From a virus (Duplodnaviria > Caudoviricetes), in the IMG/VR virus record IMGVR_UViG_3300021255_002539, positions 96,001 through 160,000 of that record: a stretch of 64,000 nt of DNA; one strand, 5' to 3'. Below are positions 1 through 64,000 of this stretch, in pieces; position 1 is the first letter of the stretch, and each line of letters starts with the position of its first letter. The translations under genes were made by a program, and so were the position numbers. The notes below the pieces were generated by a model that ran no database searches, had not been told where the DNA came from, and saw nothing but the letters and a program-made list of their open reading frames with translations.

Positions 1-366
1 GAAATCTCGCCAGACGAAGATAGTTCACTTGGTACCATCGTAGCGACCGAAATTGAGGAATTCATCGAATATCGCAAAAGGCACTGGTACACTTCTAAGG
101 ACAAGGAGAACGAAATTAGAGACGCAACCGTTGGTGTATATGTGGAATTCGAGTATTGGTGCGAGGAAGACGAGGAATATGAGGCTGGATACGAAGATGG
201 TGCAGCCCTGGTCATCATAAACAAGGAGGATGGTTCATTGTATTCCGTAAAGGCTTTTGGAGAATATCCCGATGTTTTTGATGGGGATGAAATAGAGGAT
301 GCAGCATACGAATATCTGGATGTCGAGCCAGGATACGAATTCACCTTTAGAGACTACGATAATTGA
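1..366 (+). CDS. Hypothetical acidic protein, 5'-truncated by the window edge
   Basis: Frame is open from base 1 (EISPDEDSSLG...) to TGA at 364-366. Confidence 0.6.
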   Translation, partial: EISPDEDSSLGTIVATEIEEFIEYRKRHWYTSKDKENEIRDATVGVYVEFEYWCEEDEEYEAGYEDGAALVIINKEDGSLYSVKAFGEYPDVFDGDEIEDAAYEYLDVEPGYEFTFRDYDN

Positions 367-397
367 CTTTAACCAACATCAAGGAGAGACAACAACA

Positions 398-778
398 ATG
401 AAAACCGAACTATACGCCAATTTCATAGAAAACGGCCAGGAGAAGGCCACCAAGTTCATCATATCCGACGAATGGGCAAGCGTCGAGGAGATTCTACGCA
501 CAGACGCGGTGTTCTCCAACCCGAAGTACATCAAGATTGAGGAGGTTCCAAAGCAATTGCCAAACCTCACCAGGTTCCTGAAGGACAGGTCATGCCTAAC
601 AGTGAGGGTGTTCGACTACGACAAGGTTGCTAAAACCGTTGGAAACGGTTTAGCATCCATGATTATCCTGATTCAGGGAACATCCAACCAGATAATCACG
701 ATGAAGAAGCTCTCTGGTGGATACAAGGACGAGGACTTCATGACGCAACTCAACCCAGTGCTGGCGAAGGTTGCATAA
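398..778 (+). CDS. Hypothetical protein
   Basis: AGGAG RBS then ATG at 398 (MKTELYANF...), ends TAA. Confidence 0.7.
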   Translation: MKTELYANFIENGQEKATKFIISDEWASVEEILRTDAVFSNPKYIKIEEVPKQLPNLTRFLKDRSCLTVRVFDYDKVAKTVGNGLASMIILIQGTSNQIITMKKLSGGYKDEDFMTQLNPVLAKVA

Positions 779-799
779 TCCAAAACGAGGAAACAGACA

Positions 800-1510
800 A
801 TGAAACCCACCAAACTGACACACGAAGAAGTGCTTGTGATTGACAAGATCATATATGAAGCCAAGATAACCGATTTCGAGCTTCGGAACACCCCAACAGG
901 AAGACAATATTTCTGGGACGGCGAGAACTCCGAGAGGTTGAACATAAAGGACGGGCTGCAGTTCATCTGCGACGCAGCCTGCTATGGATTCGACTTCGCC
1001 CTTGAATTCGGTCTCACCCAACAGGAGATCGACACATGGAACGCCATGATAGACAGATTTGGTCTTTCTGACGAATTCAAGGCAGAAGACTACAAGGAAC
1101 GCGAAATACTGCGCGCCAAGGAATCAACGAGGAAACAGACAATGAAAAAGCTGAACATCACGAAGGAACAGTTCTAGAAATCCAGGTACTTCAAGAACAA
1201 GTATGGAACACTTGAATATGTGTCAGAATCCGGCAAGGTGTTCAAGACCAACAAAGGCAAGATTCTCAAGTTCAAGGAATCCAATGAATATGGTGATGGT
1301 AAATATGGTGAACTTAACGAAAAATTCCATGAGTTCATTGAAGGCAATTATTTGGAGGAACAAAGCCTTGTCGAAGATTGGGAAAAAGATAATACTTGGC
1401 TCTACGATGTAGGAAAAAAGGTACTCGCCAACCAACCATTAGATGTTGCCGATGTGGCAGTTATTGTAGATCTCATTCTTGGCTAGATGAAAGAAAATAT
1501 GGTTTCTTGA
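800..1510 (+). CDS. Modular hypothetical protein (two in-frame TAG read as Gln); internal RBS+ATG at 1142 starts a MKKLNITKEQF module
   Basis: ORFs 800-1177 and 1220-1486 share a frame and are separated only by TAG; the module matches 4326-4640; first TGA at 1508-1510. Confidence 0.7.
1140..1282 (+). repeat. Copy 1 of a ~140-bp coding repeat (47-aa MKKLNITKEQF...KFKES module)
   Basis: 45/47 aa identical to 4326-4466; nucleotide differences mostly synonymous. Confidence 0.9.
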
Positions 1511-1533
1511 CTTTACCTATCCACATAGATCAG

Positions 1534-1572
1534 AATCGACCATCCTTTCGTTGGGGTGGCCGATTTTGTTTT
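1534..1572 (+). terminator. Probable intrinsic terminator
   Basis: AATCGACCATCC...GGGGTGGCCGATT stem followed by a T-rich tract. Confidence 0.6.
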
Positions 1573-1685
1573 GTAATATAATGCTGCAATTTCCAAGTGG
1601 ATAGGTAGATGCGCAACCAACCCCTAGATTCAAAGGAATTTTTCTTGCAATGGACTTGAACAATATTGTTTTTCCATGAGTTATT

Positions 1686-2747
1686 TCATACAGCATTGAG
1701 TTCCCGTATTGCGTCCTCTATGTCTATGTCCCCTATGTCAATAGATTGATACAACGATGCCGACAGCCACACTTGATCCAGAACACCCAACCTTTGCAGG
1801 AACTTGAATGTGGAATTTGCCGTAAGCCATTCCTTGTTGGTGCGCATGTCCTCGGCCTGTTCCTTGTCCTGTGGCTTCAGACCAGCCCTTCTCCTGACTT
1901 GAACCATCTCCTCTTTCAAGTCAGCTACAACCTTCATGCTGTCCAATATCTGATCATTGGTTTCCTCCAATCTCCTTCCAACAATCGACATCAATTGCTC
2001 GTTGGAATAGACATCCTTGTTGGATGCCTGCTCCAATATGGCATTGTGCTTGTAGAGGTTCTTGCTGAGGTCGAACAATGCCTCTTGCGCTTTCTTGCCG
2101 AACTCAAAAGCCTCCTCCCACGAGGACTCGTATTCGTCGTAGGGGTCGAACTCCATGTCCACCAACTGCGGTCCAGACAGCCACTCGTCGTTCATCAAGT
2201 CGTAGCAGCCACATGAACCCATGTCGGCGTAGATGTTGTTCTGGAAGTAGAACTCCAATGGGTGAGTCTTTGAGGGATCACCAACCATGATGTTATCCTC
2301 GGAATCCAGAATCCTGATGTCCTGCGTCTTCTTCCTCAAGTTGTTCAACTTCTCGGCGACATCCTCTGGCAAATCCACCTGGATGTGGATGTCAACGTCC
2401 CCATCGTCAGTGTATTGGTTGGAGCAAATTGAGCCAACGACATTAACGCCCTTCGCCTCCACATGATACTCGGCCAGAAACTTGTCCACCAACTCCAATG
2501 CCCGTTGCTTGATTTCGGGCTTAATCTTGAACTTCCCTTCCTCGACTTCGTCCCATATGTCAGGGCAAAGACCCTCAGAAACAGGATAGTCTATGCTGGA
2601 TTCCTTTTTGATGGTTTCTCCAACCAAACTGCCCCCGTGGATTGCTGGAGGCATTGGATCTCCACATCCACCAGACATTCCACCTGTCGCCATCACCAGG
2701 GGATTCACCGTGCCTACTATAGACTGTCCTTTCTTCTTGTTTTCCAT
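1686..2747 (-). CDS. Pol-beta superfamily nucleotidyltransferase-domain protein
   Basis: hGS-x7-DxD signature (VVGSICSNQYTDDGDVDIHI), then ExYxQ and YDL..DEW motifs; likely start MENKKK at 2747. Confidence 0.65.
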   Translation of the reverse strand: MENKKKGQSIVGTVNPLVMATGGMSGGCGDPMPPAIHGGSLVGETIKKESSIDYPVSEGLCPDIWDEVEEGKFKIKPEIKQRALELVDKFLAEYHVEAKGVNVVGSICSNQYTDDGDVDIHIQVDLPEDVAEKLNNLRKKTQDIRILDSEDNIMVGDPSKTHPLEFYFQNNIYADMGSCGCYDLMNDEWLSGPQLVDMEFDPYDEYESSWEEAFEFGKKAQEALFDLSKNLYKHNAILEQASNKDVYSNEQLMSIVGRRLEETNDQILDSMKVVADLKEEMVQVRRRAGLKPQDKEQAEDMRTNKEWLTANSTFKFLQRLGVLDQVWLSASLYQSIDIGDIDIEDAIRELNAV

Positions 2748-2749
2748 GT

Positions 2750-4231
2750 TCAGAACTCCATCTTGGTGATGCACTCCACCTGCCCACCCTTGCTGTCTGT
2801 GAGGGCTATTCCAATTGTCCTCTTGAAGAAGAAGTCGTACCAATGTCGCCTTCTCGCATAGCCCCTGTATCTTGACGATGGAACAAGCTTGTCGAACTTC
2901 TTGACATCACCAACGACATTTACTGGAACTGTTCCTGCCAACGCGATTCCAACCATTGTCTCACCTGACTTCCCTTCGCCATTCAACACCAGACCTGGCC
3001 TAGTCGTGACTATCGCATTGCAGGTGTGACCATCAGAGAGGGTCACTTCCTTCTCGCCGCCGAACATAACCAATGTACCAGGCTCGTATTGCTTGTCGGA
3101 CTTCCTGTATTCTGCCAAGTCTGCCCAGCGGGACCTCAACACAGTACCCACAATTTCCTTGTCGAATGTGGCTTGACCCAAGAACCTGGCGTTGTGGAAG
3201 AACCTACACTCGCCTATGAAGGAATTGTGGGTATAGAACCACGACCGTTCGCCATAGTGGAACTCGTTTCCATATACCTTCAAGACGCCATCCTTGTCGG
3301 GGTGGGCGGCCCTGACATTCTTCTGCGTAGCGCAATGTCCACTGCTCTAATCCAAGTCCTCGTAGTCCTTGTAGTCTATGCCCTGAGTGGACAACTCACC
3401 CTAGTTCAAGAACCTCTCCCTACTGCCAGAGTCCTTCTTCTTGTACACTTTGCCATCGTATTCGGGTATTTCGGAAATGTCAGTGAACTTGGTGTATCTG
3501 CCACCCACGAGTTTGAAGTAGTCGACGCCAGACCGCGGGTTCTGCTTCTCATCCTCCCCAATCTCCTGATATTCGTCCGTAACCAGAGGTTTGATGTCGA
3601 CTTCTCCATATGTTGGCACGTGATCCAGTTTCCAGTTAATCAACGCCTTGATAGCGTTGAACAACCACGCCAAGCTCATCTTTCTGGAGACATAGCCATT
3701 GTGGGAGCCATAGGCAGTAGCACCATCACCCAACCATTCAGACACCTCCAGGTACGAGCGCATGATGTTGTGGCGAAGGGTGTCTGTGTTCAGATTCGTT
3801 GGATCTTCCACTGGAATGTCCTTGGCGTGTTCATCATCGGAAGCATCGTATCCCTCTGGCATTTCGTCGTGTGGCAGAATGGACTTCTGATAGCCCTTGA
3901 ACTTCCTGTAGTCGAATGTGCGTTTCTTTGTGCGCTTAAGGTTCTCCACCGCCTCGCCCCACATGTCCATTTGCCACTTTGGATCAGACTCGTCCTGTGT
4001 ATAGTCCCCAATTGGACACCAATCCTGGTAGAAGTACGCATCATCTACCTTGTCCAATCCATACGACCATATCAGTTGCTTCTGGTAGATTTCGTCCAGG
4101 TTCTCCAGACGTTGCTGGGTCACCTGCTCCTGCGTTGAGCCAGATGGAACTGGATCGTCGTGGTGGTTGATGAACCTGCGAATCTATTCCTCTGGTCCCC
4201 AAAAAGGTATCTCTGAAATTCTGTTAATCAT
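2750..4231 (-). CDS. Tail fibre/spike-like protein with a C-terminal intramolecular-chaperone (peptidase G2-like, ADLAE) domain; 3 in-frame TAG
   Basis: ORFs 3401-4123 and 2750-3283 join through TAG codons; WADLAEY..YEPGTLVMFGGEKEV...ALAGTVPV...IGIAL motif. Confidence 0.7.
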
Positions 4232-4259
4232 GGCTACATTGCTCGTTGTTGTGCTATTC

Positions 4260-4291
4260 TATTTACCATTTGTCAATAATTATTGTAAATA
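4260..4291. promoter_or_regulatory. Divergent pair of GTAAATA late-promoter-like motifs
   Basis: TATTTAC at 4260-4266 and GTAAATA at 4285-4291, between divergent genes. Confidence 0.55.
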
Positions 4292-4325
4292 ACCATGTAC
4301 GACCTAATATGGGGGAAAACAAACA

Positions 4326-4640
4326 ATGAAGAAACTTAACATAACGAAGGAACAGTTCGAGAAGTCCAGGTACTTCAAGAACAAGTATGGAACACTTGAG
4401 TATGTAAGCGAAAGCGGCAAGGTGTTCAAGACGAACAAGGGCAAGTTGCTCAAGTTCAAGGAATCTATTGATTCTGAAGGCGATGATGTCATAGAAACCA
4501 TAGAAGAAGAACTCAATTCAATGGTCGATAAACTCAACGAACTCAAACATCTGGCGATTGAAAAACTCGAAGACAAAAAGCTGGCAAAAGACTTGGAAAA
4601 CCTTGAAAACCAGGTCGCTGAAGTGTACTACGATGTATAA
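4326..4640 (+). CDS. Hypothetical protein carrying copy 2 of the MKKLNITKEQF module
   Basis: N-terminal 47 aa nearly identical to 1142-1282; different C-terminus. Confidence 0.8.
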   Translation: MKKLNITKEQFEKSRYFKNKYGTLEYVSESGKVFKTNKGKLLKFKESIDSEGDDVIETIEEELNSMVDKLNELKHLAIEKLEDKKLAKDLENLENQVAEVYYDV

Positions 4641-4673
4641 AGCAAAAAGTTATTCAACATATTGAAATCAAAA

Positions 4674-4706
4674 CAAGAAGATGTACCTCTCGAGGTGCAT
4701 CTTTTG
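4674..4706. terminator. Hairpin between convergent genes (possible bidirectional terminator)
   Basis: AAGATGTACCTC-TC-GAGGTGCATCTT inverted repeat. Confidence 0.6.
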
Positions 4707-4710
4707 TCTA

Positions 4711-6696
4711 TCAGAACTCCGTCAGCACATTGTATTCTGCCTCTCCATCGTCCCATTCATCCCCATTTGCGAAGTCGAAGGTCTCGTTGATGGCGAAGAA
4801 CTCCCGCTTGCTTCCATGACCCCATTGTCTGTTTCCATAGAACAACTCGTCGTCTGGGATGTCCCTTTCTGTTGCAGCCAATTTCACGACCTTGTGTTCC
4901 TCCAGGTTGCCAAGTTGCGAGACAATGCCCTTGTTCGCCTCCAAGTTCACGGTCTACTCCAACAAGCTCTGGTCAAATGGGGATGTGTACACTACCTTCT
5001 CAGGAAGAACCCTGTCCATCTTCGTCTTGAATGCCTTTACCACCGAGTAGTGTTGGGTTATGACATCAGCAAACAGCAGGTACATTCCCCATATCCATGT
5101 CAGCATATAGTCGTCGTGGCACTTGTCCTTCGCAGCAAAAGTGATTGAGTTCGAGGTGTTCTTCCTGACGAATGTTCCCATCTCGTTCACCAGAAGTTCG
5201 TCGGGTATCGAGATTTCTATTTCGTCGGTCGTTATCAGCTCGTTGAGGAACATGCATGCCTCCAACTTCGTCTTGTTCTTGGACTTCACGCCATAGGTTA
5301 TCTCGCCATACTTGCCAGTTGGGGAAATAGCCTGCTCGTAGAACATTCTGTCCCTGGGGTAGTTGTAGGTATCCAACATGATGTCCACGAAACCAGAGCC
5401 AACGCCATTGTTCTCAACTATGAATGGAGGGAACGCATAGAGCTTCAGGAACTCGTATGTGGCATATCCGAAATCCACCAATGTCGCCTTTGAGCAAGAC
5501 ATACGCGCCACCAACTGGATGTGCTTGACATCTGTGACATCCCAGACATTTGCCACAGACGAGTCGTTGCCAGTTCCCTCAGAGATGTCCCCAGAAGCAG
5601 CATATGTCCTGGTTGGGTCAAACGGCTTCCAGAAGTTCGCGGTTATTTCCTTGTCTGGGTTCTTGGAGAGGTTCAACTGGGCTGGCTTGGGGTAGTTCTT
5701 CAAGTTCATTCGGAAATGCTCTATGTCCTCAGATGGGACAAGCGAGGCGTCGCCAGCAGACTTGAACTCGCACTCAAACTCCTGCAACCACCTATTCATT
5801 CCAATCGTGGCAATCTGCTGCCGCTTCCATTCCTCGTCACGACCAGGAACATCATACCACAAGAATCGGAAAGCCTTCCAGTTCTCAGCCTGCACGATGT
5901 TGGGGTCAGTAGCCTGCTGCCAAGTGTCGTAGAACAGGTTGTTGGAGGTTCCGTTTGGCGTGGATACCATGATTGCCTTTGAGTCCTTTGAGGACGAAAG
6001 CACAGGGAACACGGAAGCCATGAACTCGTCTGCTATTCCTTTAGGAATGAAGGCCGCCTCATCCATCACGAGAACATTGGCTGAGAAACCACGACAGCCG
6101 CTTGAACCAGTTGCAAAGCACCTGATTATCGAATTGTTCTCGAATTCTATGCACTTCTTGTTGTATGTAGTGACACCTATCTTGATTTCGGATGGGCAGT
6201 ATTCATAGCCCAATCTGATTCTGTCCATGATTTCAATGGCTATGTCCAGCTTGTTGCCACATACCATTATTCGCTTGTCTGGATGGTACATGGCATACCA
6301 AAGGAGAAATACTGTGTATATCGTAGTATTATGAGACAGTATGCCATTCGTCAGGTAGAGGTGGTTACTATCGTCTGACAACTAAACATCATACATATGC
6401 TTTGACTTTCCTATGTTGTCCACCTAAACAACTTTCACAAGTCCATCCTTGCATCTAATGTCCAATCCATCAGAATCCTTTGCAAAAACCTGATTGCCCA
6501 TCTTGTCTATGAATATGTGATTGTCTGCACATTCCAATGTAGTGCCATCCGAGAATCTAACCAGGTATGTCTCGTACTTTACGGTCTTTCCGACATACTA
6601 TATGTCGTTCCACACCACATCCCCTTCTTCGTCAAGAGATGCAATCTACCAGTTCTTCAACGAGAATAATCCTATGAACTTCTTAATCGGATTCAT
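4711..6696 (-). CDS. terL: Terminase large subunit C-terminal part, fused behind split-intein C-fragment (T4 gp17-like)
   Basis: With TAG=Gln one ORF runs from ATG 6696 to TGA 4711. It contains Walker B VLVMDEAAF, STPNG, QEFECEF, nuclease DISEGTGNDSS and HDDY. Confidence 0.92.
6328..6696 (-). mobile_element. Split intein C-fragment (123 aa, atypical TerL-type split)
   Basis: MNPIKKFIG...LECADNHIF (block B)...MYDVQL (block F)...LYLTNGILSHN followed by Thr+1; 4 in-frame TAG. Confidence 0.9.
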
Positions 6697-7858
6697 CTTC
6701 ACACCTCGCAATGAAATCCAAGCACTTGGCTATTGCCTACTGTCTATTGCTCTTGTATTCCTCATCTGTCACGACGAGAATCTTGTAGCCCTTTGATGCA
6801 ATTTCCCTTCTTCGCATCTCATCATACTCCTTGTTTACCTCGCCATGCCAGTGCAATCCATCATATTCAACTACACACATCGTTTCAGGTATGCAATAGT
6901 CCAAGTAGAAGCATCTGCCGTTGTCGCGCTCAAAAACCAATTCGTTGTTCTGCTTGTCTCCGTTTAATGCAAACCACGCCTTGTGTTCCTTGTTCGTTCT
7001 CTTGGCTTCAATCTCCCAGAACATCGCCTATGACTCGTAGCTGAATCCATTTACTGGTGGAATGTGCGGACACTTTGATTTGTTGATGTCAAACATCTCT
7101 TGTTCTGACCTATTGTATAGAGAGCGAATCCATCTTCTCTGCCTATCTTCGTAAATTCGCTTACCTTCCTCCTCGCCATACTTCTCAATGCACTTCTCCA
7201 ATGTGAATGTGCGTTGCCGCTCACTCAACTTCTTCTTCGCCTCCTCTTCTGAATACCCTTTGTTGAGCCAATATTCCAAAGATGTCGTATGCACTATGCT
7301 CGCGTTGTTTTTCTTGGCGCGATTGAATGCAGCATCCTCTTTCTGCTCGTCGGTCATGTTTTCATAGCCAACGAAGTTCTTCGAGAATGGCGAGAACTTT
7401 CCACCGTGGTTATAATATGGATTCTTCACTTCCATCAATTCATGATATGCCTTCTTCTGGAATTCCTCGCTATCCGGAAAACACAATCTACACAACTCCT
7501 TGGAATTTACTGTCTTTGGATGTTCCAACTACCAAGGAAGCACACTGTCAAAAAACACATCGAAATCAGTATCGTTGAACTATCTACAGTGTGAAACTAT
7601 TCTATGGAATACATTGAACTGACTATTCCAGATGTTCTACTTGTGCAATTTCCCTATCTTGGCATATACTCGCTTTAGGTACTTCTCAACAATTTCAATC
7701 GCAATTCCTGAGAACTTGGTGGAAGAACCGACTCGTTCACTCAACACCATCCACTCAACATCCGTAAGCCCATGCTCTTTCAATAGATGCTTGCGTATGG
7801 AATTGGACTTGAACTCCTTGCCACAATATGGACATTCTATCTCGATATTCTTAAACAT
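6683..7858 (-). CDS. Free-standing homing endonuclease, Vsr/DUF559-like C-terminal nuclease with an N-terminal Zn-finger (391 aa, 5 in-frame TAG)
   Basis: Three track ORFs in one frame joined only by TAG; CPYCGKEF..HLLKEH; FYLDYC...VVEYDGLHWH...YDEMRRREI...GYKILVV. Confidence 0.85.
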
Positions 7859-7893
7859 TGGTAATTCCCCACTTGTCGTGTTGTCATTACTAT

Positions 7894-8391
7894 TTACACC
7901 TTTCTCCCAAAAAACTTCGCCAACCAATACAACACGCCAATCGGAATTGGAATCTTCAGCCACTTAAACCACCTATGACGAACCCACACTATCGTTCCGA
8001 AGGACACACACTTTCCCACCTAACGTGACGCACAGACAATTGCTCTATTGTTGTCCTGGATGAACTTCAACAACTCGGCCTGCTTTGGATATGGATTGAG
8101 CGTCACCAAGCCATCCTTCAACGACACAATCTTGAAGTACTTGCGGCAGAAATATAGAATGTCCTGCTTGCATTTCCTGATTTCCCTGGCTCGACGCTTG
8201 AATTCCTCTGGAGTCAGAATCTCCTTCTCGCCGGCCTTCTTGATTGAAGCAAGCTCCCCAGTTGGATTGCCCGACTTCTTCTGTTGCTGAACCAACTATG
8301 CAGACGCCAATTGAGGGCCTTGTGGCTTTTCCTACCCAAGATCCAGATTCTCGAACTTGTCGATTGTCGGCTTCTCTATTCCTAATCCCAT
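7894..8391 (-). CDS. terL: Terminase large subunit N-terminal part plus split-intein N-fragment
   Basis: KCKQDILYFCRKYFKI, PYPKQ, ASR(TAG)VGK = Walker A start, then Cys1 of the intein; ends TAA at 7894-7896. Confidence 0.9.
7897..8010 (-). mobile_element. Split intein N-fragment (38 aa)
   Basis: CVSFGTIVWVRHRWFKWLKIPIPIGVLYWLAKFFGRKV: block A C-x-x-x-x-T-x-V and an I-x-I-G-x-L motif. Confidence 0.85.
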
Positions 8392-8394
8392 ATA

Positions 8395-9114
8395 TCACGC
8401 TTTGAGTCCCCTCGTTGGACTTGGAAGAACCAATGAATTGCCTTTAGTGGAATGCCTCACAAGATATGTGAATATGTCATGTGGATCGTTTAGTGTGGAA
8501 GGGACAATGAAATTGCAATCGTATTTCTGATATTCATCTGGAATGCCGTTTGCGAGGAAGTCCCTCATCAAATTATGTTCCAATTCAGACATCAAGTGCG
8601 TGTCCATGCCACGGTGATACCAGAATGCGAACTCGTCGAGGATGAGGGTGTTGTTTCTGTCGTGCCAATCCACGCAAGTCAAGGCGTGTGGCGAGACGAA
8701 GTGTATTCTTTCTGAATCGAGGTCGAATCCACCCGTGTTGGAGACGTTTGCGAACAATTCCCCTACCCTTTTCGCCATTGCCATGTTTGGTTCTACAATC
8801 CAGACTTTGTGATCCGGGAAAAACAGATTCTTCCAATACACGAACACGTTGTTCGCAGTAGAGATTCCAACCTGGCGTCCCTTCGCGCAGAAGAAATAGT
8901 CCCTTGCCGTGGACACTCTCTTGAGATATTCCCTTTGCTCAGGCGAGAGCTGAATGGCGTTTCCCAAATGGTCTCTGACCACGAGGTACTTGTCCACGAA
9001 ATAGAGAATGTCGTCCTTGCATCTCTCGAATCCCGTCCGAGAGTCGATTGCAAACGTTGGCGTTACGGCAAGCGCAACCAACGAGCCAATAAACTGTTTT
9101 CTGTTCATGTCCAT
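8395..9114 (-). CDS. Truncated terminase-ATPase paralogue with a Tat-like N-terminal leader
   Basis: RCKDDILYFVDKY, KGRQVGIST (Walker A Lys replaced by Ile), LILDEFAF, PSTLN; N-terminus MNRKQFIGSLVALAVTPTFA. Confidence 0.7.
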   Translation of the reverse strand: MDMNRKQFIGSLVALAVTPTFAIDSRTGFERCKDDILYFVDKYLVVRDHLGNAIQLSPEQREYLKRVSTARDYFFCAKGRQVGISTANNVFVYWKNLFFPDHKVWIVEPNMAMAKRVGELFANVSNTGGFDLDSERIHFVSPHALTCVDWHDRNNTLILDEFAFWYHRGMDTHLMSELEHNLMRDFLANGIPDEYQKYDCNFIVPSTLNDPHDIFTYLVRHSTKGNSLVLPSPTRGLKA

Positions 9115-9162
9115 ACTTCAATTATACAATTTCCAAATTAAGGTATTTACACAGAAGCAAGC

Positions 9163-9199
9163 AAAAGGTTGGTTCGAGGATTTCGACCCCGAACCAACC
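9163..9199 (-). terminator. Intrinsic terminator after the MoxR gene
   Basis: GGTTGGTTCG...CGAACCAACC stem followed by TTTT on the minus strand. Confidence 0.7.
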
Positions 9200-9259
9200 A
9201 GTGTTGTTGTGAGGTGGGTTCCCCCGAAAGGAGTAGAGGGAACCCGGAGATTGGAACCA

Positions 9260-10384
9260 TCAAACCTCGTAGTCTTCGTTGAGGTTCTTGCCGAACTTCG
9301 CCCTCCACTCCTTGTACTTGGGGTGGCGCATGAGGTTCATCACTGCGGTGCCCTTGGGGATGCGCTCGGTTCCCTCACGGGCCTGAGTCATCGCGGTGGT
9401 GGCGAAGGCGGGCGGAAGTCCCATCGAGATGCGGAGGAAGCCATCAACGAGCTTCTTGGTCTCGGCCTCGTCCTTGCCCCGCCAGATGTGGTAGACCATC
9501 GCAGAGGTGAGTGCGAACTTGAGGTCGTCGCGGCTCGGGATGACAACCTTCTTGCTGGGGTTAATCATCATCTCGTAGACATTCTCCAGGTTGTTGGCAA
9601 TCTTGAAGAACTCCATGAACTGCTGACCAGTAGGGACGCCAACCAGACCATAGACTGCCTTGCGAAGCAGGGTCTCGTTCTTGAGAATCTTGCACATCTC
9701 GGAGACGCGCTCCCAAGAACGCGGGGTCGGGAAGCCACGCTCCAGGTTCTGGTCGTCCACGCTGAGAAGGAGCTGGGGCTTGAACTGGATGAAGCCAACG
9801 ACCGCCGGATGGACGCCATGCATGACCGCCCAAGTGATCCAATCCTGGGCATCCGCCTCAATCTCCAGGTGCATCATGCGGTTCGCAAGTGCGCTGGACA
9901 TCGTGGTGGAGACGGCGCGGTCGCAAGAACGGTTGCCTGCAGCCACGATAATCCACTTGGACGGAACCTTGTAGATGTCGCCACCACCAAGCTGGCGGTC
10001 GAGAATGAGCTCGTAGGAAGCCACCTGGACATCCTTCGGCGCGGCGCTCAACTCGTCGAGGAAGATGATGCCACCCTTGGAGTTGTCGGTGGGGAAGATG
10101 GAAGAGGGTAACCATTGCACACAATGGTTATCCTTGTCGGGAAGGGGGAGACCACGGATGTCGATGCTCTCCATCTGAGCGAGACGGACATCCACGAAGC
10201 CAAGACCCATTTCCTTGGCGAGGGACTTGACGATGGTGGACTTGCCAACACCAGGCGCACCCCACACCATCACCGGGGGAAGCGAGGACGAGAGGGACTC
10301 GTCCGCCTGAACACCCTCAAGCGAAGAACGAAGAATGTCCTTCAGCTCGTTCGCGTGAACCACATTGTGCGTATCTATTGCCAT
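9260..10384 (-). CDS. MoxR/AAA_5 family ATPase
   Basis: Walker A GAPGVGKS, DIRGLP, Walker B IIFLDEL, AAGN, ALANRM, TPRSW. Confidence 0.85.
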   Translation of the reverse strand: MAIDTHNVVHANELKDILRSSLEGVQADESLSSSLPPVMVWGAPGVGKSTIVKSLAKEMGLGFVDVRLAQMESIDIRGLPLPDKDNHCVQWLPSSIFPTDNSKGGIIFLDELSAAPKDVQVASYELILDRQLGGGDIYKVPSKWIIVAAGNRSCDRAVSTTMSSALANRMMHLEIEADAQDWITWAVMHGVHPAVVGFIQFKPQLLLSVDDQNLERGFPTPRSWERVSEMCKILKNETLLRKAVYGLVGVPTGQQFMEFFKIANNLENVYEMMINPSKKVVIPSRDDLKFALTSAMVYHIWRGKDEAETKKLVDGFLRISMGLPPAFATTAMTQAREGTERIPKGTAVMNLMRHPKYKEWRAKFGKNLNEDYEV

Positions 10385-10402
10385 TTGCTTTTACTCCTTA
10401 GT

Positions 10403-10473
10403 GGCGAACTCATGGGCATCGCCTTTTCCCTCACAACGCACATATTATAGCATATTTAGCTGGGAAAAGTCAA
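10403..10473 (-). promoter_or_regulatory. Early sigma70-type promoter with conserved leader hairpin
   Basis: TTGACT-N18-TATAAT with extended TG, then GTTGTGAGGGAAA and a GGCGA/TCGCC hairpin before the RBS. Confidence 0.75.
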
Positions 10474-10520
10474 TAGGGTTTCAAAACTTTTTCTGAGTTT
10501 ATATTTGATGAAAAACGAAG

Positions 10521-10602
10521 AAAAACGCCCGGAAATTGGAAGATTTGGATTGGAAGTTCAATTGGATAGACGAAAACCAATTTAGTTTTCCAATTTCCGG
10601 GC
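10521..10602 (-). terminator. Long hairpin terminator after the giant gene
   Basis: 15-bp perfect inverted repeat GCCCGGAAATTGGAA/TTCCAATTTCCGGGC followed by GTTTTT on the minus strand. Confidence 0.7.
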
Positions 10603-10609
10603 CATCAAA

Positions 10610-13600
10610 TCACTGTTGATATGGTTCGTAGACATTGTTGATGTGCTCGGTGTCCTTTGCGATTCCGAACATCATCTTGGATATTCTCCACGCGCAATAT
10701 CTTTCGGGTTCAGGAAGGGATCCAATAACCTTGTACTTGTACCACGCAATCAGGTCCAGACCTGGGTGGTTGGTCTCGAACACATCACCCAAGTTGTAGT
10801 TAGGTGGCAGTGCTGAAGTTGATCCCATTCTGCAGCAATACTCCCATTGTGCCTCTGTTGGAAGGTCGAAGTTGATGCCAGCTTTCTGGCCAGAATACCA
10901 ACCAACTGCCTAACCTGGTTCATATGATATGACCTCGCCACCATCCACACCATCTATTTCAACCTTCCTGGGCTTAGTCTCGTACACGACCTTGTTATTG
11001 AGAATGTCCATGAAGGAAGTCGTTCCAGTCCTTGAATTCATCTGGAACTCGTCGCCCTTTGTGTTCCTGGTGAGTTCATCATATGTTATGGTGTATTTCG
11101 CACCATCGCTTCCACCGACTTGCTTATATACCTGCCCCGTTCCCCTGACCTCGTTGTATGTGGCGTAGTAGTATGGGCGGGTGTCGTCAAGTGGCTTGTA
11201 CACTCCATCTTCAGTCAACTCCCGAATGAAAGTATCGTCGTCGTCCACAGTATATCCACCGCGCACTTGGACAACCACTGGATCAACTTCGATGATGTCG
11301 TCTTCCCACGCAATTCCCCTTCCTCCGGGTCTTGCCTTGTTTCTGTATTCCTCCTTCAATTGCGCCCACTCGTCCTTCTCCCACACGGACAAGTACTTCC
11401 AATAGGAACTCTCGATTTCACGTATGTTGGCACTCAACAATCTTCTTGCTTCAGATTGCGATGGTGTTGTGCCATTTGCCCTCAACTTGATGTAGCACCA
11501 CTGGGCAATCGTCAGCTCGAATGGGTCGATGAAGAAGTGCTTGTTGCGCTGGTATTTGCTGTTTTCTGTGTCTCCTGCCTTTATTGCGTACAAGTCATGA
11601 TCCACATCAGTGTTCTTCTCGACATCGACCCTCTTCTTTTGGTAGGAACCACCATTGCCCAGTGTCACGGTGATGTGGTCGTCAATCGCTCCATCTGGAT
11701 TGGATTCTATATCACGGTACTTCCTGGCTTCCATGTCAGTGACCAGGTCGTAGTCGGACGAATGGCTGCCCATCTCGAATATATCGAACTTTCTTCCTGA
11801 TATGCTTGGGATTCTCAACAACAGCAACTTGTCCTTCTTGTAGAGATCCGTGTTGATGTCGGGCAATGTCCCAAAAAACTTCATTGGGAACTTCCCTGCC
11901 GTGGATTGTTCATTGGAGTTCAAGTCTATTATGCACGAATTGTACGAGAACGAATTGGCAGACGACAAGCTCTCGACTTTTGTTCTGGCAGAGTTGAATA
12001 TCTGATCCAAACCAGAGACATCTTGAATTGGCAATGCTGCCATTTTCACGGAACTGTCCTTGTTGGCGTAGTCCACGACACTCACCCCATTTCCATCAAC
12101 CATGTTCCCAAATACCTGGGTTTGGTATCTATATGCCAATTGAACGGGGGCGGATTTTTGTATATGTTCGTACAATTCATCCATTTTCGGACATATTGCA
12201 GTCCATATGGCGGAATATGCTGCCTTGCACTAGACGGTTGGGTTTTCATTAACCGTAAACCCGTTAAGTTCAATTTCCGAACTATTTGCCAAACAATATT
12301 GAACCCACTTCCAAGCCTTTGGATAGGCGCGGGGTTGGGTTGGGAGATGTTCGCTGTCGAACAAATTCTCTCCGACAATTTGACCATATACTGACAAGGC
12401 ATCGTAATTGGCGGGGAGGTTTGTGCCATTGAATGGTCCATTGAGTTTCCATATTTTGTTGTCCAGAGGCTTGATGGAACCATTGTTTCCGGATGTATCC
12501 TCTCCAAATATCTTTTCATTTCGCGTTATTATCTTCAAATGACCAGTAACAACCTTGGTTGATTCGTTATTGTATGCGTACTCCAATGTAACCATGTCGG
12601 TTGGAGGGGTTTTGAATATGTCACTGGTTTCTGTCTGATACGACGGTATCCCATAACCACTCACCCGGCCGCCGTTTGAATCCAGGTTTTCACTGTATAT
12701 CATGCTCTCGCCAGACACAAAATACCTGAACATGCAAAAGTGCGATCTACTTGAGTTAATTTTATTATTATTGTGCAGGTCTATACAAACACCCAAAATC
12801 TCCATGTTCTCGTGATCCAGGAAATTCTTGTGGAAATAATCAAAGCTACGCCTGTCGTCGGAATTCCAATATGTGCTTGGGTTGCTGTGTGGGAGATACA
12901 CAATGTGCTTTTCCACCCAGTCTTTCAGACCGTCCGACCACCCGGCCGGTGGTTGTGGTCGATAAGTCAAATAGTAGTCTCTAACCTACTTCAAGAAAGC
13001 AACATCAATTGCCTGCCCGTCTGGCAACAAATCTATTCCCTCAAGTACAGCTGCATCGATGTCAGGATTACTCTTCTTCAAATAATTCACAATTTTTTCC
13101 CGCCAGGCCGCAATCGAAATTCCACCATTGGTGATGCTCAACCCACTTGGCAACCCAATCAGGAAATACTTGTATCTATCTTTCTACTTTTCGTTTTTAG
13201 CATCATTGAGGAATGTATCTATGTCATATGTTCTTTTGCCTATTATAGTGTGGTTGGATGTATATGGATTTTCAAGTCCAAATATCGTGGGTATTGCAGA
13301 TACCCATCTGGAGTTTATCGTACTCTATTTGTCTTGATAGGGGATTGGATTCCTCATTCTACCATTATTGCTCAGTATCCATTGCAGATTCGACACGACC
13401 AATGTACCGAAGTCCCATTTCGTTCCTGCCCATTCCTCCTTCTGCTCCTCATGGCAATCATTCCACAAGGCCTTTTTGTCGGTTCCAGTTGGGATAGAAG
13501 CATTTATCGTGCTCTGCCAATCTTCAGGAAGTTCAATCTTCAACATGTCCTTGAACATGTCTATGTCGTTGTATGGGAACAAATGTGTTGGGTCAGTAGT

Positions 13601-16600
13601 GTCGTCATGTACTGGATGGGGTGCGTCAGAATCCATCACGAACATATACACATTGGTTGGATCTGTGGTATTCGCCATGGAATCCATCAACCTGTAGTAG
13701 CCAATTGTCTTTGCCATTGTGTAGTCGATGGACTTTATCCTGTCTTTCTGGGCCTTTTTTGCTGTTGTGGTTATACTTTCTATCGTATAGCCCAGTTCAG
13801 CGAACCTTCCTTGTTTTATGAGTTCTTTCTGTTCCTTGGTCAACAAGTTCTCCGCCGAACAATCTGCCAATGGGGAATAGAATCCATTCAAATCCAGATC
13901 TTCTATTTCCAAGTCTCTGGTCTACGATAGACCCCCAACTCTCTTGTAATCCCAATTCAAATAGCCATTCTCCAATGTTGTCTGTCCATTCAATCCCATC
14001 CTGGTTGGGATCGGGATCGTCCAAGTTATCTTTTGTCCACCATTCTTTTTCTCCAGTTCAGAACCCCTAAAGGTGAGTTCTGTTATCCTTTGCTTAATCG
14101 GTAGAATTGATGTGATTGGTCCAAGCCAGGAGTTATACAAGTATTCCAATGAAGAAGAATATTCATTGCCGTCCAACCCGATTTCTGTCAAGTAGTCCCT
14201 AACCTAGGTCTTCAAATCTTCATCTCTGAACAACCTCAGTGAGTGGGGGTCTGGTGGTTGTTGGGAATCGTTCAACTTGCTTCCAGCATCAACATAGAAT
14301 GCCAGTTTGTTCCCACTCATTGTGGTTGGGAACGACACCAATTCGAAATCGAAATCCCTGAATTCGGCGTCGTTTGTGCCTCCAAAATAGTGTTTTGCCA
14401 CACGGGAGAACGAGTTGTCGAACTCGTTTGAGAACACGAATATCAACCTGGGGACATTCTTTCTGAACATGAACGCCTAACCCCTGTTCCATGGTCTGGC
14501 ATAGAAGTATCCATCCCTGATAAGCTTGTCCAACATGTCGCAGACGGGTTCGCAACCAGCCCACCAACTGGACAAGGTTCCATTGTCGTTCTACGCAAAT
14601 GGCCATTCGTATATGTCAGCCTTCTCCTTGGAGATGTCGTAGGTGAATAGGTTATAATTGTGCTTGAATATGTCCCCTTTCGTCGCATCATCTGAATATT
14701 TTTTGTAGTTGTCCCCCGATACATTGCCGTATGTCAAAACATCTCCGGATCTATATACTGGAACACCACAAAAGATGTCGACTTTCTTTTCAATTTTTTT
14801 GGAATAACGGGTGATTGTATGCCCCTTCCATGGATCACCCCCACCACCACCGATGAATCTACCGCTATGAGATGATCCACCAGAACTACCACCATCCCTC
14901 AATGACATTGTTGAAATGGATTCATCGTCGCCCACCCCAAACGACATCTTCTTCTGTTCGGGAAGTACATTGGATTTGACAGTTCTGATTGACGCACCAT
15001 CCTGACGGCCTTGCCATTCTTCCATGTACTGTTTGAACTTGTAGCACAATCCACTAGGCTGTCCAGATACATCCGTGCTGTTGTTTATCTTTTGTATTTT
15101 GCCGGTATGGTATGTACCATTAATAATATCGCGTTCTTCATCTTCTGCCAGGTCTATCCAATCCTTGCATTCAGGTTTCATTTCCCCGTCTTTGTGGTCT
15201 CGACCCTATGTATATGGTGAATTTTTCCAGAATGAGCTATGCCAGCTATGCCAATCCCCGGATTTTGTTGTTCGATTAGTAATTTTGTATCTGCAATATG
15301 CTGTTTGGCTGACATCCTTGACTTTCTGCCCACACATCATGTGAATTGTCGGTCCCAGGAACAAGGCGGATGCAACATGGCACTTGTCCTTGATGTCGTC
15401 GTTGTCGTTGCCGTCAGTGACTTTGCCAGCATATAGCTTTACGATTTCATTGGCTTGTTCAACCATCTTCTGAATTTGGCTGTCGTTTGATGCCGATGCG
15501 TCGAAGAGGAAGAACAAGTCAACAGGTCCAGTTACAACAGTGGAACCAGATTCGCCATATGCAGTGAATGTCATGGATGGTCTGAACCCAACATTCTCAT
15601 GTGTGGAGTTCTTGGACTTGTTCTGTTTTCTGCCTATGCTTTCCCTGGCTGGGGATATCGTGTTCCTCGCGAATTGATCGAACGCACCACCCTTGATGAC
15701 CTTTTCTGTAGTTGTAATATCCCCCTTGGTTCCAACGATGTGGTTTACAGACGAACCAGCGTGTCTATCGCTCCAGTCGTCCCTCACGAGTTCCCACACA
15801 TTGCCGAGCATGTCGTACATCTTGATGTCTGAACTGGGGGCATTCAATTTGCCAACCCTGTGAATCATGTAGTCGTTGTAGGACCACTCGTATCTCCAAT
15901 AGAGGCTTGGAACAACCTGGAATGTTATGCCCTTCATGTCCTCCACCGTGAGATCGTGTACATCCTTGTCCATCGTCTCCATCGAGGTGTATACTGGGAC
16001 AACCTGCTTGTTCATCACAGTTTGTTGTATCCTGCGAACCCATCTGTTCGTTACATCATCTGGGTGATATTCAGCAAATGGATACATCTGGTCCAGGTCA
16101 ACCAACTGGCCAAACCGCTCTGTCGTGTCAACTAGGCTCTACTGGAGTGTCTGGAAGTCTCCAATTACATATGAGGTTGGGAGGTCGCCATACTTGTGCC
16201 CCTTGAAGTAGCCATGCAGGTCTTCCTCTCCTGCATTTGGTTGGTCTGGCCTTATTCCATCCTCGTCGTCTGAGGCATCCATTCCTGCCAGGGACAGAAC
16301 CCTAAACGAGTCTGTGCTTTCCATTATCTCCTTGTAGGTCAATGACGCTCTGGCCATGTCGTTTGACACGAGTTGGCTGAAGGTGCTGTACTTGTTGCTC
16401 AACCTGCGCTTTTCAGCAGCAATCTCGTCATTTGTCAACCTCACATCCCCAGTGAACAGAACGAGCGAGGCCTGATGCTCCCTGGCGTTCCTCTCCAGTA
16501 TGGATGTCACCTCTATGAAGGAGTTTGTCCACTTCACCAGGCAAGGTTCTCCATAGTTGGTGGAGATGTGGTCTATGTCTCCGAATGTGCTGCGCTGTCC

Positions 16601-19600
16601 TCCAAGCGTCTTCTGCCTCGCCTTGAATGTCCTGTAGATGCCCTTGACAATCTTCTTGGTGTATGTCTCCAGCTGGGTCCAGGATGTCATATCGTCACCC
16701 AGTTCCCTGTTCCTGTTCTTGAAGTACTTGATGTAGGCGTAGTGCCGAACCACATTCCAGAGGTTCCACACAATCTGCCTATTCTCCATCGAACCAAGTA
16801 TGTCCTTGTTCAAGTCCCCAGGCACGGCCTTTGCCACCATGTCTGTCTCACCATTGGAGTACTGTCCCATGAAGTACTTGTCGGCAATTGGGTCTTCGTG
16901 TTGGTTCGTTCCAAAGTCGTTGCTTGGGTGGTGTACCTTCCACTTCTCGTCAGTTCCAGCGTAGTTGGGATCGAACGCCCCCTTGTACACATTGCCAGAG
17001 TTGTCTGTCGTCAGAACGGCGTGTCCATTCGCGTCCTTCGCGAAGTCGACTCCCAGGGTATGGGCGACCGCATGCCACCTCTGCTCGTCCTTCACGATTG
17101 GCTTGTGTACCTCTTCCCCAGTGGCAGTAACAGTGGTCTCCTCGTCCTGCCTCTCGTGTGCGCAACTCCAGCACCAACCACCCTCTTGGTAGTTCAACTT
17201 CGCGCTGCTGGACAATCCATAGCAATCCACATCTGGACCGTTGTTCTTTACGCCCCTGTTGTCCCACCAGAACACATATGGCATTATGTCCTCAATCTCC
17301 ACCACCTGATCAATCTAGTCCATTGGCTCAACCATCGTGATGTAGAACCAAACGGAATCCTCGTCGAAATCGTCTATCGCATGTGCCTGACCCAGGTTGT
17401 ACTGGTACTTTGGCGAATTCACATAGGAGCCCGTCATGTCATAGTCGTCAACCCAATCCTGCAGGGGGAACCTGGGATTGTCTGGGAGGTTTTCGTATGC
17501 AGATCCATAGACGCCATTGTAGGTGTCTGGTTCGTGGTCCTGGTTGGTGTCCAACATCGTCAACTGCTTAAGTGTGTTGAGCGAAATCAAGTTGTTGTGC
17601 AATTTGGAGAGGATTCTGAGGTTGTTGTCCCCATGGTGATGGCGCGCCAGGAACTCGCAGGAATCCACCATGTCGCCGAAGTTGGGGTCAGCGCGCCTGT
17701 CCATGAAGGACTGCTCGAATATGACGCCATTTATGTGGTTGGAGGTGGTTGGGAATGCGCCAGAAGTCAAATCCAACATGTCACTGTACACTTCGCCATT
17801 GCGCCCCTTGTTGAAGAACGGCTGCATGAAGTATGTCCAATCCCTGTTGTTGTACAGCCAGCACCATGTATTGGCCGCCTTGTCCTCCCTCGTTGTTGGG
17901 TCGATGTATATCCTCTGCAGGTCAGAATCCATCTGCAGGAAGTTGCTGCCACACACATGGTTGTGGTGGTCGTAGGAGGATGGAACATACAGCGCGCCCT
18001 CGTTGTACTCCATGTCAACCATCGTCTTGGATGGGATTGTACACCAACCGAAAACGCCATAGTCGTTCTTCTCGTCGCAATCGCACTTCAAGGTCTGACC
18101 CTGACAATCGTCGAATATGTCCCTGACCTCTGGCATCGCAACTGGCCTGTACTTCTTCACGGTGGATGTGAACGTCTGAACCTGCTTGTTCGTCCTCGCA
18201 ATTGGATTCAACTTGTGCTTGATGAAGTCGGTTATGTCTGTTGGGGATTGCACAGAGGTGTTCTCGTACAGGCAAATTGGGCTGACGACATACATCATTT
18301 GCTCGTCTGCCAACTCTGGATGCAGTCTTTGACTTTGCTCTGCCCCAGAATCCCTTGTCTTGTTGACCCCCAACCACTCCTTCTTGTAGTCGTAGAAGTA
18401 GTGGAAGTCGTTGTACTGAACGCCAGTAATCTCCACGTTCACTGGGCGTATTCTCCCCTGGGCATATTCGCCAGAAGTACAACATATCAACCTGTCTCCC
18501 TGAACTTGGTTTGCGGCATGGAAGTTGGAGAACTTCAACTCGATGGTTGGCTCAAACGATATCCACTTCTTGTCGTCCTGGTTGTGCCAAACCTGATTGT
18601 CGTCTGGTCTCTCGCACACAATCTTGTCCTCGGATCCAGCTTGTTCACAAACCACCTTGTCCCCCTCTCCAACGCACATTATGTCAGAGCCAGTTGTGTA
18701 GCCATACCACCAATTGGATGGCTCGGGGACATCAATCTTGAGGAAGTACTCCTGGTGCGCGATGTCCAGGTTGATCTTGAGCAAGGCATTCAACAAAACC
18801 TCAACGTCGCCTATGTCCATTATCGACAACTGACGGAAGTCGTTTTCCTGCTACTTGTATGTTGGTTCCCCATACATGTCGACCAGCATCTTCACATATG
18901 GGCAATTCCACAGTTCCTCGAAATGCTTACCACTTGCAGTTGGGTCCAATCCACACAACCCACAATGAAAACTGGATTCGGTTGAGTCAACAACGAGGTT
19001 GGAGCAATCAGAAAACACATCCTAGTCAATCTACGACTGTTCAACCTCCACGGGAATTTCGTTGTCTTCTTGATGCTCAATGGATCCAAGGTCCATCTCC
19101 ACAACCTCGTCGTAGACAGCGACAAACACCATGTCAGAAAGCACCGTGAAGGATGAGGACAAGTTGCCAGACTCCAGCAGCCAATATCTGAACTTGAACT
19201 GGTGTCCATCATCCGTAGTGTAGTGGTTCTGAATGTGGAAGTTTGGAATTCTGCAGTTCTGAACGACATCAAACCTCTGTTCTGTCCTGGTCCCACCCAC
19301 ATCCATGTACTTGAACACGACATTGAGCATGCTGTTCTTGATTTCAACGACAACAGCCTCGTTCACAACGCCGTATTCTGGCATTTCTCCATTCTCGCAA
19401 ACAATTGGTTCTGATGTATCACCACACACAATTGGCTCGGCGTCTTCTCCACATACCACAAACTCGTTGGAATCGACGCCACCTATGTAGCTGCCATTTG
19501 GAATCGTCCAACCACCAAACTTGAATTCAGTATCCACCAGTTGTGGATCGTGGTCTGGAACGACCATTTGGTTCTTCTTGTTGTCTATCAGAACCTCGCA

Positions 19601-22252
19601 ATAGAGCTTTTCCCCAACAGTGAACTTGACCTTGTATACAGAATCCTCCCACATCGCCCGAAACGTCAAAACTGGTGGTTTGTCCATGTTGTACACGATT
19701 TGGGGAGTGAAGTTCTTTCCAGGGTACAATGTATATGTCGTGTTCCCAAGCGAGTATTTCCAACTGCTGAACCTCCCCGTCTTGACCTTCGGGGATTCAT
19801 ACCCACTTGTTGGTTGCCATGAACTGTCGTCGTGGTATGTGTATAGCGACTCTTCCTTGGCATATTCGTACCCACATGCCGGCACTGGAGTCGACTTGCC
19901 AGACTATACAACGATTGGGTCCATGTGCCCAGATACAGACGAATCGTCGCTTTGGAACTGCACTATGTAGTCGGACACCCACATGGCGTGTATTGTCATC
20001 GTGGTCTTGCCATATTCGAAGTTCTTGGGAGTCAGAACCGACTTTGTCGTGTAATCGACTCTTGAACCACCACTGGTCTTGCTGAACCCAGACAGAACAT
20101 AATTCACTGTCTTCCCATTTGCCGTGAATGTTGGCTTTTCCACGACAACCAATTGGGACAAGTCGAATTCGCCTCCAGCATCCTCGAATTGCACATGCAG
20201 GATGTTGCTTCCTGGCATCCATTCGGCAGAACCATCGGGGAACTGTATGTTGCCATGCGCCCCACCCTGCCAGGTCATGAATGCAGTCGTTGAGCAGTCT
20301 ATGAACAAGTCCCAGGTTCCAGTATAGTTGTCCTAATCTGAGGTAGCCCTGGCCAACATCGTCTTCGCAATTGGCGTATCCAGGAACTCCCTTGGGCTGG
20401 ACGCCTGCCTATCGAGCAATGGGCACAAATCCCACTTCTTGTCCAGCCAGTCCATCGTCTGCTTGGAGAGAACCTGGTTGAACTCCCTCAGCACTGCGCG
20501 TTCGTTTTTGTCCAGGACATCACTGTTGTTCTCGTATGTCTTTAGCTTCGTGAGGTATCTGAGGTAGTCCTTCCCCACTTCGTCTTCTGTATCGTAGTAT
20601 ATCCCCAAGTCGTGGTCAGACTTCTTGAGTGAGTCAGTCGTCAAGTACTTGTAGCCAGAATCCAGGTTGATGTGCCTTTGGAAGGTCTCAGTTGGCGTTG
20701 ACTTGAACTGAAGGTATTTGTATATCCTGGAGAACACGCGCTCGATGACGATGGCGCACTGGGATTCAGAATAGTACTGCGCATTTGCCTCGGTGAATTC
20801 CTCAACCCCATTGGTGTTTGGGTTGAATATGTTGAGGATATGTTCGTTCTGCACAACCGAGAAAGCGTCAACCAGTGCATCGAAGCCAGAAGCGACCATC
20901 TTTGGCAGGACAGACCCCTTCATGTCGGAAACGAAGTTTGGCTTGGTGTACTTCCCATCCTCTGGTACTGCAATCTCCATCAACTCGCAATACTCCCTGC
21001 CAGACATCACCTCGTATGCCCGTCCCAGGTGCAAATTGGTGTACCTCGTGAACCTGGAGTACCCATCGAAGCTGGAGTATACCTTGCCCTTCTGCTCGAA
21101 CCAATCGAAGTCAGAAGCATATGCTGTCACCTGTCCCCTGTAGCCCTCCAATCCACGCACCAACCCGCAAATCTTCTTGAGGACACCCCTGGGAGTCGTG
21201 TTCTCCCTTCTGTCGTTTCTGATTGCGCTTGATTTCAACTTGTACTTCTGCCACAAATCGTCGTCCCATACAACCTGTTCACCCTCCTTCTTGTGGGGGT
21301 TCATGTTCATGTACCTGTCGTCGAATGGATATTGGGCGTCAATCTGCCTGTAGAGCAATTGATACCAAATGTCCAACGCCAAGATGCCCTCCCATTGCGT
21401 GTGTGGATGCTTGAACCCATATACCTCGTGGCACATTCTGATGTTGGAGAGCTTTGCGAACAAGGATGCCAAGTGTTCGCAGAAGGTGTAGATGTAGGCC
21501 CTCTCGTCCTGCTCCAACACAATGTTCCTGAACTTGTCCTTCGCGTCCTCCAATTCCTTCTTGAGGTTGCCCAGTTCGTATAGCTTTGATGTCAACTTGT
21601 GCCTGTTCTTGTCGACTTGGTTTTCCTTGACATCGTATACCCCAGTGTTGTAGTCGGTTAGGAACTTGTCTGAGTATATGCCAGTCATTGGTATGTTCTA
21701 ATCGCCAATTCTGTATTCACCCACCTGCGAATAGTCCACAAATGGCGTGTATGTGAAGGAATCCACGAAGAAGCCACCCATGGACTCGTTGAACTTCTGC
21801 CCGAACTCGTTGTTGAACTCTGCGAATTGACCACTGACGTTCTTCAAACCACACCAGGTGCTGCCCTCTGCGACAGAAAACCCCTTGAACCCACCCCGAT
21901 TGTCCGAGTAGAACGTCAACCCATCCTTGAACAAGTTGAAGTCAGAAGAGAACATGAGGCCAGAGAAGTCCTACAGGACAATCCTCTCAATGTGGTCGAA
22001 TGGCGTATTCAGCCTGTCCATTATGTTGGGCCAGTACTCGGGGTTGTTGTTCACCAGGATTTCAGATTTGGTGTTATCGGGCTATAGTGCCGACCTGCCA
22101 TCCTCAACCGACGGTGCAGTATATGTTGGAGGCAGGTTCTGAAGCATCTCCTTGCGCACCTCGTAGTCAGTACGCTCCTTCTTCATCACATCGCGAATCA
22201 GCTTCTGAACCTGATTAGTTACCCGTTCTTTCAATTTGTCAATGTAGTCCAT
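10610..22252 (-). CDS. Giant (~3,880 aa) multidomain protein, probably virion or adhesin, with InlB B-repeat-like, FGE-sulfatase/CLec and vWA motifs; 20 in-frame TAG
   Basis: 15 track ORFs are all in one frame; I read every junction and found only TAG; ends TGA at 10610. Motifs YDMLGNVWE, GGAF, NVGFRP, LFDASAS, LPTEAQWEYCCR. An alternative TTG start exists at 22276. Confidence 0.85.
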
Positions 22253-22303
22253 GATCTTTCGTCTATCACTATCCAATCAAGGACTATTTACCATTCCATG
22301 AGC

Positions 22304-22339
22304 AAAAAGAAAGATGTCCCGGGAAACCCCCAGGACACC
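22304..22339 (-). terminator. Intrinsic terminator after nrdD
   Basis: GTCCTGGGGGTTTCCCGGGAC stem-loop followed by a T-rich tract. Confidence 0.65.
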
Positions 22340-22366
22340 ATCATCATCCACAAATGGAATCAAGCA

Positions 22367-24580
22367 TCAAATCTCAACTGCAGTGTGCTTTACTCTGTCC
22401 TCGGTCTCCCTTTGCTTTCCATAGTTGAATGCTGTCTTGTAGTTTCCGGTCAGATAGCCCGTCACACGTCGAAGACGTTGAATGTTAGAAGAGCCACACT
22501 GAGGGCACTTCTCCCCAATCTCGTCCATATAGCCACAATCGTTGCATATGTCGTTCGGCACATTCACTGCGAAGTACGGAATGTCCTTGTCCATCGCGTA
22601 GTTTACCAGTTCCTCGATTGCCTGCACATTGTTCTTCGCAGAACCATCGAGTTCAACATATGTAATACAGCCTGCCGAGCTGTATCCAGTCAACTGGCTT
22701 TCAAGGTCAATCTTCTCGAATGGGGTCATCTTCTCCCACACAGGAATGTGCATGGAGTTCGTGAAGTAGTCGTGGTCAGAGACGTGCTCAATCACCCCAT
22801 ACTTCGCCTTGAACTTCTTCATCGCAGTATAGCACAGATTCTCTGCAGGGGTGTAGTACACGCCGAAGTTCAACTTGTATTCCTGCTTGAACTCAGCGCA
22901 CCTGTCCTTGAACAATTGCTCAATGCGCTTTGCCAATTCCATGCCCTTCTTCGTGGCGTGGTTGCATCCAATGAGGATGTGAAGGGTTTCTGCAAGTCCA
23001 AGCTGCCCAATTGCCAAAGTGCCATGCTTCAACGCGGACTTGATGCCCTCCTCAGGCTTGTAGCCATACATCGTGCCATTCTCGTACATGAACTTGGCAG
23101 ATGCTGCTGGCTGAGAGCTTATCCAATCGAACCTTTCAAGCAAGGAATCCTTGGCTTCGTGAATCTTCTTGTCAAGCAACTTCATGAACTCCTCAACCAA
23201 GTCGGTTCCAGCCTTCTCTGCCTTCTTCTTCGCTTGCATAGCAAGAACGGGCATTATTAAAGTCACGGGACATATGTTGCCCCTTCCATCCTTGAGATGC
23301 TTAAGCTTTGGATCATCGGCATTGATATCCCACGAAGAAAACGTTCTGCAGCCCATCGTGCTTGGATATGTGCAGGGATTGTCCTTGTCATAACCAATGT
23401 CATTGGTCCAATCACAGTTACAAAAATTCGGATACAGCCTCAATGCGGTGGATTTGCAAGCCAGCTTGAACAAGTCGTAGTTGGGGTCTCCCTTCTTTCG
23501 GTTCACGCCCTTCATGCACTGAAAGATGCCACATGGGAAGATGCTCGTCTTGTGGAACTTGCCAATGCCCTTGATGGAACCCTCAAGCAACGCCTTTGTC
23601 ACCATCCTGCCCTCTGGGAGTGTGCAGGTACCATAGTTGATCGAAGTGAACGGCAATTGGTTTCCACTGCGCGACTGAAGTGTATTGAGGTTGTGATACA
23701 TTCCCTCCACTGCCTGGTTAAGCTCCTCAATTGTCTTGTCCATTGCGTACTTGTATGCATCGGAATCCTTTGCATAGAAATCATCGTCTATTGACAGCTC
23801 ACGAATTTCCTTCTTGCTCTTGACAACCGATTCTGGACATTTATCAATGTAAAAGGCACCGTCCCAATAATGCTTGAAGAAGCTGAGACGAACATATGGA
23901 ACCATAGTCCAATCAAGATGCGTCGCTGCAACTCCTCCAAACTGTTGTAGACTTTGGAGTTGGAATATCACGGCGACCAACTGAAACGCGGTGTTGAGTG
24001 AACCAGCCGGTCTTACATCACCCTGCCTCGTGTTGAATCCATCGGCAAGCAACTTGTCGAATGGAATCGACAAACAGTTGTGGGATCCTACTGCATAGGA
24101 ATCCAGGTCGTGTATGTAGATTTCGTTGTTGTTGTGGTTGTGGCGGGTCTTCTTGCCCACCAGATGCTCAAGCGCATATCCCTTCGTCACGAAGCTCGCA
24201 GTCTCGCCCATTCTTCCACCAAAGGAGTACTCGTCCACATTGGCATTCTGATTCTGAACATTGCTTGCCGTCAACTTCTCTGTGAGGAACTTGGTGTTTC
24301 TGACGCGCTCCTTCTCGTATCTATATGTGATGTACTTCTTCGCCACCTCGTAGCCAGAAGCCTCCATCAGCTTCTTCTCTATGACATCCTCCAATATGTC
24401 GATGTCTATGGGTTCCTCCAGTGTCTCGCAGAACGCCACAACCGAATCTGTTATCCTCTTCAGTTGCTTGGATGTCAGCTTCTCGTCTGACTTCACATTG
24501 TCGTTTGCCTTGATTATCGAGTTCAATATCTTCTTTGGCTCCAGGTCCTCCACCTTGCCATCTCTTTTAATAACTGTCAT
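22367..24580 (-). CDS. nrdD: Anaerobic (class III) ribonucleoside-triphosphate reductase
   Basis: N-terminal ATP cone (VIKRDG), IYIHDLD, HNC, MGCR, TPAENLC, YFTNS, CxxC..CxxC, RRVTGYL glycyl-radical motif. Confidence 0.97.
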   Translation of the reverse strand: MTVIKRDGKVEDLEPKKILNSIIKANDNVKSDEKLTSKQLKRITDSVVAFCETLEEPIDIDILEDVIEKKLMEASGYEVAKKYITYRYEKERVRNTKFLTEKLTASNVQNQNANVDEYSFGGRMGETASFVTKGYALEHLVGKKTRHNHNNNEIYIHDLDSYAVGSHNCLSIPFDKLLADGFNTRQGDVRPAGSLNTAFQLVAVIFQLQSLQQFGGVAATHLDWTMVPYVRLSFFKHYWDGAFYIDKCPESVVKSKKEIRELSIDDDFYAKDSDAYKYAMDKTIEELNQAVEGMYHNLNTLQSRSGNQLPFTSINYGTCTLPEGRMVTKALLEGSIKGIGKFHKTSIFPCGIFQCMKGVNRKKGDPNYDLFKLACKSTALRLYPNFCNCDWTNDIGYDKDNPCTYPSTMGCRTFSSWDINADDPKLKHLKDGRGNICPVTLIMPVLAMQAKKKAEKAGTDLVEEFMKLLDKKIHEAKDSLLERFDWISSQPAASAKFMYENGTMYGYKPEEGIKSALKHGTLAIGQLGLAETLHILIGCNHATKKGMELAKRIEQLFKDRCAEFKQEYKLNFGVYYTPAENLCYTAMKKFKAKYGVIEHVSDHDYFTNSMHIPVWEKMTPFEKIDLESQLTGYSSAGCITYVELDGSAKNNVQAIEELVNYAMDKDIPYFAVNVPNDICNDCGYMDEIGEKCPQCGSSNIQRLRRVTGYLTGNYKTAFNYGKQRETEDRVKHTAVEI

Positions 24581-24640
24581 GTCTTGTGTTCCTCTTCTTG
24601 AATTGACAAGTAGTATTTACATTATCCAATTATACCAACA

Positions 24641-24683
24641 AAAGGCAAATTCGGACACCCATTCAAGGATGCCCGAATTCCTG
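24641..24683 (-). terminator. Probable terminator after ardA
   Basis: AATTCGGGCATCC...GGGTGTCCGAATT stem, then GCCTTTT. Confidence 0.55.
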
Positions 24684-24704
24684 ATTGCTTGTGTCGGTTG
24701 CCCA

Positions 24705-25757
24705 TCAAAGATGCCTGAACACGAAACCATCTTCCTCGAAGTAGTCGGTCATGAGCAAGTCCCGACCGAACGCCTCGTAGTCGAAGTAGTTCCTCGCAGT
24801 GTCTGCTCCAAGCTGGTCAACGCCACCAATGCTGTCGATGTAGTCCCTGGCAACCTGATCGTCAGACTCGTACTCGCCCATGTCGTATCCATCGTTGTCG
24901 TAGTAGTGGTCGGGATCCTCTGGGTTGCCCTCGGAGTCCTCGTTGTCCTCTTCTCCCATGTGGAAGTCGAACATCAAGTCCCTTCCGAAGGAGTCGTAGT
25001 CGAAGTACATGTCCAAGTTGTCAGAGCCGATTCCATCCCAACCGAGGTCGTCTATGATGTTGTACGCAAAGTCAGATGCTGAATCGAATTGCCCTTGATA
25101 CGCCTCGTGGAAGTCGTCGATGTCGTCGTCGTCAGTGTAGTTTACATACGCCTCGTAAGCAGCCTTCTCGGTATCGTCCATCAAGTAGTAGTCGGTTATC
25201 TTGTTGAACTCCTCCTCGGTTGGCAATCCACCCTCGTGATACCACTTCTCTGGGAAGTTCTCGTAGTCCTGAACCATGAACTCTGGATCCTTCTCGTCCT
25301 TGTGGAGTTCACGGCAGGCATCCACGAAATCCTCGTAGTTGCTGTAGTCAGTGAGGTCAATCCACTTGCCATCAATCGAACCATCGTTGTACTTGGCGTA
25401 GGTTCCGACATAGATTCTGGGGTGGTCTGAGCCGCCACCGTCTTCAGACTCGTTTTGCCTCTTGCCATCTGGCGTCCTGCCAATCTCCCATGTCGCTTGG
25501 TCAAGGGACTTGAAGTTGGGATTTGACTTGTCAGTTTCAACTTCATTCACAATGCCACCTTTTTGGTTCAAGTCGCCATAGAACTGGCCCAACCTATCGC
25601 GCCACTTCTTTGCAACAAGGAACTTCGCGTCGCTCGTCTTCGAGTTAATTCCTGCGGCGACCAACGAATACAGTTCGTCCAGTTCCTCCTTGCCATTGAT
25701 GTCCAACGAAAACTTGGGTTCGTTGTCGGCTTCCTTTACAATCTTCTTGAATTTCAT
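24705..25757 (-). CDS. ardA: Antirestriction protein ArdA (DNA mimic) with a ~100-aa N-terminal extension
   Basis: PRIYVGTYAKYNDGSIDGKWIDL, DPEFMVQDYENFP, YQGQFDS, two YFDY.xFGRDL motifs; strongly acidic. Confidence 0.9.
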   Translation of the reverse strand: MKFKKIVKEADNEPKFSLDINGKEELDELYSLVAAGINSKTSDAKFLVAKKWRDRLGQFYGDLNQKGGIVNEVETDKSNPNFKSLDQATWEIGRTPDGKRQNESEDGGGSDHPRIYVGTYAKYNDGSIDGKWIDLTDYSNYEDFVDACRELHKDEKDPEFMVQDYENFPEKWYHEGGLPTEEEFNKITDYYLMDDTEKAAYEAYVNYTDDDDIDDFHEAYQGQFDSASDFAYNIIDDLGWDGIGSDNLDMYFDYDSFGRDLMFDFHMGEEDNEDSEGNPEDPDHYYDNDGYDMGEYESDDQVARDYIDSIGGVDQLGADTARNYFDYEAFGRDLLMTDYFEEDGFVFRHL

Positions 25758-25808
25758 GTTTTGTAGTCCTCTTAAAACCATTGGTTCAAGAGTATTTACA
25801 AAAACACA

Positions 25809-26258
25809 TCACTTTTGCTGGTTCTGATCCTGCTCCATGTTGGAGAGCATCGTGTGGACGAACTGCCCATAGTCCAGATACCGTATCTTGGTTCCGGCCT
25901 TCACCTGGTCGAACAGATTCAAGTCCCTCACATTGTTCAACTTCATCAGGAACCAGGCAAGTCTGGTCGATCCATACACCTTCCAGGAAACAGAGGGCCA
26001 GTGCATGTCAGTTGGGCAGACATACCATTTGCACACCTCGTCTGGGATGTCAACCAAATAGAATGTGGAGTTGAGGTTGTATTGCCATCGGCCTTCCTCG
26101 TCTATGAAGAGGGAGAACATCTTGTCGAGGTCGAAGAAGTCTGGCTGGGTGTCGGAGACTGAATGAACATAGTCCCGAATGTCGTCTGCGAAGACGCCAT
26201 CCATCGTATAGGGCTTTCCAACGACCCTTGTGTTCCTCAATCCACGTTTCTCTGCCAT
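25809..26258 (-). CDS. Baseplate wedge protein, gp53-like (LysM-like)
   Basis: SWKVYGSTRLAWFLMKLNNV..PG/AG-xxI pattern typical of T4 gp53 homologues. Confidence 0.6.
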   Translation of the reverse strand: MAEKRGLRNTRVVGKPYTMDGVFADDIRDYVHSVSDTQPDFFDLDKMFSLFIDEEGRWQYNLNSTFYLVDIPDEVCKWYVCPTDMHWPSVSWKVYGSTRLAWFLMKLNNVRDLNLFDQVKAGTKIRYLDYGQFVHTMLSNMEQDQNQQK

Positions 26259-26773
26259 CAGTTGCCGAACTCCATTTCAACGACCTTTCCAGTCTTGCGC
26301 CACTCGTCGACCTTGATGATTCTCTGGTTGGTGCTTCCCCTGAATGGCGTGGACAAGTCACGCTTCTCCAATACAAATGGTCCATCCACAAGCACATCGA
26401 TGTAGTCCAGAATTGGGGACATCTCTGTGTCTTTCGCAATTTCCTCAAATGTGTATCCTGACCAGCACCACACAGATTTGTCAGGAAACCGCTCCTTGAC
26501 TTCCTTGCACAGTGCTATCATGACCTTGCGATTGTCAGAGCATTTGGACAGTGGCTCCCCACCCATCAGTGACAGACCCGAGCAATGAGGGTCTTCAAGT
26601 TCCTTGAATATCTTTTCCTTTACCTCGTCTGTGAATGACTGCCCAAAGTTGGGGTCTTGAGCCTCGGGGTTGAAGCACCCTGGACATTTCCTCATGCAGC
26701 CCGTGCACCAGAGTGTGCATCTAAATCCAATTCCATTTGCGATGTCAGCCTTTCTCAATGCAGAATAGTTCAT
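26258..26773 (-). CDS. nrdG: Anaerobic RNR activating enzyme (radical SAM)
   Basis: DIANGIG, CMRKCPGCFN, GGEP, DVLVDGPF, FRGSTNQR. Confidence 0.95.
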   Translation of the reverse strand: MNYSALRKADIANGIGFRCTLWCTGCMRKCPGCFNPEAQDPNFGQSFTDEVKEKIFKELEDPHCSGLSLMGGEPLSKCSDNRKVMIALCKEVKERFPDKSVWCWSGYTFEEIAKDTEMSPILDYIDVLVDGPFVLEKRDLSTPFRGSTNQRIIKVDEWRKTGKVVEMEFGN

Positions 26774-26948
26774 GTTGTTCTCTCACCTTTGAAACTCTAT
26801 TATATTTACACCACAAGCAACTCGCTTTGCCACATTCAATTCTACATCAAATGGGCTTTAATATATACCATTTCTAGGGTCGAAGTTGAACCCCAGAAAC
26901 TTGCCCCAAATTGTTGAGATAACTCAACGGTTTTGGCATATACTGCCA

Positions 26949-28616
26949 TCAAAAGTCAACATTCACCTTTACTTCACCGTTTTCAAAAGCCTTGTTGTTA
27001 TCAATGGGTTTTTCGTCCTCTGAGCCAGCAGATACTGAAGTCGTTGGTAGGTAGCGGTAGTAGACCATCAATTGAAGGGCAACCAGGCATGTATCCATAT
27101 AGGGTCTTGTCGAGTGGGCATCCTTGTTCTCGTAGTAGCCCTGCTTGTGGGGCTTGCCATTGGAATCCAGAACTGGATCGGGGACATCTATGATTGACTG
27201 TGGATATAGCTTCTTCATCGCGGTGTTCCACTTCACCCAGATTTCCTCGTCCTGCTTGAGCGCACCCGGCTTCATGCCAGCCTGGTACTTGCACTGGGTG
27301 GCGTAGTAGCAGTAGTACTGAGGGCTTGAACCTGGCTTGTTCTTCGCAGAAATCTGGTCTGGGTTGAACTCGGGCTTCCAGTCCTCCATGACATCCAATG
27401 CATTTCTGACCTCTGGCTCCCCACCCCTGCCAAGAAACTGCATTGCCAGTGCGCCAACTCCTGCGAGACCCGTGTTTCCACCATTGTTGTTGGGTGTTGG
27501 CGTGTAGGTGAATCCAGAGGATTTCGAGTAACTGCGCCTCTTGAGACAATTGATGGCCTTGTTGATTGCCTGGTCCAGTCCCTCTGGATGGAGGCCAGCC
27601 ATCTTGCCTGCCTTGAGTGCCTGAATCGCCCAACCAGCATACGACAAGTCGTCTCTCGTGGAATTCTTGTTCAACTTGTAGTCCCAACCACCAGTAGAGG
27701 ATTGGTTCTCCACGATGCGGTAGAGGCAAGTCATCGCAGCATCCTTGCAGTTCGGGTTTCTCGTCATGCCATATGCCTCGCAAAGCGCGTATGTCGCCAA
27801 CAGGAAACTGTACTCGTTGCCATCGGTTCCGTTGAAGTGTGGGACATTGGAAGCATCCACATTCAATGCGCCGATGATGTAGTCCAAAGCAGACATGACC
27901 ACAGGACCGAACTCCCTGCCATATTTGGATTCTGAACCTGGGTACTCTCCATGCGCAAGGTATGTCAAGATGGCCAGTGCAGTGTTGGCAACCTTGTTCG
28001 CGTTCCCCCAGCTGCCATCTGTGTTCTGATGCGCCTTGAGCCACCATAGGACCTTCATCACGGTCGCCTCTGTGCTGGGATCTCCATGGCCAGGTACGCC
28101 ACCCTTCGTCATGCCACCAATCATCCCAGGGTTTCTGCCACCAGTAACACACCTCAACCTCACTGGGGAGTTTATCATCGAGACGGAATCAGAATCTGCT
28201 GGACGAATGGATGTCTGGGTAGAAGGTTGGGAAATTGGTGCAGGGTCAACAATGTCTACATCCACTGTTGGGGCATCCACCTCGAATTCGGGCGTCTCGT
28301 CGCTCGTTGGTTGTTCTGCATCTGGTGGAATTGGGGGTTCCTCAAATTCCTGCTCTGTCTTATCCTCGACATCTGGGATATCAACGATGGGGAACTCAAA
28401 CACATCCTGCCTGGCCACGGCAGTGACAACGCACAACACAACGGCAACCAAAGATGGTATCAATACAGCAACGAGGGGTGCAGACATCCTCTGAAGCTCA
28501 AGCCTCGCCAACTTGTACTCAGGCGTCCATTTGGGCTTCCTCAGACCCACAATCATGTCAACCACCCTCCTGAAAAGGGATTTGTCCTTGTATTTGTCTT
28601 CTGTGTTGTTTTCCAT
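26949..28616 (-). CDS. Membrane-anchored prenyltransferase/squalene-oxidase-repeat (alpha/alpha toroid) protein
   Basis: Transmembrane helix, acidic Pro-rich linker, QW-type repeats LKAHQNTDGSW and NQSSTGGWDY, ATYALCEAYGMT, WAIQALKA. Confidence 0.75.
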   Translation of the reverse strand: MENNTEDKYKDKSLFRRVVDMIVGLRKPKWTPEYKLARLELQRMSAPLVAVLIPSLVAVVLCVVTAVARQDVFEFPIVDIPDVEDKTEQEFEEPPIPPDAEQPTSDETPEFEVDAPTVDVDIVDPAPISQPSTQTSIRPADSDSVSMINSPVRLRCVTGGRNPGMIGGMTKGGVPGHGDPSTEATVMKVLWWLKAHQNTDGSWGNANKVANTALAILTYLAHGEYPGSESKYGREFGPVVMSALDYIIGALNVDASNVPHFNGTDGNEYSFLLATYALCEAYGMTRNPNCKDAAMTCLYRIVENQSSTGGWDYKLNKNSTRDDLSYAGWAIQALKAGKMAGLHPEGLDQAINKAINCLKRRSYSKSSGFTYTPTPNNNGGNTGLAGVGALAMQFLGRGGEPEVRNALDVMEDWKPEFNPDQISAKNKPGSSPQYYCYYATQCKYQAGMKPGALKQDEEIWVKWNTAMKKLYPQSIIDVPDPVLDSNGKPHKQGYYENKDAHSTRPYMDTCLVALQLMVYYRYLPTTSVSAGSEDEKPIDNNKAFENGEVKVNVDF

Positions 28617-28650
28617 ATGCATTCTCCTCGTATAATTTATATTACCACAA

Positions 28651-29793
28651 ATGGACAAGGAATTCCACAACTTTTTTCGACTTTCCACGAGTCAATAGGA
28701 TATTGAGGCAAATCTCCAGAGAATTCGGGAGATCAACCCCAAACTCTACCTTGAATTGCGCCTAAACCAGGGAAGGATTGGCAACATTCAAACCACCAAG
28801 GCGATTTCGGACATTCTTGAAACGAACCCCAATGTGGAGTTCAGACTGGATTGTCCAAATGTAACCGAGGTCGAGGTTGCCGACCACTTGAATGGAGGTC
28901 TGAATGGCTACGACAACTCCCCCTTGTTCGCCCTCAACGCAATCTACCAACAGACCCAATATGTTGATGTGGCTTTGGTGCAGTGCTTCTTTGGACAAGA
29001 CAAACTTCAGGAGCAGGCAATAGAACTGGCGTTGCAGTTCATGTCCATGTCAAACCCAAGACCCAGGGAATGGGTGTTCGTGGAGGCGCAAAGAAGCGAA
29101 ATGGACGCGAAGTTCAAGTGGGTTGTTGGGATTGGATGCAAGTATGTGTTCGTGAGGATTGAGAACGACAAGCAAGACTACTTCATCAAGGAACAGCTGT
29201 GGAACATCGGAGCGAAGAACACTAAGTCAGACAACCTTGTGTTCGTGGATGGGGATGTGGCATATTGCCAAATGGACTGGCTCAAGCATGTAAAAGGGAC
29301 ATTCGACGAGGGTGTTGAGTTGTTCCAGCCACATGCCTGGTCGTGGAGGGCAAGTGAACTAGATGGGACAAAGGAATTTGGCGCAAATAGTCTAAACCTA
29401 ATTGAGTCATTTGGTCACGCGAGAAAACTAAACAAGTCTTCCTACAACGCATTCAACGGACACACAGGATACGACATTGCGATTTCAAGGCGACACTACA
29501 AGAAACTTGGTGGCTTCTATTCAACTGCTGGAACTGGAGGAGACTTCTTCAACTGGTGTCTACTTGCCCAAGGAAACTACCTCAGAGGAAATCAATTTGA
29601 GCAACGACTTGCAGAGATACTATCTGGGTGCAACATACCAGTTGTTCAAATAGGGAGTTCAGACATGATATGCTTCCACAACTACCACGGAAGCGCAAAT
29701 GACAGAGCTAGGAAGTACGGCAGCGATCTCAACGGCAAAATCCTCGTGGCAAACAACTTTGGCATGAGCAAAATAGCGGAGGTTGGTGAATGA
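28651..29793 (+). CDS. GT-A fold glycosyltransferase-like protein (one in-frame TAG near the start)
   Basis: ATG at 28651 in frame through TAG at 28696; KEQLWNIGA, LVFVDGDV, GGD, HNYHG; paralogous to 32117-33688. Confidence 0.65.
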
Positions 29794-30680
29794 ACATATG
29801 CTACATAACAGACAATGGCTATGTCCAGCACACCCTCGTGAGCATGGCGTCCCTCAAGGCAAGCAAGTACCCCACATCAGAATACAGAGTGTTCGTGGTG
29901 TGCGACAAGGTTGACCAAGACAAGAAGGACATGTTCAGGAAATTCTCAGGGAAGGGGTTTGAAGTCGAGATTGTGGATGTAGAAAACCAAGACTTCCAGA
30001 AAAAGGAATATGAAATAGGGAAATACATTTCCGCCTCGACATACATCAGACTTCGACTTCCGAGCATATTGAAGGGGATTGACCGTGTCCTCTACATGGA
30101 TGGGGATGTAATAGTTCAGGATGACCTGACAGAGTTGTTCAACATCGACATGGGCGACAACTTCACAATAGCAGGATCTCTGGACTATGGCACATGCATA
30201 TCGTCGTTGACTTGGAACAAGGTTGACTACATCAGAAAAACACTCCCAGGATACGAGAAAACATATTTGAACGCTGGTGTTTTGGTGATGGAACTTGATA
30301 AATTGCGCAAGAGCAAATTCGAGGAGAGGTGCAAGAAACTCTACGACACCCGAAAGGATTTCATCTACGCAGACCAGGACATCATAAACTTCGCCGAGCA
30401 AAAGAACATAAAGGTGTTTCCGATATACTGGAACTGCCCAATACTGGCATTCCACATCAACTACGCCAACCAAAGCCCCGAACTCATACAGGAGATGATT
30501 GAAAGGACATACCACATAGGATATGACAACCTGATGGACATCGTGTACAAGTCCAGGATAATCCACATCAATGGGGACAAGAAGTACATACACGAGATAC
30601 CATACTTGGGCGCGTTGTACCAAAGGTACTTCAGGATGTCATGTGAATATATAATTGGAAATGCAGGAGAATAGACATGA
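29790..30680 (+). CDS. Glycosyltransferase family 8
   Basis: ICYITDNGY, TYIRL, RVLYMDGDVIV, YLNAGVL, DQDIIN; read-through of TAG at 30672 gives an ATGA overlap with the next gene. Confidence 0.9.
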
Positions 30681-31384
30681 AAAAAGTGATATTGTTCATA
30701 TGGTTCGGAGACGAAAAACCACCATACATACAGTGGACATTGGAGAACTTCAGAAGGATGAACCCAGGTTGGGAGATTAGATACATAGAATATTCAACTC
30801 AACAAATACTCGACTACAAAAATTCAAACGATGAAGCATTGTTCAATGTAATGTCCAAAAACAAAATGTTTGGACATTTATGTTATATGTCAAACGAATA
30901 TCGCTACGAATATCTCAATTTGAAAAAAGACGAGTTCATCATATATTGTGATTTAGATTGCTTTCCAATAGCTCCATTCGACAACTTCATAATGCCAAAT
31001 GACGACAACCTTCCAAAATGGGCGACAGAAATCTTTTGTCCAAACCAGCACATTTGGTCCAATGCTCTTGGAACATGTGGTTTTGTCATTGAAGGACATT
31101 ACTTGTTCAAGAAAGACATATGGTGTCTATGTAATAACAAGGCACTTGCGTTTAGACAATTCCTGCAAATATGCAAACATTCCACATTAGACGAAAATCT
31201 CATATTGTATAATGGTTTTTTGCTAAACAAATCCTGTTTGCCGATGTACGAGCAACGACTCAACAACTTCCACAACATGAATTTGACCCTTGGGGACAAT
31301 TTCTGCCTTCCGCAATTCACACCAATCGAACACTACTATTCTCGAGAACGCAACAAGTTGAACATAGGCACAATAACAAAATGA
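30677..31384 (+). CDS. GT32/capsular polysaccharide synthesis-like DXD glycosyltransferase
   Basis: FIWFG, NPGWEI, SNEYRY, IYCDLD. Confidence 0.75.
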   Translation: MKKVILFIWFGDEKPPYIQWTLENFRRMNPGWEIRYIEYSTQQILDYKNSNDEALFNVMSKNKMFGHLCYMSNEYRYEYLNLKKDEFIIYCDLDCFPIAPFDNFIMPNDDNLPKWATEIFCPNQHIWSNALGTCGFVIEGHYLFKKDIWCLCNNKALAFRQFLQICKHSTLDENLILYNGFLLNKSCLPMYEQRLNNFHNMNLTLGDNFCLPQFTPIEHYYSRERNKLNIGTITK

Positions 31385-32115
31385 CTATAACAGACACATT
31401 TTGGGGACGCATTGGAAACACATGCTTGTAGATTTACAAGCTGTTTCTATTTGCACATCTTCGTGAAATTCCATATGATTTCATCAAGATACCACAAAGC
31501 AAGTACAATCCATTGTTCGAGAACATAGGAACACACTTCGTTCAAGACAATGAATTGAACAAGATAGAATACACAATTGAGCTTGAGGACTTCATTGACC
31601 TATAGTCTGTTGAATTTTCCGAACATGACAACATAAGGTTCAAGAAGTGGAATTGGCTATATCCCAACACTATAGACGAACTTCGCTTGTTCAACTAGAT
31701 ATTCGATGCAAAGACATTGCACGACGATATAATTGAGAAGTATGGGCATGTATTTGACAAGCCAACCATTGGACTCACTGTGAGACGAGGAGACTTCATT
31801 GAATTGAAGATACCAATCCTAAGTGAATGTCAATTGAGAAAATTGGTAAACAAGATCATTTCTGATAGACATGGATTCGTAAAAATTGTCTTGAGCAGCG
31901 ACAACATTCCATGGTGCAAAGACGCTCTTCAGGACTGCAAAGATGTGTTCTTCGTGGATGATGCGCCAGAGAACTAGATAATGCTTCTCTCATTTTGCGA
32001 CTATGTTTTGAACAATGGTGCATACTATAGGTCAGTTGACAAAATATGCAGAGGATACGAAAGCACATTTGGACAAATAGCACAATGTCTATGTGCTTCT
32101 AGGCACTTTATGTAA
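31381..32115 (+). CDS. Glycosyltransferase family 11 (alpha-1,2-fucosyltransferase-like), 4 in-frame TAG
   Basis: GRIGNTCL(TAG)IY matches G.LGNQMFQY; TVRRGDF; SSDNIPWCK; STF; ATGA overlap with the upstream gene; ends TAA. Confidence 0.8.
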
Positions 32116-32116
32116 G

Positions 32117-33688
32117 TCAAACAACCACCATCTCCACGCCATCTACCATCTTGACCACTCCATCTGGAACCCACACATCCAGTTCCAATTTGTCGAAGTC
32201 CTTGAAGTCGAATGGCACATACATCACAGTTGATCCCTTCCACTTCTCCTTCTCAATCGACCCAATTGCGTCTGCACACATCTCCACGATGCTATGGTTC
32301 CTGGACTTCCCCGAGAGTATCTTCTTGTCTATGGGCAGGACATTCAAGTCAGCTTCCTTGAAGGACTCCTTGAACCGATTGTTGTCGGTTAGGAACACCA
32401 CAGTTGGGTTGATTCCATGACCTGGGTTGTATTCTGACTCAATCTTGTTCTTGAAATCCACAAAGTCCTTGAACTCAAGTCCAAAGCAGTCCTTCACGAT
32501 TGTACATACGAACAAAGGATGCTTCTCGTCTGGGGTACCGAGTCTGTTGCGCATCTCCTGATAGTACGAACCACTTATGTCCTGGTTGTCCTCAATGTTG
32601 TTTTGAAGCAGTTTTCTGATTGCGTCCACACTCGCCAGACCTGACTTCCACACAGGAATGCCATTTCCACCATCCTCAATCAAACTGTCAATGTCCTTTA
32701 CGCCAGCTGCATTCAGAAGTCTGGTTATGGCTTCGTACTTGCCACCTGGATCGCCATGCCACACATGGCAGGCGATGTTGTTTGCATACCCAAGTGATAG
32801 ATTGTACCCCAGGGCGTGTGGGTTGTCCAACTTGAACGAGGATGTCCACTTCTTGAATGGCGCGAATGTGGATTGTCCCATCAAGGTGTGGAATGTGCGC
32901 AGGTCGTCGAGAATCAGAGCTGGCTTGAACTTGCCAATCTCCTGCCACGCCTTTTTGGTCATTCCAATGGTGAATCCACAATGCGAGTTCTCCACGGTCC
33001 TCTTCACTGCCCATCTATACCCTATGCTTTCATGCAGGGAACAAGAATCGTCAGCCTGACAATACTGGTGCGAGGCAAGGGACAACACATCCAGTCCCGA
33101 ATCGAATGCGTCTCGGCACTTCTCCACCCAATCGGAGTTGCACATCACCACATCAGAGTCCAAGAAGCACAGTCTGTCCTCGACGCAATTCTCGACGCCG
33201 ATGTTCCACAAGGGGTTCTTGAGTAGAATTCCATCGCTGTTTGAGGTTGTCTTCACGAAGATGTGCCTTATGCCATACTTCTTTACCCAATTGAACACAC
33301 ATTCTGACTTGCTCTTCTGTGCCTCAACGAACACCCATGTGCTGGGCTTCCTGGTCATTTGCAGGTTGAACTCCAGTGCCTGGGTGGTTGCGCTTATGCG
33401 GGAGATGTCGTTGCCATAGAAGCACTGAACCAACGCGATTCCATCAATGGTCTCGGTCTTCTGCTCCACCTTGTCGTATAGAACCTCTGGCGTATTTGCC
33501 TCCCCAAGCAAAACCCTCAACTTCTCCAAAAGAGTTGGCTTGGAGTCGAATTTCATCATCGTTTCGTCTGTAATTGGATGTTCCATTGATGTACGCATAC
33601 ATATACAATTATACGACATCTGATCCTTTGGTGCTGCCTCTCTCCCCAAGCCAGATATAGATGTAGTAGGTGGTGATATATTTGTCAT
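32117..33688 (-). CDS. GT-A fold glycosyltransferase-like protein, paralogue of 28651-29793
   Basis: Shared ALVQCF.G, WVFVEAQ.S, LWNIG, FLDSDV and HVWHG motifs. Confidence 0.65.
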   Translation of the reverse strand: MTNISPPTTSISGLGREAAPKDQMSYNCICMRTSMEHPITDETMMKFDSKPTLLEKLRVLLGEANTPEVLYDKVEQKTETIDGIALVQCFYGNDISRISATTQALEFNLQMTRKPSTWVFVEAQKSKSECVFNWVKKYGIRHIFVKTTSNSDGILLKNPLWNIGVENCVEDRLCFLDSDVVMCNSDWVEKCRDAFDSGLDVLSLASHQYCQADDSCSLHESIGYRWAVKRTVENSHCGFTIGMTKKAWQEIGKFKPALILDDLRTFHTLMGQSTFAPFKKWTSSFKLDNPHALGYNLSLGYANNIACHVWHGDPGGKYEAITRLLNAAGVKDIDSLIEDGGNGIPVWKSGLASVDAIRKLLQNNIEDNQDISGSYYQEMRNRLGTPDEKHPLFVCTIVKDCFGLEFKDFVDFKNKIESEYNPGHGINPTVVFLTDNNRFKESFKEADLNVLPIDKKILSGKSRNHSIVEMCADAIGSIEKEKWKGSTVMYVPFDFKDFDKLELDVWVPDGVVKMVDGVEMVVV

Positions 33689-33968
33689 TGAGGCGGTAGT
33701 GACCCTCGTTCAACTCAACGCCCTTGACCTCCTTGTTGAAAAGCTCAACCTGGTCGAAGAGATATGCGATGGCGTCCTCAGACCTGTCGAAGTCGTGGTT
33801 GCCCATGTCCGTGACATGCTCCATCACCCGAAACACGATGTCGTTGCCAGTGCAACTGGCAATCGTCTCCATCAATTCGTCGAAGAATCCTGGGTCAGTG
33901 TAGTGTGTCATGCCATTCTTGATCCCATTGCAGAACTGCACCAAGTTACATTCCATGTCTTCCATCAT
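33609..33968 (-). CDS. Hypothetical protein (tandem paralogue family)
   Basis: GGAGG RBS; YLFDQVEL motif shared with its neighbours. Confidence 0.6.
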   Translation of the reverse strand: MMEDMECNLVQFCNGIKNGMTHYTDPGFFDELMETIASCTGNDIVFRVMEHVTDMGNHDFDRSEDAIAYLFDQVELFNKEVKGVELNEGHYRLNDKYITTYYIYIWLGERGSTKGSDVV

Positions 33969-33999
33969 CAATCCTCCACTTTTCCACCAAGACAAGTTG

Positions 34000-34377
34000 T
34001 CAGGTCTTGGGGTTCTTGGAAATGCGCATCCTGACCAAATCAAGTATGGATTCGCTTCCTATAAGTGCCTTTGGGTAATATTCCAATTTGACTATGTACC
34101 ATCTGTTCAGCTCAACCTTGTCGAATAGATATGGGATGATTTCGTCCACGCCATAGTAGTCGTCAATGGACTTGACTATGCCACCGATGTCCTCAAATGG
34201 CTTGAAGTATATCCCCCTCCTGGGGCAATTGGATACAATCTCAAGCAGCTCCTGGAACTTGTCCCCAGCTCCAAGGGCAAGTGGATTGTCCTTGAGCAGA
34301 AGATCAGACTCGTTGATGTATTCCACCAGTCTGCAGATCTGCCCTCTTTCAATTGTCCCAAGCATGTCGTTTCCCAT
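34000..34377 (-). CDS. Hypothetical protein (tandem paralogue family)
   Basis: YLFDKVEL motif. Confidence 0.6.
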   Translation of the reverse strand: MGNDMLGTIERGQICRLVEYINESDLLLKDNPLALGAGDKFQELLEIVSNCPRRGIYFKPFEDIGGIVKSIDDYYGVDEIIPYLFDKVELNRWYIVKLEYYPKALIGSESILDLVRMRISKNPKT

Positions 34378-34378
34378 A

Positions 34379-34765
34379 TCACGCCTTCCTCTCCTCCACA
34401 TACAGGTAATACACCCACCTCTCTTCGCCGTACATGAGTTTGACCGAGCCAATTTCAGTATGTAGAACCTCCCAACCAGATGTACCGCACTTGTCGAAAA
34501 GGAAGTCGCAGAATTCCTGGGTGTTCATGTAGTCCCCATACATCCTCCATGCTATTGGATGCTTGTTGAGGTTCTTGAACTTGAAGTTTGTGTGTTCGCC
34601 GAGATATATGCCGAAGACAAATCTTGTGTGGGGCTCGTCTGGGATGGCATTCACGAAGTCTGATATGAAGTCAGCAGTGGATGTGCACTTGTCCTCGTAC
34701 TTGCTGAACACCTGCCATATCTTGTTCGTCTCCATTGGGTCGTCTATGTTGTCATAGCAATCCAT
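34379..34765 (-). CDS. Hypothetical protein (tandem paralogue family)
   Basis: FLFDKCG motif. Confidence 0.6.
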   Translation of the reverse strand: MDCYDNIDDPMETNKIWQVFSKYEDKCTSTADFISDFVNAIPDEPHTRFVFGIYLGEHTNFKFKNLNKHPIAWRMYGDYMNTQEFCDFLFDKCGTSGWEVLHTEIGSVKLMYGEERWVYYLYVEERKA

Positions 34766-34783
34766 ATCACACCTTCCTCTCCA

Positions 34784-35146
34784 CTATTGAACATCCCTGT
34801 AAACCCAAATCTCCCAGAACAGAAACCCTCCCCTATGATGACCCTCCCGAAGCCTCCATACATCATAGCCCTTGCATCCACACAGGTCAAAGACGCATTC
34901 AAGGATGGATTTCTCGTCCTGCGAAATGTACTTATTCAGATTGTATTTCCCATTCTTCTTATCCTTGGAGCAGAGGAAGATGTCGAATTGGGGTGACTTG
35001 CCTTGGTTCTCCTTGGACGAAAGTATTTCAGTCAAGCGAGTCATGAATTCCCCAGTGTCAATGTGTTCATCGTAGGAACACAAGAACATATGAGCCAACT
35101 CAGATATGTAATGGCTCTTGTGGGCATTTGTCGCTAGGTTATACAT
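34784..35146 (-). CDS. Hypothetical protein (tandem paralogue family); ends in TAG in frame with the next gene
   Basis: VFDLCG motif. Confidence 0.55.
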   Translation of the reverse strand: MYNLATNAHKSHYISELAHMFLCSYDEHIDTGEFMTRLTEILSSKENQGKSPQFDIFLCSKDKKNGKYNLNKYISQDEKSILECVFDLCGCKGYDVWRLREGHHRGGFLFWEIWVYRDVQ

Positions 35147-35876
35147 ACTCGATGGTGGAGCGGATGTCAACGATGTCGATGTCAACGCCATACTTGAAGG
35201 AAATCTCCTGGCGAAGCTCGTTGATCTTGGTCTGGAGCTTCACATCAGCAAAGTCCTTCTTGGATGACTTCATGTGGACGGCGAAGCAAAGACGCGCCTT
35301 GTTGTCCTTGGTCAGATTCACCTTCACAGTGTTCGCGTCGATGCTGAACTCCTGAGGGATGCCCGTGCCAGACAGGTCCTTGGCGAAGGTTGCCTTGACA
35401 TTGCCAACCAGCTCGGAGTTGAAGTGGTTGACTGTCTTGCGCTTGTCCCCGAAGGTGAATATCTTCGTGGTCTTGGATGGTTCGTTGAAGTCGTAGATGC
35501 AAGCAACGCCAAATACCTCGCCCAATCGCTTGGTCATGACCTTCTTCCAGGTGGACTTGGAGTTGATGTGTTTAGCGTCCTTGTTGAACGTTCCCTTGGT
35601 CAACTTGTCCTTGATGGAAGCCACCACCTTGGGCCAGGAGGCGTTCTCGTAGACCTTGACGACCCCATAGCCATCGTCAGCCTCAAGTTCGACTATGGCA
35701 ATCATCCTCTGGGCTGCGGACGAGCCATCCCAGCATTTGCCCTTCACAGCAAGACCATAGTAGAGAATCTTTATTGCCGACAGATTGCAAGACTTCGCGT
35801 AATCGTGGAGTGCCTGCTCAGTGGGAAGTCCGCCATTGGGATTGCCGTAGATGATGATATCGTGCCACTTCTTCAT
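35139..35876 (-). CDS. Hypothetical early protein
   Basis: 245-aa ORF with AAGGAG RBS behind a sigma70 promoter. Confidence 0.75.
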   Translation of the reverse strand: MKKWHDIIIYGNPNGGLPTEQALHDYAKSCNLSAIKILYYGLAVKGKCWDGSSAAQRMIAIVELEADDGYGVVKVYENASWPKVVASIKDKLTKGTFNKDAKHINSKSTWKKVMTKRLGEVFGVACIYDFNEPSKTTKIFTFGDKRKTVNHFNSELVGNVKATFAKDLSGTGIPQEFSIDANTVKVNLTKDNKARLCFAVHMKSSKKDFADVKLQTKINELRQEISFKYGVDIDIVDIRSTIEYV

Positions 35877-35890
35877 TGCCGTTCTCCTTT

Positions 35891-35960
35891 GGTGAACTCA
35901 TGGGCATCACCTTTCCCTCACAACACCTATATTATAGCATATTCAGATTCGGTTTGTCAA
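35891..35960 (-). promoter_or_regulatory. Early sigma70-type promoter with conserved leader hairpin
   Basis: TTGACA-N18-TATAAT; GTTGTGAGGGAAA; GGTGA/TCACC hairpin. Confidence 0.75.
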
Positions 35961-36086
35961 TACCCCCTATGAGGGTATTACGGATATCCTTCGGACATCC
36001 TTCAATACCCCCTATCAGATTTCTGTTTTGGTATTTGAGGGGTTTTTTGTAAATACTATAAAGAACCATCTATTACATTCAAAACC

Positions 36087-36434
36087 ATGAAGAACTGGAT
36101 TATAAGGCAATTGTTGAAGATGCTGTCCTATGACACCCTTGTGGAGATCATAGCAAAGGCATTGGCGTACATAATGGAATATGCCAGAAAGCACTCTTCC
36201 GAGGAAGGGTGGGAGAAGGCCAAGTTGGCAGTGAAGCAAGTCAAGAACTGGACAACCCTCCTGGACGAGGTTTACGAGGACGACACCCTCACGCCCGACG
36301 AGGAGAAGAAGATTGCAGACGCCATCTCAGGATGCACTGCAATTGAATCCATCTACGAACTTGTGACTGGGAACAAGAAGAAACCCACGAAGAAAACCAC
36401 CAAGAAAACGACAAAGAGAGGAAATAGGAAATGA
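36087..36434 (+). CDS. Hypothetical protein with a Lys/Thr-rich tail
   Basis: ORF downstream of the GTAAATA motif at 36049. Confidence 0.7.
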   Translation: MKNWIIRQLLKMLSYDTLVEIIAKALAYIMEYARKHSSEEGWEKAKLAVKQVKNWTTLLDEVYEDDTLTPDEEKKIADAISGCTAIESIYELVTGNKKKPTKKTTKKTTKRGNRK

Positions 36435-37048
36435 GAACGAGAAAACCACTGTTCAGGGAATCTGCTGACGAAGCAACCCTCAAGGACATCGAGAGGACAT
36501 ATGGCCAGAAGACCGCGCAAGCCCTGGACAAGTACTGCAAGTTGTTCAAGAAGACCCCAACCAATGTGGTCTCTGACTTGAAGGCTGACGGAAATGGCAT
36601 GACAGAGTGGGACAAGTTCGATGTCTGGGCGAAAAGGAAACTCAAAGTCGACATCATGGACAACTTCGACGACACTGTTGACTGGACTGGCGCAGAGGGA
36701 AGGGATGCCGCCGACAAGAAGGACATGAAAAGGCGCGAGTAGGACGAACTTCGGGCCACACGGAAGATCAAGAGGGGTCTCAGGGAACTTCGCAAGAACA
36801 AGCAGGACTTAAAGAAGGTCAGAAGGGGCTTGAGGAATGGAAGGAGACTGACCAGGGAATCCATGGAACCTGAGTTTGAGCCAATGAGCGCAGCTACCAT
36901 CGCTGACTGGCTGAACGACCAACTGTCCAAGAGGGGCTTGGTTGGTCATGTTGGCACGGTAAAGGTGGATGGAGATGGAACTGCGAGGTTCAGCGCCGAG
37001 ACCGAAGATGGGGGCTTGTTCAGCATCACTGTAAGCGACATTGGCTGA
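36431..37048 (+). CDS. Hypothetical protein (one in-frame TAG), possible internal head protein
   Basis: ORFs 36431-36742 and 36830-37048 join through TAG; LFRES and LTRES motifs. Confidence 0.65.
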
Positions 37049-37107
37049 ATGCCGATGCAGTGAATATGCTTTACGGCATGACCTGATGGCAATTGGTTCA
37101 GTGTGGT

Positions 37108-37374
37108 TCAGCACTGAACCTTGCTTTTTCTGGAGTCCTTCTCCTTGGTGAGTTTCCACATCTTGTCCCAAAGGTCCAGATGCTCGTCCTTGCTCAACTT
37201 GATGCAGTCCTTGTACTTGTCTGGATGGCAATTCGCGTTTTGGCTGTTTGACAGGGTCTCGTGGCAATAGTCAAGATACAAGTCCAATTCGTCGTCAGAT
37301 AGGCTTTCTGGGTTGACCGTATCCAAAGTGAAAACCCCCTCGTCTCCCTCCACCAATTTGTATAGTTCAATCAT
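37108..37374 (-). CDS. Hypothetical protein
   Basis: ATGA overlap with the gp47-like gene. Confidence 0.6.
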   Translation of the reverse strand: MIELYKLVEGDEGVFTLDTVNPESLSDDELDLYLDYCHETLSNSQNANCHPDKYKDCIKLSKDEHLDLWDKMWKLTKEKDSRKSKVQC

Positions 37375-38540
37375 GCTGACGCCCTGTTGTAGTATTCCTT
37401 CATCATCTCTGACAGTTTCGCGTTGTCAATCGCGGGATGGTCAATCTTGTCAATCTGCTTCTGGATGTAGTCGAACTTGTCCACCACAGCAACCAAATCC
37501 TCTGCAGAACCACCTTGCTCCCCATCTTGCTCTCCCTCGGAAACACCCAGGACGAACACAGAACTGTCCTCCTCGTAGACTCCAGCCCCCTCCACCAATT
37601 TGTCCATCTGGGCGCGCTGTTCCTCTGTAAGCACGACATCGTAGCACCTTCTGACCACAGATCCCCTCAACTGGGACTCGTCCAGTGTGCCATTCACCAT
37701 GTCAGACGCATATACCGTGACGAACTTGGGGACAGACGCGCTCACATGGAATGTCTCCTTGTTGCTCTCGTCCAGAATGTAGTATCCATGCAGTTTCTTC
37801 TCGTCGGGCAGACGCTTCATGTCGTGTACCTGGTACTGGGGAGAACCAACTATGTTCCACGTCCTGTTGGCGAATGTCAAGGTCTCGTGGTCGTGGATGT
37901 GACCCATGTAAATCGTGGAGTAGTCGTGCGTATGATGGAGTATCTCCGACACGATGTTCCCTTCCTCCACATCAGAATAGTTCCTGCTTCCACTCTTGTA
38001 TGCGTCAACGTACTTCTGACCCTTGTACTTGATGTCGCCAGAATAGGATATGTCGAAGTGCCCCATCATCATGTCGTAGTTGTCGTCCAGACCCTGCGCC
38101 TTGATGTGTTCGCCAAGGGTGGTGCCGCATAGCCACGGGACGAGAAGGACAGACTGACCATTCAGCTTCACCTCCCTGGGTACCGAGATCAACTCCACAT
38201 TGTTCAGGTCGAATATGTTGAGGGATGTGATTACAGAGTTGTACTTCTCGTATAGGTCGTGGTTTCCCTGAAGCAGGAACACCCTGCACACAGAAGCCAA
38301 TTTCCTCACCAAGTCGTTCGCCACATTGAGGGATGTCACCTCTATGGATGTGCGCTGATGGAACAGGTCTCCGAGGAAGAACACCTGCTTGATGCCCTCT
38401 GTCTCAATTCGGCCAACCAGTTCATCCACCAAATCCTCGGCTATCTTCTGCCTGGACGCCTTGTCGTTCGATATTCCAACATGCAGGTCGGTGAACACCA
38501 ACGACTTGCCAGTAAGTTCAATGTCAGTTTTCGTTTTCAT
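37371..38540 (-). CDS. Recombination endonuclease subunit, T4 gp47/Mre11/SbcD-like metallophosphoesterase
   Basis: FTDLH, LGDLF, GNHD, MGHF, GHIH, GSP motifs. Confidence 0.85.
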   Translation of the reverse strand: MKTKTDIELTGKSLVFTDLHVGISNDKASRQKIAEDLVDELVGRIETEGIKQVFFLGDLFHQRTSIEVTSLNVANDLVRKLASVCRVFLLQGNHDLYEKYNSVITSLNIFDLNNVELISVPREVKLNGQSVLLVPWLCGTTLGEHIKAQGLDDNYDMMMGHFDISYSGDIKYKGQKYVDAYKSGSRNYSDVEEGNIVSEILHHTHDYSTIYMGHIHDHETLTFANRTWNIVGSPQYQVHDMKRLPDEKKLHGYYILDESNKETFHVSASVPKFVTVYASDMVNGTLDESQLRGSVVRRCYDVVLTEEQRAQMDKLVEGAGVYEEDSSVFVLGVSEGEQDGEQGGSAEDLVAVVDKFDYIQKQIDKIDHPAIDNAKLSEMMKEYYNRASA

Positions 38541-39366
38541 CTGTATTGTCAATTATATCGGTTTTGGTGGCTTCAACCTATCGCCTTTGCTGAAGCTCAA
38601 GCATCTTCTTGTAGTATGTGTCAGTGTACATCCTGTCGAAGTAGTCTGTGAAGTTTGGTATCGTCCTGTTGAATGTGGACTTGATTTCCACGGCAATCGC
38701 AGAGTACTCTCCGACATGATCGTAGTACCTTCCCTTGAACACCTCCCATGCGTCCTGCATCTCGTAGTGTTCGTAGCAGTCCCGTATCTTCTGAGCCAAC
38801 TCTGGCATGAATGGAAGGAGCAGGAGGGGAAAGTCTCCAGACATCACATACTTGTCCAACCTATGCTGCTCTGCCAATGTCTTCACGCACTGGGATGGCT
38901 CGTTGTACCCAAGCGAGTAGGTGAGGTGCAGGTACTTCTTCACGGCGGACTTGAACCTCTCCACCAACTTCTGCCGCCCCTCGACCAACCTTCTGTTCCT
39001 CAAGAACCGCTTGGTCTCGTCAATCACGATTCCAACCAAATGCTCCATTCCGACACAGTTCTTTGGCACATGCACAGCCCTCTCAGCGACCTTCTTGAAC
39101 ACAATGTGCCTCTCGCGTTCGTCCACATTGTTCTTCAGAAACAACTCGTACATCCTGTCGAAGTGCCTCTTGAACTTCCTGTACAGCGACTTCCCATCGT
39201 AGTTGTCTATGTACGCCTTGGACACATTCCTCACAATCCCATTGTCGTTGTATACCTTGATGTACAACGACAGAACCCTGGCGATGTCGGTTGGGGAGAT
39301 GATGTTCTCCTTCCCCAAAACTGCATGCAGGTTCTCAATGTACGGGTTGTCGCTTGTAGCCATCAA
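38524..39366 (-). CDS. Hypothetical protein (TAG at 38578; ends TGA at 38524 under code 15)
   Basis: 262-aa ORF plus a short read-through tail. Confidence 0.65.
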
Positions 39367-39760
39367 TTATCTTCTTTACTATGTTCGCTGTCCTCTTCCC
39401 TGTGTAGAAGTAGTATCCATATACAGCATATATCGTCTACAGAATCCTGTCTATGCCAAAACCCCACTGGTCTTGGAACTGATGCACAAACCCCTCGTCC
39501 ATCAAGAAGGTCTTAATGTTCTTCAGAAGGGAGTCTGACAACGCCTTCAATTTCGCAACCCTGCAAGATGGCCTCATCCCCTCTATGCTCTGAACACGGG
39601 CGTAGAACTTGTCGGCAGACAGTTCTGGATACTTGTCCACAATCTTGCTGTATATGAAGTCGTACTCGTACAAGTCCTCGTTGTTGTCCCTGCATATGGA
39701 CACAGCACTTTGCTTCGTCGCAAATGGAAATCTATTGTCCCTACTGTCGTATTCAACCAT
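39335..39760 (-). CDS. Hypothetical protein (TAG at 39437; ends TGA at 39335 under code 15)
   Basis: Read-through closes the gap to the next gene. Confidence 0.55.
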
Positions 39761-39855
39761 TCGTCATACCTCTATGTCTTTTCCACCAACAATTGTCAAT
39801 ATAATTATACGACTTGTGTTGGAAATGGTAAATATTCCAAAAGGACGGCAATCAT

Positions 39856-40596
39856 ATGGGAACAAAGGAAAAGTCAAACCAGCACCTCAACCAAAATGGA
39901 CAGGGATTGGATGGCATCTACCGTGGGGAGGTGCGGAAGCAAATGTCAGATGGACGAGTAAAGGTGTTCGTCCCGGGCGTCTTTGACCCACAATTCGAGG
40001 CAGATGGCAACGAGGACTTCTTGCCCAATGCTGAGGTGATGCAGCCAGTATGGGCGAAGTCAATTGGACAGAGTGGGAGCTTTGGCCTTCCTGATGTCGG
40101 CGCCATCGTGTATGTGGTGTTCCTGAACCAAGATGCCAACTACCCATTGGTAATAGGCACTGTCCTCAACGCGACACCTGGATTCGGAAAGGCCAGTTGG
40201 AACAGGTTGATCAGGAAGAAGAAGTATGTCAAGCAGCTGCTCAAGAATGGGAATGCTGAGATTTCCCTGGACGAGAATGGTTCAATAGACCTCACAGTAA
40301 ACTCGATGGAAGGTGCTGCAGAGGAAGCTGGCTCCATGAAGGATTGTCACATAACCCTGGACAGAACCAACGTGAACAACAGGATCATATTGAGCGCGGA
40401 CGACATAGTGCTGGACTGCAGAAACCTGCTTCTCAAGTCCTTCAACACGCAGATAGACGCCGGGAACAAGGTCATAATCCATGGCCGCGGAGGAAGAGTC
40501 GCCATAATGTCGCCATCCATATTCGTGAACAGCAATTTGGGAAGTGGCACAAACGCCACTGTAATAAAGGGGGCAAGCGGAACGCTTGTTGTTTGA
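39856..40596 (+). CDS. Baseplate hub/spike protein, gp5/VgrG-like OB-fold
   Basis: GIYRGEV...GRVKVFVPG...LPDVGAIVYVVFLNQDANYPLVIG, then a beta-helix-like C-terminus. Confidence 0.8.
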   Translation: MGTKEKSNQHLNQNGQGLDGIYRGEVRKQMSDGRVKVFVPGVFDPQFEADGNEDFLPNAEVMQPVWAKSIGQSGSFGLPDVGAIVYVVFLNQDANYPLVIGTVLNATPGFGKASWNRLIRKKKYVKQLLKNGNAEISLDENGSIDLTVNSMEGAAEEAGSMKDCHITLDRTNVNNRIILSADDIVLDCRNLLLKSFNTQIDAGNKVIIHGRGGRVAIMSPSIFVNSNLGSGTNATVIKGASGTLVV

Positions 40597-40605
40597 GAAC
40601 AAACC

Positions 40606-41532
40606 ATGAAACTACCAACACTACTAACCACAACACTACTGGTATTCCTGCCATTCCTCCCACTGTGTGGTGGGGATTATCAGGCCAGGCTCACGATGGA
40701 GAACGACACCTTCCTGAAGAAGGACGACACCGACTACACGCACGGGACCAAGTTCGAGGTAATAGACCAAGAACGGGGACTGCACTACATGCTCCAATAG
40801 ACCATGTACTCGCCAAACGACCTGTCTCTGAAGCACCATGTCAAGGGGGATAGACCATATGCTGGCATGCTGATAGGTGGTGTTGGGTATGAGTTCTGGC
40901 AAGACGAGTCCAGTCCATGGTCGAACTATGGCGAGTTGGACTTTGGCGTGATTGGTCCTGCTGCTGGATGCAAGGAAACACAAACCTTCATACACAAGGT
41001 TCTGAACTGCCACAAACCCAATGGGTGGGACGATCAACTGCACAACGAGGTTGTTCTGAATGGACAGTGGTGGACAAAGTACAACTGGGATATATGCGAC
41101 TATGTTGCGTTTGTGCCAAAAGTCGGTGGTGCTGTCGGCAACATAGAGGACTTCGCTGAAATAGGTGCAGACTTGAAGATTGGATACAACATCAGAAGGG
41201 CAGCCAACAACGAGATCATGTTCTCCATGCCAGCACCCAGGGGAGTGGACGATCTTCTGTCCTGGAAGGAGAAGTTGTCCATATATGGTTATGTTGGCGC
41301 CAGTGAGAGGTTCTACCTGTACAACCACATGCTGCAGGGAAGTATGTTCAACAACAAGGACGACAAGCTAAAGGTCGACATAGAGAGGTTCGTAACAGAG
41401 GTCAGAGCTGGCATTGTCGCCCAATATGGCAGATTCTACATCATGTACTACGCCGTGTTCAGGACATACGAATACAAGCACCAGAAAAACCACCCTGACT
41501 TTGGTGGGATTGGAATAGGCTGGACATTCTAA
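40606..41532 (+). CDS. lpxR: LpxR-family lipid A 3'-O-deacylase-like outer-membrane beta-barrel (one in-frame TAG)
   Basis: Signal peptide, ENDTF, YTHG, Q(TAG)TMYSP, DRPYAG, GVIGP, QTFIH, GWDDQL, C-terminal aromatic WTF. Confidence 0.85.
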
Positions 41533-41536
41533 ACCA

Positions 41537-42637
41537 TCAACGTTGCAGATTCAACTTCATCTTGATGCCAAATGCCGATGTGATCAACTTCCCCAACAGC
41601 TTCTCGTTGGTGAACACATCAAGTCTGTTGGTCTTTTTGGCAAAGTCGTTCAAGTCCTTCACCCCAGCAGCATCCAGAATCTGGTACATGTCCAGGAACA
41701 GAAGGTTTGGGTTCTTGTCAGCATGCTTCAATGCAGACTGGATGCCAGCTTCGTCGTTGTCGAACGCCAGCACAATCTTGTGCCTTGGATAGCAGCTCTG
41801 AATCATCTTCTCCTGATAGTCAGTGAGGTTTCTGCCCCCCAACGCAACGCCATTCTTGACGAACAACGAGTCGAACACGCCCTCGGTGCATATGACATAT
41901 GGGAACGATATGTCCACATTGCCCAAGTTGAACACTGGCTTTGACTGGAAATTGATGTTCTCGTCCTTTGGGAAGATGTACTTGGTGGCTCCTTGACCAG
42001 ATATGTCGTACTTGTTGAAGTTCGCCAACTGGTGGTAGATTGTCCTGTCCTCCCAGATGTACTGAATCAGAACGAACTCCCTTCCAGTGATGTCGTACAT
42101 CGACATGAACATGTCCCGTTTGTCTAGAGGGATCAACCTGGAGTCCAGATAGGAACTGGCTTCCTTGGACAATGGCTTTGCCGCCCATCCCATGTCCAGA
42201 AGGTACTTGTACGACGGATTTGGGGACAATATCTCGAAGTCGGGCTCAATCCCTCCTCCACCAATGGTGGCATCCCCATTCTTCCTCTGCCTCCTCACTA
42301 TGCGGTCGAAGTTCAGAACCTTGTAGTCCTGTATGATTTGGTTGAACACATCCGGGGCGCATATCGCCTTGAGCAACGCATATCCAGTGAGGTTGGCTTC
42401 ACAGTTGAAGCAATGGTATGTCCCAGTCTTTCGGTAGAAGTATCCCCGCTTCTTCAGCTTGTTCTTCTTGGAGTCCCCACAAATTGGGCAGCGGAAGACA
42501 ATCTCGGAGTTGTTGCGGGTCTTGAGAGACGAGGCAGGAAGGTACTCCCATACCTTCCCGTCAACATAGTTTATCCAAGATGTGTCGTTGAAGTCAAACA
42601 CAGCACCAATGTCACATATTGTCCCCAGGATACACAA
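41537..42637 (-). CDS. DNA primase, T4 gp61-like
   Basis: Zn finger FRCPICGDS...HCFNC, TOPRIM EGVFDSLF, FDNDEAG, KDLND; the start may be GTG near 42601. Confidence 0.92.
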   Translation of the reverse strand: MCILGTICDIGAVFDFNDTSWINYVDGKVWEYLPASSLKTRNNSEIVFRCPICGDSKKNKLKKRGYFYRKTGTYHCFNCEANLTGYALLKAICAPDVFNQIIQDYKVLNFDRIVRRQRKNGDATIGGGGIEPDFEILSPNPSYKYLLDMGWAAKPLSKEASSYLDSRLIPLDKRDMFMSMYDITGREFVLIQYIWEDRTIYHQLANFNKYDISGQGATKYIFPKDENINFQSKPVFNLGNVDISFPYVICTEGVFDSLFVKNGVALGGRNLTDYQEKMIQSCYPRHKIVLAFDNDEAGIQSALKHADKNPNLLFLDMYQILDAAGVKDLNDFAKKTNRLDVFTNEKLLGKLITSAFGIKMKLNLQR

Positions 42638-43367
42638 CGAACCTCACCGCGAACACCTCGTCACCATCCTTGTCCTCCATCGTTGTGGGGAAGCAATAGA
42701 TGTTGGTGTAGCCAGTGTCCTTGAGGTAGTCCTCAATCTCCTGAACCACAGTTGGAGATGCGTTTACCTTGCTGGTGATGTATCCAAGCTCGTCGATGGT
42801 CTCAATCTTGGGAAATGTCTTGCCCTCGTTGACCGCGATTGTCATGGCATTCGGCGCGACCTCTATGTTGGAGGTGTCGAACACGATGGGCTGGATGGTC
42901 TGAATGAGGAATGTGAGGCGGTTTGCGATGAATACTGATGGATCCTTCGCAGGTACAGGCTCATCCTCGTCTTCCTCAATGTGCTTGTTGGCGACATTCT
43001 CCCTCTCAGCAAGCTTCTTGTCAATGATGTCACCAAGAAGCTTCTCCAACCTCTCGTCCCCATTCTCCAGCATCTCCAAGATGGACTTGGGTTCAGGCTT
43101 GGGTTTGGGTTGGGATGGGGTCTGCGTCCACTCGGGAACATCAACATTCGTCCGAACTTCCTTGCGCCAAGTAGGTTCCTTGGTCGGCTGCTCGTTGGGA
43201 CTGACATCGCAGTTGTTGTCGGGGTTGCGACTTCTCCTCGGGAAATAGACCCGTGTATGCGCAATGCCATCGTCATCCACAATGCGATTCGTATTGCGTT
43301 TTCCAAACAGACGTTCGACCAGTTCGTCAAATGCGCCGGTTCCTACAAAGTCAAGACTGTCAATCAT
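42612..43367 (-). CDS. Hypothetical protein
   Basis: 251-aa ORF with an RBS in the replication cluster. Confidence 0.7.
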   Translation of the reverse strand: MIDSLDFVGTGAFDELVERLFGKRNTNRIVDDDGIAHTRVYFPRRSRNPDNNCDVSPNEQPTKEPTWRKEVRTNVDVPEWTQTPSQPKPKPEPKSILEMLENGDERLEKLLGDIIDKKLAERENVANKHIEEDEDEPVPAKDPSVFIANRLTFLIQTIQPIVFDTSNIEVAPNAMTIAVNEGKTFPKIETIDELGYITSKVNASPTVVQEIEDYLKDTGYTNIYCFPTTMEDKDGDEVFAVRFVVYPGDNM

Positions 43368-43408
43368 CGTGTGTTTCCTTTCCCTATATTATACAACTTC
43401 TTGGTTGG

Positions 43409-44116
43409 TCAGTAAATAGTCGTGGTCTGTCCCTTGGAATCCTTGAACTGAATCTGCTTGGACTCGGAACCATACCACTCGGTCTCGTATTCCTCGCCAT
43501 AGCCCCTGTCCTCCAGGTTATCCACATTCACATAGGAATAGGTCAGCTTCTTCTTGCCCTTGAGGTAGTCAAGAACCTTCTGGCACTTGTCCTTGTTCTC
43601 GGCATAGTACGAGTAGCTGCGGGAGAAGATTGAAGACCTCTTGCCAGCGACATCACAGTGATACCAATCCTTGAAGTTGATCTCGGAAAGACCAAGCGAC
43701 CTCAGCTTCTTGTTGATGGCCAGGAACTCCTTGCACGGACGAATCAGAAGTATCTTCTTCGTGATGTTGTACTTGTTGTAGTACCCGCTGTACCAAGCAC
43801 TCCCAACCCACTTGCTTTCCTCCCGAACATCGCGGTACAGGATTTCGTTCTTCTTGAGCTTGAACTTCGCGCAAATGGCGTCAGCAATCTGACAGGTGAG
43901 AGAACCAAACGCCTCGTCTGAGAGCTCCCCAAAGTCAACCTCGTCCTTGTGGCCAGAATGGAAGATGGTATGGACACCATTGAACTTGCTGGAACTCACA
44001 TGGTTGAAGTTCTTCGTGATGGAGATTCCAGAAGCCTCATGGTCAGACTTGAACTCCTTGATGAGACTTTTGGCGACGAACGCCACCTTTTCCTCTGTCG
44101 TTGCTGACTTCTTCAT
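43409..44116 (-). CDS. Hypothetical protein
   Basis: ORF with phage-like codon usage. Confidence 0.7.
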   Translation of the reverse strand: MKKSATTEEKVAFVAKSLIKEFKSDHEASGISITKNFNHVSSSKFNGVHTIFHSGHKDEVDFGELSDEAFGSLTCQIADAICAKFKLKKNEILYRDVREESKWVGSAWYSGYYNKYNITKKILLIRPCKEFLAINKKLRSLGLSEINFKDWYHCDVAGKRSSIFSRSYSYYAENKDKCQKVLDYLKGKKKLTYSYVNVDNLEDRGYGEEYETEWYGSESKQIQFKDSKGQTTTIY

Positions 44117-44142
44117 ATGTCTCAATCCTTCTTGTTTTGTTG

Positions 44143-44418
44143 TTAATGAATTTCGTTGTAGGTATGGCCAGCAGAATTGACCGCTATTCCAAGTTTGTCT
44201 GCGGAAACGCCCTTAATCCTCTCGTCTCCATAGGCTGATGCTATTTCATACCGCCCATTGTCGTCATCGACAACCCAATAGGGTGTCCATTCATAAGTGG
44301 AATCGTCGAACTTGAAGACCAACTGCCCAACAGACACCTTGTCCTTGAAGACCAAAGAGTTTCTACCGGACATTGACCACTGAAGTTCATCCCATGCCTT
44401 TGAACCTGGTATTGTCAT
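44143..44418 (-). CDS. Hypothetical protein
   Basis: GGAGGAG RBS. Confidence 0.6.
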   Translation of the reverse strand: MTIPGSKAWDELQWSMSGRNSLVFKDKVSVGQLVFKFDDSTYEWTPYWVVDDDNGRYEIASAYGDERIKGVSADKLGIAVNSAGHTYNEIH

Positions 44419-44432
44419 TTCTACTCCTCCCA

Positions 44433-44711
44433 TCAACCAACCTTGACCTCGACAATCTTCGCCTTGAAGTACCAATCGTCCAGACCATTCTTGGCAGTGA
44501 CAATCACGCCCTCGGTCCCATCATCGTCCTTGTACTGCTCTGGGGCAAGGTAGTCGCCACACGCCAGACCATAGTTGTCAAGCTCGTCGTCGCAAAGCTC
44601 GAAGCAACGAACCAGAGCCTCGTCCTTGGTGTCGAAGTCGGTGATGACCTCCCTACCGGATTCAGTGGGATAGAGCCACTCGGCAACCACGATGTAGTAT
44701 TTGCTGCCCAT
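44433..44711 (-). CDS. Hypothetical protein
   Basis: AAGGAG RBS. Confidence 0.65.
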   Translation of the reverse strand: MGSKYYIVVAEWLYPTESGREVITDFDTKDEALVRCFELCDDELDNYGLACGDYLAPEQYKDDDGTEGVIVTAKNGLDDWYFKAKIVEVKVG

Positions 44712-44722
44712 GTCGTTCTCCT

Positions 44723-45040
44723 TTACTTCCAAGAGATGATCAAGCTTGTGTTGCCATATCCATTGGGCGAAAGCCAATTCTTTTGTCTTGCAGAGAAGCC
44801 TTCACGGGAATAGTGCCGAATTGCCGCTTCTATCGAGGGGCCGCCATACCTATCACCAAGCACAGCCTCTTTGGTGTAGTAGTAGTTTGGTGACACCTCG
44901 CTCTCGCCATCTGCCGCAGCTTTCTCTATCATCTTGTCGATATGGCGGCGAAGCGCGCTGTCATTGAATTCCCTGTCTTCAATCGCTTCCTTGGAAGCAC
45001 GAGCGGTAGCGGTTTGGCTACGAAGTTCAGTAATGTTCAT
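44723..45040 (-). CDS. Hypothetical early protein
   Basis: AAGGAG RBS behind a sigma70 promoter. Confidence 0.65.
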   Translation of the reverse strand: MNITELRSQTATARASKEAIEDREFNDSALRRHIDKMIEKAAADGESEVSPNYYYTKEAVLGDRYGGPSIEAAIRHYSREGFSARQKNWLSPNGYGNTSLIISWK

Positions 45041-45061
45041 TGTCGTTCTCCTTGTTTCCTT

Positions 45062-45118
45062 GTCTCTCACAACACCTATATTATAGCATATTCAGTGGTC
45101 AGATGTCAATACCCCTTG
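45062..45118 (-). promoter_or_regulatory. Early sigma70-type promoter
   Basis: GGGGTA-TTGACA-N18-TATAAT followed by GTGTTGTGAGAGACAA. Confidence 0.75.
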
Positions 45119-45129
45119 GGGCAGAAACA

Positions 45130-45573
45130 TCAAGAGGCGAACTTCAGAACCCACTTGCAAAACCAGGAGTCGTCCTCCCAATCCTCAGCAATTTCGTCGT
45201 CGAACTCGTCGTCCGGGTCGTATGTGTTTGCCTTGACTTCGCTCGTAGAGACGGTTCGTGGTGATGCTGGCTCCCCATCAACATCGTAAATTTGCCTATC
45301 GTCCTCGTCTCCCTCAACTGTACCAATCTTCACGACTGCAGGCTTGTCAAGCATCTCCTCGGGGAGGCACTTCTCAATCTTCTCAACAATCAGCCCAACA
45401 TCAAGTCCCTCGTCGTCGTGCTGTCCAAGATGGAGAACGCCGTCATTGAACCAAATGTATTGAATTCCCCAACAAGGGGCTTCTGCTCCTTCCGCATAGG
45501 GCATTACTGCCGAGCACTGGTCGTCATAGTCCTTGAGCGACTTGATGAGTTCTCTGAATGTAAGATTGTTCAT
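45130..45573 (-). CDS. Hypothetical acidic early protein
   Basis: AAGGAG RBS behind a sigma70 promoter. Confidence 0.7.
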   Translation of the reverse strand: MNNLTFRELIKSLKDYDDQCSAVMPYAEGAEAPCWGIQYIWFNDGVLHLGQHDDEGLDVGLIVEKIEKCLPEEMLDKPAVVKIGTVEGDEDDRQIYDVDGEPASPRTVSTSEVKANTYDPDDEFDDEIAEDWEDDSWFCKWVLKFAS

Positions 45574-45615
45574 TTCTCTGCTCCTTGTTATGATTTAGGC
45601 GTTGCTCAAGACCCT

Positions 45616-45675
45616 TTGTCTCTCACAACACCCATATTATATCATATTCCAATTTCGGATGTCAATACCCCTTGG
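45616..45675 (-). promoter_or_regulatory. Early sigma70-type promoter
   Basis: GGGGTA-TTGACA-N18-TATAAT followed by GTGTTGTGAGAGACAA. Confidence 0.75.
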
Positions 45676-45679
45676 GAGA

Positions 45680-46723
45680 TTACTTCTTGACGAGAACATG
45701 CATCCTCTCGTCGTTGTTGGAAAACATCAGTTTTCCACCATCCTCGTATTCGCCACCATTCGCTGCCCCATGGCATCGCTTTTTGTTGGTCATTGCCTCA
45801 ACGCAGACATGCTCAAACCCAATCTTCAGAGACTCGTAGAGGAAATCGCGCTCCAGTGGGTATATCTCGTTGGTCTTGTAGTCCCGGAACGACTTGACAT
45901 TGAATATGAAGTAGCCACCTTTGACGAGATACCTATGGCAGTTCTCCACAGTCTGGGGAATGAACCCATCTCGCCATTCATGATATGTCATTCCCTTCTT
46001 GTACGACTGCTCTTCCCCAATGCCATAGTCCTCAAGGGAGAAGTATGGTGGACTTGAGAAGCACAATCCCATCTTGTCCTCCCACTCGGGGACGAACACC
46101 TGGCTTCCCTGGCATCTGATGTCGCAAGTGGATGTGTTGTTAGCATTCACCCTCTTGTAGTCGTTGAACAGTGCATTCAACTGTGGAACCAGTTCAGTAT
46201 TGGGATCGGTGCCGAAGTAGTTGACATTGTTCTGAAGGGCGGCAAGCAACCTCGACCCCCATCCACACGAGTAGTCGTAGTAGTTGCCATTGACATTGTA
46301 CTTCTTCACTATCGAGGACGCCACCTTCATCGGAAAGTTTGGGAGCTTCACGCAATACCGTATTCCACACAACCTGAAGGCGGTCTCAATCTTCTTCGAC
46401 AAGGACATTGAATCTGGGAACACCTTCTTGTTGTCAGCAACCTTTCCCGCGAAGTACTCCATTATCTCCTTGTTGTGAATGCCATCCCAGATGGACCAGG
46501 ACGCCCTGGTACCCACGCACTTGGACATCACTTCCTTGAAGTAGAAGTCGTAGACGACATTCATCTTGGTCTTGCCTGAGGCAATGGTCTTCAGTTGCTT
46601 CTCCACCAGACCGAAGTCAGGCTTGGTGTAGTATTCCCTCGCAATTGACTCGAACTCCTCGTCCGTGAGGAGCTTCGAAATGGACGAGTTCTGGGAGATG
46701 CCCTTGTATGTTATCAATGCCAT
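45680..46723 (-). CDS. Amino-DNA (N4-C/N6-A) methyltransferase
   Basis: SAM-binding YDYSCGWGSRL, YFGTDPN, catalytic FSSPPYF. Confidence 0.85.
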   Translation of the reverse strand: MALITYKGISQNSSISKLLTDEEFESIAREYYTKPDFGLVEKQLKTIASGKTKMNVVYDFYFKEVMSKCVGTRASWSIWDGIHNKEIMEYFAGKVADNKKVFPDSMSLSKKIETAFRLCGIRYCVKLPNFPMKVASSIVKKYNVNGNYYDYSCGWGSRLLAALQNNVNYFGTDPNTELVPQLNALFNDYKRVNANNTSTCDIRCQGSQVFVPEWEDKMGLCFSSPPYFSLEDYGIGEEQSYKKGMTYHEWRDGFIPQTVENCHRYLVKGGYFIFNVKSFRDYKTNEIYPLERDFLYESLKIGFEHVCVEAMTNKKRCHGAANGGEYEDGGKLMFSNNDERMHVLVKK

Positions 46724-46801
46724 GACATGATCATTATACGACAAATGCCAACCCAATAATGGAGTCGGCATTGTCTATTTGCGCCATCTGAAATGGTCAA
46801 A

Positions 46802-47179
46802 TTACTTCGCGAGTGGATCAAATCCACCAGTTGGTTCACCCATCGCTGGCTTCGGTGGTTCAGTTGCAACTGGCTTGTCCGATGTTGCGTTGATGTTCTC
46901 GCTCAGCTTGAACATTGCCAACCGCTTGGACATGTTCATCAGGGCGATATCTGATTGCACGGAACGTACCAAAACTCCGGAATAAGCGTCCAAAAATTTC
47001 GAAAAATTCAAAAATTCGGCCGGTATGTCCGAAAGTCCGATGACCTCATAGAACTTCTTGATGAACTCCTGCTCGAACTGCTTGAACTTCGCCTCGTCTG
47101 AGCCAAAGCCCGTGGACTTTGCGATTTCAAGTGCTGTCGCGCTCATGTCGACCTTGTTGTTTTGTGCTGCTTCTGCCAT
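46802..47179 (-). CDS. Hypothetical protein
   Basis: ORF with an AGGA RBS. Confidence 0.65.
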   Translation of the reverse strand: MAEAAQNNKVDMSATALEIAKSTGFGSDEAKFKQFEQEFIKKFYEVIGLSDIPAEFLNFSKFLDAYSGVLVRSVQSDIALMNMSKRLAMFKLSENINATSDKPVATEPPKPAMGEPTGGFDPLAK

Positions 47180-47234
47180 AGTTTGTTTCCTTTTTGTATG
47201 TGTATCTTGTTTTAATTATACGCGGATTCCCTTG

Positions 47235-47642
47235 TCAGAAATCCAATCCCCTATGCCAATCCACGATTTCGTAGTTGGACATCAGATGCTTGTGGTCAAC
47301 GACATCCACATAGAAGTTGTTGAGTAGGTCTGCCTTGATGACCACCCAATCCCTCGGGCGAATGACCAACTTCTCGGGTGGATAGACCTCGGTGTTCAGT
47401 TTCCCAGGAAGGGTGAACACTGAATCCCTGGTGCAGTACTTGCGGAGGGTGGCATCAGAGAACTTGCCCTTCTCGGTCCACTCCTTGACATCTGGCTTCG
47501 GGAAGTCCAGGTTTTCGATGCCTATCATCCCAATGATGTCGTTGATGTCGTTGTATGAACCAGTGAACTGGATGGCAGGATAGGGTTCCGTGAATCCAAT
47601 CCTGTCCTTTTCCCTGTGCTGAATTGCCTTTACCTTGCCCAT
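47235..47642 (-). CDS. Hypothetical protein
   Basis: GGAGG RBS immediately after uvsX. Confidence 0.65.
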   Translation of the reverse strand: MGKVKAIQHREKDRIGFTEPYPAIQFTGSYNDINDIIGMIGIENLDFPKPDVKEWTEKGKFSDATLRKYCTRDSVFTLPGKLNTEVYPPEKLVIRPRDWVVIKADLLNNFYVDVVDHKHLMSNYEIVDWHRGLDF

Positions 47643-47643
47643 G

Positions 47644-48834
47644 TCACTTGACCTCCTTTTCGTCGTTGTCAGACTCGACCACCAACTGCTTCTGCTTTTC
47701 CTTGGCACCCTTCACAGCAGACTCAATCTCTGCCAGGTCGTCCTCGGAACGCGAAGTGTACGCCATCTTCTTGGCAGACTCCTCGTTGAACTTCTCGATG
47801 AAGGTGTCCCAGATTTCGTCCTTGGAGACCAGCTCCTTGTAGGTAACTCTGGTGTCCTTGTAGGTTGGCACGATGTAGCCACCCCGAACCTCCTGGATGA
47901 AGCCATACTTCACGGCGTCCTGGATGATGCCATCGTACTTGGAGATGCCGGTATCGAAGTCAATGAACACATCAGCCTCGAACGCGGGCTTGATTACACG
48001 GTTCTTGGTGCAGAAGAAGCGCATCCTGTTGCCCTTGTAGAAGCCAACGTGACCACCATCGGACTCCTTGCCTGTTGCGAACTCCGTGTCACCATCCTTG
48101 ACCATCAACTTGGAGGCCTGGAGAATGACATGCGAAGCGTACTCAATTCCCTGACCACCAGCCATGTTGTGAATCTTGGAGGGATACATCTGACCAGGAT
48201 TGGAATATTCATGGTTGATTACGATGAGGGAGCAATTGGAGACCACCACGCGCATCATAAGGGTGCGAATGAGGGCGTTCCTGGTCTTGGCGGCCATACC
48301 CTGGTCAGCAACCATCTTGTCCTTGTCAACTGCGTCAGAGACGACCTTGGACGAGGCGAGACCACCAAAGGAATCCAGCACGACGATGTACTTCGGCTCG
48401 TCGTTGTTACTAGGATCCTTCTCCCATTCCTTGTGGGCTTGTACCAAGCTTTCGTAGATGTTGACGAGCTTCACGCAAGCATCCTCGGCGTCAAGAACAG
48501 GGACATACTCGACCTTTTCAAGATCGACCCCGAAGTTCTGGAGCAACTGAGTGCCACCACCCTCTGAATCCACCCAGAAGCAGCCATCAATCTGGCCAGC
48601 CTTGAGCGCGTTTGCAACGACCTGAGCAGCGATAAGCGACTTGCCCGACTGCGAAGGTCCATATACTGTAGTGATTCGCCCACGGGGAACACCCTTGTGA
48701 ACATCTCCTGTTATTACTCTGTTGAGTGCATACGAGCCTGTGCTGTAGAACTCATGGACAATGGCATCGGCATCTGCCGCCGTTCCTGTGTCGTTTTTCT
48801 TCCTCAAACCCTTGAGGAGGTCTTTTGCTTTCAT
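47644..48834 (-). CDS. uvsX: UvsX/RecA-like recombinase
   Basis: STGSYALN, GVPRGRIT, GPSQSGKS, DSEG, VLDSFG, INHEY, GGQG..YAS, KNR. Confidence 0.92.
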   Translation of the reverse strand: MKAKDLLKGLRKKNDTGTAADADAIVHEFYSTGSYALNRVITGDVHKGVPRGRITTVYGPSQSGKSLIAAQVVANALKAGQIDGCFWVDSEGGGTQLLQNFGVDLEKVEYVPVLDAEDACVKLVNIYESLVQAHKEWEKDPSNNDEPKYIVVLDSFGGLASSKVVSDAVDKDKMVADQGMAAKTRNALIRTLMMRVVVSNCSLIVINHEYSNPGQMYPSKIHNMAGGQGIEYASHVILQASKLMVKDGDTEFATGKESDGGHVGFYKGNRMRFFCTKNRVIKPAFEADVFIDFDTGISKYDGIIQDAVKYGFIQEVRGGYIVPTYKDTRVTYKELVSKDEIWDTFIEKFNEESAKKMAYTSRSEDDLAEIESAVKGAKEKQKQLVVESDNDEKEVK

Positions 48835-48953
48835 CTTGTTTCCTTTAATTGATGAAAGTGATGTGGGTATCGCAACCCACGAATTGGTTGTTCGCGCCCT
48901 ATGCGTGAACCACATAATCAATTATACGAAAACCTCTGGAAAGATTAAACTGT

Positions 48954-51900
48954 TCAACCAACTTCCGAATATCCCGAATTGGCGTCTGGTACTGGCGTGG
49001 TCTGTTCGCTTCCTGGGTCTCCACCAGCAACAGCAACTGCAACGGGCATGCCATTCTTGTTCCTGTCCTTGAGCTTGTTGGTCTCTGTGGCAAGTCCCTG
49101 GCGCATCACTTCAAGTCCATCCCTTACTGCATATATGGTCTTCGCGCTCTGTAGAAGCGAACCTGCAGCCTGCATCGCCTTGTCAAGTGGGATCATCACT
49201 GGTCCTTCCTCAGAGACCTCTATTCCATATTGCGCAAGTTCCTCCACCGACATTGGAGACCTCGCGCTCCAGTCAATCTTGCGCTGCTTGCGTTCGACAC
49301 CCAATGGTATCCTCTTTATGCCATCCTCTGGCATTCCATGCATCTTTCTGTAGTACCTCTACCACTCCTCCCATGTATACTTCCGCAATCCTGCCTTTTC
49401 CAACTCTTCCTCGCTTTTGCCACGGGCCTGGAGTTCCCTTCTCTTCTCCATGTGCGCATACCATGCCTTCTACATGGCGGCGGTGTCCTCCCCAATCTTC
49501 ACCTCTATGAAGCCGTCGCTTGATATCTTCGCGGAGTAGTCCAATATCTCCTGTTCGCGCTTCCTTTGGCGGTCCTCCTCTTCCTTCTTGGCTTGCTCCT
49601 CCATCCTCTTCTTGCGGATGCGCTCGGCTGCGGCCTTGTCTTGCGCATTCAGTTCCAGTGCCAGTTCGTCTTCGTTGATGACCACAGACTTGTTCATCTC
49701 AACCCACTCTGGGGAGAACATGTACAAATCCTTCTGGAGTCCATTCGTGGCTACCTGCAATATCGTTGGCCGCTCTCCGACATTGAATCCAAGTCCTGCC
49801 TTCTGCCCCTGGTTGTGGTACGCAGACACCATCTTGGACAACCTGAGCGCAGAACTCCGCTTTGCATTGTCCTCCCTCTCCTTCTGAAGTTGCTCTGGGG
49901 TCTTTGGGTGGATTTCCCTGTATTGCCTCTTGAACTCATCGAATGTCATGGACTGATACCCCATTCCAGACACCTGTTGCTCTGTATGACCTGTGGCAAG
50001 CAAGCTCCTGCGCTTCTCCTGATGCTCGTAGTACTTCTTGAGCAAATCTTCGTCGGCGTTGATTGTGTCTTCTGGCACTGGTGGATTCGATCCTGGTGGC
50101 AGGACAACTTGACCAACCTTGTCTTGGTTCTCCTGCTTCTCCTTCTCGGTTGGTTCCTTGGAGACGAATTCGCTGTCCTGCACATCCACTTGGCCAGAGG
50201 GTGTTGTCTTCACTTCCTTGAACTCAAACAGCTTGTTGGTGTCCAGCTCGTCCTCCCCAGTGACGCTTTTGATTCGCTTCGTCTTCGCGTCCCCCTGGGA
50301 AATCTGGTTGAACGACTGCCTTGATGTCTGCTTGTCGAACAGGTTACCCTTGTTTAGCTTTTCTATGTACTTCGTCACATCCGCCATTCCACTCGATACG
50401 ACATCCTTGTTGCTTCTGTCGTACTTCACTATCTTGTCCGCAAAGTCCTGAAGTACATCGCCCTGGTTGTTGATGATGTTCGACCGTTCCTTGTTCAATT
50501 GATCAAACGCCTCAATCAATGTCTTGAATGCCTCTTCGTCGTCACGGTCGGGGTCAGACATCATGGACCGTATGTTGTCCAGGAACTGACCTATGTAGGA
50601 CGATGGCATCAACATCACTGTCTGTCCATCTTGTGGGTTGTAGTAGAAGAACGCCGACAGAAGTCTCTGGGAGTTGTCTGGATCCTCCAACAACTGCCTC
50701 AATATCTGTTGCGCCGCTATTGGGCCAGTGCTGCCCAACTCCCACACATCCTCCAGGAACTGGTTGTAGTTCTCAACCTGTTGGGAGTTGTACTGGTACA
50801 GCTCGTTCATCGCCTCAATCTTCTTCGCTATGTCCCCACCTGCCTTGTTCGCGTATATCCTCTGATACTCCTGGAAGAACTTCAAGTTGTCCTGAACAGT
50901 ACCCTTCATCTGCAGACCCCTTACGGCAATCCTGGTCTGCCTCGCCTGCTCGCTGTTCCTCTCGGTTGGATCCTCCTGAAGCGTCTCGTTGTTCACTCCC
51001 CTGAATGCCTGACCAGAGAATATGCCCTTGATCTGCGCCCATATATCCTTCCATGGTGCGGTTATCGCGTCTATTATCCCACCAAAGTCGCCCTTTATCA
51101 GCTTCATGAAGCCGCCCGCCAGACTTCTCCACAGGGCAGTACCCAGGTTGCCTATCAGCTTTCCAACAGCAGTTATCGCATTCACTATACCCATCACAAT
51201 CTTCATGAACTTCGTGTCCCTTATCCAATGCCAGAGCTTTATGCAGAGGCCAGCAATCATGTGTATTGCCATTCCAAGCCAATCACCAGCCAGGAACATG
51301 CACAGAACGTCGATACTGCTCTTGCCCGTCGCCTTGAGCATCTTCTTGATTCCAGCCTTGATCATCCCAATGAACTTTATGCCCCACACTATGAACTTCA
51401 CTATTATGCCCTTTGGGTTCGTTATCCAACCCACGACCTTGACCAGGGCGGCTCCAACCATCTTCGTTATCTCCCATATGGCAGAGAACAGCTTCACCGC
51501 TCCAGACACGAACCCAGACACCATTGGCACGATGTAGTCCCTGAAGCCACCAACGAGGGTCTGCATCCACCCCAACAACTTGTCCTTGAACAAGAAGAAG
51601 ATGCCACCTATGATGAGCGCAATCGTCAAGGGGTTGAACAAAACCCGCTTGAATAGACCCCAAGTTGACTTCAAAACCTTCTTCGTCTGATGGACTATCG
51701 CAGAAATTGCCGACAGAATCCTGTCCACGGTCGACGAGACAAGCCACTTCATGAAGTTGATTGGAGCCATCACAATTCCACCCACAAATCCAAACACTGT
51801 CGTCAATATGGTCGCAATTGGCCTGAGGATGAACCGATATGCCTTGTCGATGGCACCAGCACCTATTATCTTCATCCAGTTGCCAACCTTGTTGACGAAC

Positions 51901-53276
51901 TTGCCCATGAAGCCAAACAACCTGGCGAAGAACTGAAATGCGTTGAACGCCAGCTTCTTGATTCCAGCCCACAGCTTCTTGCCAACGAACTTAATTGCCT
52001 TCCACCCCATCTTCGTCACGAATACTGCAGGATTGAACTTGCTTGCCGCTGTTATCAAAGCCTGGCCAATTCCAATCTTCCTGACTGTGCCTATTGCGGA
52101 CTTCACGCCCCTGCCAACAGCCTTTGCTGCCCCAATCGCCGCCTTCCCAACGAACACTGAGGCCTTGACAAATGCCTTGGCAACAAACTTCACTGTCTTG
52201 TAGATTGCCTTTACAGTCTTCTTGATGGCCCGACCAACCTTCTTCATGACACCCAACGCGAACTGAAGTGCCTTCTTTACTGCACGATACGCCTTCCCGA
52301 TGAATGACCGCGAAATCTTGTTCTTGATTCCAGTGGACATGCCACCAATCTTCTGCCCAATTGATGACTTCTGCCTCTTTTTGCCAAAAACCTGCTTTCT
52401 GTTTCTGACACCAAATGGATTCACACCAATCTTCGACTTTCCTGATGTCATCTTGTCGTCCTTTGCGAGTACACCAGACCACTTGTTGTCGAACACCAAA
52501 CCACCAGTCTTTTGCCTCTGACGCCCACCTTCAAGGTCTCCATTTACCTTGTCCACCAATGTCTTTACCCCAGAAACAGTGGTTGCCATCTACTGACCTT
52601 GACCTCTGCGCCTGTCATTGAGTTCGCCTATACGGTGGTTGAGGGCGTCTATCTGCTCCTGGAGTTGGGTCTTTGTGCTCTATACCTGCTCGTCGAACTT
52701 CTGGATTGTGTCTTGGTTGTCCTTGATTCTGTCCACGAGGGTGGTTATCTGATGGTCGCGCCTCAGATACTCGCTCTGCTCGTCCAGTTGCTTCACTTGA
52801 CCATCGACATCAGAGAATATCCTGAATATCTATGCCCTCTGGGTCTTCAACAGGGCGATTGCCTATGTCACCCTGTCAACAATCTCCCGGTGTTCCTGCG
52901 TAGACACGGCCTCAACAACCTCAACCTTCGGCTGGTCAGATGTGGTCTTGCCATTCTGATTCTTGAACACACACCCTCTTTTCACTAGTTCGTCAGCAAC
53001 CCAATTGGTGAACTTGTTCTCGTCCAACTTGTCAGAAAGCAGTTTCTTGATGTTGTCGTAGAGGATGTTGGTCAGAACATCTTTGTTGAAGTCCAGATTC
53101 TGCTCGAACTACTTCGATGCGAACTATACGCAGTTGTCGACGAGCTGGCATATCAGTTCGTCTATTCGCCACTTGTGGTTCTGCCCATTCCCATTCTTGA
53201 CCGCGTCAGCAGTCTGTTGCGACGGCTGTGCGTCGTTCATGGGGTGGCGCTGCGTTATCTTGCTGTCCTGGTTCAT
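48954..53276 (-). CDS. Tape-measure/baseplate-hub-like protein (1440 aa, 8 in-frame TAG)
   Basis: One frame from ATG 53276 to TGA 48954 interrupted only by TAG; coiled-coil N-terminus and long amphipathic Gly/Ala/aromatic helical repeats. Confidence 0.7.
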
Positions 53277-53282
53277 ATACGG

Positions 53283-53314
53283 TATTTACCATTTGTTGCC
53301 ATTCTTTGTAAATA
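53283..53314. promoter_or_regulatory. Divergent pair of GTAAATA late-promoter-like motifs
   Basis: TATTTAC at 53283-53289 and GTAAATA at 53308-53314, with the same 18-bp gap as 4260-4291. Confidence 0.55.
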
Positions 53315-53350
53315 GATATATACAACAACCAAAGATGGGAATTGACGACG

Positions 53351-54298
53351 ATGATTACAGGATTCATGGGAATAGCCTACTCCACTGACAAGATAGGCAA
53401 GGACGGCAGGTTCTTGGACAAGACGCTTGAGTCTGACTTCATGCAGGCGAGGTACGACATGCTCCGCGCCCCGAACAGATGCTGCTTCAACGAAAGCGCA
53501 TGGAGGAAGAACACAGTCCAGGCCAGGCAGGAATTCCTCAAGATGATGGAGGACACCAACGAGCGCAACAGGATTGACTTTGGCGAGGATGACAGCGACC
53601 AAGATGCAGGGGATTCCGAATCCAAGATCTACAACTACAAGGGTGGTGGACAAGTTGATGCCAGCCCAGAAAAGGTTGAGACCGTGATTGTGGAGTCTGA
53701 TGTGGAGGAAATTGCAGATGGCGCGTTCAAGGACTTCAAGAACCTTAAGTCGGTCGTGTTCAACGAGGGATTGAGGAAGATTGGCAAAAACGCCTTCGAG
53801 AACTGCTCTGGATTGGCGAACATCAGGCTAAATGGCGTTGAGTACATCGGAGACGAGGCGTTCCTCAACTGCACAGGGCTTGTGGCTGTTGAACTTGGCT
53901 CCAACATCCAACACATTGGCATGGGGGCGTTCAAGAACTGCACATCGCTCGGTGCTGCATCCATCCCCCCAAACACCACATTCATTGGGGACTATGTGTT
54001 CGCCAACTGCCCCAAACTGAAGACAGTACAGATGGTGGATGGCGTGGTGGAGATTCCCGCCTACATGTGTCAGAACGATGTGGAGTTGGAGCAGATAATC
54101 CTCCCATCGTCAATAGAAAAAGTCGAGAAGGGCGCATTCGACAACTGCCTCAATGTGGAGGTCTATGTGCCAACTATGGACATGGACGAGGCACAGGATC
54201 TTTTGGGAAGCAAGTTCGTGGCGAAGGACGCTGACGACGACTGCGTGTTCAAGACAGAAGATGGATATGTCGTGAGACTGTACAAAGATCTTTACTGA
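53351..54298 (+). CDS. BspA-type leucine-rich repeat (LRR_5) protein
   Basis: Repeats of the form IGxxAFxxCxxLxxV/IxL; exact start uncertain. Confidence 0.85.
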   Translation: MITGFMGIAYSTDKIGKDGRFLDKTLESDFMQARYDMLRAPNRCCFNESAWRKNTVQARQEFLKMMEDTNERNRIDFGEDDSDQDAGDSESKIYNYKGGGQVDASPEKVETVIVESDVEEIADGAFKDFKNLKSVVFNEGLRKIGKNAFENCSGLANIRLNGVEYIGDEAFLNCTGLVAVELGSNIQHIGMGAFKNCTSLGAASIPPNTTFIGDYVFANCPKLKTVQMVDGVVEIPAYMCQNDVELEQIILPSSIEKVEKGAFDNCLNVEVYVPTMDMDEAQDLLGSKFVAKDADDDCVFKTEDGYVVRLYKDLY

Positions 54299-54311
54299 GG
54301 AGACAACGAAA

Positions 54312-54776
54312 ATGAAATGGTATAAACTGTACAATGAAGGACAAGAAAGGGGAAACCCCATAACCTGCAGCGATATATTTACCTATGACTCTGAATTGTA
54401 TATGCATATAACAGGGAGAGGCGATGAAGGAAAATACTGTTCTGGCACGATTCAGTTCTTATGGAAACCAAAGGGTAAATGGACGAACAATGACTTCTTA
54501 TGGCAATTCAGGGAACCTGAAGACTCCAAACCCCTGAGTGGATACTACGAAAACCACTATCAAATGATTTCCCAGGGAACGACACGCCGCGAAGCACTGA
54601 ATGTGTGCAACAAAGTAAAGAAAATGATTAATAAAGACCCATACATGAACTGGGACCAACTTCTCAAAAAAGTGGAGGCGATTGTGGATGAGTTCAGAAA
54701 GCAAAAGGAGGATGATGGATTTGAAACATCTGGACATCCTTGGTGGTATGGAAAGTCAGACCATGGCAGAGACTAA
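54312..54776 (+). CDS. Hypothetical protein (MKWYK leader)
   Basis: GAGGAG RBS; leader shared with the next gene. Confidence 0.7.
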   Translation: MKWYKLYNEGQERGNPITCSDIFTYDSELYMHITGRGDEGKYCSGTIQFLWKPKGKWTNNDFLWQFREPEDSKPLSGYYENHYQMISQGTTRREALNVCNKVKKMINKDPYMNWDQLLKKVEAIVDEFRKQKEDDGFETSGHPWWYGKSDHGRD

Positions 54777-54792
54777 TTTGGAGACAACGAAA

Positions 54793-55092
54793 ATGAAATG
54801 GTACAAGATAAACGAATCCAAGAGACTGTTCAAGGAAAGAACCGCATATGATTTCATGGAAATTCCCTTGGGGAGATACCCAATTGAAGTTGTCGATGTG
54901 GTATGCGACAATCCAGACGAGGCGTATGTCGTCTACAAGTGGATTGGTCCCGACAACTATGGTTACAGGGAAAAGATAGACGCTGCAACAGAAGCGCTGC
55001 GTCATGACATCAGCGAGGAATGGCACATTGACGACAATGGTGGATACGCCAATTGCGGACCAGGCGAGAAATGTATGATAGTGTGGAGATAA
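54793..55092 (+). CDS. Hypothetical protein (MKWYK leader)
   Basis: GGAGACAACGAAAATGAAATGGTA repeated from 54299. Confidence 0.7.
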   Translation: MKWYKINESKRLFKERTAYDFMEIPLGRYPIEVVDVVCDNPDEAYVVYKWIGPDNYGYREKIDAATEALRHDISEEWHIDDNGGYANCGPGEKCMIVWR

Positions 55093-55096
55093 GCAA

Positions 55097-56128
55097 ATGA
55101 AATTCTCGATTACATTCAAATACAGCAATGTCACCTTCAAGAACAAGGAGACGAAGGAGACCATTTCCTACGACACCAAGGCAGAGGGCAACACTTTCAC
55201 CTTCGACAATGTGGACGAGGATGTTGTTCTTGGCATCGTGAAGGGCATCAAGGACAAGAAAGCCGCGCAGGTCTTTTCCTACGACGACTTCCGCACGAAC
55301 TTCATCAACGTGATGGCGAGGAACAAGTGCAAGGAACTCTACGACAAGCTCGACAAGGGAGGTTGGAAGGTCGAGGACATAGCAATTTCCAACATAACGA
55401 TAAAGGACTTGGAATTCACCAAGCCCACGATGAACGCAAGGGAGGCAATAACAGTGGAAAGCAGAAAGATGGTGGTGCGCGAAAGTGAGAGTAGTCTATT
55501 GGACAAGGAATACCACGAAGTGTATCTAAATGGAGTGGAAATCCAGGTAAAGATGAGGGAAATCGGGGAGTTCATGAGGAACGAAGGTTTCGCCGACCAC
55601 TTGGATATGATGAACAGGCTCAATGGCGTCAAGAAGGAGATGCAAGAAATCATGGACGACCTGGAATGCGCAGTAGACGACATCGGGCAAGACGAATATG
55701 TAAACAGCGACGAATTCCACGACAAGATTGACCGAGACGCACAGGCATCCCTCGACAGAGGAACCTATTCTGAAAACAGGACGATTGTGAAAGAGGGTTC
55801 TGAAAACATCGAACCTGTCATCTTCAAGCGGGACAGACACGATGGAGAGGTCGTGGCGTTCTTCCCAGAGACGATGTTCGATGGCTCTGTGAACAAGGGA
55901 AACATCATGTGCTACGCCCACAACGGTCAGAGTTCCGAGGCAAGCATAGAGTACTTCCAAGATTGCAGACCCTGCAAAGACGAATCTGAATACGCAGACT
56001 TGCTTGCCGAACTCGAGGACTACTTCATGCAGGACCCAGATGCTGGCGACATACAGTTAAAGGTCGTGAAGAAGCCCAACTATGGAAGGGGTCCAAGCAG
56101 AAGGAAGATGTGGCCTTCCAGGTTTTGA
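55097..56128 (+). CDS. Modular hypothetical protein
   Basis: Domains separated by VES..RES and SEN..KEG linkers. Confidence 0.7.
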   Translation: MKFSITFKYSNVTFKNKETKETISYDTKAEGNTFTFDNVDEDVVLGIVKGIKDKKAAQVFSYDDFRTNFINVMARNKCKELYDKLDKGGWKVEDIAISNITIKDLEFTKPTMNAREAITVESRKMVVRESESSLLDKEYHEVYLNGVEIQVKMREIGEFMRNEGFADHLDMMNRLNGVKKEMQEIMDDLECAVDDIGQDEYVNSDEFHDKIDRDAQASLDRGTYSENRTIVKEGSENIEPVIFKRDRHDGEVVAFFPETMFDGSVNKGNIMCYAHNGQSSEASIEYFQDCRPCKDESEYADLLAELEDYFMQDPDAGDIQLKVVKKPNYGRGPSRRKMWPSRF

Positions 56129-56148
56129 TAACCAAATGCATACACAAC

Positions 56149-58434
56149 ATGGCGACGAACACTGACAAACTTGCACCAAGGATAATCGTGAACGAACACG
56201 ACATCCCATCCCCTGAATCCAGAATCAGGAGGAAGCCCGTAACATTGATGTTCGGCTTCTCCCCCATTGGACGCACATGCGAGATGGTCGTGTGCAACAC
56301 CATCCAGGAGATAACGCAGGAGTTCGGTCAGCCAGAGTCAGCACCAGAGAAGTACTTCATAGACTCTGCCCAGAGGTTGGTTCAAGAAAACGCCACTGTG
56401 TTGATGACCCGTCTGCCATACGACAACGACCAGTCCCACACCGTGAAGTATGTGGACTACAAGGTTGAGGATCCAATATCCACCAGGGACATCGTTACTG
56501 TCCCACAGGAGACCTTGATGCGCAAGAAGGACGACAAGGCGGTGACTGTCCTCAAGGAAATGCACAATCTGGACAGCAAGATGACGCAGGTTCAGAGGAT
56601 ATCCCAAGTCTCCAACAACCTCGGCGAACACATCCACAAGATGACGAACGAGGAACTGGTGGAGCTTGAGATAGACCCACAGGCGAACCTCGATGCCAAC
56701 ACCTTCAGAATCGTGGACATCAGGGGAGAGAGGTATGGGGTTGGTGCTGCCAAGGCTGCCTACACTGGCATATTCCCTGTTGTCGTGACATCCCCAATGG
56801 CTCTGTACTACCAGGGGAGCATATAGAACACCACAGATCTGGATTCAGCGATGTCGATGATGGATCTCTCAGAGGGGATTGAGATGTCCACAGAGTGGTT
56901 CAGGACAGCCGACCCAATAGACGCCGACACCAAGGACACCCAGGCTGAGATAGTGGCAAGCATAGAGCAGCAAATCAACTTCGATACCACCACCAACAGG
57001 TTCCACAGAAGCGACTCCTTCCAGGACACTTGCGTGAAGGGGTTTCCGAGGGTTGGATTGACTGCCCCAAACACTCTGGACAGAACCCACTTGAACGAAA
57101 TTGGGGTATTGGTGTGTGGCATCAGATGGAACGACGACGAGCAGCGCACCAACTTGGTCGTGCTGGAGTCCTTCTTTGGTAGACTGGGGGCTGGCAGGAA
57201 TTCCGTGGACAAGAAGATCAACTCGCAGTCCCAGTACATCAGAATGTACAAGAATGTGTCAATCCCCAACCAAACAGACTTCTTCGTGGTGAACGACCAG
57301 AAGCTCACCTCGCTTGGAATGGCGTCCGAGGAATGCCAGAAGTTCGTGAACTACAAGACCTCGATAGTCGATCCAATCACCTATGTCCTGGAAAGCATCT
57401 ACTCTGATGTGGATTCGCTTGAACTCGATGTGATATTGGACGCGGGTCTGTCCTCCACGGCGTTCATGGCATATGTGGCGAAGAACCAATATGGCGAGTC
57501 CTACGAGCAGAACGAAAAGGTCAGGACAAGGATAGACTGGGGTTCGGGCGAATACCCAATCGACGAGTATGTGGAGAAGTACGCCCTGGTCTGGAACAAC
57601 ATGACCAAGCTGTTTGGGGACTTCGTGAAGAATGTGCGTGGGGACTGCGTCTACATTGCCGATGGACCCAGAATCCTGAATCTGGAGCGCAACTACCCCA
57701 TCTCCAACTACACGGAAATCGACAACTCAGAGCTGTTCAACAAATACCTGCCCCTGTTCAATGGCTACACCAACAACTATGTGGCGAGGTACTGGAACTG
57801 GGTGTTCATAGAGGACATGCAGTGGATCAACAGGGGATTCTGGGTGCCTGGCTCTGTCGTGATGGGAAGTCAGCTGGCCGTGAACGACCACGATGGGCAG
57901 GTTTGGTACGCACCAGCAGGTCAGACCAGAGGATTGGTAGATGGCGCGTTCGATGTGAGTGTGAAGACAAAGGCCTACAACCAGGAGAACGACTTGCTCT
58001 ACTCCAACCAATGGAACTTCTTCAACATCTACCAAAACGAGGGCGTGGTGGTTGAGGGGCAGAAGACCCTCCAGACGCGGAAGACATCACTTGACAGGCT
58101 AAATGTGCGTAGAATGGTGTGCTGGATCAAGCAACAAGCCAGAATAATCGCAAACAGGTACAAGTACGAGCCACACACCAAGACAACGAGAGATGGGTTC
58201 AGAGCAGAGATAGTGGCGATGCTGCAATAGATACAACGCACCAGTGGCATATCTGACTTTAGGGTTCTGTGCGACGAGACCAACAACACAATCGAGAGCA
58301 TCGACCGTCACGAACTGTGGTGCAAGATAGCCATCAAGCCCATAAAAGCGGTTGAATATATATTGATAGACCTTGACATAATCAATGGCAAGGTCGGAAT
58401 GCAAGAAGGAAATGCTGTGATTGTCTAGCAGTGA
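56149..58434 (+). CDS. Tail sheath protein, T4 gp18-like (3 in-frame TAG)
   Basis: APRIIVNEHD, FGFSPIG, WYAPAGQTRG, GQKTLQ..LDRLNVRR; the conserved DFRVLCDETNN..IKPIKAVEYI lies after the TAG at 58228. Confidence 0.92.
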
Positions 58435-58435
58435 C

Positions 58436-58942
58436 TTAGCCAAGTTCCTCGGCCACCTCGCACCTCATCAGCTCTGCGTCGAACACATAGTCCCTGTCCT
58501 CGGTTTCGTCAGCATCCTCGTCGGCATCCTCAATGTCGTCCATCGAGATTGGTTCGCTTCCATAGGCGCAGTTCATCATGTGGTTGTAGGCATTGCCGTC
58601 CGATGGAATGTAGCCATGAAGTCTGTCGTCCTCCCCAATATACACCACGAACACCAGAGGCTTCTCCCAATCCCCTCCTGCAGCACACCATGCCACAGGA
58701 AAGGCCTTCTCCCCCTCTCCAATCATCTCGAACTTGTCGAGATACTCGGTGCCGGGCATGTCGTACTCGCCTATGTAGTCCATGTTCTCGAAATCGACAT
58801 TGACCTTGGATGTCAGTTCTGACAGAATTCCAGGGCAAGTCTCCCCTCCATATACAACAGATTCTATGCCACCCACGTCCTCTATCCTGGACTCAAGGTT
58901 GTCAATCGTCAATCCACACTTTTTCGACTTGATCATATCCAT
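58436..58942 (-). CDS. Hypothetical protein
   Basis: Conserved-looking GGDWEKP..YIP..GNAYN segment. Confidence 0.7.
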   Translation of the reverse strand: MDMIKSKKCGLTIDNLESRIEDVGGIESVVYGGETCPGILSELTSKVNVDFENMDYIGEYDMPGTEYLDKFEMIGEGEKAFPVAWCAAGGDWEKPLVFVVYIGEDDRLHGYIPSDGNAYNHMMNCAYGSEPISMDDIEDADEDADETEDRDYVFDAELMRCEVAEELG

Positions 58943-58955
58943 GTTGTTCCTTTCC

Positions 58956-59681
58956 TTACTTGAAGAACGACGCCAGGGCAGAATTGCTCCGAACCACAAC
59001 GACATCTTCCATTGATGAGTCAGCATTGTCCTTCATGATGTTGCAGAACTCGTCGTACAGAATAGGCACTTCATATCTCATCTTGTCGGCATGGACAATC
59101 GTGGAGTACTTCTTCCCAGACAGACACCCAAAGGCATCCCCAAGGAACGGAAGACCCCTGCCACTCAAGGATCGGACCAACCTTACCATGCCAGACATCT
59201 TGTTCACCTTGCCCAGTTGACAATCAATCCACTTGAACAAGTCCATCCCAAAGTCCTGCTCTGGATTGAACTTGTATTGTGGAATGTCCTGGTCGAATAT
59301 GCATTCACCATCGTCTGGCGACACATCCACTATCACGAAGTTCAGAGCCTGAAGCAGCTTCTTCATGTAGAGCCGCTTTGTGTGTGCCATGGGGGACAAC
59401 ATCCAATCCTTGAACTTCTCTGACACCACTATGTTGTTGTACCTGGTGGCGGTGGTGGACAACTCGAATATGAAGTCGTTGAACCAAATCTCCCTCTCCA
59501 CATTCGCGTCAATGTCACCAATGATGTTGAAGTGGCAGTGGTTTTGAACATCTCCGCCACCACCATCCTCCTTGAATGTGGAGTTGATGTTGTCGGCAAC
59601 AGAAATGGCAATTGGGGAGCCACCAACCAACAGGATGTTGAACACCCCTATCTCGTCTATCGTCGTTTTCCTCTTTTTCAT
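58956..59681 (-). CDS. Hypothetical protein
   Basis: 241-aa ORF with an RBS. Confidence 0.7.
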   Translation of the reverse strand: MKKRKTTIDEIGVFNILLVGGSPIAISVADNINSTFKEDGGGGDVQNHCHFNIIGDIDANVEREIWFNDFIFELSTTATRYNNIVVSEKFKDWMLSPMAHTKRLYMKKLLQALNFVIVDVSPDDGECIFDQDIPQYKFNPEQDFGMDLFKWIDCQLGKVNKMSGMVRLVRSLSGRGLPFLGDAFGCLSGKKYSTIVHADKMRYEVPILYDEFCNIMKDNADSSMEDVVVVRSNSALASFFK

Positions 59682-59701
59682 GTCTCAAATCCCCTCTATC
59701 T

Positions 59702-60172
59702 TCAAAACTCGTGTATCTTCGTCCATTCGTTGTATGGCATGAAACCCGAAAAGAACTCGCATATCTTCTTGTATTCCCTGCAACGACCACTTTCTGACAT
59801 CTGACCCAGTTGAACTGAACTCACTATGATCATCTTCTCTGGGATGGAATTGTACTCAGACGCCTTTTCGTCGTAGTCCAAGTCGTATTCAAGTGTCGTT
59901 TGAACCCGTTTCTGCCACTCGTCGTTCTCGTCTATGGGAACGCACTTGGAGAAGTAGTTCAATATGACATTCACCATGAAGTCTGATGTACAGAGGAATG
60001 TCATGTACCAATTGCCCTTTCCATGACCACAACAACTCATGGCGGTTCTGACGCCAGGTAGGTTGTTGAACACATCCAACATGGGCAAAAGCTCCTCGTC
60101 CACGTCGTCTGGATATGTGAACTTCCTGTGGTTTGCGTGTTTGTACCACTTCTTTAATACATAGTTTTTCAT
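59702..60172 (-). CDS. Hypothetical protein
   Basis: VD..L...N.LPG..T..SCCGHG motif. Confidence 0.65.
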   Translation of the reverse strand: MKNYVLKKWYKHANHRKFTYPDDVDEELLPMLDVFNNLPGVRTAMSCCGHGKGNWYMTFLCTSDFMVNVILNYFSKCVPIDENDEWQKRVQTTLEYDLDYDEKASEYNSIPEKMIIVSSVQLGQMSESGRCREYKKICEFFSGFMPYNEWTKIHEF

Positions 60173-60175
60173 CTT

Positions 60176-60766
60176 TTAAATCACCTCGTCTTGGAATTTG
60201 TATGCTGTTGGCGAAAGTATCTGCTTGAGGTAGCTCACCAATGTGACCTCGCTCACTGGCTGATAGTCCCACAGGTCTGTGCAGACATTTATGTTCAACA
60301 CCTTGTTCACCTTGTCCACATAGTACTTCTCGCCATTCCAAAGCGAGTGGCAGTGTCCGCAGATGTTGATGTCTCCTGGCTTCAAGTGCAATCTACTCCT
60401 GGGGTCGGTTGACGGATAGTGGCACAGAACCACATTGAATATCTTGCCTATCGTCATCCTCATGGATGTAGCCATGCTCTTCACGCCATTCGTGGGATCG
60501 TGGTTACCCTCGATGTTGACTACATTGGCTTGGAATCGCTTTTTCGTTTCCCTCCAAGGCAGCAACATCCCAGGGCTTCCATTGTCGTCCTTGAGGCAGT
60601 ACAAGTCCCCTATGTGGTAGATGATGTCGTCCTTGTCTTTCGCAATCTCGTTGCAGTTTGCTATCAACTTGTCCGTCATCTCTATGTTGTCCAAAAAGGG
60701 TCTCTTGCACAGCTCAAGGATCTTTGTGGAGCCAAGATGCAAATCTGATGTGAAGTACCTCCGCAT
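60176..60766 (-). CDS. Calcineurin-like metallophosphoesterase
   Basis: FTSDLHLG, HIGD, GNHD, CHYP, CGHCH, INV. Confidence 0.88.
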   Translation of the reverse strand: MRRYFTSDLHLGSTKILELCKRPFLDNIEMTDKLIANCNEIAKDKDDIIYHIGDLYCLKDDNGSPGMLLPWRETKKRFQANVVNIEGNHDPTNGVKSMATSMRMTIGKIFNVVLCHYPSTDPRSRLHLKPGDINICGHCHSLWNGEKYYVDKVNKVLNINVCTDLWDYQPVSEVTLVSYLKQILSPTAYKFQDEVI

Positions 60767-60792
60767 GTGGATTCGCCATCTTGGTATTCCTG

Positions 60793-61881
60793 TTAGAGAG
60801 ACATCCCCGAGAGAATGTCGTCAATCTTCGCGTTGATGTCCTCAGTGGCAACTGGGGCAGGTTCAGCCTTCTTCGCAGCCTTTGGAGCAGGTGGGGGTGG
60901 AGGAGGAAGGTCGTCAACATCCTCAGTCACATCCTTTGCGACTGGGTCAGGAGCAGGTGCTGCCTTTGGTGCAGCAACAGGCTTCGCCGCTACTGGCGCA
61001 GGGATGTCCATCGGAATGTCGTCGTTGGATACCTGGGACGAGAAGTTCTCCACATAGAACGCCTCAAGCTCCTCCTTGGTCGGGACCGTGTACCAGTTGG
61101 CGTCGAACTGCGCGTCGTCAACAAGATCGTCCGTCAAGGCATCAATGTGCTTCGGCGCAGTGGTGAAGCCAATGCGGGTGAATCCGTTCTTCTTGAAGCG
61201 GTACTCGTTTGGCTTGCCCTCGTTCTTGACCTTCTCGACCTTGCCCCAAGTGAAGAACAAGTCGCAAGCGTCGTTGTTCCAGATTGGCGTGTTGCTTCCC
61301 TGAGACGCCTGGATCTGCGCAAGCAGTGCCTGATAGCAATCCTCGTCCAGAGTCAGAACCTTGACGGCTCCGTTGTTCGCCTCGTAGTTGGGGTCGTTCA
61401 CGACATAGACCAATGCACGTGCCATGAAGGTGTTGTGCAGGGCCTTCATCTTCGCCTTCGCCTCCTGGTTCTTGAAGTGGGAGTCCGTGTATGCCTTCCA
61501 CGCAGCACCATAGGCGTTGCACATTGGGCAGTGCGCCTTGGAGAGGGTGGAGTTGGCCTTCACATAGTCCGTCTGAGGGCAGACAATCATATGCGAACGG
61601 CGCTTCGTCTTCTCTGGGTCGTCCGTTGGAACATCCTCCCACACCTGGTGGACATGCTGGATGATGAACGGGAAGTCCCTGTAGTGGGCGAAGTTGGAGG
61701 AAGCAACGAACTTCTCGTTGGGCTGCGTATTCAAAAGGCGCAGGCGATAGAACTTGCCATCCTCGGTTGGCTTCAAGAACAACTGCGTGGTGTTCTTGGA
61801 GAACTCACGGGCTTTCCTCTGAGTGAGTAGACCCGTCATGATTGAACTCGTCGGCATTCCGACATTTGTATTTAGCATCAT
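60793..61881 (-). CDS. Single-stranded DNA-binding protein, T4 gp32-like
   Basis: RLRLL, CPQT..CPMC, VYVVNDP...NNGAVK, acidic C-terminus ending IDDILSGMSL. Confidence 0.85.
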   Translation of the reverse strand: MMLNTNVGMPTSSIMTGLLTQRKAREFSKNTTQLFLKPTEDGKFYRLRLLNTQPNEKFVASSNFAHYRDFPFIIQHVHQVWEDVPTDDPEKTKRRSHMIVCPQTDYVKANSTLSKAHCPMCNAYGAAWKAYTDSHFKNQEAKAKMKALHNTFMARALVYVVNDPNYEANNGAVKVLTLDEDCYQALLAQIQASQGSNTPIWNNDACDLFFTWGKVEKVKNEGKPNEYRFKKNGFTRIGFTTAPKHIDALTDDLVDDAQFDANWYTVPTKEELEAFYVENFSSQVSNDDIPMDIPAPVAAKPVAAPKAAPAPDPVAKDVTEDVDDLPPPPPPAPKAAKKAEPAPVATEDINAKIDDILSGMSL

Positions 61882-62004
61882 TTTTTGTACCTCTTTTCTG
61901 TTTTGTTGTTTTCTGTTTTTCTTTCATCGGTTCAGTGCAAACAACCTTGCTCACATTGAACAATATTATTTACACTTTCACGATAAATAATTATACGAAT
62001 TTGC

Positions 62005-62436
62005 TCAGGAATTGTTAAGCTTTATTACCTCAATTGCGTTTTTTATGTTGTAGGAAAACTCAGACAACGATGTTATGGCCTGTGCTATCACTTCAAGCGA
62101 CAGTTCTATGTTCTTCCTCGTGGCGTCTATCTTCTTTAGGGTCTCGTCCTCCTGCGTCGCGGTCTTGAGCTTGTCAAATGCATTGTTGCCCTTGTTCTTG
62201 GAAAGCAGGTTCTTCTGATACTCGGCACGCAAGGAAACCAGCTTCTGCAATGCCTCCTTTTCCTTCGCCATGTACCCAACCCACTTGGCCTTCATGGATG
62301 ATGTAGTCAGAGACTTCTCGCGGAGGTTGGACAACGACAACTCCAAGTCCTCCTTCAACTCGTTGGAGTATTGGATTGCGGGGGATACCTTCTTGTTGTT
62401 CCTGGGTTCTATGTCTATATTGGGCAAATCTTCCAT
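62005..62436 (-). CDS. uvsY: UvsY-like recombination mediator
   Basis: EDLELS..L.EKS....KAKW helical pattern, FSYNIKNAIE C-terminus, adjacent to gp32. Confidence 0.7.
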   Translation of the reverse strand: MEDLPNIDIEPRNNKKVSPAIQYSNELKEDLELSLSNLREKSLTTSSMKAKWVGYMAKEKEALQKLVSLRAEYQKNLLSKNKGNNAFDKLKTATQEDETLKKIDATRKNIELSLEVIAQAITSLSEFSYNIKNAIEVIKLNNS

Positions 62437-62527
62437 GTTCAAATTCCTTGCTATATTATACATGTTTTGTTTTGGCCCGTAAAGATGTAAATATTATCCG
62501 ACATTTCTTGTATAATTCAAGTTGAAT

Positions 62528-64000
62528 ATGGCGCACAATGGCACAGAAAAGAAAGACAGAAGCGAGACCACAGACAAGTGCATGGTCTCCGTGTGTCTGC
62601 ATGGCGTGAAGTTGAGGGACGAAAAGAACCTGCCACTGATGGTGGATTTGGCGAAGACCTTCAACTCTGCGTCACGTTGCGCCTTCAAGCGGTTCAAGGA
62701 CATTGGGTTGAATGGAATGCTCAAGTCCCATAGGGAACCAACCAAAAGGGCATTCCAGTTCAGGGATGTACCAATGGTAAATGGCAGACCTGTGTGCTTC
62801 GACAAGCCAGTTGGAATGTCGGACGAGATGTGGTTGAACATGCGTCTGGAATCCTACAAGCGCAAGGTCAATTCGCACCAGGCAAACCCCTTCTGGCAAA
62901 TTGACAAGGATTTGGGCAGCCCGATATTGGGTACAGAGAGGATTGTTGGGGAATGGTTGGACAACAATGGCTACAAATTGGACTCCAACCTCCTACACAA
63001 CGCCATATTGGATGGACTGAAGAACTACAAGTCCTTTGAAAGGCAAGTGTCCAATTTCAAGACAGGCAAGTTCAACCCATCGTTTGGGGATATTCAGAAT
63101 AGATCAAAACGACGCATTGACCAGGACGAGTTCCAATTGACCAGAAACGCATCCTTCACTGTCGTTGGAAGCGCATCCCAAAAAGGCAACCCCAAGTTCA
63201 GGTTCAATGTAGACGACAACACATTCACCTTCACATACCAAAGAAGGAAGATCGAGTTCGACTTCTCTGCCCACCACTTCTCCAAGAACAACCTCAAGCA
63301 GGTGTCCAGAATAGTGGAGATGATGGAGTCCAGAAAACTGCCAGTGACCGTGACATTGAAGCGCATTGGCAAGGGCAACTCCTTCGAGGTGACTTTGACC
63401 TGCTCCCAATCCCAATTGTCCAGGTGCATTGGAGAGGACCAGAACTGCAAGGATAACAACATAGTGTCTGGCATTTGGGTTGGTGGAGACATCATCCACC
63501 ACAACATAGTGGACCAGACGTCAGGCAGGACATTGTACTCCAAGACATACAGAATGGATGAGTTGTCTGGGGAGAAAAGGTGCGCCAAGCAAATGGAGTC
63601 CTTGAGGTTCAATGGGGACTACAAGACCCTATCAAAGGCCAGAAAGCACCTGAACAACAGAATTTCAAACACCACCCACAATCTGCTCAAGAAGGTATTC
63701 AACATCAACAAGGCACATAATGTGGGATCTGTCGTAGTCGAGAAGCCATCGTCAATGACCAAGAGGAAGTTCAACAACTCCTTGATTGGCTTCGACAAGT
63801 ACGATGTGGAGAATGGAACAGGAGCAGCCTGCTTCATGAACCCAACCAAGTTCAACGCAATGGTGAAAAGCCATTGCGCCAGGAACATGATGGAGTTCAA
63901 GCAGGTAAATGGAGAATTCATACAGACAAAGGCTGTCCTGGAGTCAAAGACCATGGGAGAGGCAATTGGAAACGCCGGCCTCGAAATGGTATCCAGGGCA
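62528..64000 (+). CDS. TnpB/Cas12f-like protein with a substituted RuvC-I Asp, 3'-truncated by the window edge
   Basis: 491 open codons not in the ORF track; FNSASRCAFKR, FG...R.K..I...EF...R....G.A.QKGNPKF, LPVTVTLK, SGIWV (for GID), VVVE, FKQVN. Confidence 0.65.
   Translation, partial: MAHNGTEKKDRSETTDKCMVSVCLHGVKLRDEKNLPLMVDLAKTFNSASRCAFKRFKDIGLNGMLKSHREPTKRAFQFRDVPMVNGRPVCFDKPVGMSDEMWLNMRLESYKRKVNSHQANPFWQIDKDLGSPILGTERIVGEWLDNNGYKLDSNLLHNAILDGLKNYKSFERQVSNFKTGKFNPSFGDIQNRSKRRIDQDEFQLTRNASFTVVGSASQKGNPKFRFNVDDNTFTFTYQRRKIEFDFSAHHFSKNNLKQVSRIVEMMESRKLPVTVTLKRIGKGNSFEVTLTCSQSQLSRCIGEDQNCKDNNIVSGIWVGGDIIHHNIVDQTSGRTLYSKTYRMDELSGEKRCAKQMESLRFNGDYKTLSKARKHLNNRISNTTHNLLKKVFNINKAHNVGSVVVEKPSSMTKRKFNNSLIGFDKYDVENGTGAACFMNPTKFNAMVKSHCARNMMEFKQVNGEFIQTKAVLESKTMGEAIGNAGLEMVSRA

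Follow-up and report, generated by a model that had tools for sequence, protein, structure and literature searches.

TAG as a probable glutamine codon in a 414-kb phage with a T4-like backbone and a candidate non-canonical suppressor tRNA

INTRODUCTION

Genes in the stretch of phage DNA studied here (64,000 nucleotides, referred to as the window) are crossed by in-frame TAG codons, which raises the question of whether TAG is a sense codon in this phage, which residue it encodes, and how it is read. A preliminary description, made from the letters of the window, had proposed that TAG stands for glutamine (genetic code 15). Such recoding is already known from gut and rumen phages, including Lak megaphages, crAss-like phages, and the clades of Borges et al. 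(bioRxiv 10.1101/2021.08.26.457843), and it has been validated by proteomics in other phages (PMC9523058); accessory code-change genes (RF2, GlnRS) occur only in some recoded clades. The phage studied here adds one more case. The window sits inside a complete IMG/VR genome of 414,060 bp with terminal repeats (G000), which we compared with two related phages of 418 and 434 kb (G001 and G002). No close phage was found in GenBank, as the portal protein is less than 25% identical to any there. The best explanation of our data, to which we assign a probability of roughly 85%, is that this phage translates TAG as glutamine; a tRNA(CUA) and a gate between early and late expression are the mechanism that we infer.

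RESULTS

About 69 genes contain TAG as a sense codon

All gene calls and coding densities come from our own periodic-Markov caller, which is crude and is not Prodigal. Across the genome (48% GC), it placed 199 in-frame TAGs in about 69 of 372 genes, a sparse recoding at 1.8 TAGs per 1,000 codons. Genome coding density was 0.807 under code 15; code 11 gave 0.769, code 4 gave 0.689, and treating TAA as sense gave 0.761. The gain of about 4 points over code 11 is small, mean gene length is 300 aa under code 15 versus 229 aa under code 11, and code 15 gave the best density in each of the three related genomes. Within the window, the densities were 0.892 (code 15) and 0.822 (code 11). A naive comparison of ORF lengths between codes was misleading and was dropped: TGA is the most frequent off-frame stop, and reading it as sense opens the most frames for that reason alone.

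Stops lying in frame with coding signal on both sides were TAG in 40 cases, TAA in five, and TGA in five. The frame of about 11.6 kb described earlier is indeed a minus-strand ORF of up to 3,888 codons with 20 TAGs and neither TAA nor TGA (Table 1). Near-complete read-through is required because this one gene holds 20 TAGs. Apart from one kinase-like PHROG stretch in this ORF, neither PHROGs nor Pfam assigned a function to either of the giant TAG-rich proteins (10610..22276 and 48954..53276). Genes end in TAA or TGA, as the preliminary description held: TAGs within 20 codons of the gene stop made up 5.5%, versus 4.6–7.5% for nine control codons, so TAG has no excess near 3′ ends. A few TAGs, such as sheath 58426 and one in gp46, coincide exactly with the end of an ortholog, with TAA or TGA 1–10 codons further on, and their role as stops is ambiguous.

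Pfam and PDB alignments showed that homology continues on both sides of in-frame TAGs in LpxR, sheath, terminase, and portal. For the sheath, the Pfam Phage_sheath_1C match (residues 659–755) crosses TAG 58228 (residue 707), as does the alignment to T4 gp18, where the opposite residue is G; the conserved C-terminal domain spans this TAG, in line with the earlier claim that the conserved C-terminus lies beyond it. Less was gained at 30672, where read-through had been said to create an ATGA overlap. The overlap exists (TAG ACA TGA, with an ATG at 30677), but it does not discriminate between the codes, since read-through adds only two codons.

If TAG were a true stop, the pieces would have to be separate genes, pseudogenes, or rare read-through products. 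Code 11 still yields 77% coding density and a few TAGs match ortholog C-termini, as such a reading would have it, but the alignments already contradict it: terminase, portal, and sheath, all essential and single-copy, would break within conserved domains. Moreover, a 3,888-codon frame free of TAA and TGA is impossible by chance, TAGs do not pile up at gene ends, and the pattern is common to three complete genomes. We regard the chance of a true stop as negligible. Taken together, these results show that about 69 genes use TAG as a sense codon and that it has no detectable use as a terminator.

Table 1. Positions of the features discussed (window coordinates, unless marked as genome)
Feature	Coordinates	Strand	In-frame TAG	Remarks
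ORF	800..1510	+	2 (1175, 1484)	
~500-codon ORF	2750..4276	-	3-4	late-type motif TGGTAAATA at 4260-4268(-)
Intein C-part (...SHN), then terminase C-terminal piece (TTIYT...)	4711..6765	-	6	
Zinc-finger/DUF559 (Vsr-like) endonuclease ORF	6683..7963	-	5	free-standing, between the two terminase pieces
Terminase large subunit, N-terminal piece	7894..8391	-	8020-8022	ends at Walker A SR[TAG]VGK, then short intein N-part (CVSFGT...)
Giant ORF	10610..22276	-	20	3,880-3,888 codons, no TAA/TGA; late-type motif TGGTAAATA at 22285-22293(-)
NrdD homolog	22367..24580	-	none	early-type motif GTATAATTG at 24627-24635(-)
NrdG	26258-26773		none	
ORF	29790..30680	+	30672	TAG two codons before TGA; ATGA overlap with next gene
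GT11-like glycosyltransferase	31381..32115	+	4 (residues 17, 75, 106, 199)	
gp47	37371-38552		none	
LpxR-like outer-membrane lipid A deacylase	40606..41532	+	40798-40800	TAG at invariant Gln
gp61	41537-42601		none	
UvsX	47644-48807		none	
1,440-codon ORF	48954..53276	-	8	no family match; TGGTAAATA at 53283-53291(-)
Tail sheath, gp18-like	56110..58434	+	56824, 58228, 58426	
gp55-like late sigma factor gene	genome 79,305-79,961	+	2	outside the window
Candidate suppressor tRNA(CUA), 79 nt	genome 297,902-297,980	-		outside the window; synteny, fold, covariation

Glutamine is the best-supported residue at TAG

We aligned 673 TAG columns to the two related phages and asked which residue has the maximum likelihood. 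Gln ranked first; the runner-up, Glu, trailed it by 392 nats, and Lys trailed it by 454 nats. Gln also came first for each of the three genomes alone, and the same method returned the correct residue when applied to 12 control codons. Q filled 26% of these columns versus a background of 3.3%, compared with 40–44% of the columns of ordinary Gln codons in the same genes, and the Gln codons aligned opposite TAG were CAG in 126 cases and CAA in 50.

Standard-code homologs provided two anchors, both at positions where a conserved Gln had been claimed. In the LpxR-like protein, TAG 40798 (residue 65) falls opposite Q57 of Salmonella LpxR (3FID), in a column that holds Q in 114 of 114 full-length homologs. 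Likewise, TAG 8020 of the terminase (...ASR[TAG]VGK) aligns to the Walker A Q of T4 gp17 (SRQLGK), and the terminase C-terminal piece aligns to gp17 straight after GK. The third family, GT11, fared less well. Its motif GNTCL[TAG]IY is present in the sequence, but the Gln identity did not hold up, and these columns are uninformative: the Pfam match is limited to residues 104–215, the only homolog found places E, K, W, and T opposite the four TAGs (E at the motif column), and no solved relative was found to confirm a Gln motif. As a side result, an LpxR search of the genome contigs returned only a 29% match in Oceanicaulis and gave no clue to the host.

The GT11 columns bear on whether TAG could be decoded as Glu, Lys, Ser, Tyr, Leu, Trp, or pyrrolysine instead. 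E and K are the next commonest partners at TAG columns, and the CUA tRNA of G002 has a long, type II-like variable arm, as a tRNA for another residue might. Nevertheless, the E/K/D/S profile is normal for Gln columns, G002 alone also gives Gln, and both the likelihood gaps and the two anchor columns point away from any other residue, which makes such decoding very improbable. Glutamine is by far the best-supported residue at TAG, and the original proposal of code 15 is upheld by the ortholog columns, the LpxR and gp17 anchors, and coding density.

A candidate suppressor tRNA lies at a syntenic site

The preliminary description had named a CUA-anticodon tRNA and RF2 as genes to look for in the whole genome. 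RF2 was not there: no RF1/RF2 or GlnRS gene was found in the complete genome, where PF00472, PF03462, and PF00749 were all unmatched. ARAGORN detected no credible tRNA(CUA) in G000 with default settings, with introns, or with relaxed thresholds (the last gave hundreds of false calls). Both relatives carry a tRNA(CUA), whose flank maps to 298,038–298,594 of G000, and the minimum-energy fold of the syntenic site is a clean cloverleaf with the loop CUCUAAC (Table 1). A TATAAT box precedes this candidate, a terminator follows it, and its CCA is encoded. With its homologs on two other contigs, 98.7% of the cells are paired, seven pairs show compensatory changes, and all three loops are conserved among the three homologs. 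Two other elements were rejected: the anticodon of an odd tRNA at 367,853–367,926 is CAU-like rather than CUA, and a second CUA-like element upstream of the L085 tRNA folds no better than shuffles.

The candidate departs from the usual tRNA form. Its D loop is AAUGCCUAAUA and its T loop is GUGGCAAA (8 nt), and the canonical elbow (D-loop G18 G19 with a 7-nt T-psi-C loop) is absent; a UGCC and a GGCA in the tRNA are complementary and are kept in the three homologs. The Rfam tRNA model RF00005 did not match it even at E ≤ 10. This invisibility to ARAGORN and Rfam and the missing elbow nucleotides are what would be expected if suppression were independent of this cloverleaf and came from a host or co-infecting phage suppressor, or from a modified host tRNA-Gln or RF1; many recoded phages have no detectable suppressor according to the literature. 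We consider a source elsewhere quite unlikely, given that the locus is syntenic with the canonical CUA tRNAs of two relatives, has its own promoter motif, terminator, and encoded CCA, and covaries across three genomes with its three loops kept. The sequence data therefore favor a phage tRNA(CUA) that is present but non-canonical, and that would function as the suppressor, be charged by GlnRS, and be expressed early.

TAG follows gene class and promoter-like motif

TAG is unevenly spread among the T4 homologs: 15 of 16 replication-type genes lack it and seven of eight structural genes carry it (Fisher p = 1.8e-4), a roughly 30-fold difference in TAG rate. The carriers are mainly late genes, namely terminase, portal, two sheath paralogs, gp4, gp15, and giant virion-type proteins; the exceptions are the major capsid protein, with no TAG, and gp46, an early-type gene with one.

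Promoter classes, which we assigned from sequence motifs alone, divide along similar lines. The late-type GGTAAATA stands upstream of 21 of 69 TAG genes versus 19 of 303 TAG-free genes (p = 2e-7), and TATAATAT upstream of none of 69 versus 40 of 303. In the window, all four early motifs precede TAG-free genes and three of five late motifs lie directly upstream of TAG genes. The TATAAT-type motif before the candidate tRNA is of the type found before TAG-free replication genes, and GTATAATTGAA, with 18 occurrences versus 0.3 expected, precedes both the tRNA and the gp55-like gene. The gp55-like genes of the three phages each contain at least one TAG, in differing columns.

These patterns suggest a scheme in which the tRNA(CUA) would be transcribed from a sigma-70-like GTATAATTGA promoter, a type otherwise found before TAG-free replication and nucleotide-metabolism genes. 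Host GlnRS would charge it with Gln (the phage has no GlnRS or release-factor gene of its own), and it would outcompete host RF1 at UAG. The TAG genes, mainly late, lie preferentially behind the GGTAAATA motif resembling the T4 late promoter, and the gp55-like late sigma factor, with two TAGs of its own, would itself need the suppressor. Both late transcription and late translation would then wait for the suppressor, because the late genes and the gp55-like gene hold TAGs. This corresponds to the timing-gate model of Borges et al., set within a T4-like cascade. A bolder version would make the code change the master timer of the T4-like programme, in that the early-promoter tRNA must build up before the TAG-bearing gp55-like factor is made, and would place the suppressor in a rebuilt-elbow (UGCC:GGCA) family unseen by current tRNA finders; we hold this version tentatively, at somewhat less than even chances.

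Alternatively, TAG may encode Gln without any regulatory role, if CAG drifted to TAG after suppressor capture in weakly constrained, fast-evolving (late structural) genes. TAGs turn over quickly (only 22 of 695 aligned TAG columns have TAG in both genomes), conservation is lower at TAG sites than at ordinary Gln codons, the most abundant late protein, MCP, has no TAG, and the gp55-like TAG columns differ among the three phages, all of which drift would explain. It accounts less readily for the roughly 30-fold rate gap between replication-type and structural homologs, for the strong association of TAG with promoter class, and for the retention of at least one TAG in all three gp55-like genes; we therefore judge drift without regulation rather unlikely.

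DISCUSSION

Sparse recoding, a GC content of 48%, and a suppressor that is hard to detect are the unusual traits of this phage, and they show how the usual recoding screens can fail: coding density rises by only some 4 points, the genome is not GC-poor, and neither ARAGORN nor Infernal detects a suppressor. Table 11 fragments terminase, portal, sheaths, and giant virion proteins, so annotation, host-range, and structural work on this 414–434-kb clade needs table 15. The scheme above also offers a concrete, testable link between recoding and a T4-like early-to-late cascade.

The known suppressor nearest in role is E. coli supE (glnV44) tRNA-Gln(CUA), with which the candidate presumably shares the CUA anticodon, U1-A72, G2-C71, G73, and G10. 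The last four count among the recognition elements described for E. coli GlnRS. We take the differences to be A3-U70 in place of G3-C70, the 8-nt T loop GUGGCAAA, and a D loop without GG. Amber suppression by supE is only partly efficient, whereas the phage needs near-complete read-through.

Like T4, the phage has homologs of gp55, gp17, gp18, gp20, gp23, gp4, and gp15 together with a replication set, and its two classes of promoter-like motif recall the T4 early-to-late cascade. Unlike this phage, T4 uses the standard code. The T4 late promoter is TATAAATA, whereas the late-type motif here is (A)TGGTAAATA; exact TATAAATA is depleted in the genome (4 found versus 16.6 expected).

The phages of Borges et al. 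likewise concentrate in-frame TAGs in structural and late genes, stop at TAA or TGA, encode a tRNA(CUA), and keep the code-change element itself in the standard code, and their recoding, too, has been proposed to gate late expression. The starting point of their model is a low-GC genome, whereas this genome has 48% GC; the phage also differs in its sparse recoding, in lacking an RF2 gene, in a T4-like backbone with TAGs in the late sigma factor, and in a suppressor whose non-canonical elbow escapes standard detection. Borges et al. predicted non-canonical suppressor tRNAs, and the candidate tRNA would be a case of this kind. Of TAG-recoded phages, ~60% are reported to lack a suppressor, and a rebuilt-elbow family, if true, could explain some of these cases.

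A jumbo-phage survey of rumen and gut (PMC13037316) reported code 15 with CUA suppressor tRNAs in ~60% of recoded genomes. Our phage resembles those jumbo phages in its code and in a Portal_GP20 that is fragmented under code 11, although its density gain of about 4 points falls short of the 10% threshold used there. That survey explains missing suppressors by the host or by competing phages; here, the "missing" suppressor appears to be present and structurally atypical.

TAG is supported as a glutamine codon

The phage genome under study (G000) is a single 414,060-bp IMG/VR contig, of which the window covers bases 96,001–160,000. The contig bears direct terminal repeats and has a completeness rating of 100%; its GC content is 48%, and its ends overlap by ~107 bp. 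Judged by its homologs of T4 gp17, gp18, gp20, gp23, gp4, gp15, and gp55 and by its replication set, it is a very distant T4-like jumbo phage, with a portal less than 25% identical to that of every GenBank phage. Two related complete genomes, G001 and G002 (418,068 and 433,895 bp), were reached via portal-related loci and taken whole. Genes were called under four codes using our own caller (periodic Markov plus interval scheduling, not Prodigal). Coding density was 0.807 (mean gene length 300 aa) under code 15, in which TAG is Gln, 0.769 (229 aa) under the standard bacterial code 11, 0.761 (248 aa) with TAA as sense, and 0.689 (283 aa) under code 4, in which TGA is sense; the ranking was identical in both relatives. 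Within the window, the densities were 0.892 (code 15) vs. 0.822 (code 11). The giant frame with 20 TAGs that the preliminary description had singled out is indeed open under table 15, and the terminase pieces likewise merge across TAG. A codon-usage scan, in which every stop triplet was tested for same-frame coding signal on both flanks, returned 40 TAGs, 5 TAAs, and 5 TGAs (9, 0, and 0 at a stricter threshold).

The code-15 calls hold 199 TAGs in 69 of 372 genes (1.8 per 1,000 codons), and their placement along genes is sense-like: the 20 codons next to the stop hold 5.5% of them, vs. 4.6–7.5% for nine control codons, which gives no hint of TAG terminators masked by short extensions. The earlier claim that unambiguous gene ends are only TAA or TGA thus stands as far as this lack of excess goes, and is ambiguous for a few TAGs at ortholog C-termini, including sheath 58426 and gp46; a TAG at that place followed 1–10 codons later by TAA or TGA was seen in 17 of 1,027 alignments, vs. 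~9 estimated by chance. At 30672, the described overlap is present (TAG ACA TGA, with ATG at 30677), while read-through vs. stop is ambiguous.

The residue at TAG was assessed in 673 columns where reciprocal-best orthologs of the three genomes place TAG opposite a sense codon. The partner was Q in 26% of them (background 3.3%), reaching 48% at a local identity of at least 0.6, followed by E, K, D, and S, a profile that Gln columns in these alignments share. By likelihood under an empirical substitution matrix, Gln was the best residue, ahead of Glu by 392 nats and of Lys by 454, and it was also best for each genome alone and for the 55 window columns alone. As a control, the procedure regained the true residue of 12 codons, 50 of 50 times each, at 250-column subsamples. 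The Gln codons opposite TAG were CAG 126 times and CAA 50 times, vs. genome usage of 2,476 and 1,301; therefore, the signal is not merely the one-step mutational neighborhood. Two of the conserved Gln positions proposed earlier were borne out: the LpxR column is Q in 114 of 114 full-length homologs, with identity as low as 47%, and Q57 in Salmonella LpxR (3FID), and the terminase Walker A TAG aligns with the Q of SRQLGK in T4 gp17. The one in GT11 was not confirmed. The conserved sheath C-terminal domain does continue across TAG 58228; the T4 residue at that column is G. Reading TAG as Gln in G000 is thus supported.

Coordinates of the features discussed
Feature	Sequence	Position	Strand	Remarks
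Terminase large subunit	window	4711–8391	−	two pieces
239-aa ORF	window	8395–9114	−	TAG-free
Giant ORF	window	10610–22276	−	3,888 codons, 20 TAG
Lower-GC region	window	28000–32000	+	GC 0.44
LpxR-type lipid A deacylase	window	40606–41532	+	
ORF merged under table 15	window	48954–53276		1,440 codons, 8 TAG
Sheath ORF merged under table 15	window	56110–58434		3 TAG
gp55-like gene	G000	79,305–79,961		TAG at codons 24 and 26
gp23-like major capsid protein	G000	204,600–206,198	+	outside window
Candidate suppressor tRNA	G000	297,902–297,980	−	79 nt
tRNA without assigned anticodon	G000	367,853–367,926	−	outside window; Rfam 43 bits
tmRNA	G000	368,037–368,369	−	outside window; tag GNDYRMAA
CUA tRNA	G001 (L079)	268,611–268,687		77 nt, near-canonical
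CUA tRNA	G002 (L080)	410,487–410,576		90 nt, long variable arm
Suppressor homolog	L085	2353–2431		
Suppressor homolog	L096	7026–7104		
Cloverleaf-like element	L085	2262–2346	+	

A candidate suppressor tRNA at a syntenic locus

ARAGORN found 28 tRNAs and a tmRNA in G000, nearly all in one array at 362–371 kb, and no CUA-anticodon tRNA; the Rfam tRNA model added nothing. Nor did the whole genome contain an RF-1 or PCRF domain, as the suggested RF2 would, or a class Ic synthetase domain. The CUA tRNA that the preliminary description had thought worth seeking came to light by synteny. Both relatives have a tRNA(CUA) apart from their tRNA arrays, whose flanks map onto G000 298,038–298,594, and directly downstream of this flank, 137.9 kb past the window end, lies a non-canonical candidate with a clean cloverleaf as its minimum-energy fold, which is missed by ARAGORN and has no Rfam tRNA match even with E up to 10. 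The acceptor stem has 7 bp (U1-A72, G2-C71), the discriminator is G73, and CCA is encoded; the D, anticodon, and T stems have 4, 5, and 5 bp, the variable region has 4 nt, and the anticodon loop CUCUAAC gives anticodon CUA. The T loop has 8 nt (GUGGCAAA), and the D loop, AAUGCCUAAUA, lacks GG. Upstream is TTTCGTATAATTGA, and downstream is a strong terminator.

Pattern scans of IMG/VR yielded two homologs, on contigs L085 and L096, both also missed by ARAGORN. When all three sequences are aligned, 98.7% of cells are paired, with compensatory double changes at seven pairs over all four stems (at most one in any shifted register); the loops are almost invariant, and T-loop GGCA is complementary to D-loop UGCC in all three. 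The canonical tRNAs closest to the G000 and G002 suppressors, with weak scores, are the phages' own tRNA-Gln(UUG). Judged by E. coli GlnRS identity elements, the suppressor would be charged by the host GlnRS. ORFs on L085 and L096 also join under code 15 (e.g., 728 aa with 6 TAGs), and tRNAs of this type may be used by other recoded phages as well. These contigs are 6.9 and 50 kb long, with 39–42% GC. A further element that resembles a cloverleaf, with the loop CUCUAAU and an encoded CCA, sits directly upstream of the L085 suppressor and may be a second CUA tRNA in tandem; shuffled sequence folds at least as well.

The three related phages have three very different CUA tRNAs at the one syntenic locus: that of G000 has a non-canonical elbow, and that of G002 best matches tRNA-Sec in Rfam, below the cut-off. 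Within the G000 array, one tRNA receives no anticodon from ARAGORN; its anticodon loop has 6 or 8 nt, with GUCAUA between CGCCC/GGGCG stems, and CAU is a possible anticodon. The G000 tmRNA is also part of this array; the tag of the G001 tmRNA is GNDYSMAA, and ARAGORN found no tmRNA in G002.

TAG use differs between gene classes

Among T4 homologs for replication, recombination, and nucleotide metabolism, 15 of 16 are TAG-free (rnlA, rnh, dda, NrdD, NrdG, gp47, gp61, UvsX, UvsW, gp43, gp52, gp39, gp41, cd, and segB); the exception, gp46, has one TAG close to its end. Seven of eight structural homologs carry TAG (p = 1.8e-4, Fisher's exact test), with 2 in gp4, 3 in gp15, 4 in gp20, 3 and 1 in the sheath paralogs, and 5 and 1 in the terminase pieces as drawn by our caller. 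The remaining one, encoding the gp23-like major capsid protein, has no TAG, as would be expected if the late gene expressed most strongly avoided this codon.

Two classes of promoter-like motif, an early type (TATAAT-like) and a late type (resembling the T4 late promoter), set the TAG-free and TAG genes apart. GTATAATTGAA was counted 18 times where 0.3 would be expected; of the 14 genes directly downstream of it, 13 have no TAG. Upstream of TAG genes and TAG-free genes, respectively, the counts are 0/69 and 40/303 for TATAATAT and 21/69 and 19/303 for GGTAAATA (p = 2e-7 for the latter). In the window, NrdD, UvsX, and two more TAG-free genes each follow GTATAATTG, and TGGTAAATA lies in front of the giant gene, the 1,440-codon gene, the 2750–4276 gene, and the LpxR operon. 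The suppressor tRNA has an early-type motif upstream, and so does the gp55-like gene, whose orthologs in G001 and G002 have TAGs too, at other positions. TAG stands in both genomes at only 22 of the 695 TAG columns that were aligned; TAG sites thus turn over quickly, and neutral drift may therefore account for the gene bias.

Other loci in the window

The terminase gene breaks inside Walker A, between GK and TT. The N piece ends in a 38-aa intein N-part beginning CVSFGT; between the two pieces, in a different frame, is a zinc-finger/DUF559 endonuclease ORF. An intein C-part with SHN as its last residues opens the C piece, and the TTIYT after it aligns to T4 gp17 straight after GK. The locus resembles a "fractured gene" whose intein is split in an atypical way. 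Directly upstream, behind the early-type GTATAATTG, is the 239-aa ORF, which is paralogous to the terminase ATPase N-domain (its PHROG match is terminase large subunit, E 1e-16) and has a hydrophobic N-terminus and the Walker A GRQVGIS, Ile replacing Lys.

The phage carries an LpxR-type deacylase, which implies a diderm host. More than 100 homologs (47–79% identity) lie on metagenome contigs, several of which span 260–430 kb; related large phages thus seem to carry this gene commonly. The lower-GC region, where GC and AT skew switch sign, has plus-strand genes, including a GT11-like glycosyltransferase and two ORFs skipped by the gene caller, and may be an acquired glycosylation island.

Comparison with known recoded phages

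Phage TAG-to-Gln recoding is already established, as the preliminary description stated: code 15 was validated by proteomics in crAss-like phages (PMC9523058), and recoded stops are enriched in structural and lysis genes (Borges et al., bioRxiv 10.1101/2021.08.26.457843). The latter study found a suppressor in only 40% of the genomes whose TAG is recoded, and suggested missed non-canonical tRNAs as an explanation; a 2026 jumbo-phage survey, which required coding density to rise by 10% or more before calling an alternative code, reported suppressors in ~60% of recoded genomes (PMC13037316). G000 is one further member of this group, but differs from the known recoded phages in lacking an RF2 gene, in its 48% GC, in recoding that is sparse and adds little coding density, and in the altered elbow of its suppressor.

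Follow-up and report, generated by a model that had tools for sequence, protein, structure and literature searches.

A probably non-cutting TnpB/Cas12-type protein and its constrained downstream module in a lineage of jumbo phages

A single-copy gene beside uvsY and gp32

The window examined here is a 64,000-nt stretch (positions 96,001 to 160,000 of IMG/VR record IMGVR_UViG_3300021255_002539) of a 414-kb gut/rumen phage genome. A gene with a predicted TnpB/Cas12f fold, P0003, occupies 62528..64000 on the plus strand and continues beyond the window. Its frame is open from TTG 62522 or ATG 62528 up to the window end (493 and 491 codons, respectively), which recovers the 491 open codons of the original prediction. 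The parent genome completes the ORF with a TGA at G000:C1:160202-160204 (L002:2203-2205), 204 nt beyond the window end, and the translation from the ATG is 558 aa long. Features 3′ of the gene are given in the coordinates of L002, which spans G000:C1:158000-172000; a window position equals the L002 position plus 61999, and the downstream module lies just past the window end.

The divergent upstream neighbour is a uvsY-like gene (62005..62463, minus strand; PF11056, E 1.5e-6; phrog_231, E 2e-8), seen in all loci that extend far enough upstream. Beyond it lies a gene for a gp32-like single-stranded DNA-binding protein (60793..61881, minus strand; PF08804, E 8e-7) that is syntenic in relatives. 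The remaining neighbours encode a phosphoesterase, the tail sheath and proteins of unknown function. Two boxes on the plus strand precede P0003. The first, TGTAAATA at 62486..62493, belongs to a genome-wide promoter class (52 copies against 15 expected) whose members usually sit 20-50 nt ahead of an ATG; its GTAAATA is kept 5′ of the gene in 14 loci. The second, GTATAATT at 62510..62517, lies 10 nt before the ATG region and represents the class '(C)GTATAATT'; it is likewise kept in 14 loci, and CGTATAATT occurs 34 times genome-wide against 3.7 expected. The phage-type promoter motifs proposed originally thus correspond to two over-represented classes, both retained upstream of the gene. The gp32 gene carries the same promoter-box pair.

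P0003 is present once in the phage genome and has a GC content of 49%, like the genome, as opposed to 30% for a truly IS-like paralogue. Sixteen syntenic loci encode full-length ORFs with 42-94% protein identity, in the fixed order sheath ... gp32-uvsY, gene, and then an ORF-free gap of 550-1100 nt. The dN/dS of the gene is 0.15-0.22. No tnpA-like gene was found within ~6 kb on either side, in agreement with the original prediction, and signs of an IS200/IS605 mobile element (tnpA within ±6 kb, multiple copies) were absent from this single-copy, syntenically fixed gene. The gene belongs, in single copy, to the core genome of one lineage of jumbo phages from gut and rumen, which have genomes of roughly 320-430 kb and decode TAG as Gln. 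Purifying selection, fixed synteny and the lack of a transposon context bear out the proposed domestication. The placement beside uvsY-gp32 was confirmed as far as the neighbours are concerned; the adjacency probably reflects conserved gene order within one phage lineage and is not proof of functional coupling.

Fold and family

P0003 had no significant match, as a single sequence or as a profile, in Pfam, PHROGs, NCBIfam or the PDB sequences, and tblastn against 50,697 GenBank phage records returned no match. An AlphaFold model, by comparison with known structures, matches Cas12f, Cas12k, dCas12f and TnpB over nearly its full length. The best Foldseek hit in the PDB has an E value of 1.1e-8 (prob 1.00), and the top ~40 PDB matches are all Cas12f, Cas12k, dCas12f, TnpB, Fanzor or other Cas12 proteins. 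VIA-align (Z 15.0) aligned 352-363 residues across residues 17-502 of the model. Matches of the model in BFVD are viral TnpB-like proteins and transposases, and the closest named clusters in the ESM atlas carry PF27229 or are IS605 OrfB.

At the level of profiles, hhalign links the P0003 family to a clade with an intact D-E-D triad (Prob 99.6%, E 2.6e-24, 305 columns). This clade is of the zinc-finger-less PF27229 (SSO2105_N) type, carries NPxYTSQ and a weak PF07282 match, and has a member, P0080, encoded elsewhere in the same phage. The WED/REC motifs FG..RS, GN.KF and R50 are common to the P0003 family and the active clade, a sign that surfaces outside the catalytic site have been retained. 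By both its modelled WED-REC-RuvC architecture and this profile-level homology, P0003 is a member of the TnpB/Cas12 superfamily, in line with the family assignment that had been made from motifs.

The PF27229 proteins are true homologues of P0003, with which they share the WED/REC motifs, the C-terminal W...R helices and the lack of a zinc finger. However, they keep D-E-D together with a YTSQ/YSS motif, whereas the P0003 family has W or Y at the first Asp. They are about 420-500 aa long, AT-rich and found in variable IS-like contexts, and the ~60-residue insertion in REC that characterizes the P0003 family is not a feature of theirs.

A degraded RuvC site

The motifs on which the original prediction was built (FNSASRCAFKR, PVTVTLK, SGIW317V, VVVE405 and GEAIGNAGLEMVSR) were all found at the positions given. 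The W317 codon (63476..63478, plus strand) occupies the position of the RuvC-I catalytic Asp, since in the hhalign alignment GIW falls on the GID that is invariant in the D-E-D clade. Of 63 homologues, 32 have W at this position and 31 have Y, and none has D or E. The predicted replacement of the catalytic Asp by Trp is therefore real in this protein, and an aromatic residue takes its place throughout the family. The retained RuvC-II Glu was also called correctly: E405 (codon 63740..63742, plus strand) is invariant in the family and aligns with the invariant Glu of the D-E-D clade.

In the RuvC-III-like region, which the original prediction described as devoid of Asp, GEAIGNAGLEMVSR is present and P0003 has E478 (codon 63959..63961, plus strand), which MAFFT aligns with the Asp of 'PDP[IV]-A[SA]xxEI', in a register that is less certain because the hhalign alignment stops there. 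Position 478 is variable in the family (E39/D12/A5/G2/Q1/K1). In sum over the triad, the first Asp is lost, the Glu is kept and the third position varies. As in the sister clade, the TNB zinc finger is absent; P0003 has no CxxC pairs, and C435 and C450 are its only conserved Cys residues. Because the key DNA-cutting residue is lost and a strongly conserved non-coding element follows the gene, P0003 probably binds DNA without cutting it.

A constrained non-coding module downstream of the gene

The gap 3′ of P0003 is ORF-free in all loci, also under code 15. It opens with a hairpin, H0 (L002:2193-2218), that straddles the stop codon and recurs in every lineage with a lineage-specific sequence. 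Motif m1 (L002:2225-2237), the covarying hairpin H1 (L002:2241-2257), which also recurs in every lineage, and motif m2 with a TGACA-like box (L002:2307-2336) follow. Both m1 and m2 are near-invariant across the 16 loci and locus-specific in the genome. The remainder of the gap holds a short-repeat array (about L002:2445-2625), a second constrained block of nested GC-rich hairpins (about L002:2621-2761, identity 0.90-0.97) and the word AACCAAGGGGAG (L002:2877-2888), ahead of a convergent gene for a 602-aa protein (L002:2949-4757, minus strand).

The first ~130 nt of the gap, with the order hairpin, m1, covarying hairpin and m2, evolve far slower than synonymous sites. For example, in a pair with a neutral identity of ~77%, the first 120-135 nt are 95-100% identical, after which identity drops to 0.47-0.57. 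The constraint spans this whole stretch, including the lineage-specific segment between H1 and m2. Over the final ~130 nt of the P0003 coding sequence, identity at synonymous sites is also elevated (0.64-0.71 against 0.53). H1 has a covariation score of 0.344 compared with 0.117 ± 0.062, a value that one of 500 shuffles attained. On MAFFT alignments of the module RNAalifold yielded no consensus structure, because these are not structure-aware; the hairpins were instead assessed by per-sequence folds and a hand-anchored hairpin alignment.

Motif m1 resembles a class-2 promoter box and differs from the genome-wide TTTCGTATAATTG box solely in its core. On the minus strand, m2 and the TGACA box read TTGTCA-N16-TATTAT, a sigma70-like promoter present in most lineages. 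By folding energy the minus strand also comes out slightly better, which is not enough to assign the strand. Since m1 resembles a class-2 box and m2 with its TGACA box reads as sigma70-like, the module could, on its sequence, combine a terminator with promoters, or specify an antisense RNA, instead of a guide scaffold. Within the gap region, TRF reports weak 13-14-nt repeats, and the short repeat words are weakly enriched (3 per 300 nt), in arrays that evolve by tandem duplication.

Searches for guides and targets

The original prediction had pointed beyond position 64000 as the place for an omegaRNA, a guide or CRISPR repeats. No match to any of these was found there; what follows the gene is the constrained ~130-nt module. 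Rfam searches at E <= 1 over 6 kb gave no match, omegaRNA included; no tRNAs were found, and no direct-repeat or CRISPR-like array within 6 kb. k-mers from the gap have fewer matches in the phage's own genome than those of random windows (33 against 57 ± 28). An apparent excess of 13-mer matches over shuffles, which would have suggested a self-targeting guide, vanished against 400 random genomic windows, and the CTTGAACTTCAC cluster proved to be a common coding word. No syntenic cis-target emerged across 9 loci. The 3′ flanks of three D-E-D relatives were devoid of m1-, H1- or m2-like elements, and the module is thus not traceable to an ancestral omegaRNA. Sigma-factor Pfam matches were absent from 10 flanking proteins and from the annotations of 10 loci.

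Possible functions

We tentatively favour, at somewhat below even chances, the view that P0003 descends, by domestication, from a TnpB-type RNA-guided nuclease, no longer cuts and serves as an RNA-guided DNA-binding regulator. In this scheme the protein would have lost DNA cutting and retained nucleic-acid binding, and the constrained module would encode or control its partner RNA. The target of the complex would be DNA, probably of the host genome or reached via a short guide, and its binding would regulate transcription, or some other DNA transaction, in the course of infection. As neither a guide nor a target or CRISPR array was found, nor a direction of transcription, RNA-guided regulation is something that we infer. 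The fuller proposal, in which an RNA-programmed, non-cutting TnpB derivative uses a partner RNA made from the module and acts on DNA in the infection programme of the phage, appears unlikely in its entirety. Its action might, for example, switch host or phage promoters, or form an R-loop beside the uvsY/gp32 replication-recombination module.

A dead TnpB-like protein may instead act independently of any guide RNA; it might, for instance, bind DNA or RNA as an accessory to the replication/recombination module, and its gene would be followed by ordinary gene-end and regulatory DNA. This is possible, if on the improbable side. H0 would be terminator-like, m1 a variant class-2 promoter, and m2 with TGACA a minus-strand sigma70-like promoter for a short antisense or independent sRNA. 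The core-confined difference between m1 and the TTTCGTATAATTG box, the minus-strand TTGTCA-N16-TATTAT of most lineages and the slightly better folding of that strand all suit such an arrangement, as do the conserved uvsY and gp32 neighbours, the latter with the same promoter-box pair, and the searches of the phage genome and syntenic flanks that returned no guide or target matches. Nonetheless, the locus-specific m1 and m2 are conserved far beyond ordinary promoter need, the constraint covers the entire 120-135 nt beyond the boxes, H1 covaries, and all characterized WED-REC-RuvC members of this fold class use a guide RNA (PMC10705468, PMC13472631). It is quite unlikely that P0003 is still a nuclease on DNA or RNA, possibly RNA-guided, with a centre rebuilt from D320/E321, H325, E405 and possibly D515. 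The D-E pair at positions 320-321 is conserved, with an acidic residue at 321 in nearly all members; H325 is clade-specific and present in 61 of the 63 homologues, and D515, like E405, is invariant in the family. However, a bulky aromatic residue always stands where the canonical Asp would be, 9 members carry A, G, Q or K in place of the third acidic residue, and the naturally inactive Cas12k and dCas12f are among the closest structural matches.

A different role would follow if the gap were a phage replication origin with iteron-like repeats and hairpins, at which P0003 helps to form or stabilize the initiating R-loop. The T4 origin oriF is located at uvsY and works through an R-loop. The position beside uvsY, the short repeat arrays that evolve by tandem duplication and the conservation of the non-coding region in all lineages are what an origin might display, but cumulative GC or AT skew lacks an inflection at the locus and the repeat words are only weakly enriched at 3 per 300 nt, so that we regard this explanation as very unlikely. 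Finally, the loss of the catalytic Asp and the absence of tnpA would fit a decaying IS200/IS605-type tnpB pseudogene. This idea is effectively refuted: relaxed selection is rejected by the dN/dS of 0.15-0.22 and by full-length ORFs at one syntenic position in 16 loci, and the gene is single-copy with a genome-like GC of 49% against 30% for the IS-like paralogue.

Relation to known nuclease-dead systems

Nuclease-dead TnpB/Cas12 derivatives such as TldR, dCas12f-sigmaE and Cas12k are recently recognized natural RNA-guided regulators. To our knowledge, those described so far are cargo of bacteria or prophages. If P0003 is indeed RNA-programmed, it would be the first case in which an RNA-guided DNA-binding system is obligatory in a lytic-phage core genome rather than carried as prophage or bacterial cargo. 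Finding its RNA partner and target would reveal how RNA-guided DNA binding is put to use by very large phages in their own life cycle, and would add a compact, zinc-free scaffold to the toolbox of programmable DNA binders. An RNA-independent P0003, on the other hand, would be a rare reuse of the Cas12/TnpB fold without a guide.

TldR proteins are TnpB-like nuclease-dead repressors with fliC-, oppF- and csrA-associated clades (10.1101/2023.11.30.569447, PMC13622181). Like them, P0003 combines TnpB descent, a deteriorated RuvC site and a fixed new neighbourhood in place of the transposon context, the combination by which TldRs are recognized. Both P0003 and the fliC clade are phage-borne, and the constrained non-coding element lies directly downstream of P0003, where TldR gRNAs are encoded. 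Unlike TldR, P0003 comes from a zinc-finger-less, PF27229-type clade without a Pfam OrfB match. At 558 aa it is larger; its RuvC core is full and its C terminus carries a conserved helical extension, whereas TldRs are truncated at this end. It belongs to the core genome of lytic-type jumbo phages, and TldR is prophage cargo. No counterpart of the TldR gRNA, guide, TAM or promoter target was found in the phage genome or the syntenic flanks. In the P0003 family, inactivation took place independently, in another TnpB-like branch that lacks the zinc finger.

Two further natural systems resemble P0003 in structure. Cas12k of type V-K CAST (PDB 8axa, 7n3o) has an inactive RuvC and aligns to the P0003 model over 357-363 residues (Z 14.4-14.7, rmsd 5.2-5.3); unlike in Cas12k systems, no Tn7-like tnsB, tnsC or tniQ, CRISPR array or tracrRNA was detected. 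Natural dCas12f with sigma-E (PDB 9n9c, 9n9m; PMC13472631) lacks sequence similarity to P0003, which has no adjacent ECF sigma gene, CRISPR or guide array, but the two share the nuclease-dead miniature fold (VIA Z 13.2-13.9). The 'Cas12 hacker' preprint (10.1101/2025.01.20.633832) deals with an active CRISPR nuclease and not with the P0003 family.

Gene extent, neighbourhood and selection

The target gene, encoding P0003, is open from TTG 62522 or ATG 62528 on the plus strand up to the window end. In the parent virus record, which spans 414,060 bp with direct terminal repeats and contains the window as G000:C1:96001-160000, it continues for 204 nt to a TGA at L002:2203-2205 (L002 being parent positions 158000-172000), for 558 aa counted from the ATG. 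The original observation of an open frame running off the window is thus confirmed by the frame and its continuation, and all the protein motifs it quoted occur in the translation at the residues assigned to them. As also proposed, the opposite-strand upstream neighbours are uvsY (PF11056) and gp32 (PF08804); a metallophosphoesterase and then the tail sheath lie beyond them.

The order sheath(+) ... phosphoesterase-gp32-uvsY(-)/gene(+)/gap/convergent genes is common to 16 loci from different lineages, with an ORF-poor gap of 550-1100 nt after the gene, so the synteny proposed for checking in related phages is present. The 16 syntenic loci all come from a single phage lineage whose gene order is conserved, and adjacency to uvsY/gp32 is therefore not by itself evidence of functional coupling. 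The gene is domesticated rather than decaying, as first suggested, and the tests support this: dN/dS is 0.15-0.22 in seven close pairs, with no sign of the relaxed selection of a decaying IS, there is one copy in the 414-kb genome, the gene's 49% GC matches the genome's composition, and gene order is fixed.

Two boxes upstream of the gene, GTAAATA and (C)GTATAATT, are kept in 14 loci; in the window, these over-represented words lie at 62486-62493 and 62510-62517. The same pair precedes gp32 on the minus strand (window 61967-61997). Genome-wide, TGTAAATA occurs 52 times against 15 expected and CGTATAATT 34 times against 3.7 expected, both typically 20-50 nt ahead of an ATG. Both boxes are promoter-like classes that recur genome-wide.

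Family and predicted fold

Neither the target nor its 31-member family profile matched Pfam, PHROG, NCBIfam or PDB sequences, and tblastn of the target against GenBank phages returned no match. Homologous clusters number 59 (identity 42-94%), none with a Pfam domain, and many homologues sit on 200-434-kb metagenomic contigs from the rumen and human gut. An AlphaFold2 model built from the 31-sequence alignment (pLDDT 75.9) places an N-terminal strand and long helix, a helical bundle and a beta-barrel before a beta-beta-beta-alpha-beta-alpha-beta domain. For this predicted fold, the top ~40 Foldseek matches in the PDB are all Cas12f, Cas12k, dCas12f, TnpB, Fanzor or other Cas12 proteins, with whole-length alignments and a best match at E 1.1e-8 (probability 1.00). 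An independent aligner gave Z 15.0 to OsCas12f (352 aligned, rmsd 6.9), 14.7 to Cas12k (363 aligned, rmsd 5.3), 13.9 to natural dCas12f and 12.6 to ISDra2 TnpB, in each case covering model residues ~17-500. Matches in a viral structure library were phage and giant-virus TnpB-like proteins and transposases.

An exhaustive representative search recovered proteins of ~420-500 aa whose matches are weak but significant (E 5e-8 to 9e-4) and which align with the target family over their full length. These form a sister clade without a CxxC zinc finger, whose motifs (GIDxNPN, ...VE(D/x)L and NPxY(T/S)S...PDP[IV]-A[SA]xxEI) make up an intact D-E-D triad; one member is annotated with PF27229 (SSO2105_N). 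Profile-profile comparison of family and clade reached 99.6% probability (E 2.6e-24, 305 columns) and, judged from sequence, their homology is unambiguous. Nearest to the target in the ESM atlas were PF27229 clusters (the largest with 8,041 members, 59% viral) and one IS605 OrfB cluster. The TnpB/Cas12f assignment, originally made from motifs, is borne out by both the profile and the suggested AlphaFold comparison.

The same phage carries a D-E-D clade member, P0080 (454 aa), on the plus strand at G000:C1:13552-14916 of the parent record (L023:1498-2862), ~82 kb before the window start. It matches the clade at E 3e-41 and carries GIDQNPN, VVVEDL and NPCYTS-Q-IGN...TPDMV, with the triad intact, the YTSQ motif present and the zinc finger absent. 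P0080 looks IS-like because its GC content is 30% in a ~50% GC genome and it adjoins the next gene; probably it belongs to the PF27229 type of IS-like elements and is still live or was so recently. Its frame can be read through only by taking seven in-frame TAGs as sense codons, including the one for the Q of the YTSQ hallmark. None of the 19 Gln codons of the target gene is TAG, and its orthologues in related loci L019 (position 3209) and L010 (position 4048) each hold one in-frame TAG with read-through to the conserved C-terminus. This read-through independently supports TAG=Gln (code 15) in the phage clade and tempers the argument that a TAG-free gene is an early gene.

Active site

W317 aligns with the invariant RuvC-I Asp of the sister clade and E405 with its invariant RuvC-II Glu. 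All 63 homologues retrieved have W (32) or Y (31) at position 317, never an acidic residue, and E405 is invariant. Tests of the substitution's conservation thus support the proposed replacement of the catalytic Asp by Trp317 beside a retained VVVE405, and with it the loss of the canonical RuvC-I Asp throughout the family. In the RuvC-III-like region, where no Asp had been noticed, the equivalent position in the MAFFT alignment is variable and mostly Glu (E39/D12/A5/G2/Q1/K1), with Asp in 12 homologues, in a register that is less certain because the hhalign alignment ends there. Since a D-E pair at 320-321, a clade-specific H325 (61/63) and an invariant D515 are conserved, a re-wired catalytic site is conceivable and may be set against the loss of the canonical Asp.

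A more distant relative, P0065 (728 aa, 29% identity, E 3.5e-44), is a metagenomic protein of GC-rich coding style with Tyr at the RuvC-I position and long extra N- and C-terminal regions. It suggests that the dead lineage may reach beyond gut and rumen jumbo phages.

The downstream non-coding element

The gap beyond the stop codon (L002:2206-2948), all of it past the window end, contains no ORF under codes 11 and 15. Alignment of 10, then 16 loci defined a fixed module in its first part. A strong hairpin, H0, of 8-12 bp and lineage-specific sequence lies at the stop codon or immediately past it; m1, with consensus TTTCGTAATATCC, follows 10-70 nt past the stop, and a short hairpin, H1, 5-8 nt beyond m1. 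A lineage-specific spacer of 40-70 nt separates H1 from m2, ACATAATATGCC, and a TGACA-like box comes 12-14 nt later. m2 occurs once in 414 kb, and the m1 pattern three times, the other two within unrelated sequence. H1 has a covariation score of 0.344 against 0.117 +/- 0.062 in shuffles (reached by 1/500); its inner pair varies as GC4/CG2/UA2/AU1 with no unpaired cells, and slid controls gave at most 0.14.

L002 and L009, a related phage locus, differ by a dS of 0.277, which implies a neutral identity of about 0.77. Over the opening 120-135 nt of the gap their identity is 95-100%, after which it falls to 0.47-0.57. A second block ~420-560 nt downstream, of nested GC-rich hairpins (L002:2621-2761; 18 bp in three tiers, no U-tract on either strand), is 0.90-0.97 identical and evolves more slowly than synonymous sites; analogous long hairpins in other lineages read GGATGTT...AACATCC or GGGGG...CCCCC. 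Synonymous-site identity in the last ~130 nt of the coding sequence is 0.64-0.71 versus 0.53 overall. Between the two constrained blocks lies a short-word array rich in GGA triplets, AT(A/G)TTG(G/T/A)A(G/A)A with GATGGGAA (L002:2445-2625), which in some lineages is organised as 13-30-nt tandem repeats (13, 29 and 30 nt at L007:7920-8220). The array could represent iterons, protein-binding sites or a sponge-like RNA body. Further on come a conserved AACCAAGGGGAG (L002:2877-2888) with a T/A-rich stretch behind it and, in several lineages, GGGGAG(T/G)GGG with a T-run (L002:2925-2948) just before the stop of a convergent 602-aa gene on the minus strand (L002:2949-4757) without Pfam or PHROG match. 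Genes of 576-623 aa occupy this position in L003, L005 and L006, but not in L007, L008 and L009.

By analogy, a structured, constrained block of ~130 nt with hypervariable sequence behind it is the pattern expected of an omegaRNA-type scaffold and guide, and the element sits at the place from which the guide RNAs of TnpB and TldR are encoded (10.1101/2023.11.30.569447). Several features count against such a scaffold or do not decide the matter: m1 nearly duplicates the class-2 promoter box of the phage, in most lineages m2 and the TGACA box give TTGTCA-N16-TATTAT when read on the minus strand, the folding energies of the two strands are asymmetric without assigning a strand, and the 3' flanks of three D-E-D relatives have no similar element. 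Gap k-mers match the phage genome 33 times, fewer than random windows (57 +/- 28), and none of nine loci contains a syntenic cis-target. An apparent cluster of guide-like matches in the phage genome proved to be a common coding word. Inspection past position 64000, proposed in search of a guide RNA or CRISPR repeats, thus uncovered a constrained structured module, but no CRISPR-like array, Rfam match, tRNA or guide complementarity. A replication origin in the gap is not supported compositionally, since cumulative skew shows no inflection at the locus. That the target protein acts as an RNA-guided regulator, the original guess, is plausible, at a little under an even chance.

Relation to known systems

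The closest systems by mechanism are TldRs, associated with fliC, oppF and csrA (PMC13622181), natural dCas12f, which works with sigmaE (PMC13472631), and Cas12k. No description of the target family was found in the literature on TldR/TnpB in phages, dCas12f, jumbo-phage TnpB and SSO2105. Like TldRs, the family is TnpB-descended, has lost its active site and transposon context, and has a constrained non-coding element downstream. Unlike TldRs, it has no guide or target found in the phage genome or the nine syntenic loci, and it comes from another branch, zinc-finger-less and invisible to Pfam. It also differs in having a full-length RuvC core with a conserved C-terminal helical extension, DPSMLDW..HLLHNKRxRQAR, and in its place among the core genes of very large phages of lytic type.
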